Part shown: piece by piece, positions 1-64,000 of the stretch | Position numbering within the stretch: the stretch's first letter is position 1 | Layout: every line of letters starts with the position of its first letter | Source: Flavobacteriales bacterium | GTDB taxonomy: Bacteria > Bacteroidota > Bacteroidia > UBA4408 | DNA: 64,000 nucleotides | Assembly (NCBI GenBank): GCA_040383485.1 | Contig: JBEIDK010000002.1 | Coordinates: 7,766-71,765, forward strand | Direction: 5' to 3' | The notes under the pieces: model-generated | Seen by the model: the letters and a program-made list of their open reading frames with translations, nothing else | Told to the model about the DNA's origin: nothing | Database searches by the model: none | Translations under genes and position numbers: made by a program

Positions 1-32
1 TGTACTTTAGTAATGCTTGCTACGAATCAATT

Positions 33-1535
33 TTAAAACCGCGTATTTTCTTGGGTTGATTTACTAATGAATAACAATCCAATAAGGGTAATAATTCCAT
101 TTATAATAATAATTTCTACCGAAAATATATAACCAGAAAACCATTCTGATGCATTACTATTTATCCAAAAAGTAATTAACGGTGCAATTACACAAACTAT
201 AGGAACTAATTTATCATGAACAGTTTTCGATTTTATAAATAATCCAAAAGCATATAAACCTAGCAATGGTCCATAGGTATAACTCGCAACAGTAAATATC
301 ATTGAAACTACGGATTTATCGGTAAGCGAATTAAAAATTAAGATTACAATAAACATCAATAAAGAAAAGCCAATATGCACTAAATGTCGGTTTCTTACAA
401 TGTTGGGTTTATTTTGATTAGCAGCTTTGTCCATTCCTAAAAAATCAACACAAAATGATGTCGTTAAAGCAGTTAAAGCAGAATCGGTTGTAGCAAAAGT
501 AGCTGCAGTTAATCCTAATAAAAACACAATTGCTGGAATCAATGTTAAATGATTAAAAGCAATTTCTGGAAATAATAAATCGGTTCTTTCTTTTCCTGAA
601 ACTAAATCAAGCGGAACATCGATACCGTTTTTTGCAGCATAGATATATAAAAGTGCACCAACACTTAAAAAGAAAATATTGATTAACACAAAAATTCCGG
701 TAAACGTAAACATGTTTTTTTGTGCTTCGCCAATGGTTGGACAACTCAAATTCTTTTGCATTAAATCTTGATCAAGGCCTACCATTGCAATGGTTACAAA
801 AATTCCGCCAAGAAGTTGTTTCCAAAAATAATTGCCGCTTTGGTAATCATCAAAAAAGAATATTTTAGAATACTGACTTTCTTTTACGGTTTCAAAGGCT
901 TCAAAAAAGCTCAAATCAAGATGATTGCAAATAAATATAATCGTTAAAAATACCGAAGAAACTAAGAAAAATGTTTGAAGTGTATCAGTAATAATTATTG
1001 TTTTTAAACCGCCTTTATAAGTATAGGCAAAAATTAATGCTAACGAAATGAGAACAGTTAATGCAAACGGAATTCCGTAATAGTCAAAGACATAACGTTG
1101 TAAAACAATAACTACTAAATACAATCTAAACGCCGAACCAATCGTTCTGCTAATCAGAAAAATGGAAGCAGCGGTTTTATAACTTACAGTGCCTAGTCTT
1201 TGTTCAATGTAACCATAAATAGAAGTAAGGTTCATCCGATAATAAAGTGGCAATAATACTTTAGCAATAATTAGAAATCCAATAGCATTCCCTAGAACAA
1301 ATTGAAAATATTTGAATTGTAAATCTGGATTTCCTACTTCACCTGGTACCGAAATAAAGGTTACACCCGATAAAGCCGTACCAATCATTCCGAAGGCTAC
1401 TAAATACCATTTAGAATTTTTATTGGCCTTAAAAAACGCTTCATTTCCGCTATCTTTTCTACTTACAAAATAAGAAATGATAAATAGTAAACCAAAGTAA
1501 ACTACGATTAACGATAAAATTGCAAATGGACTCAT
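33..1535 (-). CDS. sodium:solute symporter family (SSF) transporter
   Basis: ORF 33..1562. Polytopic membrane protein with an SSF-like N-terminal region (GMIGTALSGVTFISVPGEVG). Start moved to the ATG at 1535 (MSPFAILSLIVVYFG...), which opens the first hydrophobic helix. Confidence 0.75.
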   Translation of the reverse strand: MSPFAILSLIVVYFGLLFIISYFVSRKDSGNEAFFKANKNSKWYLVAFGMIGTALSGVTFISVPGEVGNPDLQFKYFQFVLGNAIGFLIIAKVLLPLYYRMNLTSIYGYIEQRLGTVSYKTAASIFLISRTIGSAFRLYLVVIVLQRYVFDYYGIPFALTVLISLALIFAYTYKGGLKTIIITDTLQTFFLVSSVFLTIIFICNHLDLSFFEAFETVKESQYSKIFFFDDYQSGNYFWKQLLGGIFVTIAMVGLDQDLMQKNLSCPTIGEAQKNMFTFTGIFVLINIFFLSVGALLYIYAAKNGIDVPLDLVSGKERTDLLFPEIAFNHLTLIPAIVFLLGLTAATFATTDSALTALTTSFCVDFLGMDKAANQNKPNIVRNRHLVHIGFSLLMFIVILIFNSLTDKSVVSMIFTVASYTYGPLLGLYAFGLFIKSKTVHDKLVPIVCVIAPLITFWINSNASEWFSGYIFSVEIIIINGIITLIGLLFISKSTQENTRF

Positions 1536-1613
1536 TTTTCTATTTAATTTTAATAGTGGCAATTTACATAAATAATCTTCACTTTTTCAAATAAACTAAC
1601 GAGTAAAATTTGT

Positions 1614-1621
1614 TACTTTTG
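1614..1621 (+). promoter_or_regulatory. candidate Bacteroidota -7 promoter box TACTTTTG upstream of recR
   Basis: Matches the TAnnTTTG consensus. It lies only 4 nt before the recR ATG (1626), implying a very short or absent leader. Confidence 0.4.
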
Positions 1622-1625
1622 TGAA

Positions 1626-2243
1626 ATGGAATTGCCTTCAAAATTAGTAGAAAACGCCGTCAACGAAATGGCACAATTACCAGGAATTGGTAAACGAACT
1701 GCTTTGCGATTGGTGTTGCATTTATTAAAACAACCACTTGAACAAACAGAAGAATTAACACAAGCTTTGGCAACGATGCGAAAAGATATTCAGTTTTGTG
1801 CTACATGCCATACCATTTCAGATGCTGAAGTTTGTTCTATTTGTTCCAATTCGTCACGAGATAAATCAATTATTTGTGTGGTTGAAGATGTGCGAGATGT
1901 TATGGCTTTGGAAAATACTAATATGTTTAAAGGAGTTTATCATGTATTGGGAGGTAAAATTTCGCCAATTGAAGGTATTGGTCCTTCCCAACTTAAAATA
2001 ACTTCATTAGTTGAAAAAGTAAAAGGGGGAGGAGTGTCCGAAATTATTTTTGCATTAAGTTCTACTATGGAAGGCGACACGACCAACTTTTATATTTACA
2101 AACAAATCAAAGAATATTCGGTTAAAACATCAACTATTGCAAGAGGAATTGCTGTGGGTGACGAATTAGAATATGCCGATGAAGTAACGTTAGGACGTAG
2201 TTTACTCAATCGAATTCCTTTTGAAACGGCTATAAAACAATAA
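1626..2243 (+). CDS. recR: recombination protein RecR
   Basis: 205 aa. N-terminal HhH ([12 protein letters not shown]), C4 zinc finger ([17 protein letters not shown]) and a Toprim-like C-terminal half. Length is typical of RecR. Confidence 0.95.
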
Positions 2244-2266
2244 AGAGTTATAATTCAATAACTCTT
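2243..2266. terminator. hairpin between convergent recR and the porP/sprF-like gene
   Basis: AAGAGTTAT (2243-2251) pairs perfectly with ATAACTCTT (2258-2266) around a 6-nt loop. The T-tract is weak. Confidence 0.4.
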
Positions 2267-2306
2267 TATAATAGTGCAAAGTTTGATTTTGAAATAGATT
2301 GTTATT

Positions 2307-3335
2307 TTAATTCATATCATAAAATCTACTATTATCGCCTCTTCTATTTTTCTTAAATGGATTAAAATCAAATGTAATATATAATTCAAATGTATTATAA
2401 GTTGCTCCAGCAATTTTACTACCTCCCATTTCAACAGAATAATTAGCTCCAACTTCAATTTCTTCAATAAATATTGATAGTGATGCACCAAATTGAGCAA
2501 CAGAAAAACCATCGAAATTATTAAAGTGCTGATTTAGTCCAAATCCAATATTTCCTAAGATAGCTTCTTGATATAAGTCAATTCTAGATTTAGAACCTTG
2601 TTTGGAGAAAGTATTGTAGAAATACAAATAGGAATAATAAGGTAAAAAACCTTGATTATATTTATTGATATCAAATTGAATTCCAGTTTGTAAAGAAATA
2701 AATAAATCTTTAAAATTTGAAGCCTCACTATTAAATGATGTTTCGGGTCTATTAATATGTCTAACATTTGCTCCAAGTAAAATATCAGAATTATCAGCAA
2801 AAAAATCACTTGTATTATAAAAACTAACCCCAGCACCTACATCAAAATAATTTACATTATTGTTGATATTTATAGGATCATTTGAAATTCCTACTATTGA
2901 TCCCGTGAAAGCATTAATTTGGTCTTCAAAAACTAAAGAATTAAAATCTAGATTTGTACTTCCAAAGCCAACAGATACTGATGGATTAAAAATCCATTCT
3001 TCATTAAGTTGGGTTTTATAAATGTAATGTAGATTCGCAGAATTTGATGTATAACCTAACGAACTAATTTGCATTGAATTGACATCAACTGCTAGTGAAA
3101 AATCATGGTTGTCAAAATAATGATTGGCAAAAGCAAATCTATTATCCATTTTACTATTTTGATTAAAACCTTCTGAACTATAAATTATACCTGCTTTTGA
3201 AGAATCTCCAAACCCATAGAAACTAGGATTTGTTGATCCTGGTATCATATTTTGATTTTTATATATATAATCTTGACTAAATGCTATAGTCGAAAATAAT
3301 AGTATTAAAAGTAAAAAGCTGTTGTTCTTTTTCAT
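2307..3335 (-). CDS. PorP/SprF-family type IX secretion system outer-membrane protein (partner of the upstream type-B CTD adhesin)
   Basis: 342 aa with a signal peptide (MKKNNSFLLLILLFSTIAFSQ). The body is beta-barrel-like with alternating aromatic/polar residues and ends in an aromatic-rich strand. It lies 6 nt downstream of a type-B-CTD gene, the usual sprB-sprF arrangement. Sequence is divergent, so the call is partly positional. Confidence 0.65.
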   Translation of the reverse strand: MKKNNSFLLLILLFSTIAFSQDYIYKNQNMIPGSTNPSFYGFGDSSKAGIIYSSEGFNQNSKMDNRFAFANHYFDNHDFSLAVDVNSMQISSLGYTSNSANLHYIYKTQLNEEWIFNPSVSVGFGSTNLDFNSLVFEDQINAFTGSIVGISNDPININNNVNYFDVGAGVSFYNTSDFFADNSDILLGANVRHINRPETSFNSEASNFKDLFISLQTGIQFDINKYNQGFLPYYSYLYFYNTFSKQGSKSRIDLYQEAILGNIGFGLNQHFNNFDGFSVAQFGASLSIFIEEIEVGANYSVEMGGSKIAGATYNTFELYITFDFNPFKKNRRGDNSRFYDMN

Positions 3336-3341
3336 ATTTAA

Positions 3342-6300
3342 TTATTTTACAAGTAGGAATCTACCTTCTTTCTCAATTTTAACATCATTAATAGCAGTGG
3401 CTATAATGTAATATCTATAATTATTATTCATTGGTTCGCTTTGACCTTTTTCAATTCCATTCCAACCCCAATCTGGTCCTAGTAATGCAACTTCAGATTC
3501 GATTTCATAGACTAAGTTACCCCAATTATCATAAATTTGCATTGCGACATCCTTAATACCAAGTAATGAAGGTCTGAAATAATCATTTATACCATCATTA
3601 TTTGGAGTAAATATAGTTGGCAGCATCATTGTTGCTCCACTTCCAATAACTATTGTTTTACTTATCTTTCTTGAACAACCAAATCTATTATAAACAGTTA
3701 AAGTGATTTCATAAATTCCGTTAGTTGTATAGGTATGGAATACGGTTTCAAAATTTTCGCCATTTGAATCTGGTAATAAATCCTCAGGGTTATAAAACAC
3801 TTTGAATGGTGTGTTATCTCCAAAATCCCATACAATATAATCATATTCGGCTGGAATAGCACTCATATCTACTAAGTGAGTTAATTGTATACTTTCATTC
3901 ACAGAATAATAGCCATAATTTTCAAAATCATTTGATGTAAATTCAAAATCTGGTGTAATAATTGCAGTAGACACTCGAATTTCTCGCCAACAATTTTGAC
4001 TATTTCTAACTTTTACAATTCCAAATGGTGTAGTTGGGTTGTTAATTGATAATTCATACATATTATTACCTAAATCAACAAAAGGCACTAAAACATCATT
4101 ATAATAGAATGTTAAGTTTGGATCGAGACTATTTACATTAATTCTAATTTTACCAGGATTATCTTCACATAAATCATCATCCATAGTGATATTTTCAATC
4201 GATAATGCGCTATAATCATAAATGGTAAATAAGTAAGGTATCGTCGAACAACCATTACTGTCTTCAACTGTTAAGTAATATACCCCAGCTCTTAAATTAC
4301 AAATATTAAAATAGTTATTGTTAGCTGGTGGAGGTAATGTTACTAAAGTTTGTAATGATGGATCTAAATACTGTAAAGTAAAATCGGTGTAAATGCCACT
4401 ACCACCAGTAATATTGAAGTTGGCGCATCCTAATACCCCATTACAACTTACATTAGTCGAAGATTGTAACGAAATAATTATTGGCTGAGCTGGTAAAACC
4501 GTGTAACTTACTGTTGGTATTGGGCATCCTATTGCATCGGTTCCAGTTAGCGTGTAAGTTCCTGCCACTAGTCCAGTAATTGTAGTTTGATTTTGTTGGA
4601 AACCATTTGGTCCTGTCCAACGAATAGCATACAGCCCATTAACTGATACTCCACCCACAATGGTTACCGAAATAGCACCATCATTCACATTACTACAAGA
4701 AACATTTGTTATAACTTCATTTGTAATTGAGATAGGAGTTGAAACTCTTATTACACCTGCTTTAACAATTGAACAAGGTTCAGATGTTACTGTATAATTA
4801 TATACTCCAGAAACTAACGGCGTACCAGAAATAATTAATTGTCCTGTAGTTGCAGAAAATACTGCCGTTACTCCGGGAGGTAATCCACTAGACACAATAT
4901 TTGTTGCCCCAATTACATTATAGGTAATAGGTTGAATAGGAGTGTTAAAACTTGGTTGGCATAGCGTTTGATTATCAGTGCCAGCTGCTGATGTTAATAC
5001 TATTCCTACTGCTGTATTTACATTAGAAATAGTAACAAAAATTGTTTTAGGACAACCAGTTGTAGTGATAGGGAAATTAAATACTCCATTTACTAATGGA
5101 TTACCTTGAATAGTGTACACACCAGTTCCAGCATTAAAATTCAACGTTAATCCGTTTGGAAGCGTAGGGGTAATAATTCCCGTCGCTCCACCGCCTATTG
5201 TAAAGCTAATTGGAATAATTGCTGAACTTTGGCAAACCGATTGATTTATACTTCCTGAACCAGTAGTTAGTGTAATTGAGGCTTCAGGTCTAATATCAAA
5301 AGTAATGCTGTAAATTGCTGATGGACCACAAGTGCCTTGAGTAGTTATGGTGTAATTTTGTGCTAAACTTGTAGGACTTGTTGGTGTACCCGAAACGGTT
5401 AAAATACCATTTACAATGTTATAAGTAATTCCTGCTGGTAAAGTTGGGGTAACAGTAATTGTATTCACTCCACCAGATACTAAGAAATTTATAGGATCAA
5501 TAGGTGTATTTTGACATGCTACTTGATTGGTATTTCCAGATAGATATGCTATCGACTGTAAAGGATTCACAGTAATTATTCCTGTAAGTGTATTTCCACA
5601 TGCTGTTGTAGATGATATACTATATGGGAACGTACCACTTTGTGTTGGCGTACCAGAAATAATTCCTGTTGTTGGATTAAATGTAACACCATTTGGTAAA
5701 CCTGTTACTACCATTGTTGCACTAGCCGGAGAAATACTATATTGAATAGGTAATGCAAATGAACTTCCTAAACAAACTGTTGTATTTGGATTTCCAGAAA
5801 CCAAAGTAATTGTAGCGCTTGGATTAATAGCTATATTTCCTGAAGCACTAGATTGACCACAAATTCCAAATGATTCTACTGTATAGGTGAATGAACCAAT
5901 AGTATTAGAAGCTCCAGAAATTGTGATTACATTATTAACTATTGACCATGTAATTCCAGGTGGTTGAGAAGGACTAAATCTAACAATACCTCCAGTTGCA
6001 CCACCACCTAGGTTATAAATGATAGGTTGAATATTCACATTATTACAAACCGATTGATTTATAGTCGCTGGCACCAATGCTATGATACTATCATTTGAAT
6101 TCACAGTAATTGTTCCGCTAAACGTTGAATTACAACCGTTTGTTGAACCTGATGTATTCACTATATAGTTATAAACTCCTGTAACTAATGGTGTTCCAGA
6201 AATTGTAAAGGTGCCTGAAACATAACTTCCACTTAATCCAGCTGGTAAATTTGTAACAAATGCATTAGTTGAAGCCCCTCCAATGGTAAATACAATTGGT

Positions 6301-9300
6301 GTTATTGGAGTGTTTTGGCAAACAGTTTGTGATACCAAAGCTTGGTTAGTTGGTACTATTGTACCTACTTGTTGAACTGTTATAAAGGCTGTATTAGGTA
6401 GCGAAATATTTGTAGTGTTACACAATGCAGCACTTGAATCTTGAACAGATAAAAGAGTAATGGTATGATTGCCAGAAACAGTTGTTGGAAATGAAATAGT
6501 TGAACTGTTACTTGTACCTAAAGTAGTTATTGTTTGTATTGGCCCAGCACTACTATTACTCATTACTTGATAAGTAAAGGTATAAGGTGCTGTTCCATTT
6601 GAAGCTGTAAATGTTATTTGTGGTTGCGCTCCATTTTGACAAACAATAAAACTATTTTGACCCGTAATTGTTGCAGTAGGTGATGCGTTAATATTCACCA
6701 CAACTGGACTTATTGTTGAACATCCAAAAGAGTTAGTTCCTTTAATATAATACGTACCAGAAATAGAAACTGTACTTGGATTTACTAATGCAATTGTTGC
6801 CGCACTATTATTCCAATATGTATAACTTAAACCAGGTGTAGAACCAGCAGTTGTTGCAGTAATATCAACGGTTGCTGGAAGACAAGCTGGTGCTGGATTG
6901 GTTATGGTTACTATTGGTACTGTATTCACAGTAATCGTTCCAGTAGCAAATACAGTATTACAGCCACCTGTTAAAGGAATACTGTAATTAAATATACCTG
7001 CAGCTGTTGGAGTACCACTTATCGTAATTATATTTCCTGCCCATGCCGCTGTTACTCCTGAAGGTAAGCCAGAAACTGCACCTATTCCAGTAGCACCTGT
7101 TGTGTTATGTGTAATTGGCGTTAAAGGCGAATTGATACATACTGTTTGATTACTTGCAGTTGAAGTTACAGTATTGTTAGGATTCACAATAATGCTTCCT
7201 GTTGCATTTACTGTACCACAACCTCCTGTTAAAGGAATACTATAATTAAATGTACCTGATGCCGTTGGAGCACCACTTATCGTTATTGTATTTGAAGCCC
7301 AAGAAGAAGTAATACCAGTAGGTAAACCTGTTGCTGTACCAATTCCAGTTGCACCTGTTGTGTTATGGGTAATTGGTGTTAAAGGCGTATTGATACACAA
7401 TGTAGGTGTAGAAAGGGCAGGAGTTACTGTATGACTTGGAATTACAGTAATTGTTCCTGTAGCAGCACTTCCACATCCTCCAGTTAAAGGGATGTTGTAA
7501 TTAAAAGTACCTGACTCTGTTGGAACACCGCTAATAGTAATGGTATTGGCTAACCAAGAAGCAGTAACACCTAAAGGTAAACCTGTTGCTGTACCAATAC
7601 CGGTTGCGCCAGTAGTGGTATGTGTAATTGCTGTTAAAGGCGAATTAATACATAATGTTTGCGGTCCAGATGAAGGAGTTACTGTATTACTAGGATTAAC
7701 AACAATACTTCCAGTAGCAAATAAAGTATTACAACCTCCGGTTAAAGGAATGGTATAATTAAATATTCCAGATACTGTTGGAGCACCACTAATTGTAATG
7801 GTATTGCTTAACCAAGAAGCAGTTACACCAGTAGGTAATCCTGTTGCTGTTCCTATACCTGTTGCGCCAGTAGTTGTATGTGTAATTGGCGTTAAAATTG
7901 TATTAACACATAATATTTCCGAACTAGAAGCCGATGAAACCGTATTGTTTGGATTCACAATAATAGTACCCGTAGCATTAATAGTACTACATCCTCCTAA
8001 TAATGGGATGCTATAATTAAATGTTCCTATTGCAGTAGGCGCACCAGTTATGGTAATAGTATTAGCTGACCAAGAAGCTGTTACGCCAGTAGGTAAACCT
8101 GTAGCTAATCCAATACCAGTAGCACCTGTTGTAGTATAAGTAATAGGCGTTAAAGCAGTATTAATACATAAAGTTTGTGGTAAAGGAATTATAGTTACCG
8201 TATTGTTTGGATTTACAGTAATCGTTCCAGTAGCAAAAACTGAATTACAACCCCCAGTTAGTGGTATGCTATAATTGAATACACCTGCAGCTGTTGGAGT
8301 ACCACTTATCGTGATTATATTTCCAGCCCAAGTTGCTGTTAGCCCTGAAGGTAAGCCCGAAACTGCACCAATTCCAGTAGCACCAGTTGTGTTATGAGTA
8401 ATAGGCGTTAAAGGTGAATTGATACATACTGTTTGATTACTTGCAGTTGAAGTAACCGTATTGTCAGGATTTACAATAATGCTTCCTGTTGCATTTACTG
8501 TACCACAACCACCAGTTAATGGTATGGTATAATTAAACGTTCCAGAAACGGTAGGAGCGCCGCTTATGGTAATGGTATTTGAAGCCCAAGAAGCAGTTAC
8601 ACCAGTAGGTAAACCTATTGCAGTTCCAATACCCGTTGCGCCAGTTGTAGTATGAATAATAGGTGTTAAAGGCGTATTGATACACAATGTAGGTGTAGAA
8701 AGGGCAGGAGTTACTGTATTACTTGGAATCACAGTAATTGTTCCTGTAGCAGCACCTCCACATCCTCCAGTTAAAGGGATGTTGTAATTAAAAGTACCTG
8801 ACTCTGTTGGAACACCGCTAATAGCAATGGTATTGGCTAACCAAGAAGCAGTAACACCTAAAGGTAAACCAGTTGCTGTTCCAATACCAGTTGCGCCAGT
8901 AGTGGTATGTGTAATTGCTGTTAAAGGCGAATTAATACATAATGTTTGCGGTCCAGATGAAGGAGTTACAGTATTGCTAGGATTAACAATAATGGTTCCT
9001 GTAGCAAACAATGTATTACAACCTCCAATTAACGGAATAGAATAATTAAATGTACCTGAAACTGTTGGTGTACCATTGATGGTAATGGTATTAGCTAACC
9101 AAGAAGCAGTTACGCCAGTAGGTAAACCTGTTGCTATTCCAATACCTGTTGCTCCTGTTGTAGTATGCGTAATTTGAGTTAATGCCGAATTTATACATAG
9201 TATTGGTGTACTAGAAGCCGATGAAACCGTATTGTTTGGATTCACAACTACCTGAACTGTTATTTGTGTTGCATTCGAACATCCATTTATAGTTGCAGGA

Positions 9301-12300
9301 AGCGTAAGTAAATAGGTAACAGTTATTGGTGAATTAGTAGTATTTGTTAGAACTTCATTAATACTTCCTGTTCCATTATTAGCTGCTTCAAGAATTCCTG
9401 AAATAGCATTTCTTTGCCATAATATTGCACCAGTAGTAGATGAAGAAGGTATATAATTAAATGTACTTCCTGTACAAATAGCATTTGGAGTTGGATTTGA
9501 TGTTAGACTAGGAGCAGGATGTAAAGTAAAACTAATAAATTGAGAATTAGTACAGCCTTGTGGCGTTGTAATTGTAATTTGATATGAAACAATTAGATCA
9601 CTGTTTGTAGAATTAATTAATGTTTCAGAAATACTTCCAGTTCCAGAAGCAGCCACATTTGAAATTCCAGGTTGAACTGCACGAGTCCAAGAGAAAGTAC
9701 TTCCAATAGTTGCAGTTGTAGGGATGTAATTAAATACGGTTCCACTACATAGTGCAGCTGGATTTAATGTACTTGAAAGTACCGGTTTTGGGTTAATGGT
9801 TATTGGGAATGCAGAAGATGATGAACCAAGTCCGCAAGAATTACTTCCTGCAACACTTAAATTTCCTGATGTTTCATTTACTCCAATAGCTATTGTAATA
9901 GTATTTGTTGATGTAATTACTGTGCTTCCATTTGGCAACGTCCAAACATATGTTGTTGCATTTGGAATAGGTGAAGCGGTATAAATTAAATTAGTTGCCC
10001 CAGCACATACTGTTTGAGGTCCAGTTATTGAAACTCCAGTTGGCAGGGTATTTACCGTTATTGGAGTGTTAGCAATGGTGCTTCCACAACCATTATTTCC
10101 TGTTACCGAAACATTTCCAGAGTTAGCACCAAAAAGTACACTGATTGCATTTGTTCCCTGTCCAGATAGAATTGTTGCACCTGTTGGAACACTCCAAGTA
10201 TAGGTTTGTATTGATGTATTTACAGGAATAGTATAGGTAGCTGTAGTACCTTGACAAACAGTTGCTGGTGCGTTTGAGGTTATTGTACCTAAACTTGGTA
10301 CAGCACAGTTTATGGTAAGATTTATGTTATCTGAAACCGAACTTGTGCTACATGCACCAATACCATTAGCAGTTAAAGTTAATGTTTCTGTATTACAAAC
10401 TGTACTAAAAGATTGGTATGTTACAGGTGTTCCAGTATTAAATACTCCAACACCTGATGATGTCCAACTTTGGCTACTAGCATTAGTTACCGTTGTACCC
10501 GTTATTGCAAAAGGTACTATTGGTTGTCCTGGCACATAACATACTGCACCATTGGAACCTGCTTCAACACTAGGTAGCGGTTGAATTGTAATTATTAAAT
10601 CATCGTAAACCGCTGTAGCTTGTGCACATCCTGGGATTGGAGCAACATATAATCTAACAACCGTAGTTTGAACGGTATTTAAGCCTGATATTCCAGATAT
10701 AAATGTAGGATTTAATGGATTTAATGGATTAGGTGAAATACTTCCAGGGCCGCTATAAATACTCCAGTTTAATGATTGGTAATTAGTTGCATTACCATTT
10801 AGACTGATTTGAGTCGTGTTCATACACATTTGAACATCTGTAGTAGATACCGTTGGTTTTTTAACTATTGTCAATTTCATTTGACTAGTTGCTGTCGGAC
10901 AATTTGTTCCTCCAGTTGCAGTAATCGTTAAGTATACATGACCTAAATTAATATCATCTAAACTTGGCGTATATACTGGATTTAATATCGAATTACTACT
11001 GAAAGAACCAGAAATATAGGTAGGAATTGAAGTTCCATTGCTATTTTGAGAACTCGTCCAAGTGTATCCCACAGCATTGGTATGAGAAGCTTCTGCTAAT
11101 GTAAAGGTGCTACCTTCACAAATAGTAGCATTTGAACCTGCTGCAACTGTGATTTGAGGCGTTATTGTAACTTTAATTACATCGGTAACTAAAGAATTAC
11201 ATGATGTATTTGCCGCTCTTACCGTTAAATAAACATACCCTAAATTAATGTCATCTTGACTCGGTGTATAGGTAGGGTTGATAATATTTATATTTGAGAA
11301 TGACCCTCCTGTATATCCTGGGCTTGAAGTGCCATTACTATTTTCAGAACTCAACCAAACAATAGAGTTGCTATTTGTTGTTGTTGCTGTATTTAAAGCT
11401 AAAGGTGTGTTTTGACATATGGTTACATCAGGTCCTGCGTTTACAGTAGGTTGAGGAGCAATTGTAACGGTTACAATTTGAGAAACCAAACCAGTACAAG
11501 GTGCTAAATTCGTTGCTTGTAGCGTAAAAGTAACTACACCAGTTTCATTTAATCCAGGAGTGTATTCTGGATTAAGTGTATTTAATGTTGAGGGAACAAT
11601 TGAACCCGTTCCATTTTCGGTCCACAAAAAAGTTGAATAATCTTCAACAGATGCAATATTGTTGATTCTAATAACTTGACCTTGACAGGCCGTAATGTTT
11701 GTACCTACATTAGGTACAAGATTAATTTTAGCCTTTGGTTGTAAATTTACTCTTATAGTTGTGGTTGCCGGTAAGCTACATCCTGATATAGGAGTTGCTG
11801 TTAATTGTAATAATACAAAACCATTAGCAATTTCATTTACTGATGGAGTAAAAGTTGGTGTTTCTGAAGTAGCATTTGTCAAAGTTCCTGGTGTGCCAGA
11901 GACTCCGGTAATATTGGTCCATAATAAATTATTACTATTAGAAACAGTAACCAAATCAGGCATGGTAAAAGTTTCACCACACATTGAAATTAGATTCGAT
12001 GTCGTAGTAATTGCCGGATTTTGATTTATAGTGATGGTCATCGAATCTGTTACAGCAACCTGTGGGCAATTTGCATTAGGTAATGCCGACATAGTTAAGG
12101 TAACACTGGAGGTGTCATTTGAACCAAATATGTATACAGGGTTAATTCCTCCATTAGAACCGGTGTAATCAAAAGTTCCATTTCCAGATGAAGTCCAAGA
12201 AATAGTATATCCAGAATTGTAGTTTGATACACTTGCACCATTTAATAATACAGAAGTGTTGTTTTCACAGGCAACTAAATCAATTCCAGCTGAAATTTTT

Positions 12301-15300
12301 GGTTTTGCATACAGTGTAAGTTGCATACTATCGGTTGCAGAACTACATCCATTTGTAGTTGTTGCGTTTAATGTAATAGTAATGACATTTACACCTGTTG
12401 AAGTATTAAAATCACTTACACTTGGAATGTATAAGGGCGCTAATGGATTAGCAGTAAGTTGTATAGTACCTCCACCAGTTGTAGTCCAAGAATAATTGGT
12501 AGCATTAGTAACAGTACCATTTAATTGGAATGAGCCTATTCCTTCGCATAATAATCCATCAACTCCAGCAGTTACAATTGGTCTTGGATTTATTTGAATA
12601 GTTAAGTTATCGGTTACTGTAACAGGACATATTCCTAATCCTGTAGCTGTTAAAGTAACTGTAACCGTTCCAGTTGCACCAGCAGTTGGCACAATGACTG
12701 GGTTTAGCGTTGTTTCAGTACCCGCTTGAATTGTTGCAGGGCCTGCCACGCTCCAAGAAAATAAATTTGAATGTTGAACACTTGCTCCAGTAATTGTATA
12801 AGTACCTGTTTGACAAATGGTTCCATTATTTCCTGCTTCTACTATTGGTTTTGGAATAATATTCAATTGAATATTTCCAACACTACTAGGACATACTCCA
12901 TTTGCAGAAGCAGCAGTCAGGGATAATGTTACATTACCAGTTTGACCTGTTGCAGGAGTATACGTTGTAGCGGTTGTATTATTTGGAGTAAATGTGCCTA
13001 AACCATTTGAAGCACTCCATTGAAGACTAGAATAATTAGTTGCTGAAGCATCTGTATTTGTGATGGTTAAAGTAGAACCTTCACAAATTGTTTTAGAACT
13101 TGTTACTGTTACAAAAGGTTCTGGAACAATAGTGATTGTTTTAACAGAAACTGCATCTTGAGCACATTCAGTATATCCTGTTGCAGTTAGTGTTAACGTT
13201 ACTGTTCCTGTTTGTCCTGACGCTGGAATATAAGTAGGTGTTAATGTATTTATTGTAGTGACATCTAATGCACCTGGTCCAGTTGCTGTCCATGTGATTG
13301 TTGTGTAATTGCTTGCGGTTGCTTCTCCATTAGCTAAAGTATAATTGGATCCTTCGCAAATTGTAGCTGCGATACCTGCATTTGCAGTAGGATTTTTACG
13401 AATAGTAATTACTACACTATCAGTTTCAGGTGGGCATGTTGTATTGCTTGTTGCTTCTAAAGTTAATGTAACTGTTCCGTTAAGTATATCGGCACTACTC
13501 GGTATATAGTTTGTCGTTAATGAATTTATATTACTAAATGTACCTGTTCCTGAAGTAGTCCAATTATAGCTAACAGAATTACTTGCTGAACCATTTAAAC
13601 TTACAGTTTCATTTTCACAAATTGTTTGATTTAAACCTGCATTGACTACTTGAGTTGGTGTTAAATTTAAAATAACAAAATCAGTAACAGTACCAGTACA
13701 TGGTGCAATTGATTGAGATGTTACAGTCAATATAATAGGTGTGCCTGCTGCAATTTCAGCTGCACTTGGGTTATATATTGGATTTAAAATAGAAGTATTA
13801 CTAAAAGTCCCGCTATTTACTCCACTACTTGAGTTTGAAGTCCAAGTTATCGTTCCATTATTTTGACCAGTAACCCCAGTTATTTGGAAAGGTTCGCTAG
13901 AACAATTATTTCTATTTTCAACACCAGCATCAAGTATCGGTCGTTTTTGAATAGTAACTGTTTTCGTTGCGGTTGCTACCGAACATACTGGGTCGCCAAA
14001 AGCAGTAAATAGAAGTGTAAAACCATTTATATCGTTACTTCCTGGTGTATAATGAGCTGTTTCAGCATTTTCATTGGTAAACGTTCCATTAGATGTTCCG
14101 CTAGTTGTCCACAATACGCTATTTTCATTTGTTGCAGTAGCTGTAGCAGTAAATACTGTTCCTTCACAAATAGTTTCATTTGGTGTTGTCGTTACAATTG
14201 GAGCAGGTTTAATGGTAATTACTATTTCCTCAAAGTCAGTCATAGCGCATAAAGCATCTGACTGAGCTGTTAAACGTAAGGTTATCGTATTCAATAATAA
14301 ATCAGCTGCAGAAAAATTATAAGTAGTTACTAAAGCTGTATTGCTTGCAAAAGTACCGGTTCCAGTTGTGGTCCACAAATAGGTTGTATTTGTGGTTGTA
14401 TTTGTAACCGTGGCAGCAATAGTAGTTGCATTTAAAGCATAGGAAGTTTGTGTATTACAAATAATATCCGTTGTGTTAGCAAAAGTTACAATTGGTTTTT
14501 TAATTACATCCAATGTAAATTGTTGTGTTGTTACTTCGGTACAAGGTGCATTACTGTTAACACTTACTTCAATGATAACGGTATTGCTTGAAGTATCTGG
14601 TGTAAATATTGGAGTAGCTGTATTTATCCCAGATAAAGTTCCAGAACCTGAAACGATTGCCCAACTTATAGTTGATGGATTATGATGGTTAAATATTGCA
14701 TTTAGTTGTTTAGGCGTATTTTCACAAAAAGTGTAGTTTGTTTGTGTAGCATCTATAGTAGCTTTCTTAGTAATATTTACTCGTATAGTATTTACTATTG
14801 GTGTTGCACAAGGCGCAATTGGAGTTACAGTTAAAACTAAATTCGCGAATCCAGCTGTTATATCAGCAGCCGATGGAGTATAAGTCGGCGTAAAAGTCGT
14901 ACTTCCTGTTAATGAGCTTGGATTAGTTGTTGTCCATTGAATTGAAGCTATTGAAGTTGGATTAGTTACCGTAATTTGACTTAATGGTACTTGATAGGTT
15001 TCCGTTTCACAAATTGTAACTTGTGATGGATTTACAGTGATTACTGGATTTTTTGTAATCAAATGTTCCACAGTAGAACTAACTGATCCAGCACAAGGCG
15101 CTATTGCATCAGCTGATAACGTTAATAATACACGGCCGCTTGCAATTTCAAGAGGGCCAGGGGTATATTCAGTAATTGTATTTAATTCTGAAGCAGTAAA
15201 TGTTCCGTCTCCACCATTATTATTCCAAGTTAAATTAGTTACATTACTTGATAATGCATCGGTTGTTGTAATTACACTTCCTTCACAAATTGTTTGCGTA

Positions 15301-18300
15301 GCTCCTGCACTAACACTTGGTTTTTTCTGTATTGGAATACGTACTGTTTTAGATACATTTGTACTACAAGGCGCATTTGGTATTGCAGTGAGTGTTAAAT
15401 CGATGTAATTATTATTTATATCCGTCAAACTAGGTGTGACAATTGGAGTTAACGAAGTTGCATTTGAAATAGTAGTACCCGTTCCGGTTGTTGAGGTCCA
15501 AATGAATGAAGCTGCATTTTGAACAACTGTACCATTAACTAAAACATTTGTTTCATCTTCACAAATGGTTGGTTGCGGAGTTACAACTGTTATACTTGGT
15601 GTTTTAATTAAGGTTACATCAATAAAACTAACTAATGGTACAGCACATGGAGCTATTGGATTGGCAGTTAAGGTTAATCGAATTGGGTTTGCACTTAAAA
15701 TATCGGCTGCACTTGGTGTGTAAATTGGATCTATGATGTTAGTAAAATCAAATGTACCGGTTCCAGATGTTGACCAAACTAAATTCGATACTGTAGTTAA
15801 ATTAGCCGTTGCATCAGTAATTTGAAATGGAGTAGCACATCTAGTTATGTTAAATCCTGCATTTGCAACTGGAAGTTTTTGGATGGATAAAACCAATGAA
15901 CTTGATACAGGAACAACACACGGACTAATTGAATTTACGGTTAGGGTTAAAGTTACAGATCCTGATGCCATATCAGCATTTGAAGGATTATATACTGGAT
16001 TTAAAGGATTTCCTGATGGAGAAAAAGTACCTGTTCCAGATGTAGTCCACACTATTGAGTTGGTGTCATAATCGGTAACGGTTGTTCCGCCTATTCCGTA
16101 TGAATTCTGTGTAATACAAATAGCATCATTTGCAGTAAGGTTAATAACAGGTAATTTTTGTAAAAATAATCGAATGACATCGGTTGCTGGAGCTGAACAT
16201 GGTGTTAAAGGATTTGCCATTAATGTTAAATCCACAAAACCAAGATTATAATCTGCTGCAGATGGAGTATATGTAGCCGTTAAAGTAGTCTCATTTGTAA
16301 AAGTACCCGTCCCTGTTGTTGACCATGTTACATTAGAATAATTTGTGGCATTTGTTCCAATAGTAACATAACTTGTACCTTCACATATAGTAGCATTTGC
16401 AGGTCCTGCATTTGCTGTAGGTGGACTTATGAAATGTAACGTAATTGTGTTTGAAGTAGAAGAATTGCAATTTAATGGGTTTCTTGCTGCTGTTAAAGTT
16501 AATGTTACTGTTCCTAAAGTATAATCACTTGCAGATGGAAAATAGGTTGGTGCAATGACTCTATTATTGGGTGCAAATGTTCCAGATCCAGAACTAGTCC
16601 ATGTAAGCGTGTCATAATTTGAAGGGACTACTCCAGTAACAATATAAGAAGGGTCGCCCACACACAAATCTACATTTGGATTAATAACAGTTATAGTAGG
16701 AATTTTGTTGATTGTTAAGGTCATTTCATCCACTGCATTGGCATTACATGGGAAGTTTTTAGTTGCAACTAATGTTAAAGTAACCGAACCATTGTTGTTG
16801 TCACTAGGACCAGGTGTATAGGTTGGAGAAATAGTAGAACCTCCTGTGAAAGTTCCATCTCCATTTGTAGTCCATTGAACGCCAATATTGTTTGAAGCAG
16901 TAGCGGTTGTGATTTGGTACGATCCACCTTCACAAATTTGCGCATCTACACCAGCATCTGCAGTTGCATTAGGAATAATTGTTATTGTTGTGTTTGAACT
17001 TGCCGAAACGGTACAAGGTGCAATTGCATTGGCAATTAATGTTAAATATATTGTTCCCGATTCAGTAGGTTGGGACATATAAGTTGGATTGGTTGTATTG
17101 GTATTTATAAAAGTACCTGCACCACCATTTCTTATCCAATTGTATCCGCTTGAATTTGTTCCATTTCCAGGTATTACAACCATCTCTCCTTGGCAGATAA
17201 CTTGAGCTGCTCCAGCATTTGCGGTTGGATTTTTCTGAATGGTTAATACCATTGTATCGGTAACATTAGAACAACCTGCTTGGGTTCCAGTAATGGTAAA
17301 TGTTACAGAACCTGCATTAATATCATTTGGACTTAAGGTGTAAATAGGGTCTTCATTATGAATATTATCAAATGAACCAGAACCTGTGGATGTCCAAGTA
17401 ATTGAAGTTGTATTGGTAGCAGTGGCTTGTAATTGATAAGTAGAATTGCTTTGGCAAATTGTAGCATTTCCACCAGCAACTACACTCGGAGTTGCATTGA
17501 TAGTATATAGTACGCTATCAGAAACGGTTGGGCCGCAATTATTTATAGGTGTAACAGTTACTGTAAAGGTTACCGTTGTATTTAAGTCGCTTAGCGAAGG
17601 AATGTATATTGGGCTACTAGCAGTAGGATCAACAAAATTACCATTACCGTTTTGAACGGTCCAAAGTATTGAACCTGCATTTTGAATAGACGCATTTACA
17701 TTTATTGAACTTTGGCACACCAATCGATCTGGTCCAGCATTTACAATTGGATTTTTAACAATATTTATCACAATATTGTCAGTTGCAGGTGTACTACAAG
17801 GATTATTTCCTGCAGCGCTTAGGGTTAACGTTACAGATCCATTTAAAATATCGTTTGCCCCAGGGATGTATGTTGGCGTGAGTGAGTTAGCCCCAACAAT
17901 AGTTCCATCTCCAGTACCATTCGACCATAGAATAGTGCTATTTACAATGTTTTGAGCTGCCGTTGGATTAAAAGGTACTATGTAATTTGATCCTTCACAA
18001 ATAGTTACGGTTGGCGGTCCTGCATCAACTTTAGGTGCCGGTGTAATTAAAACCGAAACGGTGTCAGTTGCGCTAGGACATGTGGTATTTGATGATGCAG
18101 TTAATGTTATTACTATAGGACCAACATAATTTTGATCTCCTGTACTTGGAGTATATTCAGGGATATAAGGATTACTTTGATCTAATGATCCTGTGATTCC
18201 AGTAGGTAAAGTCCAAACTAAATTTGAAGCATGTAAAGTACCGGTTGCATTAATTTGAATTGGATCTGTTCCACAGGTAATAACGTCTGTTCCTGCATTG

Positions 18301-21300
18301 GCAATTGGTTTTTTATCAATTATGATTTCTAATTCCTCAGAATAACTGTTTGAACAAGCTCCAATTCCCGTTACGGTTAATCTTAAACGTACAGAACCAA
18401 ATGCAATATCAGCAAGACTTGGACTATATTTAGGATTGGCAATATTAGTAAAATCAAATGTCCCAGAACCTACTACCTTTGACCATACTATTGATGATGG
18501 TGTGTGATTGGTAATTGTAGATTGTAATTGAATTTGTGTAGTAGTTTCACATACACGAAATTGTGGCGCACCTACTATTGTAATTACAGGTTCAGGTTGT
18601 ACTGTAATAGTTACTTGATTCGTTTTTTTACAACCCGTTGCTGTAACCGTTTCTTCAACGGTATAGGTTGTCGTAACCACTGGATTAACTGATGGATTAG
18701 AAGAAGTAGATGTAAAACCTACAGGTGTACTATTCCAAGAATAAGTAGAACCTACAGTTGGATTTCCTCCAATTAATAAGTTATTTCCATCGCATATAGA
18801 TGTATTTGGAATAACTAAAGGATTTGGTAGAGGGTTAACGATAACTTGAAATTGATCTTGAACCGAACATCCTGTAATATTGTTAGTAATAGTGTAGATG
18901 TAATTTTGGGTAACTACTTGATTAAAAAGTATGTTTACTTGAGGTAAAGTGCTAGAATAGCCTAAATCTGAAGTCCAAGAATAACTGTGTCCTCCAATGA
19001 AAGCATCACCGAAAGTTTTTGTTGCTCCAAAACAAACTTGTTGGTTAGGAATATCTGTAACAACTGGTGTAGCTTTTATAGTTATTGTCGCAACAGAAGA
19101 TTGAGCTTCAGAGCAGATACCATTTTTTACTATTACTCTATATTGAGTGGTAGTAGTTAATGGACCAGAAGTATAGCTATTTGTTGTATTTGCAATTGTG
19201 GTCCAATTAGTTCCACCATCAGTAGATTGTTCCCATCGAAGAATAGTTCCATTAAACCCTGAAACAGTTAATAACCCACTAGTTTCTCCTTTACATATCG
19301 AAGTTGATGAAGAAAGTGTTCCTCCATTACTTTGGGAATTCACATCAATGAAAGCCGGTGATGAATATTCTACGGGTGCAGTTCCGCTTTGAATAACAGC
19401 TCTAAAATAGGTTGGTGTACTTATATTTGTAGCAGTATAAGTTGCATTAAGGTTGTTTATATCAGTAACATTAGCCGAAAAATCAGCAATTGTAGATCGC
19501 TGCCACTTTATTATATTTCCTGTGTATCCTGATAATGTTAATGTTGTTGAATTTGTTCCCGAACATACCGTTGTAGATCCCGAAACAGCACCTCCAATAG
19601 AATTAGGAAATACCGAAATAGTAACAGCAGTTCGATTATTACTTTCACACCCATTAACTGTTTGTGTAGCATAATAAATTCCGGTCGACAATAAAGTTGC
19701 GCTATTTATAGCAGTACCACCAATAGCTGAAGAATACCAATTTGGAGTTCCAGAGCTAACAATTTGTAAATTAGCAACAGTTGCATTGTCAGATACTAAA
19801 AAGGATTGTGCATTTGCAATAGGAGCTACGGGTGTAGCAGGTTGTGTATTGATTGTTACAGTTGTTGAATTAGAGGAAATACATCCATTAGCATCTGTAA
19901 CCGTATAATTATAGGTGCCAGTTGGTAATCCTGAAATAGTAGTAATTGATCCAGATGATGTAAAATTCACATTTCCAGGAAGTCTTGTTAATGTCCAGTT
20001 ACCTGAAGGTAATCCACTTAAACTTGCACTTCCGGTAGCTACAGCACAAGTTGGTTGAACAATTAATCCAACAATAGGAGCGCTTGTAGATGGAGCTGCA
20101 TTAATTACAACATTTGATGAAGCTGATGAACTACAGTTTCCATTAGAAACTGAGAAAGTATAGGTGCCTGCGCTTAAATTTGTAACTGTATATGAATTCC
20201 CTGTAGCTGAATAGGTTTCTCCTCCGGGTGTTTTGGTTATTGTGCAATTGGTTGGTAAACCATTTAAAATAACACTGCCTGTTGGGTTGGCACAAGTAGG
20301 TTGCGTAATTGTTCCAATTGTTGGTGCTGTTGGTATGGTTGGCGCTGCATTTATAATTGCAGTACTAGTTGAAGAAACGCATTGATTACTATCTTTAACT
20401 GTAAAACTATAGTTTCCAGCAGCTTGATTATTTAAAGAGAAAGTTGCTCCAGTGCCATTATAAGATCCTGGGTTAATGGACCAACTACCTGTAGTAGGTA
20501 ATCCAGAGAATTGGATACTTCCTGTTGAAGTTGAACAATTGGGTTGAATTACATTCAGTTGAGGAGCAGCTGGAAGTGCATTTACGGTTACTAACACCGA
20601 ATCCGTATTAAAACATCCATTTGTTCCTAAAGCAGTAGCAGTGTAAGTAGTTGTTGTAGCAGGTTGAAAAGCAACACTATCTGTAATCGCATTATTCCAA
20701 GTTATTGAAGAAATCCCACTTCCAGTTGCTGATAAAGTAACATTTGATCCAGCACAAATATTTTTATCTGTTCCTGCATTAATTACAGGAAGCGCTTTTA
20801 CATTTACGGCATAAGTTCCAGTTCCAATACAGTCATTACTGTCTGTTCCATTAACGGTGTAAGTTGTTGTATTTGATGGAGTAACAGTAACAGAAGGCGT
20901 TGAACCAATTCCACCATTCCACACATAGGAATTAGCCCCAGATGCGGTTAATGTGGTACTTTGATTTAAACATATTGAATTATTTCCTGTAACTGTTATT
21001 GAAGGTAATGAATTAATTAAAACCGCAACAGAATTTACAGCAGAGCATCCATTACCATCTGTCCCTTTTATGTAATAAGTTCCAGAAGTTGCCACCAAAT
21101 TAGGTGATGTAAGTGGAGTAGTTGCTCCTGCATTTGTAAAATAGGAAAACGTGAGATTTGAATCTGACCCAGTAGTAACTGCTGATAACGTTAAATTTAC
21201 TGTGTTTGGATTACAAACAGGTGTCGGATTACTTGTAATTACTATCGGTTGTGGATGAACTACAAAATTAGCAGTGGTTACACATCCGTTCGCATTTGTA

Positions 21301-22673
21301 AAGGTAATGATAGAAGTACCTGGAGAAATTCCCGTTACTAAGCCCGAATTACTTACACTTGCAATACTAGGATTTGACGATTGCCATGCATTTGATGTGG
21401 CAGGTAAACTTCCAGATAATTGAGAAGTACCACCTATACAACTATTTAGATTTCCTGATATTGCTGAGGCATTATTTACTATAATTGTAACAATGTTAGA
21501 ATAAGCTATTGGGCAACCTGAATTTTGAACTGCAACTCTATAATAGGTGGTTTGTGTTAATCCACCTGACTGAAATGTTGAAGACGTGTTAGCAATTGAA
21601 GTCCACGGAGCTGATCCTGTTACTGATGATTCCCAATTTAAAATTGTTCCTCTATGTCCCGATAAAGTTAACAAACCACTTGAACTTCCAGCACAAATTG
21701 ATGCATTACCACTTAAAGTTCCAGCTAATGAAACTGGGTTCACGTTGATGTTAAAAGCGATAGAATTTCCAATACATCCTTGATAGGAAGGAGTAACAGT
21801 AATGGTTGAACTTATTGTATTATTTGTATTGTTAGTAGTAATAAATGAAGGAATTGGTGAAGATGTTCCAGATGAGGTACTCAATCCAATTGCTGAATTA
21901 TTTGTTCCACTCCAAGAAAAAGAAGTGCCAGTTCCTGAATTTGGTGAACTAGCTGTTAAACTAATGGAGCTTACTGTTCCACCAGCACAAGTTAAAATAT
22001 TAGGAATAGTATTGCTTACAGGCTTTGGATTTATCGTTATAGTATAATTTTTTGCAACACCTGCACAACCATTGATTGATGGAGTAATTGTAATATTACT
22101 AGTAATAGGCTCATTTGTACTATTTATACCAGTAAAGGTTGGGATGTTGCCAGTACCCGAACTAGAAAGTCCAATTGATGTATTTGAATTGGTCCAATTA
22201 AAAATCAAAACACCAGAAGTCGTTGGATTTGTTGGGGTTCCAGACAGCACTATTTGAGGAACAGTTGTGCCTTCACAATACGATACGTTAGAAAAAGCAT
22301 TTGAAATTGAAGGAGCAATGTAAGTAAACAAGATATTGGAGTCTATACCATCAACAAAAAATTTACCCGAACTTAAACCACAAGGAAGTGTAACATCGAT
22401 TTCAGTTGATGAGATATACTGAATGTTCGCTATTGGAATTGTTGCCGAACCCAATACTATAGTTGAAGTAGAAGTAAATCCACTACCTGATAATTTAACA
22501 ATTGTACCCGCATGACCTGATGTTGGATTCACTCCAGATATCGATACAGTTGACAAAGAATTATATTTACTACTTGTTTTTTTACTATTCTCGATAGTAC
22601 TTGCAAATGAAACATTTGAAAGCATAAATATTGAAACTAGCAAGAATAATCTGTTTATGTATAAATCTCTCAT
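3342..22673 (-). CDS. giant SprB-family cell-surface adhesin / gliding-motility-type protein with type-B T9SS C-terminal domain (~6,443 aa)
   Basis: Single uninterrupted ORF (track 3342..22715). The second in-frame ATG at 22673 gives a signal-like MRDLYINRLFLLVSIFMLSNVSFAS. The first ATG overlaps a minus-strand TAATTTTG box, so 22673 is preferred. Content: an IPT/TIG-like N-terminal segment, ~28 divergent ~92-aa modules, nine tandem 86-aa modules, SprB-type repeats (VSCSNVNDGAISVTIVGG...), a PKD domain (WDFGDN...HTYTTNGIYEITLTVYN) and a C-terminal FTPNNDGINDYF...IYDNWGNLVY motif. Confidence 0.9.
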   Translation of the reverse strand: MRDLYINRLFLLVSIFMLSNVSFASTIENSKKTSSKYNSLSTVSISGVNPTSGHAGTIVKLSGSGFTSTSTIVLGSATIPIANIQYISSTEIDVTLPCGLSSGKFFVDGIDSNILFTYIAPSISNAFSNVSYCEGTTVPQIVLSGTPTNPTTSGVLIFNWTNSNTSIGLSSSGTGNIPTFTGINSTNEPITSNITITPSINGCAGVAKNYTITINPKPVSNTIPNILTCAGGTVSSISLTASSPNSGTGTSFSWSGTNNSAIGLSTSSGTSSPIPSFITTNNTNNTISSTITVTPSYQGCIGNSIAFNINVNPVSLAGTLSGNASICAGSSSGLLTLSGHRGTILNWESSVTGSAPWTSIANTSSTFQSGGLTQTTYYRVAVQNSGCPIAYSNIVTIIVNNASAISGNLNSCIGGTSQLSGSLPATSNAWQSSNPSIASVSNSGLVTGISPGTSIITFTNANGCVTTANFVVHPQPIVITSNPTPVCNPNTVNLTLSAVTTGSDSNLTFSYFTNAGATTPLTSPNLVATSGTYYIKGTDGNGCSAVNSVAVLINSLPSITVTGNNSICLNQSTTLTASGANSYVWNGGIGSTPSVTVTPSNTTTYTVNGTDSNDCIGTGTYAVNVKALPVINAGTDKNICAGSNVTLSATGSGISSITWNNAITDSVAFQPATTTTYTATALGTNGCFNTDSVLVTVNALPAAPQLNVIQPNCSTSTGSIQFSGLPTTGSWSINPGSYNGTGATFSLNNQAAGNYSFTVKDSNQCVSSTSTAIINAAPTIPTAPTIGTITQPTCANPTGSVILNGLPTNCTITKTPGGETYSATGNSYTVTNLSAGTYTFSVSNGNCSSSASSNVVINAAPSTSAPIVGLIVQPTCAVATGSASLSGLPSGNWTLTRLPGNVNFTSSGSITTISGLPTGTYNYTVTDANGCISSNSTTVTINTQPATPVAPIANAQSFLVSDNATVANLQIVSSGTPNWYSSAIGGTAINSATLLSTGIYYATQTVNGCESNNRTAVTISVFPNSIGGAVSGSTTVCSGTNSTTLTLSGYTGNIIKWQRSTIADFSANVTDINNLNATYTATNISTPTYFRAVIQSGTAPVEYSSPAFIDVNSQSNGGTLSSSTSICKGETSGLLTVSGFNGTILRWEQSTDGGTNWTTIANTTNSYTSGPLTTTTQYRVIVKNGICSEAQSSVATITIKATPVVTDIPNQQVCFGATKTFGDAFIGGHSYSWTSDLGYSSTLPQVNILFNQVVTQNYIYTITNNITGCSVQDQFQVIVNPLPNPLVIPNTSICDGNNLLIGGNPTVGSTYSWNSTPVGFTSTSSNPSVNPVVTTTYTVEETVTATGCKKTNQVTITVQPEPVITIVGAPQFRVCETTTQIQLQSTITNHTPSSIVWSKVVGSGTFDFTNIANPKYSPSLADIAFGSVRLRLTVTGIGACSNSYSEELEIIIDKKPIANAGTDVITCGTDPIQINATGTLHASNLVWTLPTGITGSLDQSNPYIPEYTPSTGDQNYVGPIVITLTASSNTTCPSATDTVSVLITPAPKVDAGPPTVTICEGSNYIVPFNPTAAQNIVNSTILWSNGTGDGTIVGANSLTPTYIPGANDILNGSVTLTLSAAGNNPCSTPATDNIVINIVKNPIVNAGPDRLVCQSSINVNASIQNAGSILWTVQNGNGNFVDPTASSPIYIPSLSDLNTTVTFTVTVTPINNCGPTVSDSVLYTINATPSVVAGGNATICQSNSTYQLQATATNTTSITWTSTGSGSFDNIHNEDPIYTLSPNDINAGSVTFTITGTQAGCSNVTDTMVLTIQKNPTANAGAAQVICQGEMVVIPGNGTNSSGYNWIRNGGAGTFINTNTTNPTYMSQPTESGTIYLTLIANAIAPCTVSASSNTTITIIPNATADAGVDAQICEGGSYQITTATASNNIGVQWTTNGDGTFTGGSTISPTYTPGPSDNNNGSVTLTLVATKNFPCNANAVDEMTLTINKIPTITVINPNVDLCVGDPSYIVTGVVPSNYDTLTWTSSGSGTFAPNNRVIAPTYFPSASDYTLGTVTLTLTAARNPLNCNSSTSNTITLHFISPPTANAGPANATICEGTSYVTIGTNATNYSNVTWSTTGTGTFTNETTLTATYTPSAADYNLGFVDLTLMANPLTPCSAPATDVIRLFLQKLPVINLTANDAICITQNSYGIGGTTVTDYDTNSIVWTTSGTGTFSPSGNPLNPVYNPSNADMASGSVTLTLTVNSISPCVVPVSSSLVLSIQKLPVANAGFNITRCATPFQITDATANLTTVSNLVWSTSGTGTFDFTNIIDPIYTPSAADILSANPIRLTLTANPIAPCAVPLVSFIDVTLIKTPSITVVTPQPTICEDETNVLVNGTVVQNAASFIWTSTTGTGTTISNATSLTPIVTPSLTDINNNYIDLTLTAIPNAPCSTNVSKTVRIPIQKKPSVSAGATQTICEGSVITTTDALSSNVTNLTWNNNGGDGTFTASELNTITEYTPGPLEIASGRVLLTLSADAIAPCAGSVSSTVEHLITKNPVITVNPSQVTICETETYQVPLSQITVTNPTSIASIQWTTTNPSSLTGSTTFTPTYTPSAADITAGFANLVLTVTPIAPCATPIVNTIRVNITKKATIDATQTNYTFCENTPKQLNAIFNHHNPSTISWAIVSGSGTLSGINTATPIFTPDTSSNTVIIEVSVNSNAPCTEVTTQQFTLDVIKKPIVTFANTTDIICNTQTSYALNATTIAATVTNTTTNTTYLWTTTGTGTFASNTALVTTYNFSAADLLLNTITLRLTAQSDALCAMTDFEEIVITIKPAPIVTTTPNETICEGTVFTATATATNENSVLWTTSGTSNGTFTNENAETAHYTPGSNDINGFTLLFTAFGDPVCSVATATKTVTIQKRPILDAGVENRNNCSSEPFQITGVTGQNNGTITWTSNSSSGVNSGTFSNTSILNPIYNPSAAEIAAGTPIILTVTSQSIAPCTGTVTDFVILNLTPTQVVNAGLNQTICENETVSLNGSASNSVSYNWTTSGTGTFSNINSLTTNYIPSSADILNGTVTLTLEATSNTTCPPETDSVVITIRKNPTANAGIAATICEGSNYTLANGEATASNYTTITWTATGPGALDVTTINTLTPTYIPASGQTGTVTLTLTATGYTECAQDAVSVKTITIVPEPFVTVTSSKTICEGSTLTITNTDASATNYSSLQWSASNGLGTFTPNNTTATTYTPATGQTGNVTLSLTAASANGVCPSSVGNIQLNIIPKPIVEAGNNGTICQTGTYTITGASVQHSNLFSWSVAGPATIQAGTETTLNPVIVPTAGATGTVTVTLTATGLGICPVTVTDNLTIQINPRPIVTAGVDGLLCEGIGSFQLNGTVTNATNYSWTTTGGGTIQLTANPLAPLYIPSVSDFNTSTGVNVITITLNATTTNGCSSATDSMQLTLYAKPKISAGIDLVACENNTSVLLNGASVSNYNSGYTISWTSSGNGTFDYTGSNGGINPVYIFGSNDTSSVTLTMSALPNANCPQVAVTDSMTITINQNPAITTTSNLISMCGETFTMPDLVTVSNSNNLLWTNITGVSGTPGTLTNATSETPTFTPSVNEIANGFVLLQLTATPISGCSLPATTTIRVNLQPKAKINLVPNVGTNITACQGQVIRINNIASVEDYSTFLWTENGTGSIVPSTLNTLNPEYTPGLNETGVVTFTLQATNLAPCTGLVSQIVTVTIAPQPTVNAGPDVTICQNTPLALNTATTTNSNSIVWLSSENSNGTSSPGYTGGSFSNINIINPTYTPSQDDINLGYVYLTVRAANTSCNSLVTDVIKVTITPQITVAAGSNATICEGSTFTLAEASHTNAVGYTWTSSQNSNGTSIPTYISGSFSSNSILNPVYTPSLDDINLGHVYLTITATGGTNCPTATSQMKLTIVKKPTVSTTDVQMCMNTTQISLNGNATNYQSLNWSIYSGPGSISPNPLNPLNPTFISGISGLNTVQTTVVRLYVAPIPGCAQATAVYDDLIITIQPLPSVEAGSNGAVCYVPGQPIVPFAITGTTVTNASSQSWTSSGVGVFNTGTPVTYQSFSTVCNTETLTLTANGIGACSTSSVSDNINLTINCAVPSLGTITSNAPATVCQGTTATYTIPVNTSIQTYTWSVPTGATILSGQGTNAISVLFGANSGNVSVTGNNGCGSTIANTPITVNTLPTGVSITGPQTVCAGATNLIYTASPIPNATTYVWTLPNGSTVITSTNTITIAIGVNETSGNLSVAGSNSCGLGSSSSAFPITINPKPVLSSTLNPAALCSGTVFNYIPTTATIGSTFSWTRAVQPGISNVAASGTGSISETLINSTNSDLIVSYQITITTPQGCTNSQFISFTLHPAPSLTSNPTPNAICTGSTFNYIPSSSTTGAILWQRNAISGILEAANNGTGSINEVLTNTTNSPITVTYLLTLPATINGCSNATQITVQVVVNPNNTVSSASSTPILCINSALTQITHTTTGATGIGIATGLPTGVTASWLANTITINGTPTVSGTFNYSIPLIGGCNTLFATGTIIVNPSNTVTPSSGPQTLCINSPLTAITHTTTGATGIGTATGLPLGVTASWLANTIAISGVPTESGTFNYNIPLTGGCGGAATGTITVIPSNTVTPALSTPTLCINTPLTPIIHTTTGATGIGTAIGLPTGVTASWASNTITISGAPTVSGTFNYTIPLTGGCGTVNATGSIIVNPDNTVTSTASNQTVCINSPLTPITHNTTGATGIGAVSGLPSGLTATWAGNIITISGTPTAAGVFNYSIPLTGGCNSVFATGTITVNPNNTVTIIPLPQTLCINTALTPITYTTTGATGIGLATGLPTGVTASWSANTITITGAPTAIGTFNYSIPLLGGCSTINATGTIIVNPNNTVSSASSSEILCVNTILTPITHTTTGATGIGTATGLPTGVTASWLSNTITISGAPTVSGIFNYTIPLTGGCNTLFATGSIVVNPSNTVTPSSGPQTLCINSPLTAITHTTTGATGIGTATGLPLGVTASWLANTITISGVPTESGTFNYNIPLTGGCGSAATGTITVIPSHTVTPALSTPTLCINTPLTPITHNTTGATGIGTATGLPTGITSSWASNTITISGAPTASGTFNYSIPLTGGCGTVNATGSIIVNPNNTVTSTASNQTVCINSPLTPITHNTTGATGIGAVSGLPSGVTAAWAGNIITISGTPTAAGIFNYSIPLTGGCNTVFATGTITVNTVPIVTITNPAPACLPATVDITATTAGSTPGLSYTYWNNSAATIALVNPSTVSISGTYYIKGTNSFGCSTISPVVVNINASPTATITGQNSFIVCQNGAQPQITFTASNGTAPYTFTYQVMSNSSAGPIQTITTLGTSNSSTISFPTTVSGNHTITLLSVQDSSAALCNTTNISLPNTAFITVQQVGTIVPTNQALVSQTVCQNTPITPIVFTIGGASTNAFVTNLPAGLSGSYVSGTFTISGTPLVTGVYNYIVNTSGSTNGCNSTFSGTITVNSNDSIIALVPATINQSVCNNVNIQPIIYNLGGGATGGIVRFSPSQPPGITWSIVNNVITISGASNTIGSFTYTVESFGICGQSSASGNIAINPSATITLVSGNPNTTVCLGSSFALPIQYSISPASATMVVTGLPNGVTFNPTTGIISGTPTQSGTFPYSISSTTACGNTLTGIITVNPLQSIAYLSGNTNQVACQNTPIDPINFLVSGGVNTITVTPTLPAGITYNIVNGILTVSGTPTSPTSLAQNYTITTQGTCGPSAIYSITFDIRPEASITLTTGSGSINQSVCQSSAIIPISFTIGGGATGIITPTLPNGLTLNFNAGTGVYTIQGNPLVNGVFNFPITTTGCPKTIFVTISNVNTAVGIVLTSAAGTDNQTLCQPSFNTPIQPITYNVIGATNIVSSGLPPGVTAVFSATTGQLIISGTPLVSGVYNYTVTSEPCSIVKAGVIRVSTPISITNEVITNVSCSNVNDGAISVTIVGGVSVNGLYAIRWTGPNGFQQNQTTITGLVAGTYTLTGTDAIGCPIPTVSYTVLPAQPIIISLQSSTNVSCNGVLGCANFNITGGSGIYTDFTLQYLDPSLQTLVTLPPPANNNYFNICNLRAGVYYLTVEDSNGCSTIPYLFTIYDYSALSIENITMDDDLCEDNPGKIRINVNSLDPNLTFYYNDVLVPFVDLGNNMYELSINNPTTPFGIVKVRNSQNCWREIRVSTAIITPDFEFTSNDFENYGYYSVNESIQLTHLVDMSAIPAEYDYIVWDFGDNTPFKVFYNPEDLLPDSNGENFETVFHTYTTNGIYEITLTVYNRFGCSRKISKTIVIGSGATMMLPTIFTPNNDGINDYFRPSLLGIKDVAMQIYDNWGNLVYEIESEVALLGPDWGWNGIEKGQSEPMNNNYRYYIIATAINDVKIEKEGRFLLVK
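3345..3640 (-). other. coding segment for the type-B T9SS / gliding-motility-associated C-terminal domain
   Basis: Last ~98 aa: MMLPTIFTPNNDGINDYFRP...QIYDNWGNLVYE...WGWNG...YRYYI...GRFLLVK. This is the signature of the CHU_C / TIGR04131-type CTD. Confidence 0.8.
6930..9250 (-). repeat. nine tandem 258-nt (86-aa) coding repeats with a 1,287-nt higher-order period
   Basis: Protein units follow NPxNTVT...LCIN..LTPITHTTTGATGIG.ATGLPTGVTASW..NTITISG.PT.SGTFNY.IPLTGGC. Units 1-4 pair with units 6-9. The antisense ORFs at 7540 and 8827 are almost identical and lie 1,287 nt apart. Confidence 0.85.
10850..18550 (-). repeat. super-array of ~28 divergent ~92-aa modules (protein-level repeat)
   Basis: Recurrent signature ...ICEG..Y.L....WT(T/S)SGTGTF....L.P.YTPS..D...G.V.LTLTA....C......I.I...P...AG. 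The first copy (KYSPSLADIAFGSVRLRLTVT) is encoded near 18.4 kb and the last (VYTPSLDDINLGHVYLTITAT) near 10.95 kb. Confidence 0.7.
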
Positions 22674-22712
22674 AATTAGGATTCTATGTTTTTTTGGGGT
22701 AAAAGTAATTAA

Positions 22713-22720
22713 CAAAATTA
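22713..22720 (-). promoter_or_regulatory. candidate -7 box TAATTTTG for the giant adhesin gene
   Basis: The plus strand reads caaaatta, which is TAATTTTG on the minus strand. It lies ~40 nt upstream of the ATG at 22673 and overlaps the alternative ATG at 22715. Confidence 0.4.
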
Positions 22721-22761
22721 CAAAAAATATGTTAATAACTTTATGTTAAACAGATAATTTT

Positions 22762-22769
22762 TAATTTTG
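22762..22769 (+). promoter_or_regulatory. candidate -7 box TAATTTTG for the thioredoxin-fold gene
   Basis: TAnnTTTG match ~100 nt upstream of the ATG at 22873, in the divergent intergenic region. Confidence 0.3.
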
Positions 22770-22872
22770 TAGCACTATGTTAAAATAGAATTTGAAATAA
22801 TATTTTTGAATTTTATTTATTTACATTTGAAAAGTAATTAAATTTTTTTATTGTTAAAACATTAATTATTTT

Positions 22873-24378
22873 ATGAAAAAATTATTTTTAGGTATATTAA
22901 TTTATATTGTATTTACAAATGTTGCGCATTCTCAATCGGGCTATGAAATTATTGTTAATTTAAAGAATAGCAATGATACAATAGCTTATCTAACCTATTA
23001 CCAGTTTGATAAAACCTATATAAAAGATACTTGTTTAGTTGCAAAAAAGGGTCAATTTATTTTTAAAGGAAAAACCAAATTAGATACGGGAATTTATACT
23101 ATTGTAAGTCAACAAAAAACAATTTATTTCGATTTTTTTGTGGATGAACAAAATCAGTTTTTGGAATTTAAAAATGACGTATCACCTGATAATATTCAAA
23201 CCCTTGAAGTAGTTAATTCAAGTACACAAACCACCTTTGTTGATTACTTAAAATTTGTAAGTAAGCAAAATAGTAATTTTCTTAGTTTTAAGAATAGTTT
23301 GACACTTAAGACCAAAGAAGATACCCTTCGACTTGTAGAAAAACAGAAAGATATTGAGCAAGAAATAAGTAAGTATGAAAACGATTTTTATGAAAAAAAT
23401 AAATCCAACTTTATAGGTGATGTAATTAATTTAAAAATTGAAAAGACACTTAAAGATATTCCAATTGCCTCAAACGGAAGACCAGATAGTATAAGGGTAT
23501 ATAATCACTATAAAAAGCACTATTGGGACAATGTGAATTTTAGATCAAATGCCACAATGCGTAATCCTTTCTTTTATAACAAACTGAAAAAATATTTTGA
23601 ATCGGTCGTGGTCCAAAATCCAGATTCATTAATTGTTGAAGTTGATCGAATTTTAGCAAAAACCAATAAAGGAACTGATATAAAAAAAATAGTTCTAGCA
23701 CATTTTATAAATTCTTTTGAAACTTCAAAAGTTATGGGATTTGATAAAGTATTTGTTCATCTCTCCGATAATTATATAAAAAATGGTGAAGGAGTTGGAA
23801 TTTATAAAGATGAATCAGTAATTAATGCGATCACTAAAAGAGCTGATTTGTTAAAACCTTTATTACTAGAATCTATTGCTCCAGAACTGTATTTAATCAA
23901 AGCTGATGATTATTCAAAAATTAATCAAATGGGTTTTAATACGATAAAAGATAGTGAAGATGTTACAAAGAAGTATTATGCAAATGTTGATGAAATAGGT
24001 AAAATGTTTGTTACGCTTTCTTCCATTACTGCTGATTATATAATATTGGTTTTTTGGGATGTAGATTGTAGTCATTGTCAAACAGAAATACCAAAATTAT
24101 TAGAAGTTTATAATGATTTAAAGAAAGCAAATAAAAGCATAAAAGTTGTTTCGGTATATACGATGCATGATGGGGAAAAATTTTTAAAGTATATTTTAGA
24201 TAAAGGATTAACGGATTGGATAAATGTGTATGATGGAGTTTATATTAATAACCTAGTTAATAAATATGATATTTATTCTACTCCAGTTATATATATTCTT
24301 GATAAAAACAAGAAAATAAAAGCAAAAAGGTTAGGAGTAGATCAAATTAAAAAATTTATTTTTTCTATAAATCAGTAA
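22873..24378 (+). CDS. secreted TlpA/AhpC-like thioredoxin-fold protein with long N-terminal domain
   Basis: 501 aa with a signal peptide (MKKLFLGILIYIVFTNVAHSQ). The C-terminal thioredoxin fold carries a CxxC motif (FWDVDCSHCQTEIPKL...YSTPVIYILD). Confidence 0.7.
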   Translation: MKKLFLGILIYIVFTNVAHSQSGYEIIVNLKNSNDTIAYLTYYQFDKTYIKDTCLVAKKGQFIFKGKTKLDTGIYTIVSQQKTIYFDFFVDEQNQFLEFKNDVSPDNIQTLEVVNSSTQTTFVDYLKFVSKQNSNFLSFKNSLTLKTKEDTLRLVEKQKDIEQEISKYENDFYEKNKSNFIGDVINLKIEKTLKDIPIASNGRPDSIRVYNHYKKHYWDNVNFRSNATMRNPFFYNKLKKYFESVVVQNPDSLIVEVDRILAKTNKGTDIKKIVLAHFINSFETSKVMGFDKVFVHLSDNYIKNGEGVGIYKDESVINAITKRADLLKPLLLESIAPELYLIKADDYSKINQMGFNTIKDSEDVTKKYYANVDEIGKMFVTLSSITADYIILVFWDVDCSHCQTEIPKLLEVYNDLKKANKSIKVVSVYTMHDGEKFLKYILDKGLTDWINVYDGVYINNLVNKYDIYSTPVIYILDKNKKIKAKRLGVDQIKKFIFSINQ

Positions 24379-24405
24379 AAAAAAATGGTAATTAAATATT
24401 TTTAT

Positions 24406-24413
24406 TAAATTTG
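24406..24413 (+). promoter_or_regulatory. candidate -7 box TAAATTTG
   Basis: TAnnTTTG match 30 nt upstream of the ATG at 24444. Confidence 0.35.
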
Positions 24414-24443
24414 TTTTAATTAATTACAAAAAATTTACAAATT

Positions 24444-25007
24444 ATGAAAAAAGTAGTAATCTTAGCATTGTTAATGGTGTCAGCATTTTCTTTTGCTCAA
24501 GAAACAAAAAAAGAATCTAAATGGGTTATTGGTGCTGGGTTAAACTTCATTGACAATACGAGTTCAGGAGAGAATGAATATCTTAATTTTTCCAATTGGA
24601 ATGCTACTCTAGGTTTTTCTAGATTATCAGTTCAGTACTATTACAATACCAATTTATCGTTCTCTTCAGAATTTACAATGAATAGATTAGACAAAGATGT
24701 AAAGCAAAATGGTCAATCAATTGATACGAATTTATCGTACTTTGGATTTGATTTAAATGCTCGATACAATGTAGCTGGATTAATGAAATTACCAAGTAAA
24801 TTTATGGTTGAGCCAATTGTTGGTGTTGGTAATGCTTGGACTAGTGGGAATTCAAATCAAAGTTTAAATACTGGACTTTCTTTAGGTTATCAATTTAGCG
24901 AATCATATGGTGTTAGAGTTCAAACTCTTGGCAAATTTGCTACTGAACAAAATACTGTTGGGAATAATTTGATTCAACATTCGTTAGAGCTATATTTTAA
25001 ACTATAA
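24444..25007 (+). CDS. small outer-membrane beta-barrel protein (OmpA-N / OMP_b-brl-like)
   Basis: 187 aa with a signal peptide (MKKVVILALLMVSAFSFAQ). Alternating hydrophobic strands and an aromatic C-terminus (LELYFKL). Confidence 0.55.
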   Translation: MKKVVILALLMVSAFSFAQETKKESKWVIGAGLNFIDNTSSGENEYLNFSNWNATLGFSRLSVQYYYNTNLSFSSEFTMNRLDKDVKQNGQSIDTNLSYFGFDLNARYNVAGLMKLPSKFMVEPIVGVGNAWTSGNSNQSLNTGLSLGYQFSESYGVRVQTLGKFATEQNTVGNNLIQHSLELYFKL

Positions 25008-25030
25008 TTTAGCCTATATAGAAATAATTT

Positions 25031-25063
25031 AACCTCATTAAGTATATTTTTTGAGGTTTTTTT
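25031..25063 (+). terminator. rho-independent terminator
   Basis: AACCTCA (25031-37) pairs with TGAGGTT (25052-58) and is followed by a T-run. It lies 24 nt after the stop codon. Confidence 0.55.
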
Positions 25064-25232
25064 ATGCAATTTTTCCCCGTTTTTTTTTAAATCACACCCT
25101 AATTTTTTTAGTTATTTATCAAATTAAATAATTGAAATACAATATTTTATAATTAATTTTGGTATTTAAAATACCACTAATTCGGTAAATAGGATTGATT
25201 ATTTTGTAATTTAGCGCTCTTAAAAAATAAAT

Positions 25233-26141
25233 ATGAGCCTAATAGTATTGACAGGAACCACAGGTTATATTGGTCAAAACCTTACTAAATTATATAACGA
25301 TAAATCAAAAAAAAATAAATCCATCTCGTTACGTTTTCAAAATTGGTACAAAATGATGCCACAAGAAACGGATACGATAATTCATTTAGCGGCTATTAAT
25401 TATAATCCACAGAATAGTGCTTTTGATGAAGAATATTTTAGAGTAAATACAGAACTTACAATAAAATTATTTCGATACTTTTTGAGTTCAAATGCAAAGA
25501 CATTTATCTTTTTAAGTACAACTGAGTTAGTGGATAAAAGTTTGGAACGGGTTACAGAAGCTTCAACGGTTAATCCAATGAATCCATTTCTTCAATCTAA
25601 ATATGAGGCAGAACAATTCATATTAAAGCAAAACTTACCGGAAGGAAAACGAGCCATCATTCTTAGAGTAGCTCCTTTGTATGGAAGAGAAATTAAAAGT
25701 AAATTACATAATACGTTTAGTTATTGTAAAAAATTTCCATGGTTTTATGGCACATTAAATGCCAAGCACTCGTTTTGTTATATTGATAACTTGACAGAAA
25801 TTATCTACCAAATTACCGAAAATCAAACCGTAGCATCTGGAGTCTATAATGTAGCAGATGACGATGCTATTGGCTCTATTCAATTTGTAAATTGGATGTC
25901 AGAAGTTATAGAGAAAAAGACAATCATTTATAAAGTTCCAAAAGGACTTTTAAATTTTGTCGCTAAATTAGGTGACGTATTCAAATGGGAATTTAATACT
26001 AAAAAATTATTTGATAAATCACATTCAAGAATCGTGAACTGCGACAAGTTAAAAAGTGAACTTAACTTGTCAACAATGCCATTGGATACTGAACTAGCCG
26101 TTTTGAGAACCATAGAATATTATAATTCCATTAAGATATAG
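25233..26141 (+). CDS. NAD-dependent epimerase/dehydratase-family (extended SDR) protein
   Basis: 302 aa with an N-terminal Rossmann motif (VLTGTTGYIGQNL) and an extended-SDR layout. By eye the usual YxxxK appears as FLQSK, so catalytic status is uncertain. Confidence 0.6.
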   Translation: MSLIVLTGTTGYIGQNLTKLYNDKSKKNKSISLRFQNWYKMMPQETDTIIHLAAINYNPQNSAFDEEYFRVNTELTIKLFRYFLSSNAKTFIFLSTTELVDKSLERVTEASTVNPMNPFLQSKYEAEQFILKQNLPEGKRAIILRVAPLYGREIKSKLHNTFSYCKKFPWFYGTLNAKHSFCYIDNLTEIIYQITENQTVASGVYNVADDDAIGSIQFVNWMSEVIEKKTIIYKVPKGLLNFVAKLGDVFKWEFNTKKLFDKSHSRIVNCDKLKSELNLSTMPLDTELAVLRTIEYYNSIKI

Positions 26142-26212
26142 TTGTTATAATCATTTATCTACAATTGATTTATATTAATTTCTAATTTATAGGTCAACAT
26201 AAAATATTATGT

Positions 26213-26220
26213 TAAATTTG
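26213..26220 (+). promoter_or_regulatory. candidate -7 box TAAATTTG upstream of ugd
   Basis: TAnnTTTG match ~50 nt upstream of the ATG at 26273. Confidence 0.35.
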
Positions 26221-26272
26221 TCGTCTTAAATTAATAAGATAGTTCAGTAAGATAATATACAAATCGATCACA

Positions 26273-27664
26273 ATGACAATAAAAAATATTTGCTGTATAG
26301 GTGCAGGGTATGTAGGTGGACCTACTATGGCGGTTATTGCTCAAAAATGCCCACATATTAAAGTTACAGTTGTTGATGTTAATGAATCTCGAATTAATGA
26401 TTGGAACAGCCCAAATGATGATGATTTGCCAATTTATGAGCCAGGTTTAGCAGCAGTGGTTAAAGAAGCTAGAGGAAGAAATTTATTTTTTTCCACCAAT
26501 GTAGAGCAAGCTATTGAAGAGGCTGAAATGATTTTTATTTCAGTAAATACGCCAACTAAAACCTACGGAGAAGGAAAAGGAATGGCTGCTGATTTAAAAT
26601 ATATTGAACTATGTGCTCGCCAAATTGCAAAAGTGGCAAAAACCGATAAAATTGTTGTAGAAAAATCAACATTACCCGTTAGAACAGCTAGTGCTATAAA
26701 AGAAATTTTAACCAATACAGGTAACGGAGTACAATACCAAATATTATCAAATCCTGAATTTTTAGCGGAAGGAACTGCAATAGCAGATCTATTTAATCCT
26801 GATCGTGTATTAATTGGGGGCGATACCTCTCCAGAAGGTCAGAAAGCAATACAGGCTTTAGTTGATATTTATTTAAATTGGGTGCCAAACGATAAAATTT
26901 TAACCACAAATTTATGGTCTTCCGAATTATCAAAATTAACAGCAAATGCTTTTTTAGCACAGCGTGTTTCTTCTATTAATGCGTTAAGTGAATTATGTGA
27001 AAAAACGGGTGCAAACGTCAATGAAGTTGCACAAGCTATTGGATTAGATAGTAGAATTGGGCCAAAGTTTTTAAAAGCTTCTGTTGGGTTTGGCGGTTCA
27101 TGTTTTCAAAAAGACATACTCAATTTGGTTTATATTGCTAAATCTTATGGACTTCACGAAGTAGCAAACTATTGGGAACAAGTAATTATCATGAACGACC
27201 ACCAAAAAAGACGATTTGCTAAAAACATCAGTACTACCTTGTACAATACAGTGGCAGGAAAGAAAATTGCTTTTTTGGGTTGGGCTTTTAAAAAGGACAC
27301 AAACGATACTCGTGAATCAGCAGCCATATATGTAGCCGATGATTTATTAAACGAACAAGCTACCATTTCAGTATTTGATCCCAAGGTAAAAGTAGCACAA
27401 ATGTGGTTAGATTTGGATTATTTAGCAACTCGTTCTCCTCAAGAAAATCAAAAGCAACTCCAAGCATATGAAAATCCGTATGAAGCTTGTAAAGAAGCTC
27501 ACGCGATTGCTGTTTTAACCGAATGGGATGAATTCAAATCCTATGATTGGCAAAAAATTTATGAGCATATGCTAAAACCTGCTTTTGTGTTTGATGGCCG
27601 AAATATTTTAGATAGAGATACACTAGAGAAAATCGGATTTGTGTATAAATCGATAGGAAATTAA
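26273..27664 (+). CDS. ugd: UDP-glucose 6-dehydrogenase (long, eukaryote-like type)
   Basis: 463 aa. Contains GAGYVGGPT (NAD binding), the catalytic region [10 protein letters not shown], and [12 protein letters not shown]. Confidence 0.9.
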
Positions 27665-27672
27665 CTTCAATT

Positions 27673-27703
27673 AAAAAGCCTGTATAATTTATACAGGCTT
27701 TTT
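27673..27703. terminator. bidirectional rho-independent terminator between convergent ugd and the wza-like gene
   Basis: Perfect 14-bp stem: AAAAAGCCTGTATA / TATACAGGCTTTTT with a 3-nt loop. A/T runs flank both sides. Confidence 0.8.
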
Positions 27704-27733
27704 AATTTCACTTAGTAGTAGAAAAGCTATACT

Positions 27734-30025
27734 TTATCTAAAAACAGCTAATAATACGCCAGCTAAACTGGTTAAAACACTAGCAATTCCAACAATTTCT
27801 CCCGTACTTGTTTTTTGTCTTTCTGGCCTTTCTGGCACAATAATCTCACTACCAGGTAACACTTTTGGATAACTTCTAAATCCTAAAAACGAACCACTAG
27901 TACTTGCTGAACCGTTGGCGTGCACAACATACACTTTTTTCAGCCAACCTTTATCATTTGCGCCTCCTGAATTTTTTAAATAGTATTTTAGTCCTTTTCC
28001 TTTTTTATAAGGTACTTCAGTTGAAAACATTACATTACCAGAAACAATTACTGTCAATTTCTTTTTAGGAATACTAATTGAATCATTAGGTTCTAAAAAC
28101 AAGTTTCGTGTACTTTTTGGTTGTTTTGAAATAGCGTTCCAATCAATCGGAATATTTAATTTATTTCGAACCACTCTAATAGCGTTAGAATCTGCTTCAT
28201 CAGTTAATCCGCCAGCTCGTGTAATAAAATCTAAAACACGCTCTTCTTTTTTAACAATAGCATAAGCGCCAGGATATAAAACTTCTCCAGCAAGTGTTAC
28301 CATTTGTGGGGTTTCAAAAGTCACGATACGTCTAACCACAACATGGTCCTGGGCTTCTAAAACAAAACTAGCGGCTTGTTCTGGATTTCTAGGATCGATA
28401 TTCAAATTAAATGAAACTATTTTTTCCGTATCATTAGGGTTAAAAACAGTATCTTTTTTATTTCTAAAAACGGTAACATTACTCGCTGCCTTATCCGTAA
28501 AATATTCGGCTTCAAGTAATAAATCATAAAGCGTCATGCCGTTTGCGTAATTATAAGTTCCGGGTTTACGTACCTCTCCATCAATGGATATGTTATAGGT
28601 GTCAAGAAGTTCTTGATTATAAAAAATGAGTAGCACATCTTCTTTTTGCAAAACGAGATTAGCGGAAGCATCACCATTTAATACCTCTTGTAAATTGATG
28701 TTCAGGTATTCTTTGGTAAAATCTTCTTTTTGTCGAATAAGAGAGGCTTTCTTTACATACACATTTTCTTTTAATCCATCTGCTTTAGCAATCAAATCTT
28801 TGATGGTCATGGTGCCGTTAGCAGGAAGACTATACTCTCCCGGACGATATACCGCTCCTTTTATTTGTACTCGATTTTCATAACGATCTAATATTTTGTC
28901 AATACTAATTAAATCGCCCGCTTTAGGCATATAATTGGCAAATGTTTTTTCGTTTAAATCGGTTACCTTTAATTCATTGGTGGTTTTTTGTTTCACCAAA
29001 ATTCTATTTTTATAAGCATTATCAGTAAATCCTGAAGCATACGTGATAATTTGTTGCAAATTTTCACCTGCAACCGTTTCATAAATTCCAGGTCTTTTGA
29101 TTTCCCCTTCAAGGGTAATTCTAGCATCATAACTAGGAATTCGAATCACATCATTATCGGTTAATGAAATATTATCGCTTTGGTCACCTTTGGTTAAAAA
29201 ACGATATAAATCGATAGTTCTAATTACTTTGCTATTGCGAATTAATTCTATTTTTCGATAACTACCAATGTCGCTTGGTCCACCCGCTACATGTAACGCA
29301 TTATAAACGGTACTCATGGCACTCAAACGATAGTTGCCTGATTGTTGTGCACCAATAATAGTTACTAAAATTGTACGATAATTGGAAACGCTGACCGAAA
29401 TTTTACTGCTTCCTGAAGCCACCGTTGAATAAATTCTTCCAATTTGTTTCTGTAGTTTACTTTTAGCGCCTTCAAACGGTAATCCACTTACCGTAACTTC
29501 TCCCACATTTGGGATATTTAAACTACCATTTTTAGAAATTACTCCTGAAAAATTGAATTGTTGTATTCCATAAATATTGACTTCAACTTCATCGCCAGGA
29601 CCTAAAATATAGTTAGAAGGCGTAGGCATATTTTGGTTGGGTTCAAAGGATAAATTTTTAGAACGAAACAATTCAGAACCAAATATTTTTAAAGTGTCAT
29701 TTTTAACGAGTACTATATCTTTTTCTATGGGTTTAACGACTTCTTTTTTTTTCTTTTTATCTGAAGTAACATTTAGATTAATAGTTTCTATTCTTGATTT
29801 TAAAAGCGCGAATTCAGATGCCGACATCCCTTTTGCAAGGGCTAAAGGTTCAGCTTGCTCTAGAGTCATTTGATTGGCTTTGAGTTCTTTTCCAATTTGG
29901 GCTATTTCGACATCAGAAAATTGAGCTGCTTTGACTTGACTCAAATCCTTACCTTTTAAAAATTCTTGTCCAAATGATACTGTAGCAAATAGACTAAAAA
30001 TACAAACTAATAAAATACGCTTCAT
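27734..30025 (-). CDS. polysaccharide export outer-membrane protein (Wza/OPX family, long Bacteroidota form with multiple SLBB domains)
   Basis: Track ORF is 27734..30136. Start moved to the ATG at 30025 (MKRILLVCIFSLFATVSFGQ signal peptide). Poly_export motif (YILGPGDEVEVNIYG), repeated SLBB-like segments (V.I.G.V..PG.Y) and a C-terminal TM helix. Confidence 0.85.
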   Translation of the reverse strand: MKRILLVCIFSLFATVSFGQEFLKGKDLSQVKAAQFSDVEIAQIGKELKANQMTLEQAEPLALAKGMSASEFALLKSRIETINLNVTSDKKKKKEVVKPIEKDIVLVKNDTLKIFGSELFRSKNLSFEPNQNMPTPSNYILGPGDEVEVNIYGIQQFNFSGVISKNGSLNIPNVGEVTVSGLPFEGAKSKLQKQIGRIYSTVASGSSKISVSVSNYRTILVTIIGAQQSGNYRLSAMSTVYNALHVAGGPSDIGSYRKIELIRNSKVIRTIDLYRFLTKGDQSDNISLTDNDVIRIPSYDARITLEGEIKRPGIYETVAGENLQQIITYASGFTDNAYKNRILVKQKTTNELKVTDLNEKTFANYMPKAGDLISIDKILDRYENRVQIKGAVYRPGEYSLPANGTMTIKDLIAKADGLKENVYVKKASLIRQKEDFTKEYLNINLQEVLNGDASANLVLQKEDVLLIFYNQELLDTYNISIDGEVRKPGTYNYANGMTLYDLLLEAEYFTDKAASNVTVFRNKKDTVFNPNDTEKIVSFNLNIDPRNPEQAASFVLEAQDHVVVRRIVTFETPQMVTLAGEVLYPGAYAIVKKEERVLDFITRAGGLTDEADSNAIRVVRNKLNIPIDWNAISKQPKSTRNLFLEPNDSISIPKKKLTVIVSGNVMFSTEVPYKKGKGLKYYLKNSGGANDKGWLKKVYVVHANGSASTSGSFLGFRSYPKVLPGSEIIVPERPERQKTSTGEIVGIASVLTSLAGVLLAVFR

Positions 30026-30052
30026 GTGTTGAGTAATAATAATTTTGTGCTG

Positions 30053-30060
30053 CAAATATA
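30053..30060 (-). promoter_or_regulatory. candidate -7 box TATATTTG for the wza-like gene
   Basis: The plus strand reads caaatata, which is TATATTTG on the minus strand. It lies ~27 nt upstream of the ATG at 30025. Confidence 0.45.
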
Positions 30061-30160
30061 CTAAAAAGTTCTGAAGGTCAAACACAGTATTCTGAATCCG
30101 TTTTTTACATCTTCTGGGTGATAAATAGTTTCTCAACGGAAAATATTTCGGTTAATAAAG

Positions 30161-30168
30161 TATATTTG
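30161..30168 (+). promoter_or_regulatory. candidate -7 box TATATTTG for upxY
   Basis: TAnnTTTG match ending 4 nt before the ATG at 30173. It sits back-to-back with the wza box in a 147-nt divergent region. Confidence 0.45.
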
Positions 30169-30172
30169 CAAC

Positions 30173-30631
30173 ATGAACTGGTATGCTATTTACACCAAAC
30201 CTCGAAACGAAAAAAAAGTTGCCGATAAATTAGAAGCTATTGGCATTGAGTCCTATTGCCCAATGATTACGGCGGTAAAACAATGGAGCGATAGAAAGAA
30301 AAAAGTAACTTCGCCCGTATTGCCTTCTTATGTGTTTGTGAAACTTACCGAATCTAGACGGAATGAAGTTTTTGTAATACCGGGTGTGGTGCGCTATGTT
30401 TTTTGGCTTGGAAAACCTGCAATTATTAGAGAGGAAGAACTTGAGATGTTAAAAGACTATCTCGCGCAAGATTATACTTCGGTAGTACAAACAGCTTTGC
30501 AACGAGGTGATAAACTAACCATTCCCTCAGGACCTTTCAAAGGGCAAGAAGGGGTGATAAAAAGTGTTACAAATTCTAAAGTCCAATTGGTTTTAGAATC
30601 GTTAGGGATTTTACTCACTTTGGAAAAATAG
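30173..30631 (+). CDS. UpxY-family transcription antiterminator (NusG paralogue)
   Basis: 152 aa. NGN domain (NWYAIYTKPRNEKKVADKL...VLPSYVFVK) and a KOW-like C-terminus (GDKLTIPSGPFKGQEGVI). Confidence 0.85.
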   Translation: MNWYAIYTKPRNEKKVADKLEAIGIESYCPMITAVKQWSDRKKKVTSPVLPSYVFVKLTESRRNEVFVIPGVVRYVFWLGKPAIIREEELEMLKDYLAQDYTSVVQTALQRGDKLTIPSGPFKGQEGVIKSVTNSKVQLVLESLGILLTLEK

Positions 30632-30652
30632 ACTACTTTAGAGCGTATTTGA

Positions 30653-31573
30653 TTAAAAGATATTTCGATATACTAATGGTCTTCTGCCTTGATTTACAGC
30701 AGAAATTTCAAACAATGCTTTTTCATAATAATCTCTTAAATGGAGTGGCTCAATTATTTTTATGTTATACATCCATTGAAATAGCCAACCAATCAATTCT
30801 CTATTGATGCCACATTGAAGCGTTAAGATTGTTTTACCTCTTTTTTTGCTGAAGTGTTGCGTGGGATGCCAAAAGTGATTCTCAAGGAAATCGGATAACA
30901 CGTTGGCAATTTCAATTTTGATGGTGTAAATTTCAGCATTGATGTTTTTAGTAATCCCAAATCGTGAATGTAACTCTTGCCCTAACTGGGCTTGATACAA
31001 ATCGGGTGAACATTTTTCTGCAAGCGTCTTTAGCTTATCAAGCTGCCGAATACTATAAAAAACAATACTATTTTCTTTCTTATTAAATCCACCAATAAAA
31101 AAACTATTCCGGTGTTTAATAATTCGTACAGGAATAATTTTAATGTGTTTGGTAGAAAAGGAATAATTATCTCCAGTTTCATCATTTTTAAGTTTTCCAA
31201 TTTGAATAACATGTCCAGTTTGTATCGCGTTTTGGATGAGTTCCAAGTGTGCTTCATCTGCGGCGTTACATTTTGGAGTATAGAATTGTGTAGGGAATGG
31301 GCTAGTATATGTATTTTTTTCTTCTTTTGGAAGTGATGGTTTTCTATTGATATGGAAGTATTTTATTTTTCCTATAAACTGAGAGTTTATAAATTCATCA
31401 ACTTGTAAAAAAAGAAGAACATCTTCTAAATCTCTTTGAATTTGTCGTTTACTTTTAAACACTTCCATTTGCATATAGTATTCTTGTATTTCTTTTAATG
31501 AAACCAAATTTTGCAGTAATAACTTGTGTAAAAAATGTAATCGATTGACTTTATTTTTTATTTGTTGTGTCAT
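30653..31573 (-). CDS. wHTH - WYL-like - WCX-like transcriptional regulator (PafBC/BrxR/CapW-type architecture)
   Basis: 306 aa. N-terminal DeoR-like HTH (VSLKEIQEYYMQMEVFKSKRQIQRDLEDV), a central WYL-like beta segment (IIKHRNSFFIGGFNKKENSIVFYSIRQLDKL) and a C-terminal segment (HFWHPTQHF...ILTLQCGINRELIGWLFQWMYNIKIIEPLHLRD). The call is by motif pattern only. Confidence 0.5.
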   Translation of the reverse strand: MTQQIKNKVNRLHFLHKLLLQNLVSLKEIQEYYMQMEVFKSKRQIQRDLEDVLLFLQVDEFINSQFIGKIKYFHINRKPSLPKEEKNTYTSPFPTQFYTPKCNAADEAHLELIQNAIQTGHVIQIGKLKNDETGDNYSFSTKHIKIIPVRIIKHRNSFFIGGFNKKENSIVFYSIRQLDKLKTLAEKCSPDLYQAQLGQELHSRFGITKNINAEIYTIKIEIANVLSDFLENHFWHPTQHFSKKRGKTILTLQCGINRELIGWLFQWMYNIKIIEPLHLRDYYEKALFEISAVNQGRRPLVYRNIF

Positions 31574-31591
31574 ATTTTGTCGTTAATATTG

Positions 31592-31599
31592 CAAATATA
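31592..31599 (-). promoter_or_regulatory. candidate -7 box TATATTTG for the WYL-like regulator
   Basis: The plus strand reads caaatata, ~18 nt upstream of the ATG at 31573. Confidence 0.45.
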
Positions 31600-31752
31600 G
31601 ATTTATTTATTTAGAATTTTTAATTCTATTTAATTCTATAAATTTCTGATATACATATTGTTGATTAAATGATTTGCTTTAATTATTATTAATACTTCGA
31701 CAATAAGTGAAATTGAACCAACTAGAACTTGTTTGAAATGAAAAATTGGATG

Positions 31753-31760
31753 TATTTTTG
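31753..31760 (+). promoter_or_regulatory. candidate -7 box TATTTTTG
   Basis: TAnnTTTG match 45 nt upstream of the ATG at 31806. Confidence 0.35.
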
Positions 31761-31805
31761 TAGGAAGTTTCAGATTAATTTAGAGGATTATAAGTGATTT
31801 AGACA

Positions 31806-32075
31806 ATGAATTCAGAAGAAATATATATATTGTTTCAGGAGTTTATTCCGAAAGAAGAATGGAAATTCATCAAAAAAGCAACGATTAAATTTAATGATAT
31901 TGCCTTTTTGAAATGGATTAGTTTAGGTAATAAAAATATCTACCGCCGTTACTACATAAAAGTCACTTTTAAAGATGAAAAGGTGAAACATATTTCAATT
32001 TCTCAATCAACTAAAGACCAATTAAAACAAAACATCAAACCTTTTAATCAATATTTGAAGGAAAGAGATTTATAA
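31806..32075 (+). CDS. hypothetical small protein (89 aa)
   Basis: ORF with an upstream -7-like box. Lys-rich with no recognisable motif. Coding status is unverified. Confidence 0.4.
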   Translation: MNSEEIYILFQEFIPKEEWKFIKKATIKFNDIAFLKWISLGNKNIYRRYYIKVTFKDEKVKHISISQSTKDQLKQNIKPFNQYLKERDL

Positions 32076-32126
32076 TTGTTTTTTCTATATTCTAATAAAA
32101 AAAATTTGAAAATAAAAAAATAAGAG

Positions 32127-32134
32127 TACTTTTG
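32127..32134 (+). promoter_or_regulatory. candidate -7 box TACTTTTG
   Basis: TAnnTTTG match 19 nt upstream of the ATG at 32154. Confidence 0.4.
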
Positions 32135-32153
32135 TTATTCAATACAATATAGA

Positions 32154-32660
32154 ATGCTTTCTAATTTAATTACCTCAAAAACCAGATTACGCTTATTAGT
32201 GAAGTTTTTCATTAATACCGCAAATGATGGATATTTAAGAGGATTAGCAACTGAAATGCACGAAAACACCAATGCCATCCGCAAAGAACTAAACAATTTG
32301 TCAGATGCAGGGTTTATCATACGAAAGGAACAAGAATCAAAAGTTATTTACAAAGCAAACAAACAACACCCTTTTTTTTCATTATTGCAACAAATTGTGA
32401 GAAAACACATTGGGTTAGACGATATTATTGAATCAATTGTAGATAGAATTGGTTCAATCAGCCGTGTTTATTTAATTGGTGATTACGCAAAAGGGATCGA
32501 TTCCGGCCAAATAGAAGTTGTTCTTGAAGGTGACGTAGTTGATCAATTGTACTTAGCGCAATTGAAACCAAAAATCGAAAAAGAAATCCAAAAAACCATC
32601 ACGTTTCATATTACTAAGTATTATGAAGGCGACGGTGTTTTGGTTTTTCAACAAGAATAA
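32154..32660 (+). CDS. winged-helix (ArsR-like) regulator fused to a degenerate nucleotidyltransferase-like domain
   Basis: 168 aa. The N-terminal wHTH reads TSKTRLRLLVKFFINTANDGYLRGLATEMHENTNAIRKELNNLSDAGFI. The C-terminal VYLIGDYAKGIDSGQIEVVL resembles a minimal NTase strand-turn but lacks the GS/DxD catalytic residues. Confidence 0.5.
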   Translation: MLSNLITSKTRLRLLVKFFINTANDGYLRGLATEMHENTNAIRKELNNLSDAGFIIRKEQESKVIYKANKQHPFFSLLQQIVRKHIGLDDIIESIVDRIGSISRVYLIGDYAKGIDSGQIEVVLEGDVVDQLYLAQLKPKIEKEIQKTITFHITKYYEGDGVLVFQQE

Positions 32661-32730
32661 ATAAACCAAATAGGTTTATAAATTAAATATAGTTAGCCAA
32701 ATAATGGGACTGACCAGGCGAAGCCGTGGA

Positions 32731-32818
32731 GTTAATGAGTCAATTAGTCAATGTGCCAATTAGCCGATGAGTCAATTAGTCAATTAGTTAATGTGTCAAT
32801 TAGCCAATTTGAAGATTT
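32731..32818 (+). repeat. octamer array, ~11 units of G(T/C)CAAT(T/G)(A/T)
   Basis: Units: gttaatga gtcaatta gtcaatgt gccaatta gccgatga gtcaatta gtcaatta gttaatgt gtcaatta gccaattt gaagattt. The period is exactly 8 nt. Confidence 0.9.
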
Positions 32819-32912
32819 GATATCAAATCCTTAGTGAAACTCTGTGAAACAAAAAAAGTGATAAGTTTAAACTTTAAACCTGACCCGAGGCGAAGCTAAA
32901 AAGTTCGAAGCA

Positions 32913-32965
32913 AAACCTAAAACCTGAAACCTGAAACCTGAAACTTGAAACCTGAAACTTGAAAC
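32913..32965 (+). repeat. heptamer tract, 7.5 units of AAAC(C/T)TG, running into the start codon of the next gene
   Basis: Units: AAACCTA AAACCTG x3 AAACTTG AAACCTG AAACTTG AAAC. The TTG of the last full unit (32959) is the only available start for the dehydrogenase ORF. Confidence 0.9.
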
Positions 32966-34236
32966 AAAAAACAAACATAATACTATCCGTAACCGGACTT
33001 GGCTATGTAGGACTACCCTTAGCACTAGAATTTGCTAAGAAATACAAAGTCATTGGTTTTGATATCAACGAAGCTCGGATTGCACTGATGAAGCAAGGTA
33101 TTGATCCTTCTCAAGAATTAGGTTCGGAAGCTTTTGATAATGCCAATATCACGTTTACTTCGGTAGTTGAACCTTTGACGGAGGCCAATTTTCACATTAT
33201 TGGGGTTCCAACCGATATTGATAAAAACAAAGTACCCAATTTAAAACCGTTAATAAGCGCCTCAAAGAGCATCGGTAAAATACTAAAAAAGGGAGATATC
33301 GTTGTATATGAATCAACCGTTTATCCGGGTTGTACCGAAGAAGATTGCATACCTGTTTTAGAAAAATATAGTGGATTAATTGCTGGGGTTGATTTTCAAT
33401 TCGGTTACAGTCCAGAGCGCATTGTGCCTGGCGATAAAGTAAAAACGGTTAGTAAAATATTAAAAATTGTTTCTGGAAACAGTGCCGAAGCTTTGGAACA
33501 CATTTCGGAAGTATACGGCTCTATTATTGAAGCAGGTTTACACAAAGCACCTTCCATCAAAGTTGCAGAAGCTGCTAAAGTGATTGAAAATACGCAACGC
33601 GACATCAATATTTCGTTAATGAATGAATTGGCGATTATTTTTGATAAAATGGATATTGATACCCAAGCGGTTTTGGAAGCTGCCGGAACCAAATGGAATT
33701 TTCACAAATACCAACCCGGTTTAGTGGGCGGCCACTGTATTAGTGTCGATCCGTTTTACTTAATGCACAAAGCGAAAAAATTGGGAATCGACCCGCAAGT
33801 CATTGCTGCTGGAAGACGCGTAAATGATTTTATTCCCACGTTTATTGCTAAAAAAGTCGTTCAAACATTGATCGAGCAAGATAAAAATCCAGGAAAATCC
33901 CGCGTGTTGGTGATGGGAGTTACCTTTAAAGAAGAAGTATCCGACATTCGAAATTCTAAAGTAATCGATTTGATAAAGGAACTAAAAGACTATTCTGTTG
34001 CAGTCGATGTCATTGATCCTAATGCAGACCCATTAGAACTGAAACAACATTATAATATTAATCTTTCACCCAACCCAACAGGGAAATACGACAGTATTGT
34101 TGTAGCAGTAGGACATCAAGCGTATCGCAACATGACACCATTAGAAATCGAAAAATTATCAAACGGCTCAGTATATCTATTCGACATCAAAGGCGTCCTA
34201 AATAAAAAAGACTTCAAAAATTATTGGAGATTGTAG
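32959..34236 (+). CDS. nucleotide-sugar (UDP-N-acetyl-hexosamine) dehydrogenase, TviB/WbpO/CapL family
   Basis: 425 aa. Contains GLGYVGLPLA (NAD binding), YSPERIVPGD and the catalytic GGHCISVDP. The start must be TTG 32959, because an in-frame TGA lies at 32953 and there is no ATG before the Rossmann motif. Confidence 0.85.
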   Translation: MKQKTNIILSVTGLGYVGLPLALEFAKKYKVIGFDINEARIALMKQGIDPSQELGSEAFDNANITFTSVVEPLTEANFHIIGVPTDIDKNKVPNLKPLISASKSIGKILKKGDIVVYESTVYPGCTEEDCIPVLEKYSGLIAGVDFQFGYSPERIVPGDKVKTVSKILKIVSGNSAEALEHISEVYGSIIEAGLHKAPSIKVAEAAKVIENTQRDINISLMNELAIIFDKMDIDTQAVLEAAGTKWNFHKYQPGLVGGHCISVDPFYLMHKAKKLGIDPQVIAAGRRVNDFIPTFIAKKVVQTLIEQDKNPGKSRVLVMGVTFKEEVSDIRNSKVIDLIKELKDYSVAVDVIDPNADPLELKQHYNINLSPNPTGKYDSIVVAVGHQAYRNMTPLEIEKLSNGSVYLFDIKGVLNKKDFKNYWRL

Positions 34237-34283
34237 GCAATGTGTCAATTAGCCAATTAGCCGATGAGTCAATTTGAAAATTT
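34236..34283 (+). repeat. octamer array (6 units) starting on the stop codon
   Basis: Units: ggcaatgt gtcaatta gccaatta gccgatga gtcaattt gaaaattt. The first G is the last base of the TAG stop (34234-36). Confidence 0.85.
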
Positions 34284-34326
34284 GTTATTCAATAGTATAA
34301 AAAACAAACCACAATAAATAAAAACC

Positions 34327-34352
34327 TTGGCGCCCTTGCGTCTTAGCGGCAA
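34327..34352 (+). promoter_or_regulatory. GC-rich conserved box / potential stem-loop 6 nt upstream of the wzz ATG
   Basis: TTGGCGCCCTTGCGTCTTAGCGGCAA. A near-identical box lies at 50327..50351 before rmlD. The ends (TTGxCGC / GCGGCAA) are complementary. Confidence 0.45.
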
Positions 34353-34357
34353 TACAT

Positions 34358-35419
34358 ATGGAAACACCAAACGACGAAATTACCCTAAAAGAACTTATCC
34401 TTAAAGTTAAAGAGTGGTATACCTTTTTGCTTTCTCAATGGAAAACAATTGCATTAGCAGGAATCATAGGAGCCCTATTAGGTTTGGGCTATTCTTTTTA
34501 TAAAAAACCAGTGTATACTGCTACACTTACCTATGCACTAGAAGACGGAAAGTCAAGTAGTGGTTTAGGAGGAGCATTAGGACTAGCCAGTTCATTTGGA
34601 TTGGATTTAGGAGGATCTTCAGGTGGAGCCTTTTCGGGAGCCAATTTAATGGAATTGTTTAAATCTCGTGCTATGGTAGAGCAAACTTTATTAGCGCCAG
34701 TAACACAAAACAACAAAACCATTTCCTTAGCCGAAATGTACATTCAAGATAAAAAGTGGCGTGAGAAATGGGGAAAAAAGGCAAAGTTGAAGGTTATAAA
34801 ATTCTTACCAAATACAGATAGAGCCAAATTCACCCGAGTGCAAGACAGTATTTTTGGTGTGATTTATAACGATTTATCTAAAAACGCTTTAACAGTAGAC
34901 CAAAAAGATAAAAAAGTAGCCATTGGAACCATCACTCTAAAAGGCACTAACGAATACTTTGCACAGCAATTTACGTTAGCATTAACCAAAACGGTTACCG
35001 ATTTTTACATCGAAACCAAAAGCAAACGTGCCAAAGAAAACATGGACATTTTAGTACGTCAAACCGATTCCATTCGTGCCGAGTTAAACGGTGCCATAAC
35101 CGGAGTAGCCGTAGCCAACGACAATACATTCGGACTGAATCCTGCGCTAAATGTAAAACGAGTACCATCAGCCAGACGACAAGTAGACGTTCAAGCGAAC
35201 ACCGCCATTTTAACTGAAATCGTAAAACAAGCCGAATTAGCTAAAGTAACCCTACGTAAAGAAACCCCATTAATTCAAATCATCGACCAACCCATTTTAC
35301 CTTTACCAAAAGAAAAATTCGGAAAAGTAAAAGGAATCCTTTTAGGCGGCATCTTAGCTGGGTTTTTAACTGTTTTAGGATTGATTGTAAGAAGAATTTT
35401 TAAAGAGTTAAGTATTTAA
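34358..35419 (+). CDS. Wzz-like chain-length determinant (polysaccharide co-polymerase without kinase domain)
   Basis: 353 aa. N-terminal TM helix (WKTIALAGIIGALLGLGYSFY), a long coiled periplasmic region and a C-terminal TM helix (GILLGGILAGFLTVLGLIV). Confidence 0.7.
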   Translation: METPNDEITLKELILKVKEWYTFLLSQWKTIALAGIIGALLGLGYSFYKKPVYTATLTYALEDGKSSSGLGGALGLASSFGLDLGGSSGGAFSGANLMELFKSRAMVEQTLLAPVTQNNKTISLAEMYIQDKKWREKWGKKAKLKVIKFLPNTDRAKFTRVQDSIFGVIYNDLSKNALTVDQKDKKVAIGTITLKGTNEYFAQQFTLALTKTVTDFYIETKSKRAKENMDILVRQTDSIRAELNGAITGVAVANDNTFGLNPALNVKRVPSARRQVDVQANTAILTEIVKQAELAKVTLRKETPLIQIIDQPILPLPKEKFGKVKGILLGGILAGFLTVLGLIVRRIFKELSI

Positions 35420-35462
35420 TGTGCCAATTAGTCAATTTGCCAATTAGACAATGTACCAATTT
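35415..35462 (+). repeat. octamer array (6 units) overlapping the wzz stop codon
   Basis: Units: tttaatgt gccaatta gtcaattt gccaatta gacaatgt accaattt. The TAA stop is at 35417-19. Confidence 0.85.
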
Positions 35463-35659
35463 GACTCGAGGCACAGCCGAACACAACAAACCTGAAACTT
35501 GAAACTTTACCCAAGGACCCAACTGGTTAAGTATATAAAATTATACAAGATATATAAAGGACTTTTTACAGATATAAGCATAAAAACTATACGAAAAAAC
35601 AATATGTTTGTGTTTTAAAACATAAAATGACACAAAGAATTTCTTATTTAACACAATTA

Positions 35660-36200
35660 CAGCAATGGATTGACAGACCGCAGCACAGCGCCTTTATTAT
35701 ATTACCTTATATGACTTATATGTTAAAAATTAGTCAATGAGTCAATTAGACAATGTGCCAATTTGAAAATTCGTCATTCAATAGTATAAAAGGAATTGTT
35801 ACCTTCGAGAACCTCAGTCAACAGCGAGAGCCTCAGTCAAAAGACAATTAGACTTGTACTCACTTATATTTCTTAAATGAACTTAAACTAAGCGCAGCGC
35901 CTTTCTTACAATTAACTTATATGACTTATATGTTAAAAATTAGCCAATGAGTCAATTAGACAATATGACAATTAGCCGATTAGTCAATGTGCCGATTAGG
36001 AAATGTGACAATTTAAAGATTCAGTATTCATCAGTATTAATGCAATTGTTGACTTCGAGTGCCTCAGTCAACAAAGAGTGCCTCAGTCAAAAGACAATTA
36101 GACTTATACTCACTTATATGCCTTATATGGTTTAAAATTAGCCGATGAGTCAATTAGACAATATGACAATTTGCCAATTAGGAAATGTGCCAATTTGACT
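35660..36200 (+). repeat. ~2.5 tandem copies of a ~200-210-nt composite intergenic repeat
   Basis: The core CTTATATGACTTATATG lies at 35706 and 35916, with the variant CTTATATGCCTTATATG at 36113. Each is followed by an octamer array (35733-72, 35943-36022, 36141-96). The duplicated segments 35790-35900 and 36040-36150 both read ...cttcgag.gcctcagtcaaca..gag.gcctcagtcaaaagacaattagactt.tactcacttatat... Confidence 0.85.
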
Positions 36201-36221
36201 CGAGGCACAGCCGAACACAAC

Positions 36222-36300
36222 AAACCTGAAACTTGAAACTTGCAACTTTACCCAAGGCAAAGCCAAACAGTGCGAAGCAAAACCTGAAACCCGAAACCTT
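36222..36300 (+). repeat. two heptamer AAACYTG tracts flanking a GGCAAAGCC box, ending 17 nt before the ATG
   Basis: 36222-49: AAACCTG AAACTTG AAACTTG CAACTTT. 36280-300: AAACCTG AAACCCG AAACCTT. Confidence 0.8.
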
Positions 36301-36316
36301 AAACAAAAAAACTAAA

Positions 36317-36733
36317 ATGAAAAAAGCCATCATAGTCTCTGGATATTTCAACCCCATCCACAAAGGCCATGTTGAATATTTCAACAATGCCAAAGCGTTG
36401 GGCGATTACCTTATTGTAATTGTCAATAACGACAAACAACGCGCCTTGAAAGGCAGTAAAGAATTCCAACTAGAAGACGAACGTGTGTTTATCGTGTCCA
36501 ATATCAAAAGCGTAGACCAGGTATTTCTTTCCATTGATGAAGACCGTACCGTTTGTACAACTATACAACACATCCACGAACAATTGCACAAAGACTACCA
36601 GCTGGCTTTTGCCAATGGTGGCGACCAAAACAATAACTCCATACCCGAAGCTCCGATTTGTGAAAAATTAGGTATTGCATTATTAGATGGTTTGGGGGAT
36701 AAAATTCAATCGTCGAGTTGGTTGTTGAAATAA
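36317..36733 (+). CDS. cytidylyl/adenylyltransferase-family protein (HxGH nucleotidyltransferase; TagD/RfaE-domain-II-like)
   Basis: Track ORF 36233..36733 starts inside the heptamer repeats. The ATG at 36317 gives MKKAIIVSGYFNPIHKGHVEYF (HxGH motif) and a 138-aa product typical of this family. Confidence 0.7.
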   Translation: MKKAIIVSGYFNPIHKGHVEYFNNAKALGDYLIVIVNNDKQRALKGSKEFQLEDERVFIVSNIKSVDQVFLSIDEDRTVCTTIQHIHEQLHKDYQLAFANGGDQNNNSIPEAPICEKLGIALLDGLGDKIQSSSWLLK

Positions 36734-36815
36734 TATAAATATAATTGGAAATATCAGTTGGATCTCAATTGGTTTTTGATTTTAATATAAAGTGTAAATT
36801 TATTAATAAAATAGT

Positions 36816-37415
36816 ATGTTAAGATATTATAAAATATATGGATTATATGGATTGATTAGACTGTTTAGGGATAAATTCTTCACGTATTTTTACTATCCAA
36901 ATGCTAGAATAATCAGACTGCCTTTTTACATAAGAGGAAAAAAAGGTATAAGAGGGGCCAAATATCTTACAACTGGAATAAATTTAAGAATTGATATTAT
37001 TTCAAGAAAAAATTTCACTCCAACATTACAAATTGGAGACAATGTACAATTTAATGATTATGTTCATATAGCAGTAGCTAAAGGAGTTTTTATAGGAGAT
37101 AATACATTAATTGCTTCAAAAGTTTTTATTTCTGACCACAATCACGGAAATTATGCTAACGAAAATCAATCAAACCCGAATACTCCTCCAATTGAGAGAG
37201 AGTTGTTTTCTAAAGAAGTACATATTGGAAATAATGTTTGGATAGGTGAATTTGTATCTGTTTTACCTGGTGTTACAATTGGCGAAGGTTCAATAATTGG
37301 TTCAACCAGTGTAGTATCTAAAGATATTCCAGCGTTTTGTATTGCAGTTGGATCTCCAGCTAAAGTGATTAAAACGTATGACAAGGATACGAATAAATGG
37401 GTTAATGAAATTTAA
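36816..37415 (+). CDS. left-handed beta-helix (hexapeptide) O-acetyltransferase, WcaF/maltose-acetyltransferase-like
   Basis: 199 aa with hexapeptide repeats ([14 protein letters not shown]...[19 protein letters not shown]...[31 protein letters not shown]). Confidence 0.75.
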
Positions 37416-37421
37416 TAAATT

Positions 37422-38117
37422 ATGTTTATAATTGCCTCAATTTCATACGCAATATCCATTTTTATTGATGTGTTTGCGTATCATTTAAAATTGAATATAC
37501 ACGATAACAATAATGTTAGATATTTATTTTCATTAATCAACATATTTCAATTTTCAGCACGGGCTTTTGTGTTAATTTTTATTCCGATAATGGCATATTA
37601 TACAGAGACTGTCAAGGATAAAAATATCGTTTGGGAAATAACTTTATTATCACATTTATTTGTGGTTGTATTTTTATTACCTTTATATTCAAATAAATTT
37701 TCACAGGGATTTTCCATAAATATAATTAAAATTTTAAATATTATTTTCGGAAAATCAAAAAAAATTAGCTTTGAAAAACTTGAGCAAATAAAACCTAGAG
37801 AAACAAATACAATTAATAAATCAAAATTTAATAAGTTTTATTTTGTTTCATTTACTTTTATTTCTGGATTTATGTTTTCTTACAGTATAACTTTTTTATA
37901 TTATTTGAGTTTTTCTTATCCACAAAAGGCTTTAACATTAACTTCTTATAGTCAAATTTTGAATATGATTGGGGTTTTATTACTTGTATTACTAATTGAT
38001 CCAAGAATTATGAGTTCAATAGATAAAGGCGAAGGCTCGGAAGAAATTAAATTATTAACTACAAGTAGAATATTAGTACACATAACTTTAGTAATAACCT
38101 TGTTATTAATAAAATGA
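37422..38117 (+). CDS. small polytopic membrane protein, possibly Amj (DUF2837)-family lipid-linked-glycan flippase
   Basis: 231 aa with ~6 TM segments. By recollection the Amj-like pattern is an N-terminal helix followed by FAYHLKL...SLINIFQFSAR, and near the C-terminus LLIDPRIMSSIDKGEGS...TSRILVH. The stop overlaps the next start (ATGA). Confidence 0.4.
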   Translation: MFIIASISYAISIFIDVFAYHLKLNIHDNNNVRYLFSLINIFQFSARAFVLIFIPIMAYYTETVKDKNIVWEITLLSHLFVVVFLLPLYSNKFSQGFSINIIKILNIIFGKSKKISFEKLEQIKPRETNTINKSKFNKFYFVSFTFISGFMFSYSITFLYYLSFSYPQKALTLTSYSQILNMIGVLLLVLLIDPRIMSSIDKGEGSEEIKLLTTSRILVHITLVITLLLIK

Positions 38118-39124
38118 TAGTAACTATAATATTAATATCAATCTTGTTTTTTAATTATTATTTACTGTGCCAAAATCACATTAAAATTCATAATAAATTA
38201 ATATATGTGATTTTTTTTATTTTCTTATCAGTTTTTTTAAGAACCATTATACCTACAGAGATAAACAAGGATTACGTAGGTTACTTTGAGCTATATAATT
38301 TTGAAAATCCAGAAAATTTAGTCTCTTTTTTAATATCGGAACCTTATTTATACCTAATGTATAATTTTTTTGAATTATTTACATCAAATAAACGGATTAA
38401 CATTGAATGTATTTATTGGTTTAATTTACTAATTAGTCTTTATTTTTATATTTGGTTAGCCTTTAGAAAAGATATTGAACTTTGGAAAAAAGTTGTAATT
38501 TTTGTATTTTATTATTTTCTAACAAGTTATGTTGTATTAAGAAATGCTCCAGTTTATTTTATTTACTCGTATTTTTTTTATTACGGTTTCAGGTCTTTAA
38601 AATATAATAAAATAATTTTCACCCCATTAATGCATATAAGCTCAGTGCCACTATTGTTATTAATATTCTATAAAAGTAAAAGATATTACAAATATTTATT
38701 TTCAGCTTTAGTAATTGTTATACCGATTTTAATAACTATAGTTTTACCTATTATTGAAAGCGTTGAAGAGATAAAATCCTCTTTAGATAAAGCAGACGCT
38801 TATGCAGAAGGGATGACTGAAGTTGGAGTTTTTCATAAAATATATTTTTGCTTCATTTCTGTGATATTTATAGTTGGTTGGATTAATTATAAAGAGAAAG
38901 TATTACATCCATTAATTATAACAACATTTCTTATATACTATATCTCATTTTTTATTAATCCTGTAATTGGATTTAGGTTTTCTCCATATGTTATTTTTGC
39001 AATATTATTGAATAATTTTAAAGGCAATTACAATTTTCCAGCAATAACAAAGGTTTTAAATTTAATCATTATCCTATTATTGCCTTATTTCATTTTTACT
39101 TTTATCGACACTCATCATCTATGA
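38114..39124 (+). CDS. EpsG-family / Wzy-type polysaccharide polymerase
   Basis: 336 aa with ~10 TM segments. Aromatic-rich and extremely AT-rich, with size and topology typical of EpsG-type polymerases. No soluble domain. Confidence 0.6.
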   Translation: MIVTIILISILFFNYYLLCQNHIKIHNKLIYVIFFIFLSVFLRTIIPTEINKDYVGYFELYNFENPENLVSFLISEPYLYLMYNFFELFTSNKRINIECIYWFNLLISLYFYIWLAFRKDIELWKKVVIFVFYYFLTSYVVLRNAPVYFIYSYFFYYGFRSLKYNKIIFTPLMHISSVPLLLLIFYKSKRYYKYLFSALVIVIPILITIVLPIIESVEEIKSSLDKADAYAEGMTEVGVFHKIYFCFISVIFIVGWINYKEKVLHPLIITTFLIYYISFFINPVIGFRFSPYVIFAILLNNFKGNYNFPAITKVLNLIIILLLPYFIFTFIDTHHL

Positions 39125-40047
39125 ATTTTTTAGTAATTCTCGCTTCATTTAATGGGATAAAGTATATTGAGGAACAAATCTCTTCAATTCTAACTCAAGA
39201 AGATGTAAATATAACTTTATTGGTGTTTGATGACGGCAGTAATGACGGCACAATTGATTTGTTGTTTTCAAAGTTTTCTTTAAGCACCACTAATGTTAAG
39301 ATTATACAAAATAGTATTCCAACAGGAAGTGCGGCAAATAATTTTTTACAGGCAATAAAAACGATTGATGATGAAATAATTGGCGCACATGATTATATTG
39401 CCCTTTCAGATCAAGATGACATTTGGTTACCTAATAAACTAAGAGAGGCGGGTAAAACATTGAAAAACGAAAAGTCTGATTTGTATATGTCAAATTTGAT
39501 ACTTTGGAACGAAAGTTCAAATACCACATCAATTATAAAAAAATCTTTTAAACAAAAAAAATACGATTATTTGTTTGAAGGAGGAAGTGCGGGTTGTACA
39601 TATGTAATGTCAAAACAGTTAATTTATGTTATTAAAAACACAGTTAATAAAGTAGAATATAAAAATTGGAACTTTTTTTCTCACGATTGGTTTATTTATT
39701 TTGTTGCTAGAATAAATGGCTTAAATGTTTTTATTGATGATAGGGCTTTTATGCAATATAGGATTCATCAGACAAATGTACATGGTCAATTAAATACATT
39801 TTCTTTTTATGCAATAAAAGAAAGATTAAAATTAATAATGAATGGCTGGTTTTATTATCAAGCAAAAGGTTTTGAGACTTTATTGCCAAATCATTCAACG
39901 GAAGCAAAAATATATAGATTATATACAAAAAACTATTTTACTAGAATGTATGTAATATTTAGATTTAATTTTAGTTTAATGAGGAGCAATAAAAAAGTGT
40001 TACAATTTTTTGTGCTTAGTATGTTGCCAATTAGAAATAAAAAATAG
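39121..40047 (+). CDS. family-2 glycosyltransferase (rhamnosyltransferase-like)
   Basis: 308 aa. Contains ILASFNGIKYIEEQISSILTQ...LLVFDDGSNDGT...ALSDQDDIW (the DxD / QDD motif of GT2). Confidence 0.8.
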   Translation: MNFLVILASFNGIKYIEEQISSILTQEDVNITLLVFDDGSNDGTIDLLFSKFSLSTTNVKIIQNSIPTGSAANNFLQAIKTIDDEIIGAHDYIALSDQDDIWLPNKLREAGKTLKNEKSDLYMSNLILWNESSNTTSIIKKSFKQKKYDYLFEGGSAGCTYVMSKQLIYVIKNTVNKVEYKNWNFFSHDWFIYFVARINGLNVFIDDRAFMQYRIHQTNVHGQLNTFSFYAIKERLKLIMNGWFYYQAKGFETLLPNHSTEAKIYRLYTKNYFTRMYVIFRFNFSLMRSNKKVLQFFVLSMLPIRNKK

Positions 40048-40049
40048 AA

Positions 40050-40655
40050 ATGTATAAAAAATATATAAAAAGTATATTTGATTTTAGTATCGCTTTTGTA
40101 GTTTTCTTTTTTTTGTTACCTGTATTCGTGATTGTGCTTGTTGGTTTGTATGTAGCTAATCAAGGCAAACCTTTCTTTTTTCAAATACGTCCAGGTAAAA
40201 ATGAAAAAACATTCAAAATTATTAAGTTCAAAACGATGAATGATAATAAGAATAGTGATGGAATTTTACTTTCTGACGCGCAACGTTTAACAAAAATTGG
40301 TAACTTTGTAAGGAAAACATCAATAGACGAATTACCTCAATTAATAAATGTATTGAAAGGAGAAATGAGCTTAATAGGCCCAAGACCTTTATTGCCGGAA
40401 TATTTGACTTTATATAATGAAACTCAAAAGAGAAGGCATGAGGTTAAACCTGGAATTACAGGTTGGGCGCAAGTAAACGGTCGTAATGCAATTAGTTGGG
40501 AACAAAAATTTGAATTTGATGTTTGGTATGTAAATCATGTTTCTTTTTTACTCGATTGTAAAATTGTATATTTAACAATAAATAAAGTTTTTAAACGGGA
40601 AGGTATAACTTCAGAAAATTCAGTTTCAGCAGAAGCTTTTAAAGGAAGAAATTAA
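40050..40655 (+). CDS. PglC-type (small monotopic) phosphoglycosyl transferase / bacterial sugar transferase
   Basis: 201 aa. N-terminal KSIFDF plus a re-entrant helix, then PFFFQIRPGKNEKTFKIIKFKTM, the catalytic IDELPQL and GPRPLLPEY. Confidence 0.85.
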   Translation: MYKKYIKSIFDFSIAFVVFFFLLPVFVIVLVGLYVANQGKPFFFQIRPGKNEKTFKIIKFKTMNDNKNSDGILLSDAQRLTKIGNFVRKTSIDELPQLINVLKGEMSLIGPRPLLPEYLTLYNETQKRRHEVKPGITGWAQVNGRNAISWEQKFEFDVWYVNHVSFLLDCKIVYLTINKVFKREGITSENSVSAEAFKGRN

Positions 40656-40661
40656 TAATAT

Positions 40662-41306
40662 ATGCAAGATATAATTATTATTGGGGCTAGTGGTCTGGGT
40701 AAAGAGGTTGCTTATCATATTAAATCTATAAATAAGATAAACCCAAGCTTTAATGTAGTGGGTTTTATAGATGATAATTCTTCTATACTCAATAACGAAA
40801 TAATTTATGGGATAAAAGTTATTGGAAATCTTAATGATCTTATGAATAATAAATTTGATGTAAAAAATATTTGCATAGCTATAGCTGACAATAATATTCG
40901 CTTTTCAATTGTTGAAAAATTAAAGCATATTAACTTTATTTTTCCGAATATTATTGATCCTTCGGTTAATTTTGATTCTTCTAACAGCATAGGTTATGGT
41001 AATATTATTGGTCATGGTGTTTTGATGACTTGTAATATCTCTTTAGGTAATTTCAATATTTTAAACGGGTCATCAGGTTTTGGTCATGATATAACAATAA
41101 GTGATTTTAATTTATTTGGCCCTAGAACATCTATTTCAGGATGTGTGAAAATCGGAAGTTTGAATACTTTTAATTTAAACTCGTCAATTATTCAGAATTT
41201 AACAATAGGTAATGGGAATACTATAAATTTACATTCTTGTTTGTTCAAAAGTATAAAAGATGACGGAGTCTATTTTGGTGTTCCAGCGATGAAACAAAAA
41301 TTTTAA
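40662..41306 (+). CDS. PglD/NeuD-family sugar N-acyltransferase (Rossmann-like N-domain + hexapeptide beta-helix)
   Basis: 214 aa. Contains IIIIGASGLGKEVA...VVGFIDDN..., then hexapeptide turns ending in GVPA. Confidence 0.75.
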   Translation: MQDIIIIGASGLGKEVAYHIKSINKINPSFNVVGFIDDNSSILNNEIIYGIKVIGNLNDLMNNKFDVKNICIAIADNNIRFSIVEKLKHINFIFPNIIDPSVNFDSSNSIGYGNIIGHGVLMTCNISLGNFNILNGSSGFGHDITISDFNLFGPRTSISGCVKIGSLNTFNLNSSIIQNLTIGNGNTINLHSCLFKSIKDDGVYFGVPAMKQKF

Positions 41307-41326
41307 TAATAAATAAATAAATAATT

Positions 41327-41554
41327 ATGACAGCAGAGAATTTTATTAAAGATTTACAAGAAGAAGTGTTTATGGAAACAGAGATTTCTTTAATTACACT
41401 TGAAACAAATTTTAAAGATCTAGATGAGTGGGATTCATTAACAGCATTATCATTAATTGCTCATTTTGACATGAATTTAGGTAAAAAAATATCAGGTGAT
41501 CAAATAAAAAATGCTGTGTTTATTCAGGATTTATATAATTTAGCTATTGCATAA
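41327..41554 (+). CDS. acyl carrier protein (ACP-1)
   Basis: 75 aa, acidic, four-helix size. The phosphopantetheine site is the DSL motif (LDEWDSLTALSLI). Confidence 0.75.
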   Translation: MTAENFIKDLQEEVFMETEISLITLETNFKDLDEWDSLTALSLIAHFDMNLGKKISGDQIKNAVFIQDLYNLAIA

Positions 41555-42606
41555 TGTTTACAGTAAAAGGGGTAAAATTAAGTTCTATTGTTGGTGTTGC
41601 TCCGGCTTATACCGAAGATAATTTGACTAATCCAATCTTCAATGATTCTGAGGATGCTGAGAAATATGTAAAGACTGTTGGAGTTCGTTATAGAAGAGTA
41701 ACCGACGAAAATACTTGTACTGCAGATTTATTTGTACCCGCTTTCAACAAACAAATAGAGTTGTTGAACTGGGACAAAAGCGAGGTTGGGATTCTTATAG
41801 TTATAACCCAAACTCCAGAATATGTTTCGCCTTTACAAAGTATTATTTTACAGGATCGTTTAGGATTAGAAAAAACATGTTTATGTATTGATGTGCCTTT
41901 GGGATGTAGTGGCTATATTTACGGGAGTTTTTTGATATCTACTTTGATGCAGGCGCATAATATAAAAAAAGGAATTTTATTAACAGGTGATACCTTAACT
42001 AAACAAGCTTCAAAAAGAGACAGAAGTACACAGCCGTTATTTTCTGATGCAGCAACATCGACAGCTTTTGAATTGGATAAAACTGCATCAGATATGTTAT
42101 TTGACTTAGGTAATGATGGTTCCGGTTTTGAAAATATTATGGTAAAAGATGGAGGATATCGCAATCGTTTTTCTGAAGAATCATTGAAATACGTTGATAA
42201 AGGAGAAGGAGTATGTTTGCGGGGAATAGATACAATTATGATAGGTATGGATGTGTTTTCATTTGCAATATCAACAGCCCCGAAAACAGTTAATCATTTA
42301 ATTAGTCAATATAATTTAGATTTTGACAGTTTAGATTATTTTGTATTTCATCAGGCAAACATGTTTTTGAATGAGATGATTCGAAAGCGATTGAAACTAC
42401 CAGTAGATAAAGTTCCATATTCCTTATACGATTATGGAAATTCAGCTTCTGCTACTATTCCAATTACAATACTAGATAAAATTCAAAATGAAATTAAAGA
42501 AAAGCCATTAAAAATGATTTTTTCAGGTTTTGGAGTCGGTTTGTCCTGGGGAGCCATGTATATAGAAACCAACAATGTAGTTGTTACGCCAATAATTCTC
42601 GTATAA
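41554..42606 (+). CDS. KASIII (FabH-like) 3-oxoacyl-ACP synthase / acyltransferase, copy 1
   Basis: 350 aa with a Cys-His-Asn triad: PLGCSGYIYG, FVFHQANMF, YGNSASATIP. The start overlaps the ACP stop (TAATG). Confidence 0.85.
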   Translation: MFTVKGVKLSSIVGVAPAYTEDNLTNPIFNDSEDAEKYVKTVGVRYRRVTDENTCTADLFVPAFNKQIELLNWDKSEVGILIVITQTPEYVSPLQSIILQDRLGLEKTCLCIDVPLGCSGYIYGSFLISTLMQAHNIKKGILLTGDTLTKQASKRDRSTQPLFSDAATSTAFELDKTASDMLFDLGNDGSGFENIMVKDGGYRNRFSEESLKYVDKGEGVCLRGIDTIMIGMDVFSFAISTAPKTVNHLISQYNLDFDSLDYFVFHQANMFLNEMIRKRLKLPVDKVPYSLYDYGNSASATIPITILDKIQNEIKEKPLKMIFSGFGVGLSWGAMYIETNNVVVTPIILV

Positions 42607-42607
42607 T

Positions 42608-43705
42608 ATGATACAAAAACTAAAACCAATTCATTACACTAACAGAGAATATTTCGACAAAGAAATTTTAGATATTTTCGAAAATAATTGGCAATTTGCT
42701 TGTATGAAATCTGAACTTTCAGAAAGATTTAGCTATTTTGTTGTTGAATATGGTAATAAATCCTATTTCGTTACAAATGCTGGAAAAGATGGTATACGTG
42801 CATTTAAAAATGTATGTTCACACCGTGCAAATAAAATATTTTTGGATGATTTTGGTAAGAGACCAATAATGTGTTTATATCACAATTGGACTTATAACAG
42901 TGAAGGAAAGCCAATTAATGCTTTTGCAAAAGATTTTTTTGAAACACCAGAAGAATCAGATTTGTTATTAGAACAATATGAAGTTCAAATTGTAGGGGAG
43001 TTTGTTTTTGTAAATGTAGGAAATTCTAAAATAACAATTGAGGAACAATTAGGCGAATTTCATAATAAATTGATTGAAATATCAAATGCCTTAGGAGTAA
43101 AAATTACTTATGACTGTAATTTGCATAAAGCAAATTGGAAGTTATTAGTAGAGAATGTTTTGGAATGTTATCATTGTTTACCGGTTCATAAAAATTCCTT
43201 GGTAGAGCGTCTTGGAGTTGGGCTAAAGCCTTTTGTGAAGTTTGAATTTTTCAACGGAAATTCCTCTGGTCATTTACCTATTGAAAATAATCAAGTTTCA
43301 GTCAAAAGAAAAAAAATACTAAATTACCTTGATAAGAGAGAATTTAAACATGATTCATATTATCATTTATTTATTTATCCAAATTTATTCATTTCATCAA
43401 CAGAAGGAATTTCTTTTTACATTGGCCATGCATTGCCTAATAATTTCTGCGAGACAAATCTTCGAACCCGTTATTTTGAATGTAAAATAAAAAATATTGA
43501 GGAATATAGAAATTATCAGGATTTTTTAAATTCTGATATTGTTAATTTCGGAAATGAAATTCTAAATGAAGACAAAATAATCATTCAGAATGTTCAAAAA
43601 GGATTGGAAATAAGTAATAAAAGTTTATATCTAAACAAAGAAGAGTTTAGGATAAAAGAATTTCAAGAACATTATTGTTTACAAATAAATGCGTATGATT
43701 TTTAA
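42608..43705 (+). CDS. Rieske [2Fe-2S] non-haem-iron oxygenase, alpha-subunit type
   Basis: 365 aa. The Rieske motif is CSHRANKIF-x-CLYHNW (CxH-x16-CxxH). The mononuclear iron motif is NWKLLVENVLECYHCLPVH. Confidence 0.8.
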   Translation: MIQKLKPIHYTNREYFDKEILDIFENNWQFACMKSELSERFSYFVVEYGNKSYFVTNAGKDGIRAFKNVCSHRANKIFLDDFGKRPIMCLYHNWTYNSEGKPINAFAKDFFETPEESDLLLEQYEVQIVGEFVFVNVGNSKITIEEQLGEFHNKLIEISNALGVKITYDCNLHKANWKLLVENVLECYHCLPVHKNSLVERLGVGLKPFVKFEFFNGNSSGHLPIENNQVSVKRKKILNYLDKREFKHDSYYHLFIYPNLFISSTEGISFYIGHALPNNFCETNLRTRYFECKIKNIEEYRNYQDFLNSDIVNFGNEILNEDKIIIQNVQKGLEISNKSLYLNKEEFRIKEFQEHYCLQINAYDF

Positions 43706-44450
43706 TAACAAATTAGATGTTAATAATAAAAACATCTTAATTACAGGCGCGACATCGGGTATAGGTTTTGCAACATCACAACTGTTAATAAATTTAGGAT
43801 GTTCACTTTATGTAGTTGGAAGAAATAGAGTAAAACTTGATGAACTCGAAACTTTGGGAAAAGGAAAAGTGGTTTCTTTACAAGCTGATTTAAGAAATAT
43901 TAATGATATAAAAATGATTATAGATACAATTTCTAAAATTGATGGTTTTGTTCATTCTGCAGGTGTAGTAAATAGTATTCCTTTGCAATTTATTAATCAT
44001 GAATCTCTTGAAATTGAGCGTTCTTTAAATTATGATGCTTTTGTGTTTTTAACTCAAAATTTAGTTAAGAAGAAAAAAATTAATTCTGATGGATCAATAG
44101 TTTCTCTTGCTTCAATTGCTGCTCACTTTGGTATAATTGGTAGTTCAATTTATTGTGGTAACAAAGCAGCTTTAATAGCTACATCAAAAGTTTTCGCAAA
44201 AGAGTTAGCAAATAAAAGGATTAGAGTTAATACAGTTTCACCTGGAATTGTCCGGACGGAAATGGTCAACAATGCTGAGGGACAACATTTAACAAAGGAT
44301 GCTCTTATTTTGGATGAACAAAAATACCCTTTGGGATATGGTGAGCCAGATGATGTCGCTTATTGTATTACTTTTTTACTTTCAGATGCAAGTAAATGGA
44401 TTACAGGCCAAGATATTATTTTAGATGGTGGTAGAACTTGTTATGTTTAA
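43689..44450 (+). CDS. short-chain dehydrogenase/reductase (FabG-like ketoreductase), copy 1
   Basis: 253 aa. Contains ITGATSGIGFA (TGxxxGIG) and SIYCGNKAAL (YxxxK). It overlaps the upstream gene by 17 nt. Confidence 0.85.
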   Translation: MRMIFNNKLDVNNKNILITGATSGIGFATSQLLINLGCSLYVVGRNRVKLDELETLGKGKVVSLQADLRNINDIKMIIDTISKIDGFVHSAGVVNSIPLQFINHESLEIERSLNYDAFVFLTQNLVKKKKINSDGSIVSLASIAAHFGIIGSSIYCGNKAALIATSKVFAKELANKRIRVNTVSPGIVRTEMVNNAEGQHLTKDALILDEQKYPLGYGEPDDVAYCITFLLSDASKWITGQDIILDGGRTCYV

Positions 44451-44461
44451 AAGTAAATAGT

Positions 44462-45514
44462 ATGGAAAAAATATTTAAAAATATTTCAATTTCTGGTATT
44501 TCTACAGTTGTTCCTGAGACTGTTTTGAATTTGGAAACATTAAGTTCTGTTTATGGGAATGATGATGTTAGGAAAATTATATCTACTACAGGTATTAAAG
44601 AAGTCCGTATTGCAGACAATGAGACAACAGCTTCGGACTTATGTTTTCAAGCAGCACAACATTTGATTAAGCAATTGGACATAGATAAGAACGAAATAGA
44701 TGGATTAATATTTGTTTCTCAGACTAACGATTATAGTTTGCCGCAAACAAGTAATGTTTTACAAAGTCGATTAGGGCTTAATGAAAATGTTTTTTGCTTA
44801 GACATCAGATTAGGATGTAGCGGTTATGTTGTAGGTTTATTTCAGGCTTCGTTATTAATCAATTCTGGTGCATGTAAAAATGTTTTGGTTTTAGCAGGTG
44901 ATACTACATCAAAAATAATAAATCCAAAAGATAAGTCTTTAAGAATGGTTTTTGGTGACGCTGGTTCGGCTACTTTTGTTAAAAGTGGTTCTGATGATAT
45001 AGGCTTTAAAATCCATAATAAGGGGTCAGGATTTTCCGAATTAATTATTCCTGCAGGGGGGTTTAGAAAACCAATTTCAAGCCTAACTTCCAATGAAATC
45101 AGTGATAAAGACGGCAATATTAGATCAGAAAATGATTTGTACATGAATGGTGCCGAAATCTTTAATTTCGCAATTAATAATGTACCTACTTTAATTGATG
45201 ATTTAATAAAAATTGCAAAATGGTCTAAAACAGATGTTGATTTATTTTTATTCCATCAAGCTAATAACTTTATGGTTGAATATTTAAAACGTAAATTGAA
45301 AATAATTACTGAGAAAGTGCCTTTAGGTGTAGAAAATTATGGAAATACAGGACCGTGCTCAATACCGCTACTTTTAAGTCATATATCTGGGAAACAATTT
45401 TCTTCGGACAAAGTTATAATGTGTGGTTTTGGAGTAGGATTATCATGGGCTGGCTGTTATACAAATTTATCAAAAACAAAATTTTTTAAAACAATTGATT
45501 ATATAAAAGATTAA
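44462..45514 (+). CDS. KASIII (FabH-like) 3-oxoacyl-ACP synthase / acyltransferase, copy 2
   Basis: Track ORF is 44438..45514. The ATG at 44462 gives MEKIFKNISISGIS. Triad: RLGCSGYVVG, FLFHQANNF, YGNTGPCSIP. Confidence 0.85.
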   Translation: MEKIFKNISISGISTVVPETVLNLETLSSVYGNDDVRKIISTTGIKEVRIADNETTASDLCFQAAQHLIKQLDIDKNEIDGLIFVSQTNDYSLPQTSNVLQSRLGLNENVFCLDIRLGCSGYVVGLFQASLLINSGACKNVLVLAGDTTSKIINPKDKSLRMVFGDAGSATFVKSGSDDIGFKIHNKGSGFSELIIPAGGFRKPISSLTSNEISDKDGNIRSENDLYMNGAEIFNFAINNVPTLIDDLIKIAKWSKTDVDLFLFHQANNFMVEYLKRKLKIITEKVPLGVENYGNTGPCSIPLLLSHISGKQFSSDKVIMCGFGVGLSWAGCYTNLSKTKFFKTIDYIKD

Positions 45515-45516
45515 AA

Positions 45517-45744
45517 ATGAAAGAATTATTATTATTAAAAATAAATGAAGTTTTAGAGGGCAAAAGCATGCCAATTTTAACAGACATTAATTCAGATACA
45601 ATTTTGAGAGATGGGTTAGGGTTGGATTCTTTTGATTTAGCTGAATTAACTGTTAGAATAGAAGAAGAAACAGATATTGATATATTTTCAAACGGTATTG
45701 TAACAACTGTAGGTGAAATATTACATATATTGGAGAATAATTAA
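45517..45744 (+). CDS. acyl carrier protein (ACP-2)
   Basis: 75 aa, acidic, with a Ser motif (GLDSFDLAELTV). Confidence 0.7.
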   Translation: MKELLLLKINEVLEGKSMPILTDINSDTILRDGLGLDSFDLAELTVRIEEETDIDIFSNGIVTTVGEILHILENN

Positions 45745-45758
45745 ACAAAAAATCTCCT

Positions 45759-46991
45759 ATGTTTTATATTAACGAAAACAATTCAGAATATTTTAGCTAC
45801 AAGGAGCTTGTAATCTACTTAAACGAGTCAGGAAGTATTATTACAAACCCTTACAAAACTTCTACTTTAGATTTGTTTAAAAATTTGATTAAAGCTTTGA
45901 TTCATAACAAAGATTTAATTTTATTAGATAATGATTTTACAGATACTGAAATAATTTCGCTTATTGGAGAAAAATATATTGAAAATGTTGTCTCAGTAGA
46001 TAGTTTAGGATTTGATAGTTTTAAATCATATTTACAGTTAATAATTGAATCTAAAAGTAAAATTACTATTTATACTTCTGGTACAACAGGCCTTCCAAAA
46101 AAAGTGGTTCATACTATTAGATCATTGACAAGAGAAGTTAAGACTGGATTAATTTTTGAGTCATCAATTTGGGGTTTAGCTTTCAATCCTACTCACATGG
46201 CTGGTCTTCAGGTGTTTTTCCAAGCATTATTTAACAATAACACCTTAGTTGATTTATTTAATATTGATACAAAAACCGTTAAAGAATCAATAATAAAATA
46301 TAAAATTTCTCATATTTCAGCTACACCAACATTTTACAGATTACTAAATAGTAAAGATATTATTTTTAATGGTGTTAAGTCTGTTACTTTAGGAGGTGAG
46401 AAGTCGGAAGATAATTTGTACAGGATAGTTAAAAGAATGTTTCCTTTTGCAAAAGTTAAAAACATTTATGCATCAACTGAGGCAGGATCCTTATTGAGTT
46501 CTGATGGTGAATTTTTTTATATTCCAGAGCGTTTGAAGGATAAAATTGTTATTAAAGAAAATGTACTTTATATTAATGAGTCATTATTAGGTAAAATGTC
46601 GGATCTTTTGATAGAAAAAGGCTGGTATTGTAGTGGCGATGTTATCGAATTTAAAAGTGATTCCCTTGATTATTTCAAATTGATTGGTAAATCAAATGAA
46701 ATGATAAATGTTGGAGGATATAAAGTAAACCCGCATGAAGTAGAATTAGAACTTAGGTGTATCGATGGAATTGACAATGCTTTTGTATTTGGTAAGGCTA
46801 ATTCTGTATTAGGAAATCTTATATGTGCTGAGATTGTTTTAGAAAAGGGCATTGAAATAGAAGAGACAAAAATCAAAGATATTTTAAGGGAAAAATTGCA
46901 ACAATTCAAAATTCCACGTAAAATATTTTTTGTTGATAAATTAAATTTAAATAGAACAGGAAAAATAAGTAGATCAAATGTTACAAAATAA
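45759..46991 (+). CDS. AMP-dependent ligase (adenylate-forming acyl-ACP/CoA ligase), short form
   Basis: 410 aa. Contains the AMP-binding core IYTSGTTGLPKKVVHT, YASTEAG, and GDV...GYKVNPHEVE...PR..TGKI. Confidence 0.8.
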   Translation: MFYINENNSEYFSYKELVIYLNESGSIITNPYKTSTLDLFKNLIKALIHNKDLILLDNDFTDTEIISLIGEKYIENVVSVDSLGFDSFKSYLQLIIESKSKITIYTSGTTGLPKKVVHTIRSLTREVKTGLIFESSIWGLAFNPTHMAGLQVFFQALFNNNTLVDLFNIDTKTVKESIIKYKISHISATPTFYRLLNSKDIIFNGVKSVTLGGEKSEDNLYRIVKRMFPFAKVKNIYASTEAGSLLSSDGEFFYIPERLKDKIVIKENVLYINESLLGKMSDLLIEKGWYCSGDVIEFKSDSLDYFKLIGKSNEMINVGGYKVNPHEVELELRCIDGIDNAFVFGKANSVLGNLICAEIVLEKGIEIEETKIKDILREKLQQFKIPRKIFFVDKLNLNRTGKISRSNVTK

Positions 46992-47712
46992 AAATATTTT
47001 AATTACTGGGTGTTCCAGAGGACTTGGTTTGGAAATTGTTAAAGAACTTTTACTTCAAGGTGCAAATGTATATGGTGTTAGTAGAACTCTTTCTCCGGAG
47101 TTTAATTTGTTAACTGAACAATATAGTGGAAAAGTTTTTTTTAATAAGTTTGACTTAATAGCTACAAATGAGGTTGAAGTAAAAATTTTTAAAGAATGGC
47201 TAAACAATAAAATTGTCATTCATGGTTTTGTTAATAATGCAGCTGTAGCATATGATGACATTATTACAAATATGAATGTAGTTTCACTTGAATCAATGTT
47301 TAAAATTAATGTATTTAGTCCTTTAATTGCTGTAAAAGCGGTTTTGCGTAATATGATATTTAATCGAACTAAAGGTGGTATTGTTCATGTTTCATCTATT
47401 AGCGTTCATACTGGTTATAAAGGTTTGTCGATGTATGCCGGCTCTAAAGGTGCTTTAGAAGCTTTTTCGAAAAACACAGCAAGAGAATGGGGTGAAAAGC
47501 AAATAAGAAGTAATTGTCTTGTTGCCGGATTTATGGAGACTGAAATGAGCGGTACACTTTCGAATGAACAAAGAGATCGAATATTTAAAAGAACTTCGTT
47601 AAAAGTTCCAACAACATTAAATTCGGTTGCCAAGACAGTATGTTTTTTATTGTCAGATGCTGCGGAATCAATAACGGGTCAAAATATTCATGTTGATTCA
47701 GGTACAATTTAA
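46978..47712 (+). CDS. short-chain dehydrogenase/reductase (ketoreductase-like), copy 2
   Basis: 244 aa. Contains ITGCSRGLGLEI and SMYAGSKGAL (YxxxK). It overlaps the ligase by 14 nt. Confidence 0.85.
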   Translation: MLQNKNILITGCSRGLGLEIVKELLLQGANVYGVSRTLSPEFNLLTEQYSGKVFFNKFDLIATNEVEVKIFKEWLNNKIVIHGFVNNAAVAYDDIITNMNVVSLESMFKINVFSPLIAVKAVLRNMIFNRTKGGIVHVSSISVHTGYKGLSMYAGSKGALEAFSKNTAREWGEKQIRSNCLVAGFMETEMSGTLSNEQRDRIFKRTSLKVPTTLNSVAKTVCFLLSDAAESITGQNIHVDSGTI

Positions 47713-47725
47713 ATAATTTCATGTG

Positions 47726-48862
47726 ATGTTTAATAAAATATGGCTCTCCTCACCGCACATGGGAGGCACAGAGCAAAACTACGTACACGAAGCGTTTGAA
47801 GCCAACTGGGTGGCACCACTAGGTCCTAATGTAAATGGTTTAGAACAAGATTTAGAACACTATTTGGGGAATAATGCTCACGTAGGCGCTCTGAGTTCAG
47901 GAACAGCCGCCATTCATTTAGGATTGATTTTATTAGGCGTACAAGCGGGAGATGAGGTTATTTGTCAAAGCATGACTTTTTCAGCTTCTGCCAACCCCAT
48001 TTTATATTTAGGAGCAACCCCTGTTTTTATAGATAGTGAAGCACAAACTTGGAACATTTGCCCAGATGCTTTAGAGCAAGCCATTCAAGATCGTATATCA
48101 AAAGGTAAAAAACCAAAAGCCATAATTGCGGTGCATTTATATGGGGTACCTTATCAAATAGAAGCCGTTAGAGCTATTGCAGATAAATATCAAATACCCA
48201 TTTTAGAAGATAGTGCTGAGGCTTTAGGGAGTTCTTACAAAGGACAAAAATGCGGTACTTTTGGAGATATTGGGGTGCTTTCCTTCAATGGTAACAAAAT
48301 TATTACTACATCTGGTGGAGGAGCAATTGTCACTAAAACAGCTACTCAAAAAGAGAAAGCCGTTTTCTATGCTACACAATCACGAGATAATGCACCACAT
48401 TATCAACACAGCCATATTGGTTACAATTACCGCATGAGTAATATTTGTGCTGGTATTGGTAGAGGTCAAATGGAAGTCTTAGACGAACATGTTGCTTTGA
48501 GAAGACAAATGCACGATTTTTATGTAGATATATTTGCTTCCATCGAAGGAGTCGAAGTTTTTTCTGTTCCTGACGATAATTATTTTGCTAATTATTGGTT
48601 GAGTGCCATTACTATAGATACCACAAAAACCAATGGTATAACTGCTGATACTTTACGCTTAGCCCTTGACGCTGAAAACATTGAATCACGCCCTCTGTGG
48701 AAACCGATGCATTTGCAACCTATTTTCTCCAACTATCCGTATTACGGAAGCAACGTAGCCGAAACTCTATTTGAAAACGGCCTGTGTTTGCCTTCCGGGT
48801 CTAATTTATCAGATAAGGATAGATATAGAATAGAAAAACTAATTGAGCAGGTGTTTGGGTAG
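47726..48862 (+). CDS. DegT/DnrJ/EryC1/StrS-family PLP aminotransferase (PglE/EpsN-like UDP-4-keto-6-deoxy-HexNAc 4-aminotransferase)
   Basis: The track start at 47723 is GTG, and the ATG at 47726 is preferred. Contains LSSPHMGGTEQNYVHEAFEANWVAPLGPNV and the PLP lysine region (SFNGNKIITT). Confidence 0.9.
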   Translation: MFNKIWLSSPHMGGTEQNYVHEAFEANWVAPLGPNVNGLEQDLEHYLGNNAHVGALSSGTAAIHLGLILLGVQAGDEVICQSMTFSASANPILYLGATPVFIDSEAQTWNICPDALEQAIQDRISKGKKPKAIIAVHLYGVPYQIEAVRAIADKYQIPILEDSAEALGSSYKGQKCGTFGDIGVLSFNGNKIITTSGGGAIVTKTATQKEKAVFYATQSRDNAPHYQHSHIGYNYRMSNICAGIGRGQMEVLDEHVALRRQMHDFYVDIFASIEGVEVFSVPDDNYFANYWLSAITIDTTKTNGITADTLRLALDAENIESRPLWKPMHLQPIFSNYPYYGSNVAETLFENGLCLPSGSNLSDKDRYRIEKLIEQVFG

Positions 48863-48901
48863 TCAATGAGTCAATGTGCCAATGAGTTGATTAGGGAATA
48901 A
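48862..48901 (+). repeat. octamer array (5 units) starting on the last base of the stop codon
   Basis: Units: gtcaatga gtcaatgt gccaatga gttgatta gggaataa. The TAG stop is at 48860-62. Confidence 0.8.
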
Positions 48902-49444
48902 ATTTTAATTTTATAAATAGTAATAATTGATTATCCTTATTTATTTTTGAATTGAGCGAAGCGACTTTATATATTTTACAATACTCTTTGTGTTCTTGGT
49001 GCCTTCCTAGTGCCCTTTGTGGTTAAGCTGTTTACCGAGTGACAAACAAATTGGACATAATAATCCACTTATAAGCACTTTAACGTACTATAACAACGCA
49101 CTTAAACTTTATTATATACCTTAAATGTTAAAAAAAAATAGTTAATGAGCCAATAATGTTATTTAGATATATAATAACGAATGATGAATTTTAACCACAT
49201 AGAAACATAGATTTAAAAAATAAAAGTAAGATATAGTAATAGTACTATTATTCACATAGTTTAATAGATTATTCTTACACGTACTCGAATAGAGCGAAGC
49301 GACTTCTTATATTTTCTTATATGCCTTATATGTTTAAATAAAATAGCAACGAGCCAATTTGCTTCAAAGTAAAACCGTAAGTAGCAAAGCTAAAATCGTA
49401 ACTCGCATCACAAACAACTAACAACGAATCACGAACAAAAAAAT

Positions 49445-49993
49445 ATGACTATAGAAACCACCTCCATAAACGATCTAATCATCATCAATCCTTCTGTTTT
49501 TGAAGACGAACGCGGCTATTTTATGGAGTCGTTTAATCAACAAAAATTACAAGAAGCAGGCATTCACATCCCTTTTGTACAAGATAACCAATCGTTTTCC
49601 AAACAAGGGACATTAAGAGGTTTGCATTATCAAAATCCGCCGTATGCACAAACCAAATTAGTGCGGGTATTGCATGGTGAAATTATGGATGTAGCCTTAG
49701 ATCTTAGAAAGAACTCTCCAACTTACGGGCAACATTTTGCAATTAAGTTATCGGCTGAGAACAAAAAGCAATTATTGATTCCGCAAGGTTTTGCACACGG
49801 CTTTTCGGTGATCAGTGAAACCGCTGTCGTGTTGTATAAATGCGATCAATTCTATAACAAAGCCAGTGAAGGCGGTATTCGTTTTGATGATCCTACATTG
49901 AACATTGACTGGGGCATCGATTTAAAAACAGCTATTGTTTCAGATAAGGATATAGAGTTGCCAAATTTTGCTGATTGTAATAGTGGATTTTAA
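49445..49993 (+). CDS. rmlC: dTDP-4-dehydrorhamnose 3,5-epimerase
   Basis: 182 aa. Contains FEDERGYF.E, RGLHYQ, KLVRVL.G...DVA.DLR..SPTYG and QL.IP.GFAHGF. Confidence 0.92.
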   Translation: MTIETTSINDLIIINPSVFEDERGYFMESFNQQKLQEAGIHIPFVQDNQSFSKQGTLRGLHYQNPPYAQTKLVRVLHGEIMDVALDLRKNSPTYGQHFAIKLSAENKKQLLIPQGFAHGFSVISETAVVLYKCDQFYNKASEGGIRFDDPTLNIDWGIDLKTAIVSDKDIELPNFADCNSGF

Positions 49994-49996
49994 TTA

Positions 49997-50050
49997 GCCA
50001 ATGAGGCAATTTGTCAATCAGCCGATGTGCCACTAGTCAATAGCCAATAC
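49997..50050 (+). repeat. degenerate octamer array (~6 units) 3 nt after the rmlC stop
   Basis: Units: gccaatga ggcaattt gtcaatca gccgatgt gccactag tcaatagccaat. Confidence 0.7.
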
Positions 50051-50326
50051 TAAAGCATTGTGAAACTTAGTGAAAACATTGTGAAACGTTGTGATACAAA
50101 AAGAGTTTAGCGTTAGGGATTGTGAGTTAAGAGATAAAATTCTAAACTTATATGTACTTATACCTAGTGAAGCGCCTTTTTAATATTACCTTATATGACT
50201 TATATGTTAATAAATATAACTAGGAGTCAATTGCCAATAAAAAAAATGTGCAACTTATTGTTAACTTTGCAAACGTTGTGATACAAAAAGAGTAAAGCGT
50301 TAACAATTACATATAACAAATAAACT

Positions 50327-50351
50327 TTGCGCCCTAGCGACTTCGCGGCAA
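50327..50351 (+). promoter_or_regulatory. GC-rich conserved box / potential stem-loop 5 nt upstream of the rmlD ATG
   Basis: TTGCGCCCTAGCGACTTCGCGGCAA. TTGCGC can pair with GCG(G)CAA around a 12-nt loop. It is a paralogue of the box at 34327. Confidence 0.45.
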
Positions 50352-50356
50352 AAAAA

Positions 50357-51220
50357 ATGAAAAAAATACTAGTAACAGGCGCAACAGGCCAAGTAGGAAG
50401 TGAATTGAAGGTATTGGCACCTCGCTATTCCCAATTGGATTGGGTATTTGCCGATCGTTCGGTTTTGGATTTGAGTGATTTGAAGGCGATTTCCCAAGTA
50501 TTAGATGAAATACAACCCCAAATCATCATCAATTGTGCCGCTTATACCGCAGTAGATAAAGCAGAAACAGAAACCGAATTAGCAGATATTTTAAATCATA
50601 AAGCGGTGGCGGTTTTGGCACAATGGAGTCATTCTAATGGATGTCAATTAATACACATATCAACCGATTATGTATTTGACGGAAAATCAAATATAGCTCT
50701 GACGGAAGAGGCCTCAACTGGACCAATCAATGTCTATGGACAAACTAAATTAGCTGGAGAGCACGCCTGTCTTCGTGAAAACCCTAATGCCATTATCATA
50801 AGAACATCGTGGGTGTATTCTAAATTTGGTACCAATTTTGTCAAAACCATGAGTAAATTTATGCAGGAACGTGACAGCCTGAATGTCGTGAACGATCAAA
50901 TAGGAAGTCCCACTTATGCTGCTGATTTGGCAAAGGCTATTCTAACCATTATTTCGCATCCGAATTGGCAAGCGGGAATTTATCATTATTCCAATGAAGG
51001 AGAAATCAGTTGGTACGAATTCGCTTTAGCCATTCAAGAAATAGGAGGTTTTCAATGCGAAATAACGGGCATTCCGAGTATCGATTATCCAACGCCTGCT
51101 CGCAGACCAAAATATTCCTTGTTGGACAAATCAAAAATTGCAACTACCTTTGCCGTAGAAGTGCCCGAATATCGTGAGAGTTTGCAGAAATGCATGAAGT
51201 TAATTCGCGTTAATTCGTGA
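50357..51220 (+). CDS. rmlD: dTDP-4-dehydrorhamnose reductase
   Basis: The track ORF starts at TTG 50327 inside the GC-rich box. The ATG at 50357 gives MKKILVTGATGQVG. Also contains STDYVFDG and YGQTKLAGE. Confidence 0.9.
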   Translation: MKKILVTGATGQVGSELKVLAPRYSQLDWVFADRSVLDLSDLKAISQVLDEIQPQIIINCAAYTAVDKAETETELADILNHKAVAVLAQWSHSNGCQLIHISTDYVFDGKSNIALTEEASTGPINVYGQTKLAGEHACLRENPNAIIIRTSWVYSKFGTNFVKTMSKFMQERDSLNVVNDQIGSPTYAADLAKAILTIISHPNWQAGIYHYSNEGEISWYEFALAIQEIGGFQCEITGIPSIDYPTPARRPKYSLLDKSKIATTFAVEVPEYRESLQKCMKLIRVNS

Positions 51221-51240
51221 AATTAGAAAAATTAATAAAA
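51200..51240 (+). repeat. ~4 units of a degenerate 10-nt repeat (TTAATTCGCG-type) spanning the rmlD stop
   Basis: Units: ttaattcgcg ttaattcgtg aaattagaaa aattaataaa. The TGA stop is at 51218-20, and the repeat ends 5 nt before the rmlB ATG. Confidence 0.7.
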
Positions 51241-51245
51241 TAAAA

Positions 51246-52295
51246 ATGAAAAAAATACTAATCACCGGTGGCGCCGGATTTATTGGATCTCATGTGGTGA
51301 GACGATTTGTGAATCAGTATCCTAATTACCACATCTATAATTTAGATGCCTTGACCTATGCCGGGAATTTAGAAAATATCGCTGATATTGAAAAAGCACC
51401 TAATTATACCTTTGTGAAAGGTAATATTGTTGATGCTCCTTTTATCGACGCCTTATTTGCAGAACATCAGTTTGATGGGGTGTTGCATCTAGCAGCCGAA
51501 TCACACGTGGATCGCTCCATTACTGATCCGTTGGCGTTTGTGAAAACCAATGTAATAGGTACCATGAATTTATTGAATGCCGCTAAAACGATTTGGAAAG
51601 ACAATTTTGAAGGAAAACGTTTTTACCACATCAGTACCGATGAGGTGTATGGAAGTTTAGGTACAGAGGGTTTGTTTACCGAAACAACAGCCTATGATCC
51701 TAATTCACCTTATTCGGCTTCCAAAGCAAGTTCAGATCATTTTGTACGTGCCTATGGTGAAACCTATGGTTTGCCCTATGTAATTACAAATTGTTCAAAC
51801 AATTACGGCCCGTTTCATTTTCCAGAAAAGTTGATTCCTTTGTTCATCAATAATATAATCAATAATAAACCATTACCGGTGTATGGCGATGGAAAATACA
51901 CCCGCGATTGGTTGTTTGTTGAGGATCATGCCGTAGCCATTGATTTGGTTTTTCATGAAGGAAAAAATCATGATACTTACAATATTGGAGGTTTTAACGA
52001 ATGGCAAAACATTGATTTAGTAAAATTATTGTGTCAAATAATGGACGAAAAGTTAGGTCGTGCAGCCGGAACTTCTGCGCAATTGATTACCTATGTGAAA
52101 GACCGTCCCGGTCACGATTTACGTTATGCTATTGATGCCACTAAAATCAATACAGAATTAGGTTGGAAGCCTTCAGTAACCTTTGAAGAAGGTCTAGAAC
52201 GTACTGTAAACTGGTACTTAGACAATCAAAAATGGTTGGATAATGTGACTTCAGGAGCCTATGCGAGTTATTATGAGAAGCAATATTCGAATTAA
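51246..52295 (+). CDS. rmlB: dTDP-glucose 4,6-dehydratase
   Basis: 349 aa. Contains ITGGAGFIGSH, HLAAESHVDRS, STDEVYG and YSASKASSDH. Confidence 0.95.
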   Translation: MKKILITGGAGFIGSHVVRRFVNQYPNYHIYNLDALTYAGNLENIADIEKAPNYTFVKGNIVDAPFIDALFAEHQFDGVLHLAAESHVDRSITDPLAFVKTNVIGTMNLLNAAKTIWKDNFEGKRFYHISTDEVYGSLGTEGLFTETTAYDPNSPYSASKASSDHFVRAYGETYGLPYVITNCSNNYGPFHFPEKLIPLFINNIINNKPLPVYGDGKYTRDWLFVEDHAVAIDLVFHEGKNHDTYNIGGFNEWQNIDLVKLLCQIMDEKLGRAAGTSAQLITYVKDRPGHDLRYAIDATKINTELGWKPSVTFEEGLERTVNWYLDNQKWLDNVTSGAYASYYEKQYSN

Positions 52296-52325
52296 CACGA
52301 ATTACGCGAATTAAACAAATTGAAA
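52283..52325 (+). repeat. ~4 units of a degenerate 9-10-nt repeat (ATTNNNCGA-type) spanning the rmlB stop
   Basis: Units: atattcga attaacacga attacgcga attaaacaa attgaaa. The TAA stop is at 52293-95. Confidence 0.65.
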
Positions 52326-52721
52326 ATGAATGACCCCTACAAAATAATTTATAAAGACGAAAGCTATGCTATTGTTGGTGCTTGTATGAAAGTGCATTGT
52401 GCCTTGGGACCGGGATTTTTGGAAGCAGTGTATGAAGAGGTTTTAGAAAAAGAGTTTCAAGTCCAAAAAATTCCTTACCAACGACAAGTGAAATTAGATT
52501 TGTATTATGAAGGTGAAAAATTGAAAAAGCAATACAGGGCAGATTTTATTTGTTATGATAAAATTATTGTTGAATTAAAAGCAGTTCATCAGATGCCTTC
52601 GGTGTTTTATGCGCAACTGCAGAATTATTTAAAATGCTCAAATATGGAGTTGGGAATGTTGATTAATTTTGGCACACCATCCTTAACTTATAAAAGAATA
52701 GTAAACTCAAAAAATAGATAA
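52326..52721 (+). CDS. GxxExxY-family protein (PD-(D/E)XK-fold small protein)
   Basis: The ATG at 52326 is preferred over the TTG at 52320. Contains the signature [13 protein letters not shown], then ...[18 protein letters not shown]...QLQNYLK...GMLINFG. Confidence 0.8.
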
Positions 52722-52764
52722 ATTCGCCAAATTCGCGAAATTAGCGAAATTCGTAAAATTAGAA
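52720..52764 (+). repeat. 5 units of a 9-nt repeat AAATT(C/A)G(C/T)N filling the whole spacer to rmlA
   Basis: Units: aaattcgcc aaattcgcg aaattagcg aaattcgta aaattagaa. The first unit overlaps the TAA stop (52719-21). Confidence 0.8.
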
Positions 52765-52767
52765 CAC

Positions 52768-53628
52768 ATGAAAGGAATTATATTAGCCGGTGGATCCGGA
52801 ACAAGATTACATCCACTTACCTTAGCGGTGAGTAAACAATTAATGCCAGTATACGATAAACCGATGATTTACTATCCTTTATCGGTATTGATGATGGCAG
52901 GCATTCAAGAAATTTTAATTATTTCTACACCACATGATTTACCCCATTTTAAACGTTTGTTAGGAGATGGTAGCAATATTGGTTGTACTTTTTCGTATGC
53001 CGAACAAGCAGTTCCTAACGGATTGGCGCAGGCCTTTGTAATTGGAGAGGAATTTATAGGAAACGATTCTGTAGCTTTAATTTTAGGTGATAATATTTTC
53101 TTTGGTACAAACTTACAAGATTTGTTGGTTTCTAATCAAAATCCAGAAGGTGGAGTAGTATTTGCTTACCACGTTTCCGATCCTGAGCGTTACGGTGTGG
53201 TGGAATTTGATGGCCAATTCAATGCCGTTTCAATTGAAGAAAAACCAACCGAACCTAAATCAAATTATGCGGTACCTGGATTGTATTTTTATGATAATTC
53301 AGTAGTAAACATTGCAAAAAATATTCAACCATCGGCCCGTGGCGAATATGAAATCACCGATGTAAATAAAGTATATTTAAAGCAAGGTAACTTAAAAGTA
53401 GGCGTGCTTAATAGAGGAACAGCTTGGCTAGATACTGGTACTTTTAATAGTTTGATGCAAGCAGGGCAATTTGTACAAGTAATTGAAGAACGTCAAGGAT
53501 TAAAAATTGGTTGTATCGAAGAAATTGCTTGGCGCAAAGGCTTTATTACCAATGAACAATTACTGGAACAAGCCACAATTTTAGAAAAATCGGGTTACGG
53601 ACAATATTTGAAATCGTTGGTGAAGTAA
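52768..53628 (+). CDS. rmlA: glucose-1-phosphate thymidylyltransferase
   Basis: 286 aa. Contains [34 protein letters not shown] and LGDNIF. Confidence 0.95.
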
Positions 53629-53653
53629 ATTTTGTTCTATAGTATAAAAAGTG

Positions 53654-53680
53654 AAGGAGTTTTTTTAGACTCCTTTTTTT
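53654..53680 (+). terminator. rho-independent terminator after rmlA
   Basis: AAGGAGT (53654-60) pairs with ACTCCTT (53669-75) and is followed by a T7 run. This is the first convincing terminator on the + strand since 32.7 kb. Confidence 0.6.
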
Positions 53681-53739
53681 ATGCGTTAACTGTAAATTCA
53701 CTCAGAATTGTAGTAAATCATTTAAGAAAAGTAAAACTT

Positions 53740-54200
53740 ACATGTCTTTAAACCAAGCAAAGCGCCTTTCATACATTACCTTACATGACTTATATGTAAA
53801 AAATTAGCCAATGAGTCAATGTAAAAATAAAACATAGTGAAACTTCGTGAAAACGTTGCGAAACATTGTGTTGCAAAAAGAGTAATGAGTTAAGAGTAAT
53901 GAGTTAGGAGTAATGAGTTAGGAGTAATGAGTGAAAATTTCAAAACTTACTTGTACTCAAAAAAGTGCAGCGCCTTACTTATTATTACCTTATATGACTT
54001 ATATGTTAAAAATTAGCCAATGAGTCAATAAAAATAAAACATTGTGAAGCTTCGTGAAAACGTTGCGAAACATTGTGTTACAAAAAGAGTAATGAGTTAA
54101 GAGTAATGAGTTAAGAGTAACTTACATGTCCTTAAACTAAGCACAGCTACTTCATTACATTACCTTACATGACTTAAATGGTTAAAATTAGCAAATAAAC
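53740..54200 (+). repeat. three tandem copies of the 175-210-nt composite intergenic repeat
   Basis: Cores lie at 53780 (CTTACATGACTTATATG), 53989 (CTTATATGACTTATATG) and 54164 (CTTACATGACTTAAATG). Each carries ...aaaattagccaatgagtcaat...aaaacattgtgaaacttcgtgaaaacgttgcgaaacattgtgttacaaaaagag plus a 14-mer minisatellite. Confidence 0.9.
53879..53934 (+). repeat. 14-nt minisatellite (A/G)GAGTAATGAGTTA x4; second block x2.5 at 54086..54121
   Basis: Units: agagtaatgagtta agagtaatgagtta ggagtaatgagtta ggagtaatgagtga. Copy number differs between adjacent composite copies. Confidence 0.9.
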
Positions 54201-54245
54201 CAATTTGAAGATTTGACCCAAGGCACATCCGAAAGGAGCGAAGCT

Positions 54246-54315
54246 AAACTTGAAACTTGAAACTTGAAACTTGAAACTTGAAACCTGAAACTTGAAACCT
54301 GAAACTTAAAACCAA
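54246..54315 (+). repeat. heptamer tract, ~10 units of AAAC(T/C)TG
   Basis: Units: AAACTTG x5, AAACCTG, AAACTTG, AAACCTG, AAACTTA, AAACCAA. It ends 10 nt from the stop of the convergent minus-strand gene. Confidence 0.9.
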
Positions 54316-54324
54316 ACCTCGCTA

Positions 54325-54873
54325 CTAAAGCTGTAAAATCACTGAAATTCCGCCACGATAAGGCAACCATTCCCCACTTTTATTAAATTTTTGAGCCCTT
54401 TCATAGCGTTCTCCAGTAGTAGCATCATATCCTTTGTAAAAACTTTGCACCGTTCCACCACCTACAAAAGCTTCTAGTGCCATTTTTTCAGAAACAAAAT
54501 AGACATAACCAATACTAGCACCAGCCATGTAATTATATCCTTTTTGATAGTAATTTGTGTCTTCGTAACCATATTTTTGCAATTCAAAAGTACTCCCTCC
54601 AAGATGCGCCCCAACATAAAATCCTTTGTGGTCATTTTTTGGATAGTAACGCAGTTCAGGAGTAACGATTAAAAAACGTAATGGCTTGTCGTTGTAGCTA
54701 TTAAAAACAGAGCCAATAGCATCAACATGAAAAGAGAAGTGCCTATTTATAGGCGTTTCATAGCCTAAAGAGGGAAATCCAAGTAGGGTAGTAGCAGCAT
54801 TAATATGAAATCGATTTTGACCAAAGGTTAGTGTAATAAAACCAATGAATAAAACCAAAAAAAAGCGTTTCAT
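54325..54873 (-). CDS. DUF3575-like outer-membrane beta-barrel protein
   Basis: Track ORF is 54325..54891. The ATG at 54873 gives the signal peptide MKRFFLVLFIGFITLTFGQ. Alternating beta-strand pattern, with ELRYYP and GFYVGAHLGG motifs typical of this Bacteroidota family. Confidence 0.55.
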   Translation of the reverse strand: MKRFFLVLFIGFITLTFGQNRFHINAATTLLGFPSLGYETPINRHFSFHVDAIGSVFNSYNDKPLRFLIVTPELRYYPKNDHKGFYVGAHLGGSTFELQKYGYEDTNYYQKGYNYMAGASIGYVYFVSEKMALEAFVGGGTVQSFYKGYDATTGERYERAQKFNKSGEWLPYRGGISVILQL

Positions 54874-54888
54874 AGAGAAAATTTTATG

Positions 54889-54896
54889 CAAATATA
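54889..54896 (-). promoter_or_regulatory. candidate -7 box TATATTTG
   Basis: The plus strand reads caaatata, 15 nt upstream of the ATG at 54873. Confidence 0.4.
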
Positions 54897-54983
54897 GCTA
54901 ATTTATCGCTAATGAAAGTTAATTATGATTGGATTGTATTCAAAAAAATGCAGTTATTCGTTCGAAAATTCAGAAAAAATGTA

Positions 54984-54991
54984 TAGCTTTG
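54984..54991 (+). promoter_or_regulatory. candidate -7 box TAGCTTTG upstream of capD/pglF-like gene
   Basis: TAnnTTTG match 22 nt upstream of the ATG at 55014. Confidence 0.4.
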
Positions 54992-55013
54992 TTGTCCCCA
55001 TTATAAGGCCAAA

Positions 55014-56903
55014 ATGCAAAAATTATTAAAAAAATACATCAATTTAAAAAAACTAAGTTTTCTTCCCAGTTGGGCTATTTTATTTATAGATATTTTCATA
55101 ACTACTTCTGTATCCTTATTTACCTATATTACATTTAAGTTAATTGGTGTTGTTTTTTATGATACCTATCCTGCAAGCATTAGGTTTTCATTATTTTTAG
55201 GAGTAGTATTTTTTTATTTTCTTTTGTTTAAAACCTATACAGGAATTATTCGTTATTCAAGCCTAAAAGACGCTACACGGCTATCCAAAGCAATTGCTTC
55301 GGCTTTCATCACAGTAGTAGCTATAGATACTTTACACTATATCCTACAAGACAAGCACATATTCGTTTTAATGACGGTGTTTTTCTATTCACTAATTATA
55401 TTATTTGCGTTAATTTCTTTTCGAATTTTCATCAAAACGTTATTTAAATATTTTGCAGGAAGTGAAGAAAAACCCAAAGCAGAAAACCTAGTGATTATTG
55501 GGGTAAATAGTACCACTATAGCGTTAGCCGAGGCATTTGTAAATGACAATTCACAATATAAATTACAATTTTTTATTGATAAAAATAAATTCCTAAACGA
55601 TAAAAAGGTATTGGGGATTCCAGTAATTGCAAAAACCAATTCGATCATAGCTATTTTGCGTTATAACAAAATAAAGCACGTAGTATTGATTAAAAATTTC
55701 TTGCCTGAGAGAGAAGAATTAGATTTGTTAGAAGATTGTTTACGATACAAAATCAATGTTTATAATCCTAAATTAGTCAGTGGATTTGATACAGGGGTTA
55801 ATACTGTAAAGTCATTAAAAAAATATACCATCGAAGAATTAATGTTTCGAGAAACCATTAGTATCGATAATCCAAATGTAATTAATGCATTTACAGCAAA
55901 AACAATTCTAGTAACTGGTGGCGCAGGTTCTATTGGAAGTGAAATTGTAAATCAATTAGCCCAGTTTAATCCTGAACAAATTGTAATTGTAGATCAAGCC
56001 GAAACACCTTTGAATTCCATTCAATTGAATATGTCGGCAGCATTTCCAGAAATTCCTTGTCATTATGAATTAGTGGATGTCACTAATGCAGCTGAAGTAG
56101 CGCAATTATTCCAAAAATTTAAACCACAAATTGTCTTCCATGCGGCGGCTTACAAGCACGTGCCAGTATTAGAAACTAATTTCATGCAGGCGGTTAAAGT
56201 AAATATATTTGGTACGAAGAATGTATTAGATACGGCAATAGCATCTGGAACGCAACGTTTTGTTTTTGTTTCAACAGACAAAGCAGTCAATCCTACCAAT
56301 ATCATGGGCGCTTCTAAACGAATTGCAGAAATCATGGTACAAGCCCGATTTAATACCCAAAGAGGATCACAAAAAATGCAAGTAATTACCACTCGTTTTG
56401 GTAATGTGTTAGGTTCTAATGGTTCGGTAGTTAATTTATTTGAAAAACAAATAAAAGAGGGAGGTCCCATAACGGTTACTCATCCAGAAATTAACCGTTT
56501 CTTTATGACCATTCCTGAAGCTTGTAAATTAGTATTAGAAGCTGGAACCATGGGTGCAGGTGGAGAGATTTATATTTTTGATATGGGTAAACCTATTTTC
56601 ATTAAAGATTTAGCCGAGAAAATGATTCGCTTAAGCGGAAAAGAACCGTATACAGATATTGACATCGTTTACACGGGTTTACGGCCTGGAGAAAAATTAT
56701 ATGAAGAGGTATTGGCAGATTCATCTAAAACCTTGCCTACCTATCATCCAAAAATACTTATAGCGCAAGACCCCGTGTATTGTTATGAAAAAGTGCAAGA
56801 GTTTTTAATGAAGTTAAACAACAATACTTTTGAGAACAAAGCCGCTTTAATTGAAGCATTTACCGAATTAGTGCCCGAATTTATTCAAAACCCACAAGAA
56901 TAG
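55014..56903 (+). CDS. membrane-anchored polysaccharide biosynthesis protein CapD/WbpM/PglF family (UDP-GlcNAc 4,6-dehydratase type)
   Basis: 629 aa. Four N-terminal TM helices, then an SDR domain with VTGGAGSIGSE, AAAYKHVP, STDKAVNPTNIMGASKR and RFGNVLGSNGSV. Confidence 0.85.
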   Translation: MQKLLKKYINLKKLSFLPSWAILFIDIFITTSVSLFTYITFKLIGVVFYDTYPASIRFSLFLGVVFFYFLLFKTYTGIIRYSSLKDATRLSKAIASAFITVVAIDTLHYILQDKHIFVLMTVFFYSLIILFALISFRIFIKTLFKYFAGSEEKPKAENLVIIGVNSTTIALAEAFVNDNSQYKLQFFIDKNKFLNDKKVLGIPVIAKTNSIIAILRYNKIKHVVLIKNFLPEREELDLLEDCLRYKINVYNPKLVSGFDTGVNTVKSLKKYTIEELMFRETISIDNPNVINAFTAKTILVTGGAGSIGSEIVNQLAQFNPEQIVIVDQAETPLNSIQLNMSAAFPEIPCHYELVDVTNAAEVAQLFQKFKPQIVFHAAAYKHVPVLETNFMQAVKVNIFGTKNVLDTAIASGTQRFVFVSTDKAVNPTNIMGASKRIAEIMVQARFNTQRGSQKMQVITTRFGNVLGSNGSVVNLFEKQIKEGGPITVTHPEINRFFMTIPEACKLVLEAGTMGAGGEIYIFDMGKPIFIKDLAEKMIRLSGKEPYTDIDIVYTGLRPGEKLYEEVLADSSKTLPTYHPKILIAQDPVYCYEKVQEFLMKLNNNTFENKAALIEAFTELVPEFIQNPQE

Positions 56904-56918
56904 CAAGGCAAAAAGGAT

Positions 56919-57467
56919 ATGGAACTATTGGTTGGAGGTTTAGTAGGTATACTAGTGTTAGTTTTCATAACCGCAATAGATACCCAGTCTAATGGTTTTT
57001 TTAAACAAGAACGCATAGGACAATATGGTAAGCCATTTCTAATTTATAAATTGAGAACGTTACACTTACAAACCTGTAAAATATCGGTATGGGGTAAGTT
57101 GTTACGCACTTCTAAATTAGACGAAATGCCTCAATTCCTTAACATCTTAAAAGGCGAAATGACCTTAGTGGGTCCGCGCCCCGATGTGTCTGGATATGCC
57201 GATTTACTGCAAGGCGAAGACCGTATTATTTTAACGTTAAAACCGGGCATCACCGGCTTAGCTTCCTTAAAATACCGTAACGAAGAACAGCTTTTAGCCC
57301 TGCAACCCAATCCCCAACACTACAACGATGAGGTCATCTGGCCCGATAAAGTAAGAATTAATAAATGGTATGCCCAAAACCGCACATTGGTAATGGACTT
57401 ACAAATTCTTTTTTACACCCTAGTTCCTATACATTTTGATGTAGATTCTTTTATGGGTGATAGGTAA
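56919..57467 (+). CDS. second PglC-type phosphoglycosyl transferase, N-terminally short (possibly truncated or frameshifted)
   Basis: 182 aa. Contains FFKQERIGQYGKPFLIYKLRTL, the catalytic LDEMPQF and GPRPDV. It lacks the N-terminal K/R-x-x-D segment. An in-frame stop lies 18 nt upstream, so the ORF cannot be extended. Confidence 0.7.
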   Translation: MELLVGGLVGILVLVFITAIDTQSNGFFKQERIGQYGKPFLIYKLRTLHLQTCKISVWGKLLRTSKLDEMPQFLNILKGEMTLVGPRPDVSGYADLLQGEDRIILTLKPGITGLASLKYRNEEQLLALQPNPQHYNDEVIWPDKVRINKWYAQNRTLVMDLQILFYTLVPIHFDVDSFMGDR

Positions 57468-57487
57468 TAGGTAATAGGTAAAGGGAG
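57460..57487 (+). repeat. heptamer ATAGGTA x3-4 overlapping the stop codon
   Basis: Units: ataggta ataggta ataggta aagggag. The TAA stop is at 57465-67. Confidence 0.75.
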
Positions 57488-57502
57488 TAAAAGTTCATAA
57501 CA

Positions 57503-57606
57503 CCCCATTGCTACATTGTCACATTGACTCATTGTCTAATTGCCACATTATCTAATTGTCACATTGACAAATTGACTCATTGTCTAATTGCCACATTGAC
57601 TCATTA
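57503..57606 (-). repeat. 13-unit octamer array in inverted orientation (NNNCATTG on the plus strand)
   Basis: Units: ccccattg ctacattg tcacattg actcattg tctaattg ccacatta tctaattg tcacattg acaaattg actcattg tctaattg ccacattg actcatta. This is the reverse complement of the CAAT octamers seen elsewhere. Confidence 0.9.
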
Positions 57607-57735
57607 ATTTTTCATCGATTAATTTAACTTTTTATCGAAAATAATACAAAAATAAAGTTAACATTTTGTAACATTGTAAAATAACATGAATAAAATTTAG
57701 AATTCCTCTACATTTTTTAAAGAAAAATTACATTT

Positions 57736-60700
57736 ATGACAAAATTAATTACACAAAAAGCCAATACAAAATTGGCAGTTAGCTTAAAAAACTATCTTTT
57801 AAGTTGTAAAAACCAAACCAACTACCTTACTTGTTTGCTCATTTTACTTTTTTCAGGTATGGGATGGGGGCAGAGTACTGCAAATTACAACTTCACAGTT
57901 GGAACAAGCACACTTAACAATATGACAGGTAGTACTAGTATTATGAATGGCATTCAAGATGATCTTGGCAGCACAGTATTCCCTATTGGTTTTAACTTCA
58001 TCTATATGGGAACAAGTTATTCTCACATAAGTGTAAACAGTAACGGACAAGCTAGACTTCATACATCAAGTGGCGCGACTGCAATAAGTGGTTCAGCTAT
58101 TTCATCATATTCTTCAGCTACAGTTACAATTGCACCAATGGCTGGTGATAATCAAGTAGGAAATGGAATGTCTTATTTGGTTACAGGTTCAGCACCAAAC
58201 AGAAAATTGATTATTGAATGGAATAAATTTTATGTAAGTCTTACAGATGTAAATTCTGGTAATATGCAATTGGTGCTTTATGAGGGGACTGGAGTGTTTG
58301 AGTTTATTTATGGTAATATTGTGAATTCAGCTTCTAGTACTAGGTCGAGATCTATTTTTCACAGTTCAGGAAGTACATCAAATACATCAGCTTTTATTAC
58401 GGTTGGTACAACTCCAACAATAAATACTACAGCTACTTCACCAATTGATAATAATTTTGCAGCAAGTGTAGCAATTGCAAATTTAGCTAATAGAATGTTT
58501 ACTTTTACTCCACCTATACCGGTATCTGGGCCTACTAATCTTACTTTTACTAATGTATCTGCTTCATCTATGACACTGAACTGGACAGCTGCTACGCCTA
58601 CTACAGGAATTGTACGATATGTGGTGCAACGTTCTGCTGATGGGGGAATTACTTATCCTGTAAGTACAAATGTAGCATTAGGCACCAATACACTTGTTGT
58701 AACTGGTTTATCTCCAAGCACAAGCTACACGTATAGAGTAGTAGCTGTGAGCGAAGGAGTAGAGAGTGCTCCTGCATCGGCCTCTCAATCAACAAATGCT
58801 CCTACAACTTATACTTGGATAGCCACTTCTGGTACTGCTTCTTGGGTAACACCTACAAGTTGGTCACCTGATAGAACAACTCCAGACGCTACAGATATTT
58901 TAAATTTTAGTAATGGTGGTAGTTCTATTGTTACAAGTATTCCTACTCAAACAGTTGGTAATATTGTATTTTCTAATAATACAACAGCAAATTTTCAGGC
59001 AGCTTCGACAGCCACCTTAACTTCGGGTGGGCTTACAATTCCTTCTGGGAGTACATTAATGTCTAATGGAACTACTGCGGCACTTACAATAGCTTTTTCT
59101 TCAGGTGCAGTTAATACAATTGGAGGAAGATTGGAAATATCAAATACAGGTACACCTGCCAATGGAATAACTTTTGCAAATAGTGTTACCACAATAACTT
59201 CTGCAGGAACTCTTGCTGCAGGTGGTTCTGTTGCCGCAACTGTAACTGGTACTACTTCTACTCTTGTAATTAATGGAACTTATGAGCACAACTATACAAC
59301 GGTTTCCGGTACAATCCCTACAGCTACTTGGGCAGCTACATCTAATCTCAACATTAATTCGTTTACTAGTAATACTTCGCTTCCAACAGGATTAATTGGT
59401 CAAACTTTTGGTAACCTAACATGGAATTGCACAGCACAAACCGGAAATATTTCTTTGGGTGGTAATAGCATAACTTGCGCAGGAACTTTCACCATGACAT
59501 CCACTAACACTGGCTCTCTAAGATTAGGTGCTTCATTAAATGGAGTTATAGCCACAAATAATTTCATTCAGACGGGAGGAACAATCGATTGTAGTTCATC
59601 AACAGGTTCGTCTATAATTAGGGTTTCTGGTACTTTTAATCAATCAGGAGGAACTATTACTGAAACAGGTACTGGCTCGGGAAATATCGAGTTTAATGGT
59701 GTCTTGGCCCAGTCCGTAACTCTTGGTGGCACAATCTCAAATACAATTAACTATAGAATCAATAATAATGCTGGAATTACTTTATCTGGAACAATGGCAA
59801 TTACAACTGGTGCCGGTCTGAGGATTTCATCTACGGCGGCTACTCCAATCAGTGGGGGTACCTTAACATACACTGGCAACACAACTTTAACTTATGACGC
59901 ATCTTCAGGGGCGCAAACGGTTACTGCCAATGAGTTTCCGTGGTCTAATGGTCCTAATAATCTAACTATCAACAATACTTCCACTTCTCCCAACAATGTT
60001 GTTACTATACCTTTTGATAGGACAGTAAATGGTACGCTTACGATGACAAGTGGAGATATTAATATTTCGTCAAATAATCTTACGTTAGGGACATCAACTT
60101 CTGCATTAGGCACTTTGTCTTATACAGCTGGGGCAATTCGTGTAACTTCAGGAACCTTAACAAGATGGTTTGGTACCTCAGGTTTGCCTACTTCAGCGCC
60201 AACTTCAGGGATAGGTTTTTATCCTTTAGCATCTAATTTAAATAATCGTAATGTCGGAGTTTTCTTTAGTACAGCTACAGTATTAAGTTCAGGCGGTACT
60301 ATAACAATTGGCCACACTGATGTTGCGGGACTTTCAACGCTTACTTCTTTTACGGATGCGGGTTACAACGTAGATACAAGAACTAATGCATCATGGACAG
60401 TAACTACTGGAAATGGAATAGCCACATCGGGTACTTTGGGTATGCGTTTGACAGGTGCAGGAGCATGTGCTACACCAACTGTGGCTAATCTTCGATTAAT
60501 GCAAGCAAATGTCGCGGCTGGGGTTCATGCTGCTGGTACAGGAACTACTCCAAATTTTCAAGCAAATAGAACAGGATTATCACTTACTGATATAGCTAAT
60601 ACACATTATATAGGTGCGGGTAATGCAGACATTCAAACGGTATTTAGTTCAGTTGCTTCAGGTGACTGGAATAATCCAGCTACTTGGGATGTTGGTTCAG

Positions 60701-63700
60701 TACCAACTTGTACGGGTAATGTGACAATTATGAATGGACACAATGTAAGCGTTAACTCTGCTTCTAACGTTTCCCGAAATCTTACAGTAAATCCAGGAGG
60801 TACACTATCGGTTGCTTCAGGTGATTTAACTGTAGGATGTACACTAAATAATACACCACTTACAAATAATGGTACTTTAACAGTAAGTGGTGGTACGTTG
60901 AATGTAAATGGGAATATAGTTTCTAATCTAGGTTCAACTTTTAACCAAAGTGGAGGTAATATTAATATTGATGGAAATGCTGCAGGAAATGCTACTAATT
61001 CAGTTGCTTCTGGAACTGCTTTACTTCAATTTAATCAATTGAATTCAGGAATTAATCTTACCGGTGGTACATTAACCGTAGTAGACCCTCACGCAAATGC
61101 TACATCAACGCTTGCTATTGGATATAGTAATTCAACTGCTGGAGGCCAGACTTCTACAATTAATCATACCTTACGTTTAGGTGATGGTATTTCAACTGAT
61201 GCTGGAGGTAATGTAGCAGGATTTAGAGTAGATCCATGGACCGGGACTGCATATTTATCTTTTGGAAATATTATAATAAATGGTGGTTCAGGAATTAATA
61301 GATCTGTAACTATCGCACAATCATTAGCAGCTATAGGTGACGTGACAGTTACAACGGGTTCAACATTAAATTTAAACTCAACACCTTCATTGATTGTAGC
61401 TGGAAATGTAACTGTTAATTCTGGTGGTACATTTATAAATACCGCTAGTATTATTACAGGTATTGTAGCTTCAAATACGAGTAGTCTACTTACATTTGGT
61501 CCATCTACTCTCGCTCAAACTATTGGTGGAAGTGGCACATATCAAAACCTTGCTACTTCACCAACAGCTAATTTAAATTCGTTATCAATTAATAATTCTA
61601 ACGCAACAGGTGTTACAATTTCAATACCATTAAGTATTAGCGGAACATTAACCATGACCGCTGGTAAAATTAATACAACAGCTACCAATCTTTTAACATT
61701 AGGAACATCAACAGCTGCTGGTACATTATCTTATACAGCAGGTCAAATTGCGGGTCCTTTTGCACGAACTTTTGCTACAAGTAGTACTTCCACCGCCTCA
61801 TATGACGCCACAACATTGTTTCCAGTAGGAGATGGTACAAATTATTTACCCATTCATATTGATCCAGTTAATGGTGCGGGTCCAGTTGTGATGCGAGGTC
61901 AAGCGTTTAATTCAAATAGTGGTTCTGCAGGAATTGGCATGGCTTCACCATTATCTAATGATCGTTGGGAAGCATTAGTAACTACTTCTGGCTCTTCTAA
62001 TTTAACAAGTTGTTTTATAGGTTTAAATGATGCCCAAATTGCAACGGGTAATGTTATTGCTCAATCTGCTTCAGCAGCTGGTTTTTATAATGCAATTGCG
62101 CCAGTATCCACAGTAGCTGCAGGGGCTTCTATTAGAACTGCAACGGCTATTCCAGCAGCATCTTACACAGGTTTTTTCACATACGGTTCTCCTTCTGTAG
62201 CTAACACCTGGACAGGAACAACTAGTAGTTCTTGGAATACGGCTAGTAACTGGTCGTTAAATACCGTACCAACTGCTACCGATGATGTATTAATTTCTTC
62301 TAACGGAACGACACCTCCCGTATTAGATGTAGACATAACTATTCCAGCTGGAAAAAGTTTAACCTTATCAGGTACGGGAAGTTTAACTGTTGCACCTGGT
62401 AAAGTGTTAACCATTGCAGGAACTGCTAATTTTGGCGCAAGACCAGTAATCTTTAAATCAGATGCTACAGGTACGGCTATGTTAGGCTCATTAACAGGAA
62501 CACTAACTGGTGCTTCAAATGTCACCGTAGAGCGTTTCATCCCATCTGGCAAACGCGCATTCAGGTTATTAAGCCCAGCGGTTACAACTACCAACTTTAT
62601 TTCAGGCAACTGGCAAGGACAAACCCATATTACGGGTGGTTTAGGTACAACTGGTTTAGGCTTTGACGCTACTGAAACCAATAATCCTTCGATGTTTACG
62701 TATAACAACCAAGCGGCACAGGGGGTAAGCGGTTGGATAGCTATTGCCAACACCAATGCAACAAATTTAACGGCAGGGGTAGGATATAGAATGTTGGTTA
62801 GAGGAGATAGAACCGCTTCAAATATTACAGCTGCTTCAGCTGATAGTATGAATACAGCTGTAACACTAAGTGCTACTGGAACCCTAAGAACAGGAGCAGT
62901 AACTTTAAATTCAAGCAGTACTCCATCAATTAATAATACATCAAACACCACTACAGCAGATTACAGCTTAATAGGTAACCCATACCAAAGTGCAGTAGAT
63001 TGGAATGCGGTAACAAAATCAGGTATCGACGCTACGTACTGGGCTTGGGATCCTAATATGGGTACAACAGCACAAAGAGGACGTTATGTGTCCTTTAACG
63101 GTACAGTTAACAGCGTAGATGGAGGTGTTGGTTCATCAAATGTGGGCCAATTCATACAGCCAGGTCAAGCCTTTTTCGTAAAGAATACAGTTTCAGGCAC
63201 TGCTGGTGCATTAACCTTCCAAGAAGCACACAAAGCTACTACGAATGCCAATGTATTTAGAACAGCAAACCCTACTACCTTAACAGTATCTTTGTATGAT
63301 CCTAATGAATTGGCAATTGGCGGGTATCCTATTGATGCTATGAAAGCGGTTTTTAGTGCAGATTACACAAATGAATTAGGACTTGGTGATGCTGCAAAAT
63401 TAGAAGCGGCAGGTGAAAACATCGCTTGGTTTAGAAACAATATCAAACTAGCCATTGAAGCAGCAGCACCAGCAACTTCATCAGATGAATTAGTAATGAA
63501 AACAATTCGTTTAGGAGCTAATAAAAATTATACGTTCAAAATTAATACCACTAATTTTGATGCTGATTTAACACCGTATTTAGTTGATAATTTCTTAAAT
63601 ACACAAACGCAAATCAGTACTTCAGAAGGTTATTTAGCAAACTTTAGCACCACAAGCAATGTTGCTTCTTACGGTGAAGATCGTTTTAAAATTGTATTCC

Positions 63701-63969
63701 AAAACACGACATTATCAACAGACGATTTTGCAAACAACATCAAATTATATCCAAATCCAGCAAAAGCGGGTGCTAGTTTCTATTTAGATGGCATTACAGA
63801 AGCAACAGTTTCAGTATACAATGTTGTAGGACAAAACATTCCGGTAACGGTAATGAGTCAAGGTAACGCCACTCAGGTAACACCAACAGCAGCATTGAGC
63901 CAAGGGGTTTATCTGATAACAGTTACCACAGCAGGAAAAACAGCACAAGTAAAATGGATTGTAGAATAA
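57736..63969 (+). CDS. large secreted T9SS cargo protein with FN3 domain and type-A (Por) C-terminal sorting domain
   Basis: 2,077 aa. N-terminal hydrophobic segment (LTCLLILLFSGMGWGQ) and an FN3 domain (PTNLTFTNVSASSMTLNWTAA...YRVVAVSEG). A long T/S/G/N-rich beta-helix-like body follows. The C-terminus is IKLYPNPAKAGASFYLDG...VSVYNVVGQNI...QGVYLITVTTAGKTAQVKWIVE. Confidence 0.8.
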   Translation: MTKLITQKANTKLAVSLKNYLLSCKNQTNYLTCLLILLFSGMGWGQSTANYNFTVGTSTLNNMTGSTSIMNGIQDDLGSTVFPIGFNFIYMGTSYSHISVNSNGQARLHTSSGATAISGSAISSYSSATVTIAPMAGDNQVGNGMSYLVTGSAPNRKLIIEWNKFYVSLTDVNSGNMQLVLYEGTGVFEFIYGNIVNSASSTRSRSIFHSSGSTSNTSAFITVGTTPTINTTATSPIDNNFAASVAIANLANRMFTFTPPIPVSGPTNLTFTNVSASSMTLNWTAATPTTGIVRYVVQRSADGGITYPVSTNVALGTNTLVVTGLSPSTSYTYRVVAVSEGVESAPASASQSTNAPTTYTWIATSGTASWVTPTSWSPDRTTPDATDILNFSNGGSSIVTSIPTQTVGNIVFSNNTTANFQAASTATLTSGGLTIPSGSTLMSNGTTAALTIAFSSGAVNTIGGRLEISNTGTPANGITFANSVTTITSAGTLAAGGSVAATVTGTTSTLVINGTYEHNYTTVSGTIPTATWAATSNLNINSFTSNTSLPTGLIGQTFGNLTWNCTAQTGNISLGGNSITCAGTFTMTSTNTGSLRLGASLNGVIATNNFIQTGGTIDCSSSTGSSIIRVSGTFNQSGGTITETGTGSGNIEFNGVLAQSVTLGGTISNTINYRINNNAGITLSGTMAITTGAGLRISSTAATPISGGTLTYTGNTTLTYDASSGAQTVTANEFPWSNGPNNLTINNTSTSPNNVVTIPFDRTVNGTLTMTSGDINISSNNLTLGTSTSALGTLSYTAGAIRVTSGTLTRWFGTSGLPTSAPTSGIGFYPLASNLNNRNVGVFFSTATVLSSGGTITIGHTDVAGLSTLTSFTDAGYNVDTRTNASWTVTTGNGIATSGTLGMRLTGAGACATPTVANLRLMQANVAAGVHAAGTGTTPNFQANRTGLSLTDIANTHYIGAGNADIQTVFSSVASGDWNNPATWDVGSVPTCTGNVTIMNGHNVSVNSASNVSRNLTVNPGGTLSVASGDLTVGCTLNNTPLTNNGTLTVSGGTLNVNGNIVSNLGSTFNQSGGNINIDGNAAGNATNSVASGTALLQFNQLNSGINLTGGTLTVVDPHANATSTLAIGYSNSTAGGQTSTINHTLRLGDGISTDAGGNVAGFRVDPWTGTAYLSFGNIIINGGSGINRSVTIAQSLAAIGDVTVTTGSTLNLNSTPSLIVAGNVTVNSGGTFINTASIITGIVASNTSSLLTFGPSTLAQTIGGSGTYQNLATSPTANLNSLSINNSNATGVTISIPLSISGTLTMTAGKINTTATNLLTLGTSTAAGTLSYTAGQIAGPFARTFATSSTSTASYDATTLFPVGDGTNYLPIHIDPVNGAGPVVMRGQAFNSNSGSAGIGMASPLSNDRWEALVTTSGSSNLTSCFIGLNDAQIATGNVIAQSASAAGFYNAIAPVSTVAAGASIRTATAIPAASYTGFFTYGSPSVANTWTGTTSSSWNTASNWSLNTVPTATDDVLISSNGTTPPVLDVDITIPAGKSLTLSGTGSLTVAPGKVLTIAGTANFGARPVIFKSDATGTAMLGSLTGTLTGASNVTVERFIPSGKRAFRLLSPAVTTTNFISGNWQGQTHITGGLGTTGLGFDATETNNPSMFTYNNQAAQGVSGWIAIANTNATNLTAGVGYRMLVRGDRTASNITAASADSMNTAVTLSATGTLRTGAVTLNSSSTPSINNTSNTTTADYSLIGNPYQSAVDWNAVTKSGIDATYWAWDPNMGTTAQRGRYVSFNGTVNSVDGGVGSSNVGQFIQPGQAFFVKNTVSGTAGALTFQEAHKATTNANVFRTANPTTLTVSLYDPNELAIGGYPIDAMKAVFSADYTNELGLGDAAKLEAAGENIAWFRNNIKLAIEAAAPATSSDELVMKTIRLGANKNYTFKINTTNFDADLTPYLVDNFLNTQTQISTSEGYLANFSTTSNVASYGEDRFKIVFQNTTLSTDDFANNIKLYPNPAKAGASFYLDGITEATVSVYNVVGQNIPVTVMSQGNATQVTPTAALSQGVYLITVTTAGKTAQVKWIVE

Positions 63970-64000
63970 CAACGATAAGCAAAATGAAAAATACAGCAAA

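Follow-up and report, generated by a model that had tools for sequence, protein, structure and literature searches.

An array of tandem repeats inside one giant gene of an uncultured freshwater Flavobacterium raises the question of how its regular pattern arose and how it changes. According to the original prediction for the window (the 64,000 nucleotides of DNA analyzed here), nine consecutive units of 86 aa had undergone a recent segmental duplication or gene conversion, and the locus was a likely hotspot for unit gain or loss. With a probability of roughly 0.78 our analysis favors an old stalk super-repeat of the form (ABCDE)n + ABCD, which has been patchily homogenized by conversion and resized in blocks of five domains.

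The array lies in an open reading frame on the minus strand (3342-22715), which encodes 6,457 aa from a TTG start in the list of open reading frames. An alternative start at the ATG at 22673 gives 6,443 aa, as in the public protein cluster, and the public protein P0016 (6,443 aa) is 100% identical to the giant protein. Pfam matches in the protein are Ig_7, PKD_6, PKD_5, He_PIG and CHU_C. A T9SS type B sorting domain (CHU_C/Bac_Flav_CTERM; 3366-3623, minus strand) was recognized by both PF13585 (46.3 bits, cut-off 27) and TIGR04131 (38.2 bits, cut-off 35). From these matches the product is predicted to sit on the cell surface, to contain multiple Ig domains and to end in a C-terminal domain of T9SS type B.

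The giant gene is followed after only 6 nt, on the same strand, by a gene (2307-3335) for a PorP/SprF-like outer-membrane protein. Its 342-aa product matched TIGR03519 over the full length with 83.3 bits (E 1.9e-23), which is below the curated cut-off of 90.55, and a local Pfam search returned no match for it. PF11751 is present in members of its 90% cluster, which are annotated as PorP/SprF. The protein is thus very likely, by homology, a member of the PorP/SprF family, although it formally falls under the TIGR03519 threshold. T9SS secretion and PorP-like anchoring have been demonstrated for SprB/SprF and PG1035/PorP (PMC9143113), and the giant protein is presumed to be carried and anchored by the PorP/SprF-like protein. 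The upstream neighbor (22873-24378) is on the strand opposite to the giant gene and encodes a thioredoxin/ResA-like protein.

The array itself occupies 6918-9233 on the minus strand (aa 4495-5266) and consists of nine domains, P1 to P9 in protein order, of the types A-B-C-D-E-A-B-C-D. TRF reported a single array at 6924-9247 with a period of 258, 9.0 copies and 73% matches, and a repeat search found nine copies at spacings of 258/255/258/258/258/258/255/258. When the nine units are anchored on the motif TGATGIG, they extend on the minus strand from 9233 to 6918 and have lengths of 86, 85, 86, 86, 86, 86, 85, 86 and 86 aa. The predicted number of units was therefore correct; their uniform length was not, since two of the nine have 85 aa. 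This count for the window strain is based on one assembly and on contigs from the probable source run, which were built with k=31 and cannot connect one unit to the next. Unit coordinates and the identity matrix define a block copy A with P1-P4 (types A, B, C and D; 8205-9233, minus strand) and, 1,287 nt away, a block copy B with P6-P9 (the same four types; 6918-7946, minus strand). Between them P5 (7947-8204, minus strand) ends the first five-unit block; it is the only type-E unit here and belongs to a clade of its own across species. A self-comparison at a shift of 1,287 nt gave 88.5% identity over 1,037 nt, while other multiples of the unit gave 55-74%, in agreement with the proposed pairing of units 1-4 with units 6-9. 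The DNA identities of the pairs are 81.8% (P1/P6), 97.3% (P2/P7), 86.0% (P3/P8) and 87.2% (P4/P9) against a background of 67-77%. Directly C-terminal of the array are six domains that belong to the same fold family but have diverged far more (4746-6341, minus strand); they score 19-46 bits with the unit HMM compared to 134-145 bits for the array units.

Neither Pfam nor NCBIfam names the unit, a sub-threshold match to He_PIG being the only signal, and the fold was consequently taken from structure prediction. An AlphaFold2 model of two units (pLDDT 93.7) is all-beta with tandem Ig-like sandwiches; its best matches in the PDB are the cadherin-like modules of SraP and the Ig tandems of titin. 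The model suggests that the array units are Ig/cadherin-like beta-sandwiches and that the array would form a stalk with a rod-like geometry.

Next to this regular anatomy the two blocks show a patchy similarity. Positions 7376-7700 and 8663-8987 differ at exactly 9 positions, as had been estimated by eye, and the mismatch-free limits extend the patch to 7375-7702 and 8662-8989, i.e. 9 mismatches in 328 nt with exact runs of 80, 68, 58 and 45 nt. On the B-copy side (minus strand) it covers the last 5 codons of P6, the whole of P7 and the first 20 codons of P8; on the A-copy side (minus strand) it covers the last 5 codons of P1, the whole of P2 and the first 20 codons of P3. Outside the patch the blocks have 110 mismatches in 709 nt, which corresponds to 84.5% identity (about 81-85%) and lies within the 80-90% originally proposed. 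A scan statistic for a segment of such low divergence was reached in 0/1000 free and 0/1000 codon-wise permutations. The divergence along the self-alignment is hence not uniform, and the patch is beyond chance.

The synonymous sites reveal the origin of this tract. The value of dS is only 0.08 (0.082) in the tract compared to 0.638 and 0.614 in its flanks, whereas dN/dS remains between 0.08 and 0.21 in tract and flanks alike. Furthermore, type-B units are only 78-85% identical between species, which makes them the least conserved type; constraint across species therefore does not explain the identity of the tract. These data support the view that the tract is the product of a gene conversion younger than the block duplication and not of selection. 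A comparison with the type-B units of relatives gave 82 vs 84%, too small a difference to tell the donor and the direction of the conversion. A second, weaker stretch of low divergence (7.5% vs 19%) occurs between P9/P8 and P4/P3 at 6996-7223 (minus strand; partner 8283-8510). It was reached in 9/1000 permutations and has a reduced pS in sliding windows; it reflects either an earlier conversion or a type-D unit that evolves slowly.

The age of the block structure was estimated from a tree of the units and from synonymous divergence. In the tree the units form five deep clades, the types A-E, each of which contains units from every sister species. Within one type the copies of one genome mostly group together, and in their type clades the window units P1/P6, P2/P7 and P3/P8 are mutual closest relatives. 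The dS from block to block is 0.61-0.64, while the dS from the window to the sister species, computed on the unique C-terminal 1,150 codons, is 0.61-0.66. Because the blocks are as diverged as the sister species and the unit types are common to all of them, the duplication is not recent, contrary to the original prediction. The sequences point to a five-domain super-repeat that is old and common to the sister species.

Loci from relatives were reached via the cluster of the neighboring PorP-like protein. They were considered as strains of the same species, but this was ruled out by their flanks, which are 85-90% identical and place them in sister species. The evidence from the species itself comes from Logan contigs and two short contigs only. 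In the same-species runs X3 and X6, with contigs anchored in the flanks, 11 of 12 variants in 6951-6995, at sites that differ between the copies, have the base of the partner copy. For the runs X4/X11, 13 of the 21 variants in 6971-7403 are at sites that differ between the copies (2.8 expected), and 12 of these 13 have the partner base. This excess, determined from Logan contigs and not from raw reads, is highly significant (Fisher p = 9e-13 for X3/X6 and 9e-8 for X4/X11). The presence of partner-copy bases in strains of the same species indicates that conversion is ongoing. Together with the drop in dS, this supports the prediction that gene conversion operates within the coding array.

The mosaic of identical and diverged parts between the block copies is different in each sister lineage, and sequence comparison suggests that exchange between species may contribute to it. 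Two observations point in this direction. A part of the window at about 6643-7259 is 93-98% identical to L025/L026, against a background of 86%. L035 and L037 differ by 13% in one unit and are 99.97% identical in their flanks.

Comparison of the relatives also showed that the number of units is variable. Nine units (ABCDE-ABCD) are present in the window, in L025, in the L026/28/32/33 group and in L044; 14 units (ABCDE-ABCDE-ABCD) are present in L027, L035, P0009 and P0010. More distant relatives have 1, 2, 6, 10 and 23 units. These numbers agree with the hotspot for unit gain and loss that had been proposed; the variation between 9 and 14 was seen between close relatives or sister lineages, i.e. 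outside the species of the window. It is best illustrated by L025 (9 units) and L027 (14 units), which are 96.6-97.2% identical in their flanks; L027 is apparently a long-read contig, as its name and the frameshifts in its genes suggest. The occurrence of relatives with either 9 or 14 units implies that the length changes by five units at once, so that gain and loss involve entire blocks of five units (1,287 nt) and not single units. Since the block copies are 100% identical in the L026 group and in L044, the short-read count of nine is a minimum there. L037 could have been taken for a nine-unit allele belonging to the 14-unit L035 lineage. Its first 75 nt, however, are the last part of a type-E unit (100% identical to L035, 4030-4104), so the contig is truncated and this reading was rejected.

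Several other explanations must be weighed against an old and patchily converted super-repeat. The order of the units or the tract could have been created by a short-read metagenome assembler, which joined or mis-phased units that resemble each other or strains that occur together. Assemblers do fail at this locus, as the original prediction had warned: at least seven contigs terminate in the array, two scaffolds have 100-N gaps there and the Logan contigs fragment within it. Exact runs of up to 80 nt in the tract exceed common k-mer sizes, and run X1 also holds related genomes, with a summed depth of up to 95 in some bins. In this run no Logan contig of at least 99% identity covers about 8736-8899 of the A-copy tract; most likely the bubble was popped. 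The depth of the B-copy tract piece is 43 compared to 27 in the flanks, where rough arithmetic for two copies gives about 40. However, X1 pieces with 0 mismatches run across the two edges of the tract in copy B (7194-7404, 7375-7682 and 7653-7952), and the edge pieces have a single-copy depth of 24-31. In addition, at least five sister lineages, assembled independently with different assemblers and from different samples, share the ABCDE-ABCD order and the 258/255 spacing, and the blocks differ by 12%, far above the strain variation in the flanks (1-2%). An artefact of assembly is therefore improbable. Even less credit can be given to a recent duplication of four or five units, in which uneven mutation or selection caused the patchiness and constraint held the tract identical. 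It would account for the block structure as such, and the relatives with perfectly identical block copies indicate that recent duplication or homogenization of whole blocks occurs in this gene family. But in the window the blocks outside the tract have diverged as much as sister species, which have the same unit types and block layout. Also, it is the synonymous divergence that falls in the tract while dN/dS stays the same, and constraint is no explanation because the type-B unit is poorly conserved between species. Such a history is highly improbable.

It is also unlikely that the blocks were once homogeneous and that DNA imported from foreign strains or species replaced the diverged parts, with the tract as an untouched remnant. 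Such imports would fit the patch near the end of the array that resembles L025/L026, the single divergent unit between L035 and L037, and the fact that P9 shares 93-96% identity with type-D units from other species, compared to 86-89% for P4. But imports from the sampled species would break the mutual pairing of P1/P6, P2/P7 and P3/P8, and both flanks of the tract have a dS of about 0.6, the same as the unique part of the gene between species. Moreover, the variants in the strains are bases of the partner copy, which argues for an internal donor.

The old super-repeat thus remains the preferred reading. In this view the giant surface protein would be secreted by the type IX system and would carry the array as the middle-to-proximal part of its stalk, where five diverged Ig/cadherin-like types form a super-repeat (ABCDE)n + ABCD with n = 1 in the window. 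Copies of the same type are in frame with one another at a distance of exactly 1,287 nt, and homologous recombination of the RecA type between them would therefore have two effects. Non-reciprocal transfer (gene conversion) would overwrite patches of one copy by its partner and could have generated the ~328-nt tract (P2/P7) and probably also the older, weaker one. Unequal crossing-over would add or remove an entire five-domain block and so produce alleles with 9 and 14 units. From the size of an Ig domain, one such block corresponds to roughly 20 nm of stalk. The anatomy of the repeats, their relative ages, the fall in synonymous divergence, the partner-copy bases in the strains and the difference between 9 and 14 units are directly shown by the data, whereas the mechanism of recombination, the role as a rod-like stalk and any benefit of length variation are inferred. 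It is doubtful, though conceivable, that the super-repeat is a selected design and not a historical accident, namely a system for phase variation of length in free-living freshwater Bacteroidota. In that case neighbors would be kept diverged, which would reduce misfolding between adjacent near-identical domains, and domains of the same type 1,287 nt apart would be kept similar through conversion. The stalk would switch in quanta of five domains, at appreciable frequency in natural populations, between predicted classes of 4, 9, 14 and 19 units; 9 and 14 were observed.

The results have practical consequences. The locus flags unreliable metagenome assembly and, with identical block copies, a short-read unit count is a minimum; the lengths of this protein family in databases (5,680 to 6,797 aa) partly reflect assembly and gene calling. 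The pattern of partner-copy variants is a simple marker to track conversion in population data.

Among known systems the closest are the periscope proteins with repeat stalks of variable length, e.g. SasG, Rib, Sgo_0707, CdrA and Esp, where high DNA identity between repeats is the proposed cause of intragenic recombination (Whelan et al. 2021, PMC8201768). Like these, the giant protein is predicted to be surface-anchored with tandem folded, mostly Ig-like domains and short linkers, and its repeat number varies between close relatives (9 vs 14). In contrast to them, adjacent units here have a DNA identity of only 67-77%, and high identity (82-100%) occurs five units apart (82-97% in the window, up to 100% in relatives), which suggests that the recombining unit is the five-domain block. 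[quoted passage not shown]

A second comparison is with SprB/SprF of Flavobacterium johnsoniae, a gliding adhesin with a type B CTD and its cognate PorP-like carrier (PMC9143113, PMC12635249). The giant protein resembles SprB in its size class (669 kDa for SprB, 6,443 aa here), in its highly repetitive Ig-like architecture, in its type B CTD and in the PorP/SprF-like gene directly downstream. But the sprC-sprD-sprB-sprF context is absent, with no sprC or sprD upstream and the divergent thioredoxin-like neighbor instead, and the giant protein has no Pfam match to the SprB repeat. The twin-cysteine C-tail of SprF bonds to GldK and links SprF to the gliding track (PMC12635249); the PorP-like protein contains no cysteine in its whole sequence and consequently has no such tail. 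The giant protein is probably a static and not a motility adhesin.

Recombination between direct repeats is also known from cagY of Helicobacter pylori, where it occurs in frame in a surface-exposed protein and generates variants of differing length and composition (PMC2194252). Both genes contain many regularly patterned direct repeats. In cagY, however, short motifs are repeated, and the protein is part of a type IV secretion system and under immune selection, while the repeats in the giant gene are whole folded domains of an environmental bacterium, with recombination read from sequence comparison. A literature search for a bacterial surface protein described as a 'higher-order repeat' or 'super-repeat' found none, which is a weak test of novelty.

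Diverged neighbors with higher identity at a fixed multi-unit spacing are characteristic of titin super-repeats and centromeric higher-order repeats, which evolve via unequal crossing-over and conversion of whole blocks. These repeats are eukaryotic, and the resemblance to the array is formal only. The array is a clear but ordinary instance of repeat dynamics in a surface protein. Stalks of variable length have so far been described mostly from cultured pathogens with long-read genomes; the array extends them to a putative type IX-secreted giant adhesin, and it suggests that recombination can act on a block of several domains instead of a single one.

The array lies on the minus strand within a giant ORF of 6,457 aa (3342-22715). 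Over the first 20 kb, Tandem Repeats Finder detected only one array (6924-9247, period 258, 9.0 copies, 73% matches), which is the gene's sole DNA-level repeat. With unit borders set by anchoring on the invariant TGATGIG motif, the array (aa 4495-5266; 9233 down to 6918, minus strand) is divided into units P1 to P9, in protein order, of 86, 85, 86, 86, 86, 86, 85, 86 and 86 aa, each with an invariant cysteine pair. The original prediction of nine 86-aa units is thus correct in number but not in uniform length, as P2 and P7 have 85 aa. The pairing of units 1-4 with units 6-9 was recovered: offset by five units (1,287 nt), the array matched itself at 88.5% identity over 1,037 nt, and other unit multiples gave far lower values. 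DNA identity is 81.8% for P1/P6, 97.3% for P2/P7, 86.0% for P3/P8 and 87.2% for P4/P9, against a background of 67-77% between units; P5 has no partner in the window array. C-terminal of the array lie six domains (4746-6341, minus strand; 19-46 bits with the unit HMM versus 134-145) that share its fold but are strongly diverged; they also occur in relatives, e.g. in contig L002.

Between 7376-7700 and 8663-8987, which span P7 and P2 and the adjoining ends of their neighbours, exactly 9 positions differ, matching the predicted patch of about 9 differences in about 325 nt. The mismatch-free limits of this tract from copy-to-copy comparison are 7375-7702 and 8662-8989 (minus strand). It exceeds chance: its value in a low-divergence scan was reached in 0 of 1,000 free and 0 of 1,000 codon-wise permutations. 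With the main tract removed, a weaker second stretch appears at 6996-7223 (7.5% versus 19% divergence; 9/1000 permutations). Nei-Gojobori estimates between the two blocks gave a dS of 0.638 in the N-terminal flank, 0.082 in the tract and 0.614 in the C-terminal flank, with omega values of 0.16, 0.21 and 0.08 respectively. Because dS falls from about 0.6 and omega is low everywhere, the drop is one in synonymous sites, with purifying selection throughout. Type B, the converted unit type, is furthermore the least conserved type across species (78-85%); hence the identity of the tract does not come from constraint on DNA or protein. The dN/dS analysis along the units, which had been suggested for separating conversion from selection, therefore argues for conversion, one of the two events originally proposed.

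The block duplication itself, which had been proposed to be recent, is old. Nearly all relatives come from freshwater Flavobacterium MAGs, and sister-species loci, gathered through the neighbouring PorP-like protein, have flanks 85-90% identical to the window. A tree of all sister-species units contains five deep clades, which correspond to unit types A-E and each hold every species; the ABCDE pattern is therefore older than these species. Within one unit type, copies from the same genome mostly group together, which points to concerted evolution. The dS between the window and sister species over the 1,150 codons of the gene's unique C-terminal part is 0.61-0.66, and the block-to-block value is 0.61-0.64; this equality indicates that the duplication is not recent. 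The tract dS of 0.08 is comparable to the split between the sister contigs L025 and L027 (0.11), and the tract is an event later than the block duplication. Distant relatives (about 70% aa identity) have 1, 2, 6, 10 or 23 units, with identities of 65-89%, and their arrays show no higher-order periodicity. In one of them, L001:7829-13585 contains 23 strong units in direct succession (DNA identity 71-83%, no higher-order period) in an ORF spanning the entire 14.9-kb contig. L001, L002, L004 and L010 are freshwater-style contigs with a Flavobacterium-type gene at about 70% aa identity; their MAG records bear the names Rhizobium sp., Chitinophaga pinensis and Chryseobacterium gleum, labels that look wrong.

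The predicted gain and loss of units is seen in arrays with both flanks assembled. Nine units (ABCDE-ABCD) occur in the window, L025, L026/28/32/33 and L044, and 14 units (ABCDE-ABCDE-ABCD) in L027, L035 and the public protein clusters P0009 and P0010. The two sizes differ by exactly one 1,287-nt block, even between L025, with nine units and diverged copies, and L027 (flanks 96.6-97.2% identical). Unequal crossing-over between in-register blocks would gain or lose such a block as a whole; the 4- and 19-unit alleles that it predicts were not found among the arrays with both flanks. L037 was rejected as a nine-unit allele since its contig is truncated. A unit count from short reads is only a minimum if the block copies are identical. 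L027 (ctg154980_4.53x_l), inferred from its name and frameshifted genes to be a long-read contig, has low coverage; its housekeeping genes (enolase, ADI-like) are fragmented and the call of its giant gene starts at an internal Met (5,680 aa). Both look to be the result of frameshift errors, and the family's database lengths are thus partly artefacts.

The mosaic of block copies differs in each sister lineage. The copies are 100% identical over about 1 kb in L026/28/32/33 and L044, and in L027 and L035 long stretches of identity lie next to diverged ones. Strain variants of the window's own species were taken from Logan contigs anchored in the unique flank (flanks 98-99% identical to the window). 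Of the 12 variants that sequencing runs X3 and X6 show in 6951-6995, 11 are the partner-copy base, and the same variants occur in X5 and X8. Of the 21 variants of X4/X11 in 6971-7403, 13 lie at copy-differing sites (2.8 expected), 12 of these 13 with the partner base. Fisher p for the two sets is 9e-13 and 9e-8. The variant-bearing piece in X4 and X11 is at about 1.7x flank depth, as expected if two nearly identical copies are present there. Together these patterns indicate that conversion is ongoing in the array.

Six freshwater runs (X3-X6, X8, X11) have in common a 421-436-nt contig (window 8976-9239) that follows P1 (9239-9017), is then nearer to the P4/P5 junction (8235-8193) than to the P1/P2 junction, and continues as P2 (8948-8827); it represents another junction-level mosaic, in the common strain. 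The array end and the next roughly 300 nt (about 6643-7259) are 93-98% identical to L025/L026, against about 86% in the rest of the gene; either slow evolution of the segment or exchange between species could account for this. Unit 3 of L037 differs by 13% from unit 8 of L035 (both type C), with flanks 99.97% and eight other common units 100% identical; either one unit has been replaced or the contig is chimeric.

The array was also expected to be a hazard for short-read assembly, and at least seven contigs stop inside it or at its edge (L029, L030, L038, L039, L045, L048, L051), while 100-N gaps in L043 and L046 conceal the unit number. In X1, the probable source run of the window, zero-mismatch contigs span both edges of the P6-P9 copy of the tract with a depth of 24-31, as for a single copy. 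On the tract piece that both copies share, the depth is 43; two copies at k=31 would give about 40 by rough arithmetic. The P1-P4 version of the tract is missing from the simplified Logan contigs of X1, which probably reflects bubble-popping. The runs listed for the window include no long-read run.

The public cluster P0016, 100% identical to the window's protein, begins at ATG 22673 (6,443 aa). The longest ORF begins with TTG; P0016 and all relatives use the ATG 14 codons downstream (MRDLYINRLF..., signal-peptide-like), and 22673 is the likelier start than the TTG at 22715. Ig-like and PKD-like domains are numerous in the protein, and a T9SS type B sorting domain (PF13585, 46.3 bits; TIGR04131, 38.2 bits) forms its C-terminal end. 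No Pfam model names the unit, the sole match being a sub-threshold He_PIG. A two-unit AlphaFold2 model (58 sequences; pLDDT 93.7) consists of two beta-sandwiches in tandem. Its top PDB matches are to SraP, a staphylococcal adhesin, in the cadherin-like modules (30-32% identity), and to Ig tandems of titin. A second large secreted protein (57736-63969, plus strand; 2,077 aa) has a T9SS type A sorting domain (TIGR04183, 43.3 bits).

Six nt downstream of the giant gene lies a PorP/SprF-like gene (2307-3335, minus strand; 342 aa). Its product scores 83.3 bits with TIGR03519, under the curated 90.55, and its cluster members are named PorP/SprF, with PF11751. No PorE/OmpA-like gene adjoins it, and neither sprC nor sprD occurs upstream of the giant gene. 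In SprF, a twin-cysteine C-tail makes a disulfide link to GldK on the gliding track (PMC12635249). The PorP-like protein has zero cysteines and therefore lacks such a tail. An SprB orthologue was rejected on these grounds (no upstream sprC/sprD, no twin-cysteine tail in the neighbour); the giant protein may instead act as a static adhesin.

Among known concepts, that of the Periscope proteins comes closest: in these, intragenic recombination alters the number of near-identical domains in a stalk of variable length (PMC8201768); cagY is a further case of in-frame repeat recombination (PMC2194252). In contrast to these systems, recombination here works on blocks of five domains in which neighbours are diverged, secretion and anchoring would depend on T9SS type B and the PorP-like protein, and the bacterium that carries the gene is an environmental one. 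These differences are matters of detail.

Follow-up and report, generated by a model that had tools for sequence, protein, structure and literature searches.

CAAT octamer arrays in a Flavobacteriales polysaccharide locus appear to be a local example of a Bacteroidota-wide gene-end tandem repeat

Results

The window, by which we mean the whole 64,000-nt stretch of Flavobacteriales DNA that was analyzed, holds a polysaccharide locus headed by a gene for a UpxY-type NusG paralog (30173-30631), and its spacers carry arrays of an octamer, of which GUCAAUUA is an example. The first array (32731..32818, plus strand, 11 units) lies 70 nt behind a 168-aa ORF and directly behind a conserved box, GGGACTGACCAGGCGAAGCCGTGGAG. 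The second (34236..34283, plus strand, 6 units) has its start on the stop codon (TAG, 34234-34236) of a ugd/TviB-like dehydrogenase gene, and the third (35415..35462, plus strand, 6 units) contains in its first unit, TTTAATGT, the TAA stop (35417) of a Wzz-like gene. Three more plus-strand arrays are found at 35.7-36.2 kb, where a composite repeat of ~200 nt is present in tandem copies: 5 units at 35733..35772 within copy 1, behind the box CTTATATGACTTATATGTTAAAAATTA, 10 units at 35943..36022 within copy 2, and 7 units at 36141..36196 within copy 3. The last of these is followed by a GACTCGAGGCACAGCC box and then by GAAACYT heptamers as far as the ATG at 36317. Also on the plus strand, 5 units at 48862..48901 start on the TAG stop (48860-48862) of a gene for a DegT-type aminotransferase, and an array of four octamers and then three heptamers (49997..50050) is preceded by a unit, TTTTAATTA, that contains the TAA stop (49991) of rmlC. 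The ninth and longest array (57505..57608, 13 units) is on the minus strand between two plus-strand genes, 37 nt behind a sugar transferase gene and 127 nt before a T9SS cargo gene. Two-unit remnants are located on the plus strand at 53807..53822 (GCCAATGA GTCAATGT, behind a CTTACATGACTTATATG box) and 54016..54031 (GCCAATGA GTCAATAA, behind a CTTATATGACTTATATG box).

The original prediction had listed eight of these arrays with their unit counts, and the remnants near 53808 and 54017, all of which we recover. It described every array as sense-oriented, which is true of the eight but not of the ninth, which it had missed, as it had the stop-codon starts of four arrays. The 8-nt period that it called strict is kept except at the end of the 49997 array, where it lapses to 7. 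Most arrays were said to share a terminal unit; the exact ending CCAATTTGA is present in only 4 of the 8, while the looser CAATTT(G/A)A is found in 6. A 28-mer that was quoted as recurring occurs once, and only its first 16 bases are found three times, all inside the composite at 35.7-36.2 kb.

All nine arrays are intergenic and consist of 4-13 units arranged head-to-tail, which makes them tandem repeats of the 5-11-nt kind. The pattern CAAT-N4-CAAT-N4-CAAT, that is (CAAT-N4)x3, has 20 matches in the 64-kb window where 0.04 are expected, and periods of 8 and 16 are also called in the arrays by TRF. The consensus of the 67 units is G-N-C-A-A-T-(G/T)-(A/T), or GNCAATKW, with G in 62/67, any base at position 2, C in 54/67, A in 58/67, A and T in 67/67 each, G/T in 63/67 and A/T in 64/67. 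Variability is uneven, the core G..CAAT being far more constant than positions 2, 7 and 8, both in the window and across the phylum. Some blocks are common to different arrays, such as CCAATTAGCCGATGAGTCAATT at 32757 and 34253. Inside the locus 6 of 11 long gaps carry an array, against 0 of 8 outside (p = 0.018); the cluster of nine reflects the unusually many long spacers of the locus together with local duplication of the ~200-nt composite.

The four array starts at stop codons of upstream genes (TAG 34234, TAA 35417, TAG 48860, TAA 49991) are part of a wider rule. About half of the arrays in the Bacteroidota sample start exactly on the stop of the upstream gene on the same strand. Scoring an array as anchored when a sense ORF of 100 codons or more has its stop within -10 to +20 nt of the array start, we find a same-strand stop at the array start in 49 arrays, against an antisense stop at the other end in 7 (p = 7e-9). 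The stop falls in register with the repeat, TAA taking the CAA slot, TAG the K-W-G slot and TGA the T-K-W slot. Since the density of stop triplets per unit is about equal on the two strands (0.73 vs 0.69 in the window, 0.63 vs 0.48 in the phylum), the stop-triplet content of the repeat cannot account for this bias. The arrays hug stop codons rather than starts, the median distance to the next same-strand start being ~160 nt among the Bacteroidota arrays. Between co-directional genes there is no significant overall bias in orientation (27 sense vs 20 antisense, p = 0.38), which, together with the long antisense array of the window, argues against a strict function of the sense RNA.

A tighter pattern, CAATKWGN x3, matches at least 120 loci; among the matches listed, 91/120 are Bacteroidota by record title and these span at least six classes, with heterogeneous arrays that share one grammar. 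As in the window, the Bacteroidota arrays are intergenic (103 of 106), and the genes upstream of stop-anchored arrays include those for HemE, RNase E/G, FtsW, SRP54 and RuvC. The genes surrounding 15 Flavobacterium arrays are likewise housekeeping genes. Capnocytophaga and one Chitinophagaceae MAG have several unlinked array loci per genome. Near-copies of an array are few (2-6 contigs per genome at >= 80% likeness). One other run (X46) consists of a sense array with an antisense array immediately behind it.

Copies at orthologous positions, which the original prediction had asked for, are kept in relatives. The wza-upxY-ugd-wzz synteny is conserved across species with arrays in place, and the two slots that flank the ugd-like gene are maintained, with from 0 to ~11 units in them. 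At the ugd stop an array of 1-10 units is present in 13 of 16 orthologs of 81-89% amino-acid identity, the slot being empty in L243, L244 and L252, while in a more distant clade (74-79% identity) TACGA-type repeats fill it instead. The slot upstream of ugd, that of the 32731 array, holds 2 to ~11 units in relatives, and this array also differs between strains. Indels between orthologous arrays measure 8, 32 and 40 nt, all multiples of 8. Between relatives the arrays gain and lose whole units, which is what slipped-strand mispairing or unequal recombination would produce, and the slippage-derived origin put forward in the original prediction fits both these ortholog differences and the strain difference at 32731. 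On the other hand, the unit order of the 34236 array is 47/50 identical between the window and the ortholog L250, where coding third positions are only 53% identical. We take this order and the constant core as probable marks of constraint, which slippage by itself would not lead one to expect; as the spacer in its entirety is ~89% identical to that of L250, and closer to it than the flanks are, the L250 conservation may instead come from local recombination.

The RNA of the arrays folds no better than shuffled sequence (z-scores -0.74 to +0.94). Promoter and terminator scans gave results at chance level with no terminator at the arrays, and Rfam gave no match at gathering score in the whole window and none at E <= 1 in 32600-36400. 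An intrinsic terminator, which has a G+C-rich hairpin and then a U tract, is rejected on the grounds of the missing fold and terminator signal. An E. coli-type rut site is C-rich, G-poor and unstructured; the array RNA is unstructured but contains 14% C and 21% G, although the Rho of Bacteroidota may prefer otherwise. An ops/JUMPStart element for NusG paralogs (RfaH, UpxY), of which the controlled operon has a single conserved copy in its 5′ leader, is rejected, given that there are nine arrays at 3′-ends and cistron junctions and that arrays of the identical kind lie beside unrelated genes.

Discussion

Judged by sequence comparison, the octamer arrays are a local example of a Bacteroidota-wide, little-studied short tandem repeat of gene ends, and not a signal specific to this cluster. 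A link to polysaccharide loci or to the three regulators upstream, which the original prediction had put up for testing, is not supported, as the genomes of other Flavobacterium and Bacteroidota have the same kind of array next to unrelated housekeeping genes. The view that the arrays are something other than phased DNA-protein sites fits this absence of locus specificity; the helical-phase argument used to reach it is not evidence in itself. The original prediction would have been undone by a generic feature with neither positional nor strand preference; the arrays are indeed generic, but they follow a positional and strand rule.

We favor, at somewhat better than even confidence, the reading that the arrays are a Bacteroidota-wide gene-end repeat, resized by slippage, which places an unstructured tract behind the stop codon. 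On this view the arrays would be transcribed and make up the opening stretch of the 3′-UTR or of the intercistronic spacer, where they would give an A/U-rich tract devoid of structure, immediately after the ribosome that terminates. Such a tract would most likely serve as a general landing or spacer site for single-strand RNA-binding proteins. Proteins of the OB-fold type (S1, cold-shock domain, the N-terminal domain of Rho) are candidate binders because the footprint of OB-fold RNA binding, 6-8 nt, matches the period. In this way the arrays would keep cistron junctions unfolded without recruiting a locus-specific regulator. The RNA-level role envisaged originally is faintly suggested, as the stop anchoring is strand-specific but the overall orientation is not.

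A more specific RNA-level control is possible, although we regard it as doubtful. Here GNCAAU repeats behind the stop codon would be bound by a conserved Bacteroidota factor, perhaps Rho with the insertion specific to this phylum, or else a protein of the cold-shock-domain or RRM kind. Termination, processing or decay where cistrons join would depend on this binding, and the UpxY-type NusG paralog would override the arrays in the 25-kb operon. The strand-specific anchoring that stop content does not explain, the fixed core beside three variable positions, a unit order in L250 conserved beyond synonymous-site identity, an array RNA as unstructured as a single-strand platform should be, and the NusG/UpxY gene at the head of the locus would all agree with this, and antitermination is a role of cold-shock-domain proteins, whose binding covers 6-7 nt (PMC1636342, PMC1904285). 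CspB, however, binds CCAAT/ATTGG only weakly (PMC1904285), and the arrays contain more G than C, unlike rut sites. Moreover, many different 7-8-nt vocabularies (TACGA, GAAACYT, GTGAAAC, TTCAACA) occupy equivalent slots, which makes one specific reader protein unlikely, antisense arrays are common (20 of the 47 in co-directional pairs), and arrays are also found beside genes with no UpxY nearby.

A bolder version, which we think unlikely, would make the GNCAAU arrays a phylum-wide RNA signal whose reading starts at the stop codon. Its reader would be a conserved factor that binds single-stranded RNA over ~8 nt, for which a cold-shock-domain protein, S1 or the Bacteroidota Rho are candidates. 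It would load once the terminating ribosome frees the array, and would decide whether RNA polymerase continues into the following cistron, while NusG paralogs such as UpxY would override it at the junctions of long polysaccharide operons. If true, a phylum in which initiation is not led by Shine-Dalgarno sequences would have in the arrays a system for punctuating its gene ends.

It is rather improbable that the arrays are modules of recombination or mobility, in which array, CTTATATG box and GACYCRAGGC box would be parts of an intergenic mosaic that multiplies by being copied, the sequence shared among cistron junctions then allowing exchange or inversion of polysaccharide gene cassettes. The clustering of arrays in long gaps of the locus, the shared blocks, the tandem copies of the composite, the inverted array 7.5 kb downstream, the sense-antisense pair in X46 and the likeness of the window and L250 spacers beyond that of their flanks are all in keeping with such an element. 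Against it, neither a transposase nor a terminal inverted repeat nor a target duplication is present, the composite box in its long form was found in only one other genome, and array content differs from locus to locus, with few near-copies per genome and the wza-upxY-ugd-wzz order kept across species with the arrays in place.

We give slightly less credence still to the arrays being neutral by-products of slippage, lacking any effect on expression, tolerated in any spacer, and anchored simply because they expand until they meet coding sequence. Their fluid copy number, the empty slots in three orthologs and the different vocabularies in one slot are compatible with this, and the excess of 7-nt repeats has been put down to slippage in the literature (PMC4692102). 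Expansion should nevertheless work in both orientations, which the 49 vs 7 bias at similar stop density contradicts, and neither non-uniform variability across the unit nor one degenerate unit common to several classes of a single phylum is expected of such by-products. Finally, it is very improbable that the regulators at 30.2-32.7 kb (UpxY, WYL-like, two small proteins of 89 and 168 aa) bind the arrays as DNA or load there as at an ops/JUMPStart-like site: the arrays do adjoin these genes, and the first array separates them from the first biosynthetic gene, but equivalent arrays stand beside unrelated genes phylum-wide, they occupy 3′-ends and not one 5′ leader, an ops-like GGCGGTAG motif is absent, and an orthologous site may have 0 to 11 units.

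Compared with known systems, the gene-end repeat that we favor resembles the REP/BIME elements of enterobacteria in being a modular non-coding element of gene ends and cistron junctions with a small genome-wide vocabulary. REP units are palindromes that fold, whereas the octamer arrays are direct repeats with no fold. Published accounts of intergenic repeats of 5-11 nt include some whose arrays overlap the stop codon upstream (PMC4679880, PMC4692102). As summarized in these two papers, the LSSR of Mrazek, Guo and Shah (2007) have units of 5-11 nt and a function that is unexplained, with slippage invoked; the octamer arrays share with the LSSR so presented head-to-tail short units beyond chance length, a mostly intergenic and scattered distribution and whole-unit length changes, but differ in their unit (8 nt, against a dominant 7 nt), in their heterogeneity around a fixed core G..CAAT with three variable positions, and in their concentration in one phylum with a stop-codon anchoring rule. 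The STRR heptamers of heterocystous cyanobacteria and the GGGAATC and GGGGA(C/T)T repeats of Xanthomonas and Nostoc (Rehm, 2015, PMC4692102) are similarly lineage-specific short tandem repeats, which sit between the same genes of relatives and are very variable in length and sequence, although their units are G-rich and quadruplex-capable (PMC4692102) while the CAAT octamers are A/T-rich and unstructured.

The TAACTGA direct repeats of Beggiatoaceae, cyanobacteria and a few Bacteroidetes (MacGregor, 2015, PMC4679880) likewise lie between genes and prefer the "forward" orientation. Some sets overlap the stop of the upstream ORF, no RNA structure is predicted for them, and S1, Csp and Csr proteins have been proposed as their readers (PMC4679880). 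Unit and period differ, however, and TAACTGA sets are short (2-6 copies), homogeneous and mostly end just upstream of starts (PMC4679880), whereas the CAAT octamers hug stops. With a GNCAATKW unit and arrays that do not end near start codons, membership of the TAACTGA type is rejected. In the flavobacteria Gramella and Aequorivita, other heptamer repeats are found in the same spacers as TAACTGA (PMC4679880), and the GAAACYT heptamers of the window are placed like TAACTGA sets, up to the start codon. In conclusion, the octamer arrays belong to the class of intergenic 5-11-nt tandem repeats that includes LSSR, STRR and TAACTGA, a class that is known but unexplained, and within it the octamer family itself is new.

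Results

Octamer Arrays in the Window

The eight CAAT-octamer arrays first read from the sequence, at 32731–32818 (11 units), 34236–34283 (6), 35415–35462 (6), 35733–35772 (5), 35943–36022 (10), 36141–36196 (7), 48862–48901 (5) and 49997–50050 (about 6), were all confirmed in position and unit count. Tandem Repeats Finder called periods of 8 and 16 at the array sites, and the pattern CAAT-N4-CAAT-N4-CAAT occurs 20 times in the window (0.04 expected in shuffles), with every match at 32.7–57.6 kb. A profile built from 67 window units reads G (62/67), any base, C (54/67), A (58/67), A (67/67), T (67/67), G or T (63/67) and A or T (64/67). The original prediction that all arrays are sense-oriented is true of these eight but fails for a ninth and longest array of 13 units (57505–57608), which lies on the minus strand between two plus-strand genes. 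The terminal unit CCAATTTGA, said to be common to most arrays, ends four of the eight. The 28-mer quoted for the recurring unit order is found in full only once, and a match to its first 16 bases is seen at three places, each within one tandemly duplicated composite.

The arrays sit in the spacers of a polysaccharide locus that comprises, in order, a wza-like gene (minus strand), a NusG/UpxY-like gene (30173–30631), a WYL-like regulator (minus strand) with two small ORFs, the genes for a ugd/TviB-like dehydrogenase and a Wzz-like protein, about 15 biosynthetic genes, rmlC, rmlD, rmlB, a PD-(D/E)XK gene, rmlA, and finally a WbpM-like gene and a sugar transferase. In four cases the array begins on the stop codon of the gene ahead of it, namely the TAG of the ugd-like gene, the TAA of the wzz-like gene, the TAG of an aminotransferase gene and the TAA of rmlC. 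Long gaps hold arrays in 6 of 11 cases inside the locus vs. 0 of 8 elsewhere in the window (p = 0.018), a count that covers the window, in which the remaining sequence is mostly one 6443-codon gene and three arrays represent copies in a single tandem composite. Within the 6443-codon ORF (3342–22673, minus strand), a 258-nt unit is repeated nine times in tandem at 6924–9247. The inserted gene between rmlB and rmlA (52320–52721) is of the PD-(D/E)XK_3 family and has AAATTCGCG 9-mer repeats on both sides (52288–52321 and 52720–52762).

Other Modules of the Spacers

The octamer arrays are one module in a larger spacer grammar, in which a box CTTATATG-N-CTTATATG (10 occurrences vs. 0.28 expected in the window) is followed by the octamer array, often by a box GACYCRAGGCRMAGCC, and then by GAAACYT heptamers up to the next start codon. 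Ahead of many arrays the first box is part of a composite with a AGCGCAGCGCC-like box and TTAAAAATTAG, present in 10 copies (within 35680–36200 and at 49290–49335, 50165–50206, 53755–53800, 53960–54010 and 54135–54185); the 897-nt gap behind wzz is filled by three copies in tandem, each of about 200 nt. In its long exact form, the composite box (CTTATATGNCTTATATGNTWAAAATTAG) gave a single and uninformative match in 185,579 genomes, in one other species. Box GACYCRAGGCRMAGCC (32711–32736, 32882–32897, 35463–35478, 36197–36212, 36249–36278 and 54215–54244; 5 vs. 0.49 expected in the window) is placed between the octamer and heptamer tracts and bears GCGAAGC or GGC-NNN-GCC mini-hairpin motifs, GCGAAGC being found seven times in the window against 1.6 expected, six of them on the plus strand in spacers. 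This box also flanks TACGA-type repeats in other Flavobacterium species and is a candidate for the conserved core of the grammar.

The GAAACYT heptamer arrays (32913–32972, 35487–35507, 36221–36304 and 54245–54312; 16 matches vs. 0 expected) reach, or nearly reach, the next start codon. Contigs from freshwater metagenome and metatranscriptome runs gave the GAAACYT stretch a summed depth 20–40 times that of its flanks, and they had many different continuations leading to A-rich leaders and ATG; because of this depth and variety, heptamer tracts before start codons seem to be very common in freshwater communities. Over 32959–32990, the ugd-like ORF has no ATG ahead of its GLGYVG motif, and its only common start codon is a TTG at 32959, which lies within the final heptamer unit. 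This arrangement is common to ugd orthologs at 85–89% identity (89% being the best match among contigs of the genome collection searched); more distant orthologs have an ATG and a different N-terminus.

Array-bearing spacers also hold other vocabularies, namely GTGAAAC-containing 10–11-mers, GAGTAAT/AAGAGTAATGAGTT 7/14-mers and GGTAATA ×3 (50052–50094, 53835–53875, 54040–54080; 53878–53932, 54084–54120; 57456–57481). Metatranscriptome and "organism C" contigs give the locus only thin coverage. In X31, a public run labelled as probable RNA ("organism C"), a single 157-nt contig is identical to the 50014–50157 spacer, beginning within the 49997 array and covering the GTGAAAC repeats, and the flanking genes have no contig there. 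This single, weak observation may reflect a stable spacer-derived RNA. A contig from another organism (run X46), matched to window positions 35736–35771, carries a sense CAAT array directly followed by an antisense one (AATTGACACATTGATAAATTGGCACATTGA), which would pair into a long hairpin; no such pairing was seen in the window.

Distribution and Stop-Codon Anchoring

A scan for three consecutive CAATKWGN units, with one genome per species, gave at least 120 loci, and 91 of the 120 among the matches listed were Bacteroidota by record title. The taxa listed include Flavobacterium, Capnocytophaga, Chitinophagaceae, Saprospiraceae, Bacteroidales, Porphyromonas and Pedobacter, and most of the listed Bacteroidota arrays are heterogeneous, with the same unit grammar as in the window. 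Contigs matched to window arrays at ≥80% likeness numbered only 2–6 per run, which is not a copy census since heterogeneous arrays are too unlike each other. An association with polysaccharide loci is ruled out by Pfam tallies of genes neighboring arrays elsewhere: the neighbors of 15 Flavobacterium arrays are ordinary housekeeping genes, and those that precede stop-anchored arrays share no common function, among them genes for uroporphyrinogen decarboxylase, RNase E/G, FtsW, SRP54, RuvC, signal peptidase and glycoside hydrolases.

Among the matches listed, 103 of 106 Bacteroidota arrays are intergenic. Counting an array as anchored when the stop of a sense ORF of at least 100 codons lies −10 to +20 nt from its 5′ start, 49 of the 106 are anchored, whereas an antisense ORF stops at the other end in only 7 (p = 7e-9). 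The stop falls in register with the repeat, TAA taking the CAA place, TAG the K-W-G slot and TGA the T-K-W. We considered whether this bias arises from stop triplets confined to the sense strand and rejected the idea, because their numbers are similar on both strands (per unit, 0.73 vs. 0.69 within the window and 0.63 vs. 0.48 across the phylum), and the length that closes all three frames is equal (39 vs. 40 nt). Between co-directional genes, 27 arrays are sense and 20 antisense (p = 0.38); the polarity belongs to the anchoring and not to the presence of an array as such. The looser pattern (CAAT-N4)×5 retrieves mostly homogeneous octamer microsatellites from many phyla with a reversed stop bias (4 vs. 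12 and 7 vs. 21), for which reason this set is uninformative for the GNCAATKW family and the anchoring rule is specific to that family. Viral contigs gave 44 matches, mostly short homogeneous arrays, and add little (13 sense vs. 5 antisense stop contacts).

The Slot Behind ugd in Relatives

Synteny of the locus extends to related Flavobacterium species, and copies of the array are kept at orthologous positions: a CAAT-octamer array of 1–10 units stands at the stop of the ugd ortholog in 13 of 16 relatives (81–89% protein identity) and is missing from three. Upstream of ugd, a slot preceded by the conserved box GGGACTGACCAGGCGAAGCCGTGGAG holds from 2 to about 11 units in relatives. Length differences between orthologous slots are multiples of 8. 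The 34236 array is the same in near-identical strains from public runs; the 32731 array varies, with an expansion in one run and a shortened form in a second. In eight ugd loci at 74–79% identity (L253–L258, L301 and L307) the stop is followed by TACGA-type tandem units of 7–8 nt, e.g., GATATACGAGGTACGAAGTACGA, often with a short CAAT-type remnant after them. The slot is kept and the repeat vocabulary differs between closer and more distant Flavobacterium.

One relative, L250, has a nearly exact unit order (47 of 50 bases identical to the window), with about 89% identity over the whole spacer compared with 77–79% in coding DNA and 53% at third codon positions. Such likeness points to constraint acting on the spacer or, alternatively, to local recombination.

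Folding and Searches for Known Elements

Rfam gave no match at the gathering score in the window, or at E ≤ 1 in 32600–36400, and array RNA from either strand showed no folding beyond that of shuffled sequence (sense z −0.74 to +0.94). Promoter-like and terminator-like sites in the window are no more frequent than chance predicts, and no array coincides with one. The Bacteroidota −7 box is TAnnTTTG. The terminal CAATTTGA does not fit it, and a sigma-70-type scan was at chance, so that a promoter was rejected. A loading site of the ops/JUMPStart type was also rejected, because the arrays are many, lie at 3′ ends and are found beside genes without a nearby NusG paralog. A link to the Y-box (CCAAT/ATTGG) and cold-shock proteins is kept as a lead only, as CspB binds 6–7 nt but CCAAT/ATTGG only weakly (PMC1904285).

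Discussion

The arrays form a phylum-wide, intergenic and unstructured tandem-repeat family that changes length by whole units and is anchored to stop codons in one orientation. The original interpretation was right in part; the arrays are not a device of the polysaccharide locus. On balance we favor the view that they are generic stop-anchored simple sequence repeats that serve at most as a general spacer or landing tract. They would be transcribed as the stretch that directly follows a stop codon, and their role, if any, would be that of an unfolded A/U-rich tract. General OB-fold binders of single-stranded RNA would be the most plausible readers, given a footprint of 6–8 nt that matches the period; cold-shock proteins have been implicated in antitermination (PMC1904285, PMC1636342), and S1, Csp and Csr have been proposed as readers of TAACTGA repeats (PMC4679880).

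That the arrays are instead a specific RNA-level control element, possibly overridden by UpxY, we regard as doubtful, since the same slots hold many alternative vocabularies and antisense arrays are frequent, both of which speak against one specific reader. A recombination or mobility module seems improbable. We give a shade less credence still to a wholly neutral by-product, against which stand the fixed unit core, the polarity of the stop anchoring and the conservation in L250. DNA sites for the local regulators are very improbable.

If the bias is functional, it would mark an unrecognized step between the end of translation and transcript fate in a major phylum; if it is mutational only, the arrays would still serve as useful markers of variation among strains and call for care in annotation, as start and stop calls adjoining them are affected (e.g., the TTG start proposed at 32959). 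Neither the CAAT octamer itself nor the roughly 7-to-1 bias toward same-strand stops turned up in the literature searched, and the F. psychrophilum transcriptome paper makes no mention of such repeats. The positional rule is clean and testable and a quantitative addition to that literature, and the ugd slot, in an operon with a UpxY-type antiterminator at its head, offers a clean, conserved test case for array function.

To our knowledge, short tandem repeats of 7–8 nt fill many gene spacers of Bacteroidota, and a function has been shown for none. The CAAT octamers belong to a known, still unexplained class of short tandem repeats. Descriptions of this class cover the long simple sequence repeats with units of 5–11 nt (Mrazek et al., 2007, in the summary of PMC4679880), the STRR heptamers of cyanobacteria and the GGGAATC repeats of Xanthomonas (PMC4692102). 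TAACTGA repeats are found in Beggiatoaceae, cyanobacteria and five Bacteroidetes, and other heptamer repeats were noted in the flavobacterial spacers that contain them (PMC4679880). Some sets of TAACTGA repeats overlap upstream stop codons (PMC4679880), and in this they resemble the CAAT octamers described here.

Follow-up and report, generated by a model that had tools for sequence, protein, structure and literature searches.

A variable AAACYTG heptamer array ends on the TTG start codon of a TviB-type dehydrogenase gene in a Flavobacteriales bacterium

Heptamer repeats are over-represented between bacterial genes. In the 64,000-nucleotide stretch of Flavobacteriales DNA that we analyzed (the window), one of them runs directly into a reading frame, and its last unit seems to provide the start codon. 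This raises the question of what kind of repeat it is, whether translation begins inside it, and whether the number of its units matters to the gene that follows.

The array occupies positions 32913 to 32965 of the + strand. It reads AAACCTA, AAACCTG three times, AAACTTG, AAACCTG, and AAACTTG, followed by a final AAAC. Tandem Repeats Finder reported a period of 7, 7.6 copies, 91% matches, and the consensus AAACCTG. A three-unit AAACYTG pattern with at most two mismatches had 16 matches in the window, all on the + strand, whereas shuffled sequences averaged 0.01. The array is therefore real and beyond chance. An assembly artefact was rejected because the same architecture was present in independent assemblies, and so was a hairpin arm, because no opposed array partners the window tract. 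The sense strand of the array contains seven stop codons, distributed 2/2/3 by frame. The antisense strand contains only one, a TAG that comes from the degenerate first unit, AAACCTA.

The reading frame entered by the array (32959 to 34236, + strand) encodes a putative TviB/WbpO-type nucleotide-sugar (UDP-GlcNAc/GalNAc) 6-dehydrogenase of 425 amino acids. In NCBIfam it scored 474 bits against NF011729 (TviB), which is under the equivalog cutoff of 592, and 373 bits against TIGR03026 (nucleotide-sugar dehydrogenase subfamily), which is above the cutoff of 190. Judged by these scores, TviB-type is a fair description and not an equivalog call. JGI names the relatives UDP-N-acetyl-D-galactosamine dehydrogenase, and a protein look-up returned no exact record of the 425-amino-acid product. 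The frame reads ...ET*NLKQKTNIILSVTGLGYVG. Its TTG (32959 to 32961, + strand) is made by the last full heptamer unit, and an in-frame TGA (32953 to 32955, + strand) lies two codons 5' of it. This TTG is the only ATG, GTG, or TTG between the TGA and the GLGYVG motif, and it lies 12 codons before the first Gly. It was invariant in 12 of 12 sequences (the window and 11 orthologues), in which the sequence varies on both sides and the upstream regions contain at least three unrelated repeat families. Public gene callers give most database relatives 425 amino acids and the N terminus MKQKTN or MKPENN. An upstream ATG was rejected as the start in the window, since an in-frame one is confined to relatives such as L134. 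There the TGA has been lost through a T-to-C change, and the product called by gene finders has 440 amino acids. Starts of tviB orthologues are either this TTG or an ATG at one of four other positions.

These results bear on several claims of a first-pass annotation that had been made from the sequence alone. It had described 7.5 units of AAAC(C/T)TG running into the ORF, in agreement with the 7.6 reported here, and its choice of TTG 32959 as the only plausible start was upheld by the absence of any other canonical start, by the invariance of the codon, and by the public gene callers. Its view that the array is stop-rich on the sense strand only was correct, except that the antisense strand has one TAG and not none. 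It had also placed a TGA in each CCTGA unit. The TGA is there, but it is not restricted to those units, because T6 and G7 with the next A1 form one in every unit.

Is a start inside the repeat peculiar to this gene? AAACYTG arrays were found in many phyla, including the GC-rich Acidobacteriota and Verrucomicrobiota. Another five or six genes, drawn from three phyla, have a TTG in the last or second-to-last unit as their only possible start. They include genes for a lactonase (L042, Flavobacterium potami), a NusG/UpxY-type protein (L022), GAPDH (L048), a SAM hydroxide adenosyltransferase (L066), and an ABC ATPase (L053), and all five of these have an in-frame TGA two codons 5' of the in-array TTG. 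Pfam domains begin at residue 6 or 7 in such genes, and the first ATG comes at codon 21 to 43. The start unit was always TTG in array-started genes, although TTG makes up only 34% of all units. Heptamer arrays can thus create, fix, or replace the start codon of a gene, and gene finders need to accept TTG starts within repeats.

In Flavobacteriaceae, there were 10 cases of a sense-strand ORF start at most 50 nt downstream of the array, and the mirrored test gave 1 (binomial P = 0.012). The orientation bias was weak outside the family (16 versus 11), and about half of the Flavobacteriaceae arrays adjoin no start. As A-rich leaders are the likely seeds, orientation and start proximity need not reflect selection. 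The 3' flanks of 37 Flavobacteriaceae arrays share the consensus AAACAAAAAA. In the window, the A-rich stretch AAAAAACAAAC (32966 to 32976, + strand) is coding (codons 2 to 6, KQKTN). Together with the final AAAC of the array (32962 to 32965) it forms AAACAAAAAACAAAC, a flank that AAACYTG arrays usually have on their 3' side. Opposed, hairpin-type pairs of AAACYTG arrays occur elsewhere.

We then asked how the array relates to repeats that have been described before. A literature search found no bacterial paper on the AAACYTG repeat sequence. The closest counterpart is the TAACTGA heptamer direct repeat of marine Beggiatoaceae, cyanobacteria, and five Bacteroidetes (MacGregor 2015, PMC4679880). 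[quoted passage not shown] The array here has 7.6 head-to-tail units, well over the two that define the class, and it is intergenic and forward. TAACTGA repeats lie 1 to 43 nt from the start codon, and this array ends on it (PMC4679880). In both, all three forward frames are interrupted by stops and the reverse strand is open (PMC4679880), apart here from the one antisense stop of the degenerate first unit. Neither has a Shine-Dalgarno sequence between repeat and start (PMC4679880); positions -25 to -1 here read AAACCTGAAACTTGAAACCTGAAAC. Strain differences are mostly 7-nt indels in both, and other heptamer repeats occur in the same Flavobacteriia spacers (PMC4679880). However, the unit is AAAC(C/T)TG and not TAACTGA, although both contain AAC and YTGA. 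Therefore, the two belong to one class but to different families. Unlike the TAACTGA repeats, the last AAACYTG unit is itself the TTG start, a feature that recurs in several phyla, and a full length series is documented at one orthologous site. The cyanobacterial STRR heptanucleotides and the GGGAATC and GGGGAYT arrays of Xanthomonas and Nostoc (Rehm et al. 2015, PMC4692102) are likewise intergenic and dispersed, with units that are specific to a lineage and copy numbers that vary. They often occur as opposed, hairpin-capable arrays (PMC4692102), and hairpin-type pairs are also known for AAACYTG, but the window arrays have no opposed partner. Their units are G-rich, and those of Xanthomonas and Nostoc are quadruplex capable (PMC4692102), whereas AAACYTG is A-rich and unstructured. 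The AAACYTG array thus falls into an already described class of heptamer repeats in bacteria.

Unit number differed among relatives. The array has 7.6 units in the window, 4.6 in L202, 3.6 in L201, L203, and L134, 2.6 in L204, and 1.6 in nine other TTG-start orthologues (L121 to L126 and L129 to L131), with a degenerate version of the last form in L132. The values of 1.6, 2.6, 3.6, 4.6, and 7.6 units form a clean natural series, because the site is anchored, the gene that follows is the same conserved one, and the repeat contains its start codon. Alignment gaps relative to the window were clean multiples of 7 (21 and 35 nt). L201 to L204 were found in metagenome contigs with a start-anchored pattern, which had no match in genome contigs. 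A flank-anchored pattern, TTCGAAGCAAAACC-N{27,57}-TTGAAAC..., had no match in metagenome contigs. Around the start, L202 and L204 share about 98.7% identity, with about 11 mismatches over about 870 columns. No internal indels separate them other than AAACCTGAAACTTG (14 nt, heptamer) and a 16-nt double octamer. Unit number also differed at other orthologous arrays (9 versus 4, 11 versus 6, and 5 versus 7). The variation is between lineages, including segments that are 98.7% identical. In public metagenome runs the k-mers of the tract were about 100-fold deeper than its flanks, and Logan contigs break inside the tract. Some orthologues have other repeats at the array site, namely CGTAAAT, CCCTTTACCC-like, and GAACAAC repeats. 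The heptamer sequence itself is thus not needed.

The array lies in a 298-nt spacer, 3' of a small regulator-like gene. This gene is a 168-amino-acid ORF (32154 to 32660, + strand) with a winged-helix-like N terminus and no Pfam or NCBIfam match. Right after it comes a box, GGGACTGACCAGGCGAAGCCGTGGAG (32706 to 32731, + strand), that is kept in most orthologous loci. This is followed by an octamer array of the CAATKWGY type with about 10 units by Tandem Repeats Finder (32730 to 32809, + strand), the length of which varies among relatives. The leader core, CCAATTTGAAGATTTGA...GACCCGAGGCGAAGC (32804 to 32896, + strand), contains GTGAAAC words as well as the GACCCGAGGCGAAGC box. L202 and L204 both retain this core, with 87 of 93 positions identical between the window and each of them and 94 of 94 between the two.

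Folding of the 151-nt leader gave -14.2 kcal/mol (z = -0.33). In an in silico series, extra units left the minimum free energy essentially unchanged, and predicted accessibility of the start rose from 0.61 to 0.78 between 1 and 12 units. There is no ATG between 32792 and 32958, which are the 167 nt before the start. With the Shine-Dalgarno-independent initiation regions of Bacteroidota (PMC6847099, PMC7797042), the leader shares the lack of a Shine-Dalgarno sequence, low predicted structure around the start, A at -3, and the lack of an upstream AUG. However, its start is non-AUG, and other favored adenines are absent. Adenines at 0, -3, -6, -12, and -13 favor initiation in Flavobacterium johnsoniae (PMC6847099). 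Here, A-3 is present, but T occupies -6, -13, and position 0 (in TTG), and G occupies -12. The adenines at -6, -12, and -13 are missing because the A-triplets of the repeat sit at -2 to -4, -9 to -11, and -16 to -18. Since only A-3 is matched and the start is non-AUG, the array is not obviously a strong landing pad. Also, the tract is periodic, so positions -1 to -20 are identical for any array of at least three units.

The nearest + strand TAnnTTTG (-7-like) box is at 32127 to 32134, 5' of the 168-amino-acid gene, and there is none between 32135 and 32958. TAnnTTTG was not enriched in the window (117 matches versus 115 expected), and a sigma-70 and terminator scan did no better than shuffles. 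Rfam had no match at the gathering score in the whole window and none at an E value of 1 or below in 32500 to 36500.

The first-pass annotation had proposed that the tract is an unstructured ribosome landing pad whose unit number tunes expression. The leader z score, the flat free energy on adding units, and the ATG-free stretch are consistent with the predicted landing pad. It had suggested comparing unit number across strains as a check, and between lineages the number is not invariant and changes in whole-unit steps. The proposal was thus partly supported. Of the tuning idea only the first half is shown, in that unit number differs between lineages (1.6 to 7.6), and any effect on expression is predicted to be weak.

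We have moderate confidence in the following explanation. The array would be a slippage-made repeat of the STRR/TAACTGA class on an older start context, forming an unstructured, Shine-Dalgarno-independent leader in which copy number changes output modestly and gradually at most. It would have arisen by replication slippage, as a simple-sequence array of the same class as the cyanobacterial STRR heptamers and the TAACTGA direct repeats. Its 3' end is anchored on an older AAAC-TTG-AAAC start context, itself 1.6 units, and upstream of this anchor it has lengthened and shortened in whole 7-nt steps. Because every junction makes a TGA and the period of 7 rotates it through the three frames, a reading frame that began farther upstream cannot run in, which leaves the last unit's TTG alone to open the gene. 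Thus, the tract is the translation initiation region of the tviB-type gene, with about 50 nt that are unstructured, A-rich, AUG-free, and without a Shine-Dalgarno sequence. Initiation would probably be Shine-Dalgarno independent, as is usual in Bacteroidota, and at UUG. The array may serve chiefly as a structure-free spacer, which would hold the start away from the upstream GC-rich box and the conserved leader core. A change in copy number might alter output in a graded and at most modest way. It would not be an on/off switch, because frame and the -1 to -20 sequence are both unaltered. Expression tuning by copy number is predicted to be weak.

Other explanations have to be weighed against this one. 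If units were gained and lost frequently within populations, the array could be a contingency or rheostat locus that sets the dehydrogenase level, and hence capsule or O-antigen composition. The model would be hmw1/hmw2 of Haemophilus influenzae, where a 7-nt simple sequence repeat 5' of a surface-related gene also varies in unit number by slippage (PMC8262952, PMC12721329). The whole-unit differences between near-identical segments and across lineages would fit, as would the slight rise in predicted start accessibility with unit number. The gene is also in a surface-polysaccharide locus with UpxY/NusG-like, Wza-like, and Wzz-like genes. The hmw repeat is in a mapped promoter and 5' untranslated region, was measured to set expression, and varies within hosts (PMC8262952, PMC12721329). 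However, unit changes in the AAACYTG array leave the frame and the -1 to -20 context intact, and promoter spacing is not involved, with no TAnnTTTG box in 32135 to 32958. Furthermore, AAACYTG arrays are also found 5' of housekeeping genes in other genomes (GAPDH, and purE- and ilvC-like ORFs judged from their first residues only). We consider a rheostat unlikely. We give slightly less credence still to an AAACYUG posttranscriptional regulon, in which the units would be bound by a factor that recognizes single-stranded nucleic acid, such as ribosomal protein bS1, a cold-shock protein, or some other regulator. MacGregor proposed such a regulon for TAACTGA repeats (PMC4679880), and AAC and YTGA are common to both units. 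The same heptamer also recurs in distant phyla, with a 10-to-1 orientation bias in Flavobacteriaceae, where the arrays are polar, share the 3' flank, and have an inverted partner, if any, only upstream (6 versus 0). But the factor is putative, unrelated repeats occupy orthologous leaders, many arrays are far from any start or in hairpin arms, and the downstream genes have no evident common function.

The position at the start codon might also be incidental, if the array is what remains of an arm or half-site from a mosaic element that moves or recombines. Candidates for such elements are heptamer- or octamer-armed intergenic cassettes and an octamer-box-heptamer composite that recurs in this locus. 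In the composite, octamers, a GACYCRAGGC...GCGAAGC box, and heptamers follow one another at 32730 to 32965, 35418 to 35507, 36151 to 36304, and 54196 to 54312. The leader cores of L202 and L204 are 100% identical, but the 3' halves of their tviB genes are only about 50 to 60% identical, which suggests a recombination breakpoint. In L115, an ORF for a four-helix bundle (23S rRNA IVS-protein-like) lies between opposed heptamer arrays, and the great depth of the tract k-mers in metagenomes points the same way. However, the AAAC-TTG-AAAC anchor and the coding sequence after it are present in orthologues without box or array, and a length series anchored at the start codon fits in-place slippage. 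Also, the window arrays are all on the + strand, with no opposed partner and no cassette gene. This makes a mosaic element improbable. We regard it as most unlikely that translation starts downstream of the TTG, at the near-cognate AUH codon ATA 32977. This codon has a much better A-rich context, with A at -3, -6, and -13. The AAACAAAAAACAAAC before it is a typical A-rich pre-start flank and agrees more closely than the tract with the determinants measured in F. johnsoniae. N-terminal residues 2 to 5 also differ among orthologues (KQKT, KPEN, KTEN, and ETEN). But orthologues have ATA, ATC, or ATT at this position, which looks like synonymous Ile drift, whereas the TTG is invariant. An in-array TTG is also the sole option in the other genes, with their Pfam domains beginning at residue 6 or 7.

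We also considered a more speculative reading, which we judge very unlikely. AAACYUG arrays might be a cross-phylum module for Shine-Dalgarno-independent initiation, with a termination/re-initiation relay along the array to the last UUG. In each unit, a YUG with AAA after it would be a near-cognate start that opens a five-codon mini-ORF. The UGA stop of this mini-ORF and the YUG of the second unit downstream would overlap as YUGA. A ribosome that loads at any point of the unstructured array might then be handed on as far as the last UUG, where the real gene begins, and copy number and odd or even parity would set ribosome delivery. The AAC...YTGA core shared by AAACYTG and TAACTGA might reflect this mechanism. 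Such a mini-ORF, TTG AAA CCT GAA ACT TGA, can be read from the sequence at 32945 to 32962 (+ strand). Its stop overlaps the gene start as TTGA, and the same geometry joins units 3, 5, and 7. That ribosomes use it is something we only infer. The landing-pad and spacer roles of the slippage-made leader that we prefer, as well as the relay, are directly testable with the natural series in F. johnsoniae, which has genetics, reporters, and ribosome profiling.

The window contains further AAACYTG arrays on the + strand, located with Tandem Repeats Finder. The longest (54246 to 54312, 9.6 units) is at a convergent junction, with no + strand start after it. A short one of 2.9 units, noted in the first-pass annotation as a 3-unit tract at 35488 to 35508, is at 35488 to 35507, inside an 897-nt spacer. 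Two more precede ATG 36317 of a cytidylyltransferase-family gene (36222 to 36304), with 3.9 units at 36222 to 36248 and 3.6 units at 36280 to 36304. They had been reported correctly, but as 36222 to 36249 and 36280 to 36300 and as ending 17 nt before the ATG, whereas position 36300 is 16 nt before it. L202 has no arrays at this site. The 36280 tract is degenerate (CCCG and CCTT), and two of the three sense frames are stop-free there, which is why an ORF from TTG 36233 reads through it. Minus-strand ORFs had been said to read through such tracts. None of at least 60 amino acids crosses 32913 to 32965, but one at 36178 to 36393 does cross the 36222 and 36280 arrays, and antisense ORFs through AAACYTG arrays are artefacts.

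Tandem Repeats Finder reported the AAACYTG tract at 32913-32965 (forward strand) as a period-7 array of 7.6 copies with 91% matches. Its units are AAACCTA, AAACCTG three times, AAACTTG, AAACCTG, and AAACTTG, followed by AAAC. Other forward-strand AAACYTG arrays were found at 35488-35507, 36222-36248, 36280-36304, and 54246-54312. A scan for the three-unit pattern, with up to two mismatches allowed, found 16 matches in the window, all on the forward strand and all within these five arrays, whereas shuffles predicted 0.01. A TGA is at each unit junction of the tract, with sense-strand stops numbering two, two, and three by frame. The antisense strand has one stop, a TAG, because the first unit is degenerate. 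The tract is a genuine heptamer simple-sequence array anchored on a start codon, and the observation of the first-pass annotation is confirmed with small corrections.

The gene that begins in the tract (tviB; 32959-34236, forward strand) encodes a nucleotide-sugar dehydrogenase. The product scored above the TIGR03026 cut-off (373 bits); its score against the TviB model NF011729 was 474 bits, below the equivalog cut-off of 592. It is in a surface-polysaccharide locus with Wza-like, UpxY/NusG-like, Wzz-like, rml, and transferase genes. The reading frame across the tract is ...ET*NLKQKTNIILSVTGLGYVG. From the in-frame TGA (32953) to the Rossmann GLGYVG motif, there is no ATG, GTG, or TTG other than TTG 32959, and the first glycine of the motif is 12 codons downstream of this TTG. 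We examined orthologous loci from species-representative genomes, and the same TTG was in the same place in 11 orthologues (85-89% protein identity), in 9 of which it is the sole start of the open frame. It is preceded by aaac, aaat, or aacc, farther upstream everything differs, and the codons after it vary (KQKTN, KPENN, KTENN, or ETENN). Public gene callers also start most relatives at the TTG, as proteins of 425 aa beginning MKQKTN or MKPENN. The proposal that the TTG of the last unit is the start is well supported. The tract supplies a conserved TTG start. Initiation at ATA 32977 instead would have the better A-rich context, but this codon drifts between ATA, ATC, and ATT among orthologues, like a synonymous Ile codon, and we consider it very improbable as the start.

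Some relatives differ. An in-frame ATG lies 15 codons upstream in the orthologues L121 and L134 and in several database proteins (P0002, P0003, and P0006), which are called as 440 aa. In L134, that frame is open only because CCTG became CCCG in one inserted unit, which removed the TGA. Other, equally close relatives have ATG starts at -7, -10, -15, or -18 codons and unrelated N termini. The tviB start codon has thus been replaced repeatedly. Among orthologues L121-L156, the leader next to each start variant (TTG at -12 codons, or ATG) carries a short-repeat family of its own.

Five or six more genes can start only at the TTG of the last or penultimate array unit, and in each an in-frame TGA precedes that TTG by two codons. 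They encode proteins with a NusG domain from residue 7 (L022, Cyclobacteriaceae; first ATG at codon 36), GAPDH from residue 7 (L048, Bacteroidota; codon 43), and SAM_HAT_N from residue 6 (L066, Pyrinomonadaceae; codon 21), a lactonase with a signal peptide (L042, F. potami; no ATG in the first 60 codons), and an ABC ATPase (L053, Verrucomicrobiota). L044 (Pyrinomonadaceae; no Pfam match, first ATG at codon 29) is a weaker case. The start unit was TTG in all such cases, versus 34% TTG among all units (chance of about 5 x 10^-4 for seven cases). This argues that in-array TTGs really function as starts.

A one-genome-per-species scan for four perfect units found at least 120 loci. About one-third of the matches listed were in Flavobacteriaceae, chiefly soil and freshwater Flavobacterium, and others included Acidobacteriota, Desulfobacterales (Desulfonema magnum), Bacteroidales, Kiritimatiellia/Verrucomicrobiota, Planctomycetota, and cyanobacteria. 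The tract is thus one member of a dispersed family spread over many phyla. Among the matches listed, 31 Flavobacteriaceae arrays could be tested for proximity to a downstream ATG-initiated ORF of at least 100 aa. A sense-strand ORF began within 50 nt in 10 cases versus 1 mirrored (p = 0.012) and within 100 nt in 13 versus 3, and about half of the 31 adjoined no start. Outside Flavobacteriaceae, the orientation bias among the matches listed was weak (16 versus 11).

Between close relatives, the tract differs by whole units. In most TTG-start orthologues it consists only of AAAC-TTG-AAAC, or 1.6 units. Scanning metagenome contigs with a pattern anchored on the start yielded four further loci, L201 to L204. 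L202, with a tviB protein 96% identical to that of the window and the same leader architecture, has 4.6 units, and L204, with the same leader, has 2.6. L201 and L203 have another upstream repeat family and 3.6 units each; a second heptamer family upstream of their tviB genes (CGAACAA/GAACAAC) differs by two units between them. In a three-way alignment with the window, the gaps at the array were exactly 21 nt (L202) and 35 nt (L204). From -400 to about +490, identity between L202 and L204 is about 98.7%. Around the start, about 11 mismatches fall in about 870 aligned columns, and no internal indels occur there except AAACCTGAAACTTG (14 nt) and a double octamer (16 nt). Beyond about 490 nt into tviB, they have 30 to 67 mismatches per 100 columns. 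This abrupt divergence indicates a recombination breakpoint inside tviB. Orthologous arrays of different Flavobacterium species also differ (9 versus 4, 11 versus 6, and 5 versus 7 units). The first-pass annotation had named invariance of unit number across strains as counting against its tuning idea; among closely related lineages, unit number does vary.

The tract is predicted to contribute no structure to the RNA. The 151 nt around it folded at -14.2 kcal/mol (z = -0.33), with all but 5 nt of the tract unpaired in the MFE structure. When the array was varied in silico from 1 to 12 units, the MFE stayed at -24.1 to -25.1 kcal/mol and the mean unpaired probability of positions -20 to +10 rose only from 0.61 to 0.78. 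On the forward strand, there was no ATG in 32792-32958 and no TAnnTTTG (-7-like) box in 32135-32958; the nearest box is at 32127, before a 168-aa winged-helix-like ORF (32154-32660). A scan of the tviB spacer found no terminator-like site. Therefore, the tract is probably intercistronic RNA. Rfam searches gave no match at the gathering score anywhere in the window and none at E <= 1 in 32500-36500. Adenines at 0, -3, -6, -12, and -13 favor initiation in F. johnsoniae (PMC6847099), and only A-3 is present at TTG 32959. Owing to the 7-nt period, positions -1 to -20 do not differ among arrays of at least three units, so copy number could act solely through the distance to the upstream GC-rich box and leader core, or through the count of repeated sites. 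The 93-nt leader core (32804-32896) runs from CCAATTTGAAGATTTGA via GTGAAAC words to GACCCGAGGCGAAGC. It is identical in L202 and L204 (94/94), matches the window at 87/93, and is thus no less conserved than the coding sequence. Either a regulatory element or a module exchanged recently could account for this core.

Our literature search found no description of the AAACYTG repeat itself. The closest is that of the TAACTGA direct repeats, which lie immediately upstream of start codons in forward orientation, have stops in all forward frames and no Shine-Dalgarno site, and show 7-nt indels between strains (MacGregor 2015, PMC4679880). Flavobacteriia spacers that contain them also hold other heptamers (PMC4679880). 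Ribosome, S1, or Csp binding, or irrelevance, was proposed, and the choice was left undecided (PMC4679880). The cyanobacterial STRR and GGGAATC/GGGGAYT arrays (PMC4692102) also fall into this broad class, but their units are G-rich. The tract joins a known but unexplained class of heptamer repeats, to which the useful additions are a natural copy-number series and the recurrent supply of TTG by arrays. Each YTG of the tract opens a mini-ORF (YTG AAA CYT GAA ACY TGA) whose stop overlaps the YTG two units on, as YTGA; the TAACTGA repeats share this CTGA geometry. Units 3, 5, and 7 are one such chain, and the mini-ORF from TTG 32945 stops at TGA 32960-32962, overlapping TTG 32959. A termination/re-initiation relay along the units is conceivable from this layout, with low probability.

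We propose that slippage made the tract from an older AAAC-TTG-AAAC context. It may serve as, or be tolerated as, a leader that is independent of Shine-Dalgarno pairing and insulated by stops, and any effect of its length on output would be graded at most. The landing-pad role suggested by the first-pass annotation is plausible; tuning of expression by unit number is unproven, and the prediction is of a weak effect. Orthologues have unrelated repeats at this place; therefore the exact heptamer is not required, and a near-neutral origin is a serious possibility. The model for tuning is the hmw heptamer of H. influenzae, whose promoter context is mapped and whose unit number has a measured link to expression. 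A putative contingency rheostat of that kind is an unlikely reading of the tract. A little less likely is an array of sites for a single-strand-binding factor, and the least likely of these rivals is that the tract represents one half-site of an element that is mosaic or mobile.

Flavobacteriaceae arrays are polar, with a usual 3' flank of AAACAAAAAA, and an opposed array, where present, is only upstream (6 versus 0). The tract has this flank exactly, yet in the window it is coding (codons 2 to 6).

Several Flavobacterium loci, including L003, L004, and L120, have (CARGTTT)n followed by (AAACYTG)n around short spacers that often hold a terminator-like hairpin. The L120 arrays point outward to flanks on both sides, and the reverse arrangement was not seen in Flavobacteriaceae. 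In L115, a Kiritimatiellae MAG, opposed AAACTTG-type arrays, which start at L115 2258-2328 and are separated by 557-718 nt, flank a four-helix-bundle ORF. This ORF has SI..N[IL]AEG, a sequence motif typical of 23S rRNA intervening-sequence proteins. A similar gene is at L087 5033-5419, on one 8-kb locus with arrays of 8 and 11 units; the window has no such gene.

Elsewhere in the window, the longest-ORF rule starts a cytidylyltransferase-family gene (36233-36733) at a TTG within the 36222 array, and this ORF passes through the degenerate 36280 array. When the product is read from ATG 36317, the family profiles match it from residue 2 on, so that ATG is favored. Between the wzz-like gene and this gene lies a spacer of 897 nt (35420-36316) with composite repeats and three AAACYTG arrays; its counterpart in L202 (6643-6991) is about 350 nt and has no AAACYTG array. 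Word depth over 32897-32977 (summed contigs, runs X1 to X3), part of which may come from other organisms, was 2400-3650 versus 20-45 in the flanks. Therefore, AAACYTG words are about 100 times more common than the tviB gene in the freshwater metagenomes that contain it.

Follow-up and report, generated by a model that had tools for sequence, protein, structure and literature searches.

Why do short tandem repeats begin at stop codon after stop codon in a polysaccharide locus? The window (the whole 64,000-nucleotide stretch analysed, from a Flavobacteriales bacterium) holds a Flavobacterium sugar-coat locus, the gene identities of which were confirmed by Pfam and by synteny with labelled relatives. 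A sequence-only reading had placed such repeats at eight junctions; seven of these stood, whilst the eighth, rmlD, is a weak case. The intergenic spacers of the locus consist of 7–9-base tandem repeats starting at the upstream stop codon, and the pattern is real and statistically strong. The principal family, on the sense strand, is the octamer CAATKNGN, whose first unit includes or directly follows the stop codon. Secondary families in the window are a 9-mer (AAATTMGYN / CGAATTANN) and heptamers. The features are:

30173–30631, + strand: NusG-family paralogue heading the polysaccharide locus (Pfam PF02357, E = 9e-20; orthologues in loci L121–L127 carry this label too), outside the repeats and given for context.
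32722–32812, + strand: octamer array of ∼10 CAATKNGN units (families D1/D2), 62 nt past the stop of a 168-aa ORF and not stop-anchored.
32881–32972, + strand: GACCCGAGGCGAAGC module, then an AAACYTG heptamer array (TRF score 85; family D5) that reaches the UDP-sugar dehydrogenase start and folds at 0 kcal/mol.
34234–34278, + strand: UDP-sugar dehydrogenase stop (TAG 34234–36) and 5-unit octamer array; the TAG is followed by G CAATGTGT CAATTAGC CAATTAGC CGATGAGT CAATTTGA.
35417–35464, + strand: 6-unit octamer array, TAATGTGC CAATTAGT CAATTTGC CAATTAGA CAATGTAC CAATTTGA, with the wzz stop (TAA 35417–19) inside the first unit.
35465–36317, + strand: mosaic spacer after the wzz array (families D4, D5, D6, D8, D9).
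48860–48895, + strand: DegT aminotransferase stop (TAG 48860–62) and 3–5-unit octamer array; the TAG is followed by T CAATGAGT CAATGTGC CAATGAGT TGATTAGG.
49990–50048, + strand: degenerate array of ∼7 units, with the rmlC stop (TAA 49991–93) inside unit 1, TTAATTAG; next come CCAATGAG GCAATTTG TCAATCAG CCGATGTG, then 7-mers.
51199–51245, + strand: rmlD end, the weak case (stop TGA 51218–20; TRF scores 38 and 33).
52288–52325, + strand: 9-mer array across the rmlB stop (TAA 52293–95), CGAATTANN in 3.7 copies (52288–52321), occupying the whole 30-nt spacer to ATG 52326.
52719–52765, + strand: GxxExxY (PDDEXK_3) stop (TAA 52719–21) and five 9-mers, AAATTMGYN (TRF scores 54–58).
53653–53683, + strand: intrinsic terminator (ten-pair stem and T run), 25 nt past the rmlA stop; the only convincing one in the locus.
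53735–54320, + strand: second mosaic spacer, its modules drawn from the same families (D4, D5, D7, D10).
57456–57481, + strand: GGTAATA heptamers (3.7 copies) across the Bac_transf stop (TAA 57465–67).
57506–57605, − strand: octamer array of ∼12 units, reading ATTG on the + strand (family D3), 39 nt past the Bac_transf stop and 130 nt ahead of the start of a 2077-aa ORF.

The mosaic spacers of this O-antigen/capsule operon are composed of the arrays and a small number of other short modules. The spacer behind wzz contains a GACTCGAGGCACAGCC module with heptamers, and composite repeats that start 210–250 nt apart, each made of the lead-in ACTTATATGACTTATATGTTAAAAATTAG and an octamer array (35728–35766, 35938–36012 and 36140–36198); its AAACYTG heptamers finish at ATG 36318. 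The second spacer has short octamer runs (53802–53820 and 54011–54029), GAGTAAT/GAGTTAA 14-mers and 9.6 copies of AAACTTG (54246–54312), which end 12 nt from the stop of a minus-strand DUF3575 gene. At rmlD, by comparison, the 10-mer GTTAATTCGY is present in 1.9 copies within the coding end, the 25-nt A-rich spacer reaches a TRF score of only 33, and the spacers of relatives hold unrelated sequence. The rmlA stop is without an array. The variable cassette is likewise free of arrays, its genes overlapping or abutting, as had been noted. Chance is excluded as the source of the pattern, because the octamer patterns gave 25 matches where shuffles gave 0, and because the joint p for stop anchoring in the four long spacers of the window is 2.3e-6 under uniform placement.

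The pattern extends well beyond the window. In 120 unrelated loci, picked by a pattern fixing CAAT, K5 and G7 and surveyed as loci rather than whole genomes, 39 arrays began no more than 8 nt from a stop in the same orientation, where uniform placement predicts 11.6 (z = 12.7). With one array taken per locus, the counts were 34 of 69 and 5 of 54 (Fisher p = 1.6e-6). The 3′ ends of the arrays in the 120 loci were not enriched at stops (5, against 5.8 expected) or at starts (8, against 8.5). The stop codon keeps register with the repeat units: offsets are concentrated at 1, 2 and 5 nt, or at one of these values less a multiple of 8, and the stop is usually supplied by unit 1, as the TAG of CAAT-TAG-N, the TGA of CAA-TGA-GN or the TAA of TAAT. 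Arrays with other units are also stop-anchored (51, against 20 expected), and anchoring recurs in an independent set of viral contigs. The CAAT-type arrays lie behind ordinary housekeeping genes across many phyla; atpF, truA, scoA/B, mpl, lepB and rng are among those ahead of anchored arrays. Stop anchoring is real and general, and this little-studied class of repeats shows it across phyla.

The arrays are polar: it is the CAAT strand whose 5′ end meets the stop codon of a gene in the same orientation. CAAT arms come after stops, ATTG arms finish shortly before starts, and where two arms pair they make hairpins that run from stop to start or from stop to stop.

We consider it probable that the arrays are dispersed, degenerate short tandem repeats of the LSSR/STRR type, which form hypervariable mosaic linkers and have spread at the DNA level. 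Such repeat DNA would spread and be homogenised by slippage and ectopic recombination, or by some polar or mobile process, and would fill the dispensable stretch right behind coding regions, with the gene-side boundary fixed by selection on the protein. The occurrence of stops in more than one frame would then be a by-product of the unit sequence rather than its purpose. The alternative offered by the sequence-only reading, a footprint of a repeat-generating process tied to gene ends, agrees with these data, both in the generality of stop anchoring and in the variation of unit number between relatives. Three observations count against a purely neutral version. The abutment of ORFs by the CAAT-strand 5′ end alone was not explained by any neutral model that we tried; a unit family common to several phyla may point to some sequence-specific agent or function; and in about half of the anchored cases outside the window the whole spacer folds into a long hairpin from the stop to the next ORF, which gives an impression of design rather than of neutrality.

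Comparison of orthologous junctions, which had been proposed as a check, did reveal whole-unit differences among relatives. The octamer count after wzz ranges from 0 to 10, and the nonamer array at the GxxExxY stop, ahead of rmlA, has 4, 5 or 6 units. The DegT aminotransferase array has one unit in locus L127 and 7 in L242. At rmlC, L239 has eight units and L242 has 13; L245 carries heptamers of a different family there. In L121 and L122, the junction consists of the window's left array (32722–32812) fused to its right array (34234–34278), with the crossover located in the common GCCAATTAGCCGATGAGTC and the dehydrogenase gene missing. This array-by-array crossover took out or put in the gene between hosts that share an identical Wzz protein (P0005). 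Arrays at different junctions demonstrably recombine with one another, and entire genes are added or removed in this way. Accessory genes have been inserted in array spacers (L126 and L245/L246), and blocks of homology stop at arrays. At this locus, the effect that can be seen is that gene modules are joined by hypervariable linkers prone to recombination. Metagenome contigs were also seen to be broken within arrays.

A functional role as hairpin arms is the alternative that survives best, although we consider it unlikely. A CAAU arm running from the stop would pair with an AUUG arm before the next start, or before the stop of a convergent gene; the terminating ribosome might melt the base of the stem and so couple translation of the next gene, or the stem might serve as a terminator or stabiliser. 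Inverted pairs have a fixed polarity (26 against 5, p = 2e-4), and ATTG arms end 10–20 nt ahead of true ATG codons in 14 cases, against 4.9 expected, although calls of start codons are uncertain. Whole-spacer folding z-scores fall as low as −14.5, with z ≤ −1.9 in 7 of 17 stop-to-start and 9 of 13 stop-to-stop spacers, and some 70 inverted pairs per genome are given for Xanthomonas (Rehm et al. 2015, PMC4692102). The window arrays, however, are single arms without RNA structure, and would have to be half-sites or relics: spacer z-scores are mostly near 0 (−2.25 to +0.67), individual arrays score −1.06 to +0.91, and the sole inverted arm (57506–57605) lies kilobases from the other arrays. Elsewhere too, most arrays are single arms at the detection threshold used.

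It is rather more doubtful that the arrays act as a binding platform, on which sense-strand RNA or non-template DNA would hold a multi-domain or oligomeric factor (S1, cold-shock proteins or the NusG paralogue of the locus) and thereby set operon polarity or antitermination. The window arrays are sense-strand specific and unstructured, the locus has one intrinsic terminator only, and a NusG paralogue stands at its head; S1, Csp or CsrA have been suggested for TAACTGA arrays (MacGregor 2015, PMC4679880). Against this, arrays are found behind housekeeping genes of many phyla, the wzz or rmlC stop is occupied by different unit families in other lineages, a C/G ratio of 0.78 does not resemble that of a Rho-loading site, and an Rfam search gave no match.

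There is slightly less to be said for arrays retained so that polysaccharide modules can be swapped, as attC sites serve integron cassettes, and we rate this as improbable. The dehydrogenase crossover between hosts with the same Wzz, the accessory genes in spacers and the arrays at the ends of homology blocks would all fit, but the same arrays lie behind single-copy housekeeping genes, where shuffling is unexpected, palindromic attC-like structure is absent, the window has no recombinase gene, and any dispersed repeat is expected to recombine as a side effect.

Finally, it is very improbable that the arrays exist, as the sequence-only reading had suggested, as a ribosome-release wall whose three-frame stops free ribosomes and uncouple the translation of neighbouring modules: in most anchored arrays the stop codon comes from unit 1, and the TAG triplets at 32745, 32761 and 32777 do lie each in a different frame, but the wall is not supported, because three-frame closure is no faster than elsewhere (median 41 nt in array spacers, 51 nt in ordinary window spacers and 61 nt in random sequence matched for composition; Mann–Whitney p = 0.46), three-frame stops, claimed as a general property, occur in only 7 of 12 window arrays with one frame left open by the other 5, wzz junctions of orthologues at ≤82% identity are mostly array-free, and inverted arms lie just 5′ of start codons elsewhere; arrays also reach 10–16 units, well beyond a wall's need, and ATG, GTG and TTG triplets abound inside them.

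Dispersed repeat DNA of this kind has known counterparts. REP/BIME elements of enterobacteria are mosaic, recombination-prone intergenic elements behind genes in operons, often ∼15 nt or less from the stop, and Liang, Rudd and Deutscher reportedly described a stop-proximal effect of REP in 2015. The present arrays are similar in all these respects of placement and behaviour, but REP units are ∼35 nt palindromes mobilised by RAYT transposases, whereas ours are non-palindromic 7–9-mers without structure. Each gene cassette of an integron carries at its 3′ end an attC recombination site of fixed orientation, which often touches the stop codon; these sites too are oriented at gene ends, but they are imperfect palindromes recombined by an integrase, and both palindrome and integrase are absent here. 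The cyanobacterial STRR heptamers that Mazel and colleagues are said to have described in 1990 are CCCCAAT, TTGGTCA and CAACAGT; by our own reading these become CAATCCC, CAATGAC and CAACAGT on one strand, and so resemble CAATKNGN. STRR and prokaryotic LSSR (the latter from Mrazek et al. 2007, as summarised in PMC4679880) are degenerate head-to-tail repeats of 5–11 nt scattered intergenically, each genome having one unit family or a few, as here. The STRR period is 7, and stop anchoring and polarity are not known to feature in these descriptions.

The claim that no described element class behaves in this way was wrong, since Rehm et al. 2015 (PMC4692102) report heptamer arrays that do so, whilst MacGregor 2015 (PMC4679880) and the LSSR work cited there treat the wider class, and the present repeats belong to an already described wider class related to STRR and LSSR. 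The heptamers of Xanthomonas (GGGAATC) and Nostoc PCC 7120 (GGGGA(C/T)T) lie near or overlap stop codons on the coding strand, closer to the 5′ neighbouring ORF whatever its orientation, with frequent convergent inverted pairs and lengths that differ between close relatives (PMC4692102). In stop proximity, inverted pairs and length variation they match the present arrays. They differ in phylum and in period (7, against 8 or 9 in Flavobacterium), and their G-rich units are quadruplex-capable, which the Flavobacterium units (TTAG, TGAG, TGTG, TTTG) are not. The TAACTGA heptamer arrays of Beggiatoaceae, Cyanobacteria and five Bacteroidetes are also intergenic, mixed with other heptamers and subject to unit-step indels, and a role in rearrangement has been suspected, but their unit is different and they lie mostly in forward orientation just 5′ of start codons (PMC4679880). 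The phasing of stop and unit, and gene gain and loss through array recombination, are unreported in Rehm et al. 2015; what is new here is the octamer family, its occurrence in many phyla and the polarity rule.

The region from 30 to 58 kb of the window (G+C ∼33%) is a plus-strand surface-polysaccharide locus, and the near homologues of its Wzz carry the name Flavobacterium sp. With gene identities taken from Pfam and from the labels borne by relatives, the order is as follows:

NusG paralogue, 168-aa ORF, UDP-sugar dehydrogenase, Wzz, cytidylyltransferase
AT-rich block of closely packed genes, then DegT aminotransferase, rmlC, rmlD, rmlB
GxxExxY gene (PDDEXK_3), rmlA, DUF3575 gene (minus strand), Polysacc_synt_2 gene, Bac_transf gene

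Short degenerate repeats make up most of the spacers in this locus, on which Tandem Repeats Finder (TRF) and a simple in-phase search agree. They run head-to-tail with periods of 7, 8 and 9 nt (TRF; in-phase CAAT chains). The dominant family, also present in relatives, is the octamer CAATKNGN, with units CAATTAGN, CAATGAGN, CAATGTGN and CAATTTGN. Octamer patterns of two and a half units occur 25 times in the window and those of three and a half units six times, against none of either in shuffled sequence, and every one of the 11 octamer arrays lies outside ORFs. In the four long spacers, after the dehydrogenase, wzz, DegT and rmlC, the array starts on the stop codon or 1 nt past it (joint p = 2.3e-6, for uniform placement inside their own spacers). 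In the rml block a 9-mer family fills three short spacers, and GGTAATA heptamers enclose the Bac_transf stop. The pattern of eight stop-anchored junctions described in the sequence-only reading is real and strong, except that rmlD is a weak case, with a 10-mer pair inside the coding sequence and a 25-nt spacer that is just A-rich. That reading was also correct in its example of TAG in each of the three frames, and in remarking that the AT-rich variable cassette lacks such arrays.

We scanned 185,579 species genomes with a 28-nt pattern (three full octamer units and a fourth CAAT), which gave at least 120 stretches. The matches listed come from Flavobacterium, Chitinophagaceae, Flavipsychrobacter, Capnocytophaga, Porphyromonadaceae, Acidobacteriota, Planctomycetota, Chthonomonadales, Verrucomicrobiales, Anaerolineae and a few Proteobacteria, and the anchoring statistics refer to the arrays, and the ORFs of at least 120 aa, called in the loci of these matches. 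The first CAAT lies no more than 8 nt from a co-oriented stop 39 times, against 11.6 expected from uniform placement (z = 12.7). The other end is not enriched, either at opposite-strand stops (5 versus 5.8 expected) or at co-oriented starts (8 versus 8.5 expected). With one array per locus the comparison is 34/69 versus 5/54 (p = 1.6e-6). Among the same matches stop and array are in register, the offsets clustering at 1 (TAG), 2 (TGA) and 5 (TAA of TAAT), with further clusters at these values minus 8, 16 or 24, where the last codons of the protein are encoded by the array. Arrays of other units in these loci are anchored likewise (51 versus 20 expected), and arrays in an independent set of viral contigs show the same stop behaviour. 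The genes upstream are ordinary ones, including ATP synthase b, TruA, CoA transferase A and B, Mpl, signal peptidase and RNase G. In GC-richer phyla (Acidobacteriota and others; loci L004, L008, L012, L045 and L053) the octamer units are CAATGGGG and CAATGAGG. As with the heptamers of Xanthomonas and Nostoc, G-quadruplexes could arise from these units, but not from those of Flavobacterium.

Intergenic short tandem repeats have been on record in bacteria since 1990 and, to our knowledge, have so far been explained by nobody. The octamer strings themselves had no occurrence in the searched literature. The wider repeat class is that of MacGregor 2015 and the LSSR survey cited there (PMC4679880), and the window arrays share the marks of LSSR/STRR repeats, namely head-to-tail units of 5–11 nt, dispersed intergenic arrays, and unit number that changes between close relatives. 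The claim that no described element class behaves in this way does not hold, since Rehm et al. 2015 (PMC4692102) reported G-rich heptamers, from Xanthomonas and Nostoc, that have several of the same properties: they occur near or overlapping stops on the coding strand, lie closer to the 5' neighbour whatever its orientation, form ∼70 inverted pairs per genome and vary in array length, their function being left open. The same polar placement, near or overlapping the coding-strand stop and nearer the 5' ORF, is found both in the window and in the other loci. The octamer arrays of the window are a new variant within a known but unexplained repeat class, for which transposition has been suspected (Subirana and Messeguer 2019).

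Comparison with ∼90 related loci, found via Wzz homologues, shows variation in unit number between orthologous junctions. An array starts at the wzz stop in every relative of at least 84% identity, L163 excepted, and its unit number ranges from 0–1 to ∼10, the relatives L159 and L166 having ∼10 units; in L234 the wzz stop is the TGA of a terminal ATTTGA unit. In more distant relatives the next gene mostly overlaps the wzz stop, and four of them carry another unit family at the same stop. The spacer from the GxxExxY gene to rmlA is 37, 46 or 60 nt long, corresponding to 4, 5 or 6 nonamers, and the octamers after rmlC number 7, 8 or 13, with TCGTGAA heptamers in their place in L245. The arrays are abrupt at both edges, and the degeneracy gradient is therefore uninformative on growth direction.

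Two relatives, L121 and L122, are without the dehydrogenase gene. Their junction is the window array after the 168-aa ORF fused to the array after the dehydrogenase, with the crossover within the common GCCAATTAGCCGATGAGTC, and one identical Wzz protein (P0005) is found both with and without the dehydrogenase gene. What this case adds is direct evidence, from comparison with relatives, that such arrays remove or bring in entire genes at a surface-polysaccharide locus. Both slippage and recombination between arrays are shown.

Accessory genes lie inside mosaic spacers in L126 (12146-13504), L245 (1074-1901) and L246 (1047-1874), and comprise SLFN_AlbA_2 + HATPase_c_4 and Virulence_RhuM. The end of the L126 gene, ...GTGAAAAATTAG|TCAATGAG, matches the module lead-in TTAAAAATTAG|TCAATGAG, and its stop therefore appears to be module-derived.

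The arrays also have a polarity. In the loci of the matches listed, it is the 5' end of the CAAT strand that lies nearer the ORF in 85 cases versus 37 (p = 1.6e-5), and where the neighbour on that side is the start of a gene, the array has the ATTG reading in the sense of that gene. ATTG arrays ending 10–20 nt 5' of a true ATG number 14 against 4.9 expected, start calls being less certain than stops. Neighbouring inverted arrays in the other loci stand in the order CAAT...ATTG 26 times and in the reverse order five times; the window has a single, distant inverted array only. About half of the anchored spacers fold as a single long hairpin that spans the distance between the stop and the following ORF (z down to −14.5). 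In the window, individual arrays fold with z of −1.06 to +0.91 relative to shuffles, with no clear structure, and the spacers are likewise unstructured, the strongest value, −2.25, belonging to the 244 nt that directly follow wzz. The arrays in the window are therefore single arms.

In six of the other loci, L036 (scoA-scoB), L003 (atpF), L106 (rng), L008, L012 and L098, entire spacers are octamer-array palindromes (folding z −3.6 to −14.5). Each makes one hairpin with the stop codon in its base, and the other strand ends just 5' of the next start or convergent stop.

What causes the polarity, and what function the arrays may have, is a matter of inference. We consider it rather unlikely that there is a cross-phylum spacer grammar, with a CAAU array beginning on the stop, an AUUG complement that ends a few bases short of the next start or at a convergent stop, and the whole spacer as one hairpin. 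Under such a grammar, a ribosome terminating at the stop codon in the hairpin base would open the base and expose the next start, a coupling device that would suit bacteria without Shine-Dalgarno pairing, and stop-to-stop hairpins would terminate transcription in both directions. An equally possible reading of the fixed polarity is an unrecognised mobile element that inserts at gene junctions and has the pairs as its ends. MITE-like elements have terminal inverted repeats and a target-site duplication; inverted arms of fixed polarity are present in the other loci, and inspection by eye around paired arrays, without a clean empty site, gave no convincing duplication. Under either the coupling or the mobile-element reading, single arms of the window type would be half-elements left by recombination.

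REP/BIME elements have a palindromic unit of ∼20–40 nt and are associated with RAYT (Y1 transposase); the units here are 7–9 nt and non-palindromic, in unstructured window spacers. Integron attC sites are imperfect palindromes with R''-L''/L'-R' cores and an integrase nearby. The arrays have no palindrome, and no integrase-like ORF was noticed among the annotated genes in or beside the locus, the ORFs of the variable cassette lying outside the Pfam scan. Phase-variable contingency repeats sit in an ORF or promoter spacer, where unit change switches expression; these arrays sit after a stop or fill the spacer between genes.

The proposal that the arrays act as a ribosome-release wall, placing stops in all three frames, is not supported: 5 of 12 arrays are without a stop in one frame, and the median distance past the stop at which all three frames are closed is 41 nt where the spacer holds an array, against 51 nt for ordinary spacers and 61 nt for compositionally similar random sequence (p = 0.46). 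Any AT-rich spacer is as good for this purpose. An intrinsic terminator is a GC-rich hairpin followed by a U run, and the sole one, at 53653-53676, is away from any array; terminator and structured-RNA readings are dropped for the window because its arrays and spacers do not differ clearly from shuffles. Rho-loading (rut) sites are C-rich, G-poor, unstructured RNA, and are rejected because G exceeds C (C/G 0.78 over all octamer arrays), with G-rich units such as CAATGGGG in other phyla. Since arrays also come after housekeeping genes, neither a polysaccharide-specific element nor an ops-like site for the NusG paralogue is accepted as a general explanation. Phage origin is discounted, with the pattern in just 28 of 2.9 million viral contigs. 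Rfam 15 gave no matches in window 31000-58500 at a permissive E ≤ 1, and sigma-70 promoters showed no excess over shuffles with a model that is not of Bacteroidota promoters.

The octamer family occurs in a dozen or more bacterial lineages, ranging from Bacteroidota to Acidobacteriota and Planctomycetota, and follows a clean statistical rule: one defined end lies on the stop codon, while its complementary arm lies 5' of start codons. Should the hairpin grammar prove functional, it would give bacteria without Shine-Dalgarno-led initiation a general means to link or insulate adjacent genes. Should it not, the arrays would still lend plasticity to serotype loci and be an annotation hazard. They break short-read assemblies, forming the end points of short-read contigs of relatives, and yield spurious small gene calls.

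Three contigs of relatives, L121, L122 and L123, all end ∼80 nt past the wzz stop, within repeats. Gene callers predict a 27-aa ORF there (L121 and L122, 11062-11142; L123, 2482-2562), which starts at a TAATG overlap with the wzz stop and traverses the array, and is probably spurious. In L239 (2925-3970) rmlB is broken into two ORFs (228 and 127 aa), suggestive of either a pseudogene or an error of assembly.

A conserved GGGACTGACCAGGCGAAGCCGTGGAG element (window 32700-32727) lies ∼45 nt past the 168-aa ORF, immediately 5' of the first array, and is conserved at orthologous positions in relatives L121, L124, L126 and L127. Related GACYCRAGGC(N3)GCC modules occur at 32881, 35464, 36198, 36248 and 54214. 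AAACYTG heptamer arrays (window 32913-32972, 36222-36304 and 54246-54312; L124 8576-8608; L126 14247-14279) have a folding energy of 0 kcal/mol and end at, or no more than ∼12 nt from, start codons. The copy at 54246-54312 is without a plus-strand gene downstream and adjoins the stop of the DUF3575 gene on the minus strand, as an orphan leader might.

The true starts of rmlD, the GxxExxY gene and the cytidylyltransferase likely lie downstream of their longest-ORF starts. They are probably ATG 50357 for rmlD, in the same MKKIL context as rmlB; ATG 52326 for the GxxExxY gene, whose homologues have 130–132 aa; and ATG 36318 for the cytidylyltransferase, because its longest ORF otherwise reads through heptamers. 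In the AT-rich cassette an (AATA)x4.2 microsatellite (41304-41324) begins on the TAA stop of ORF 40662-41306, and the start of the following gene is probably ATG 41327, not 41554. Exact-protein look-ups found no record for the window proteins or P0001. On the minus strand, a 6457-aa ORF (3342-22715) contains nine tandem copies of a 258-nt unit at 6924-9247 (73% matches, TRF score 1825) and looks like a giant repetitive surface protein.
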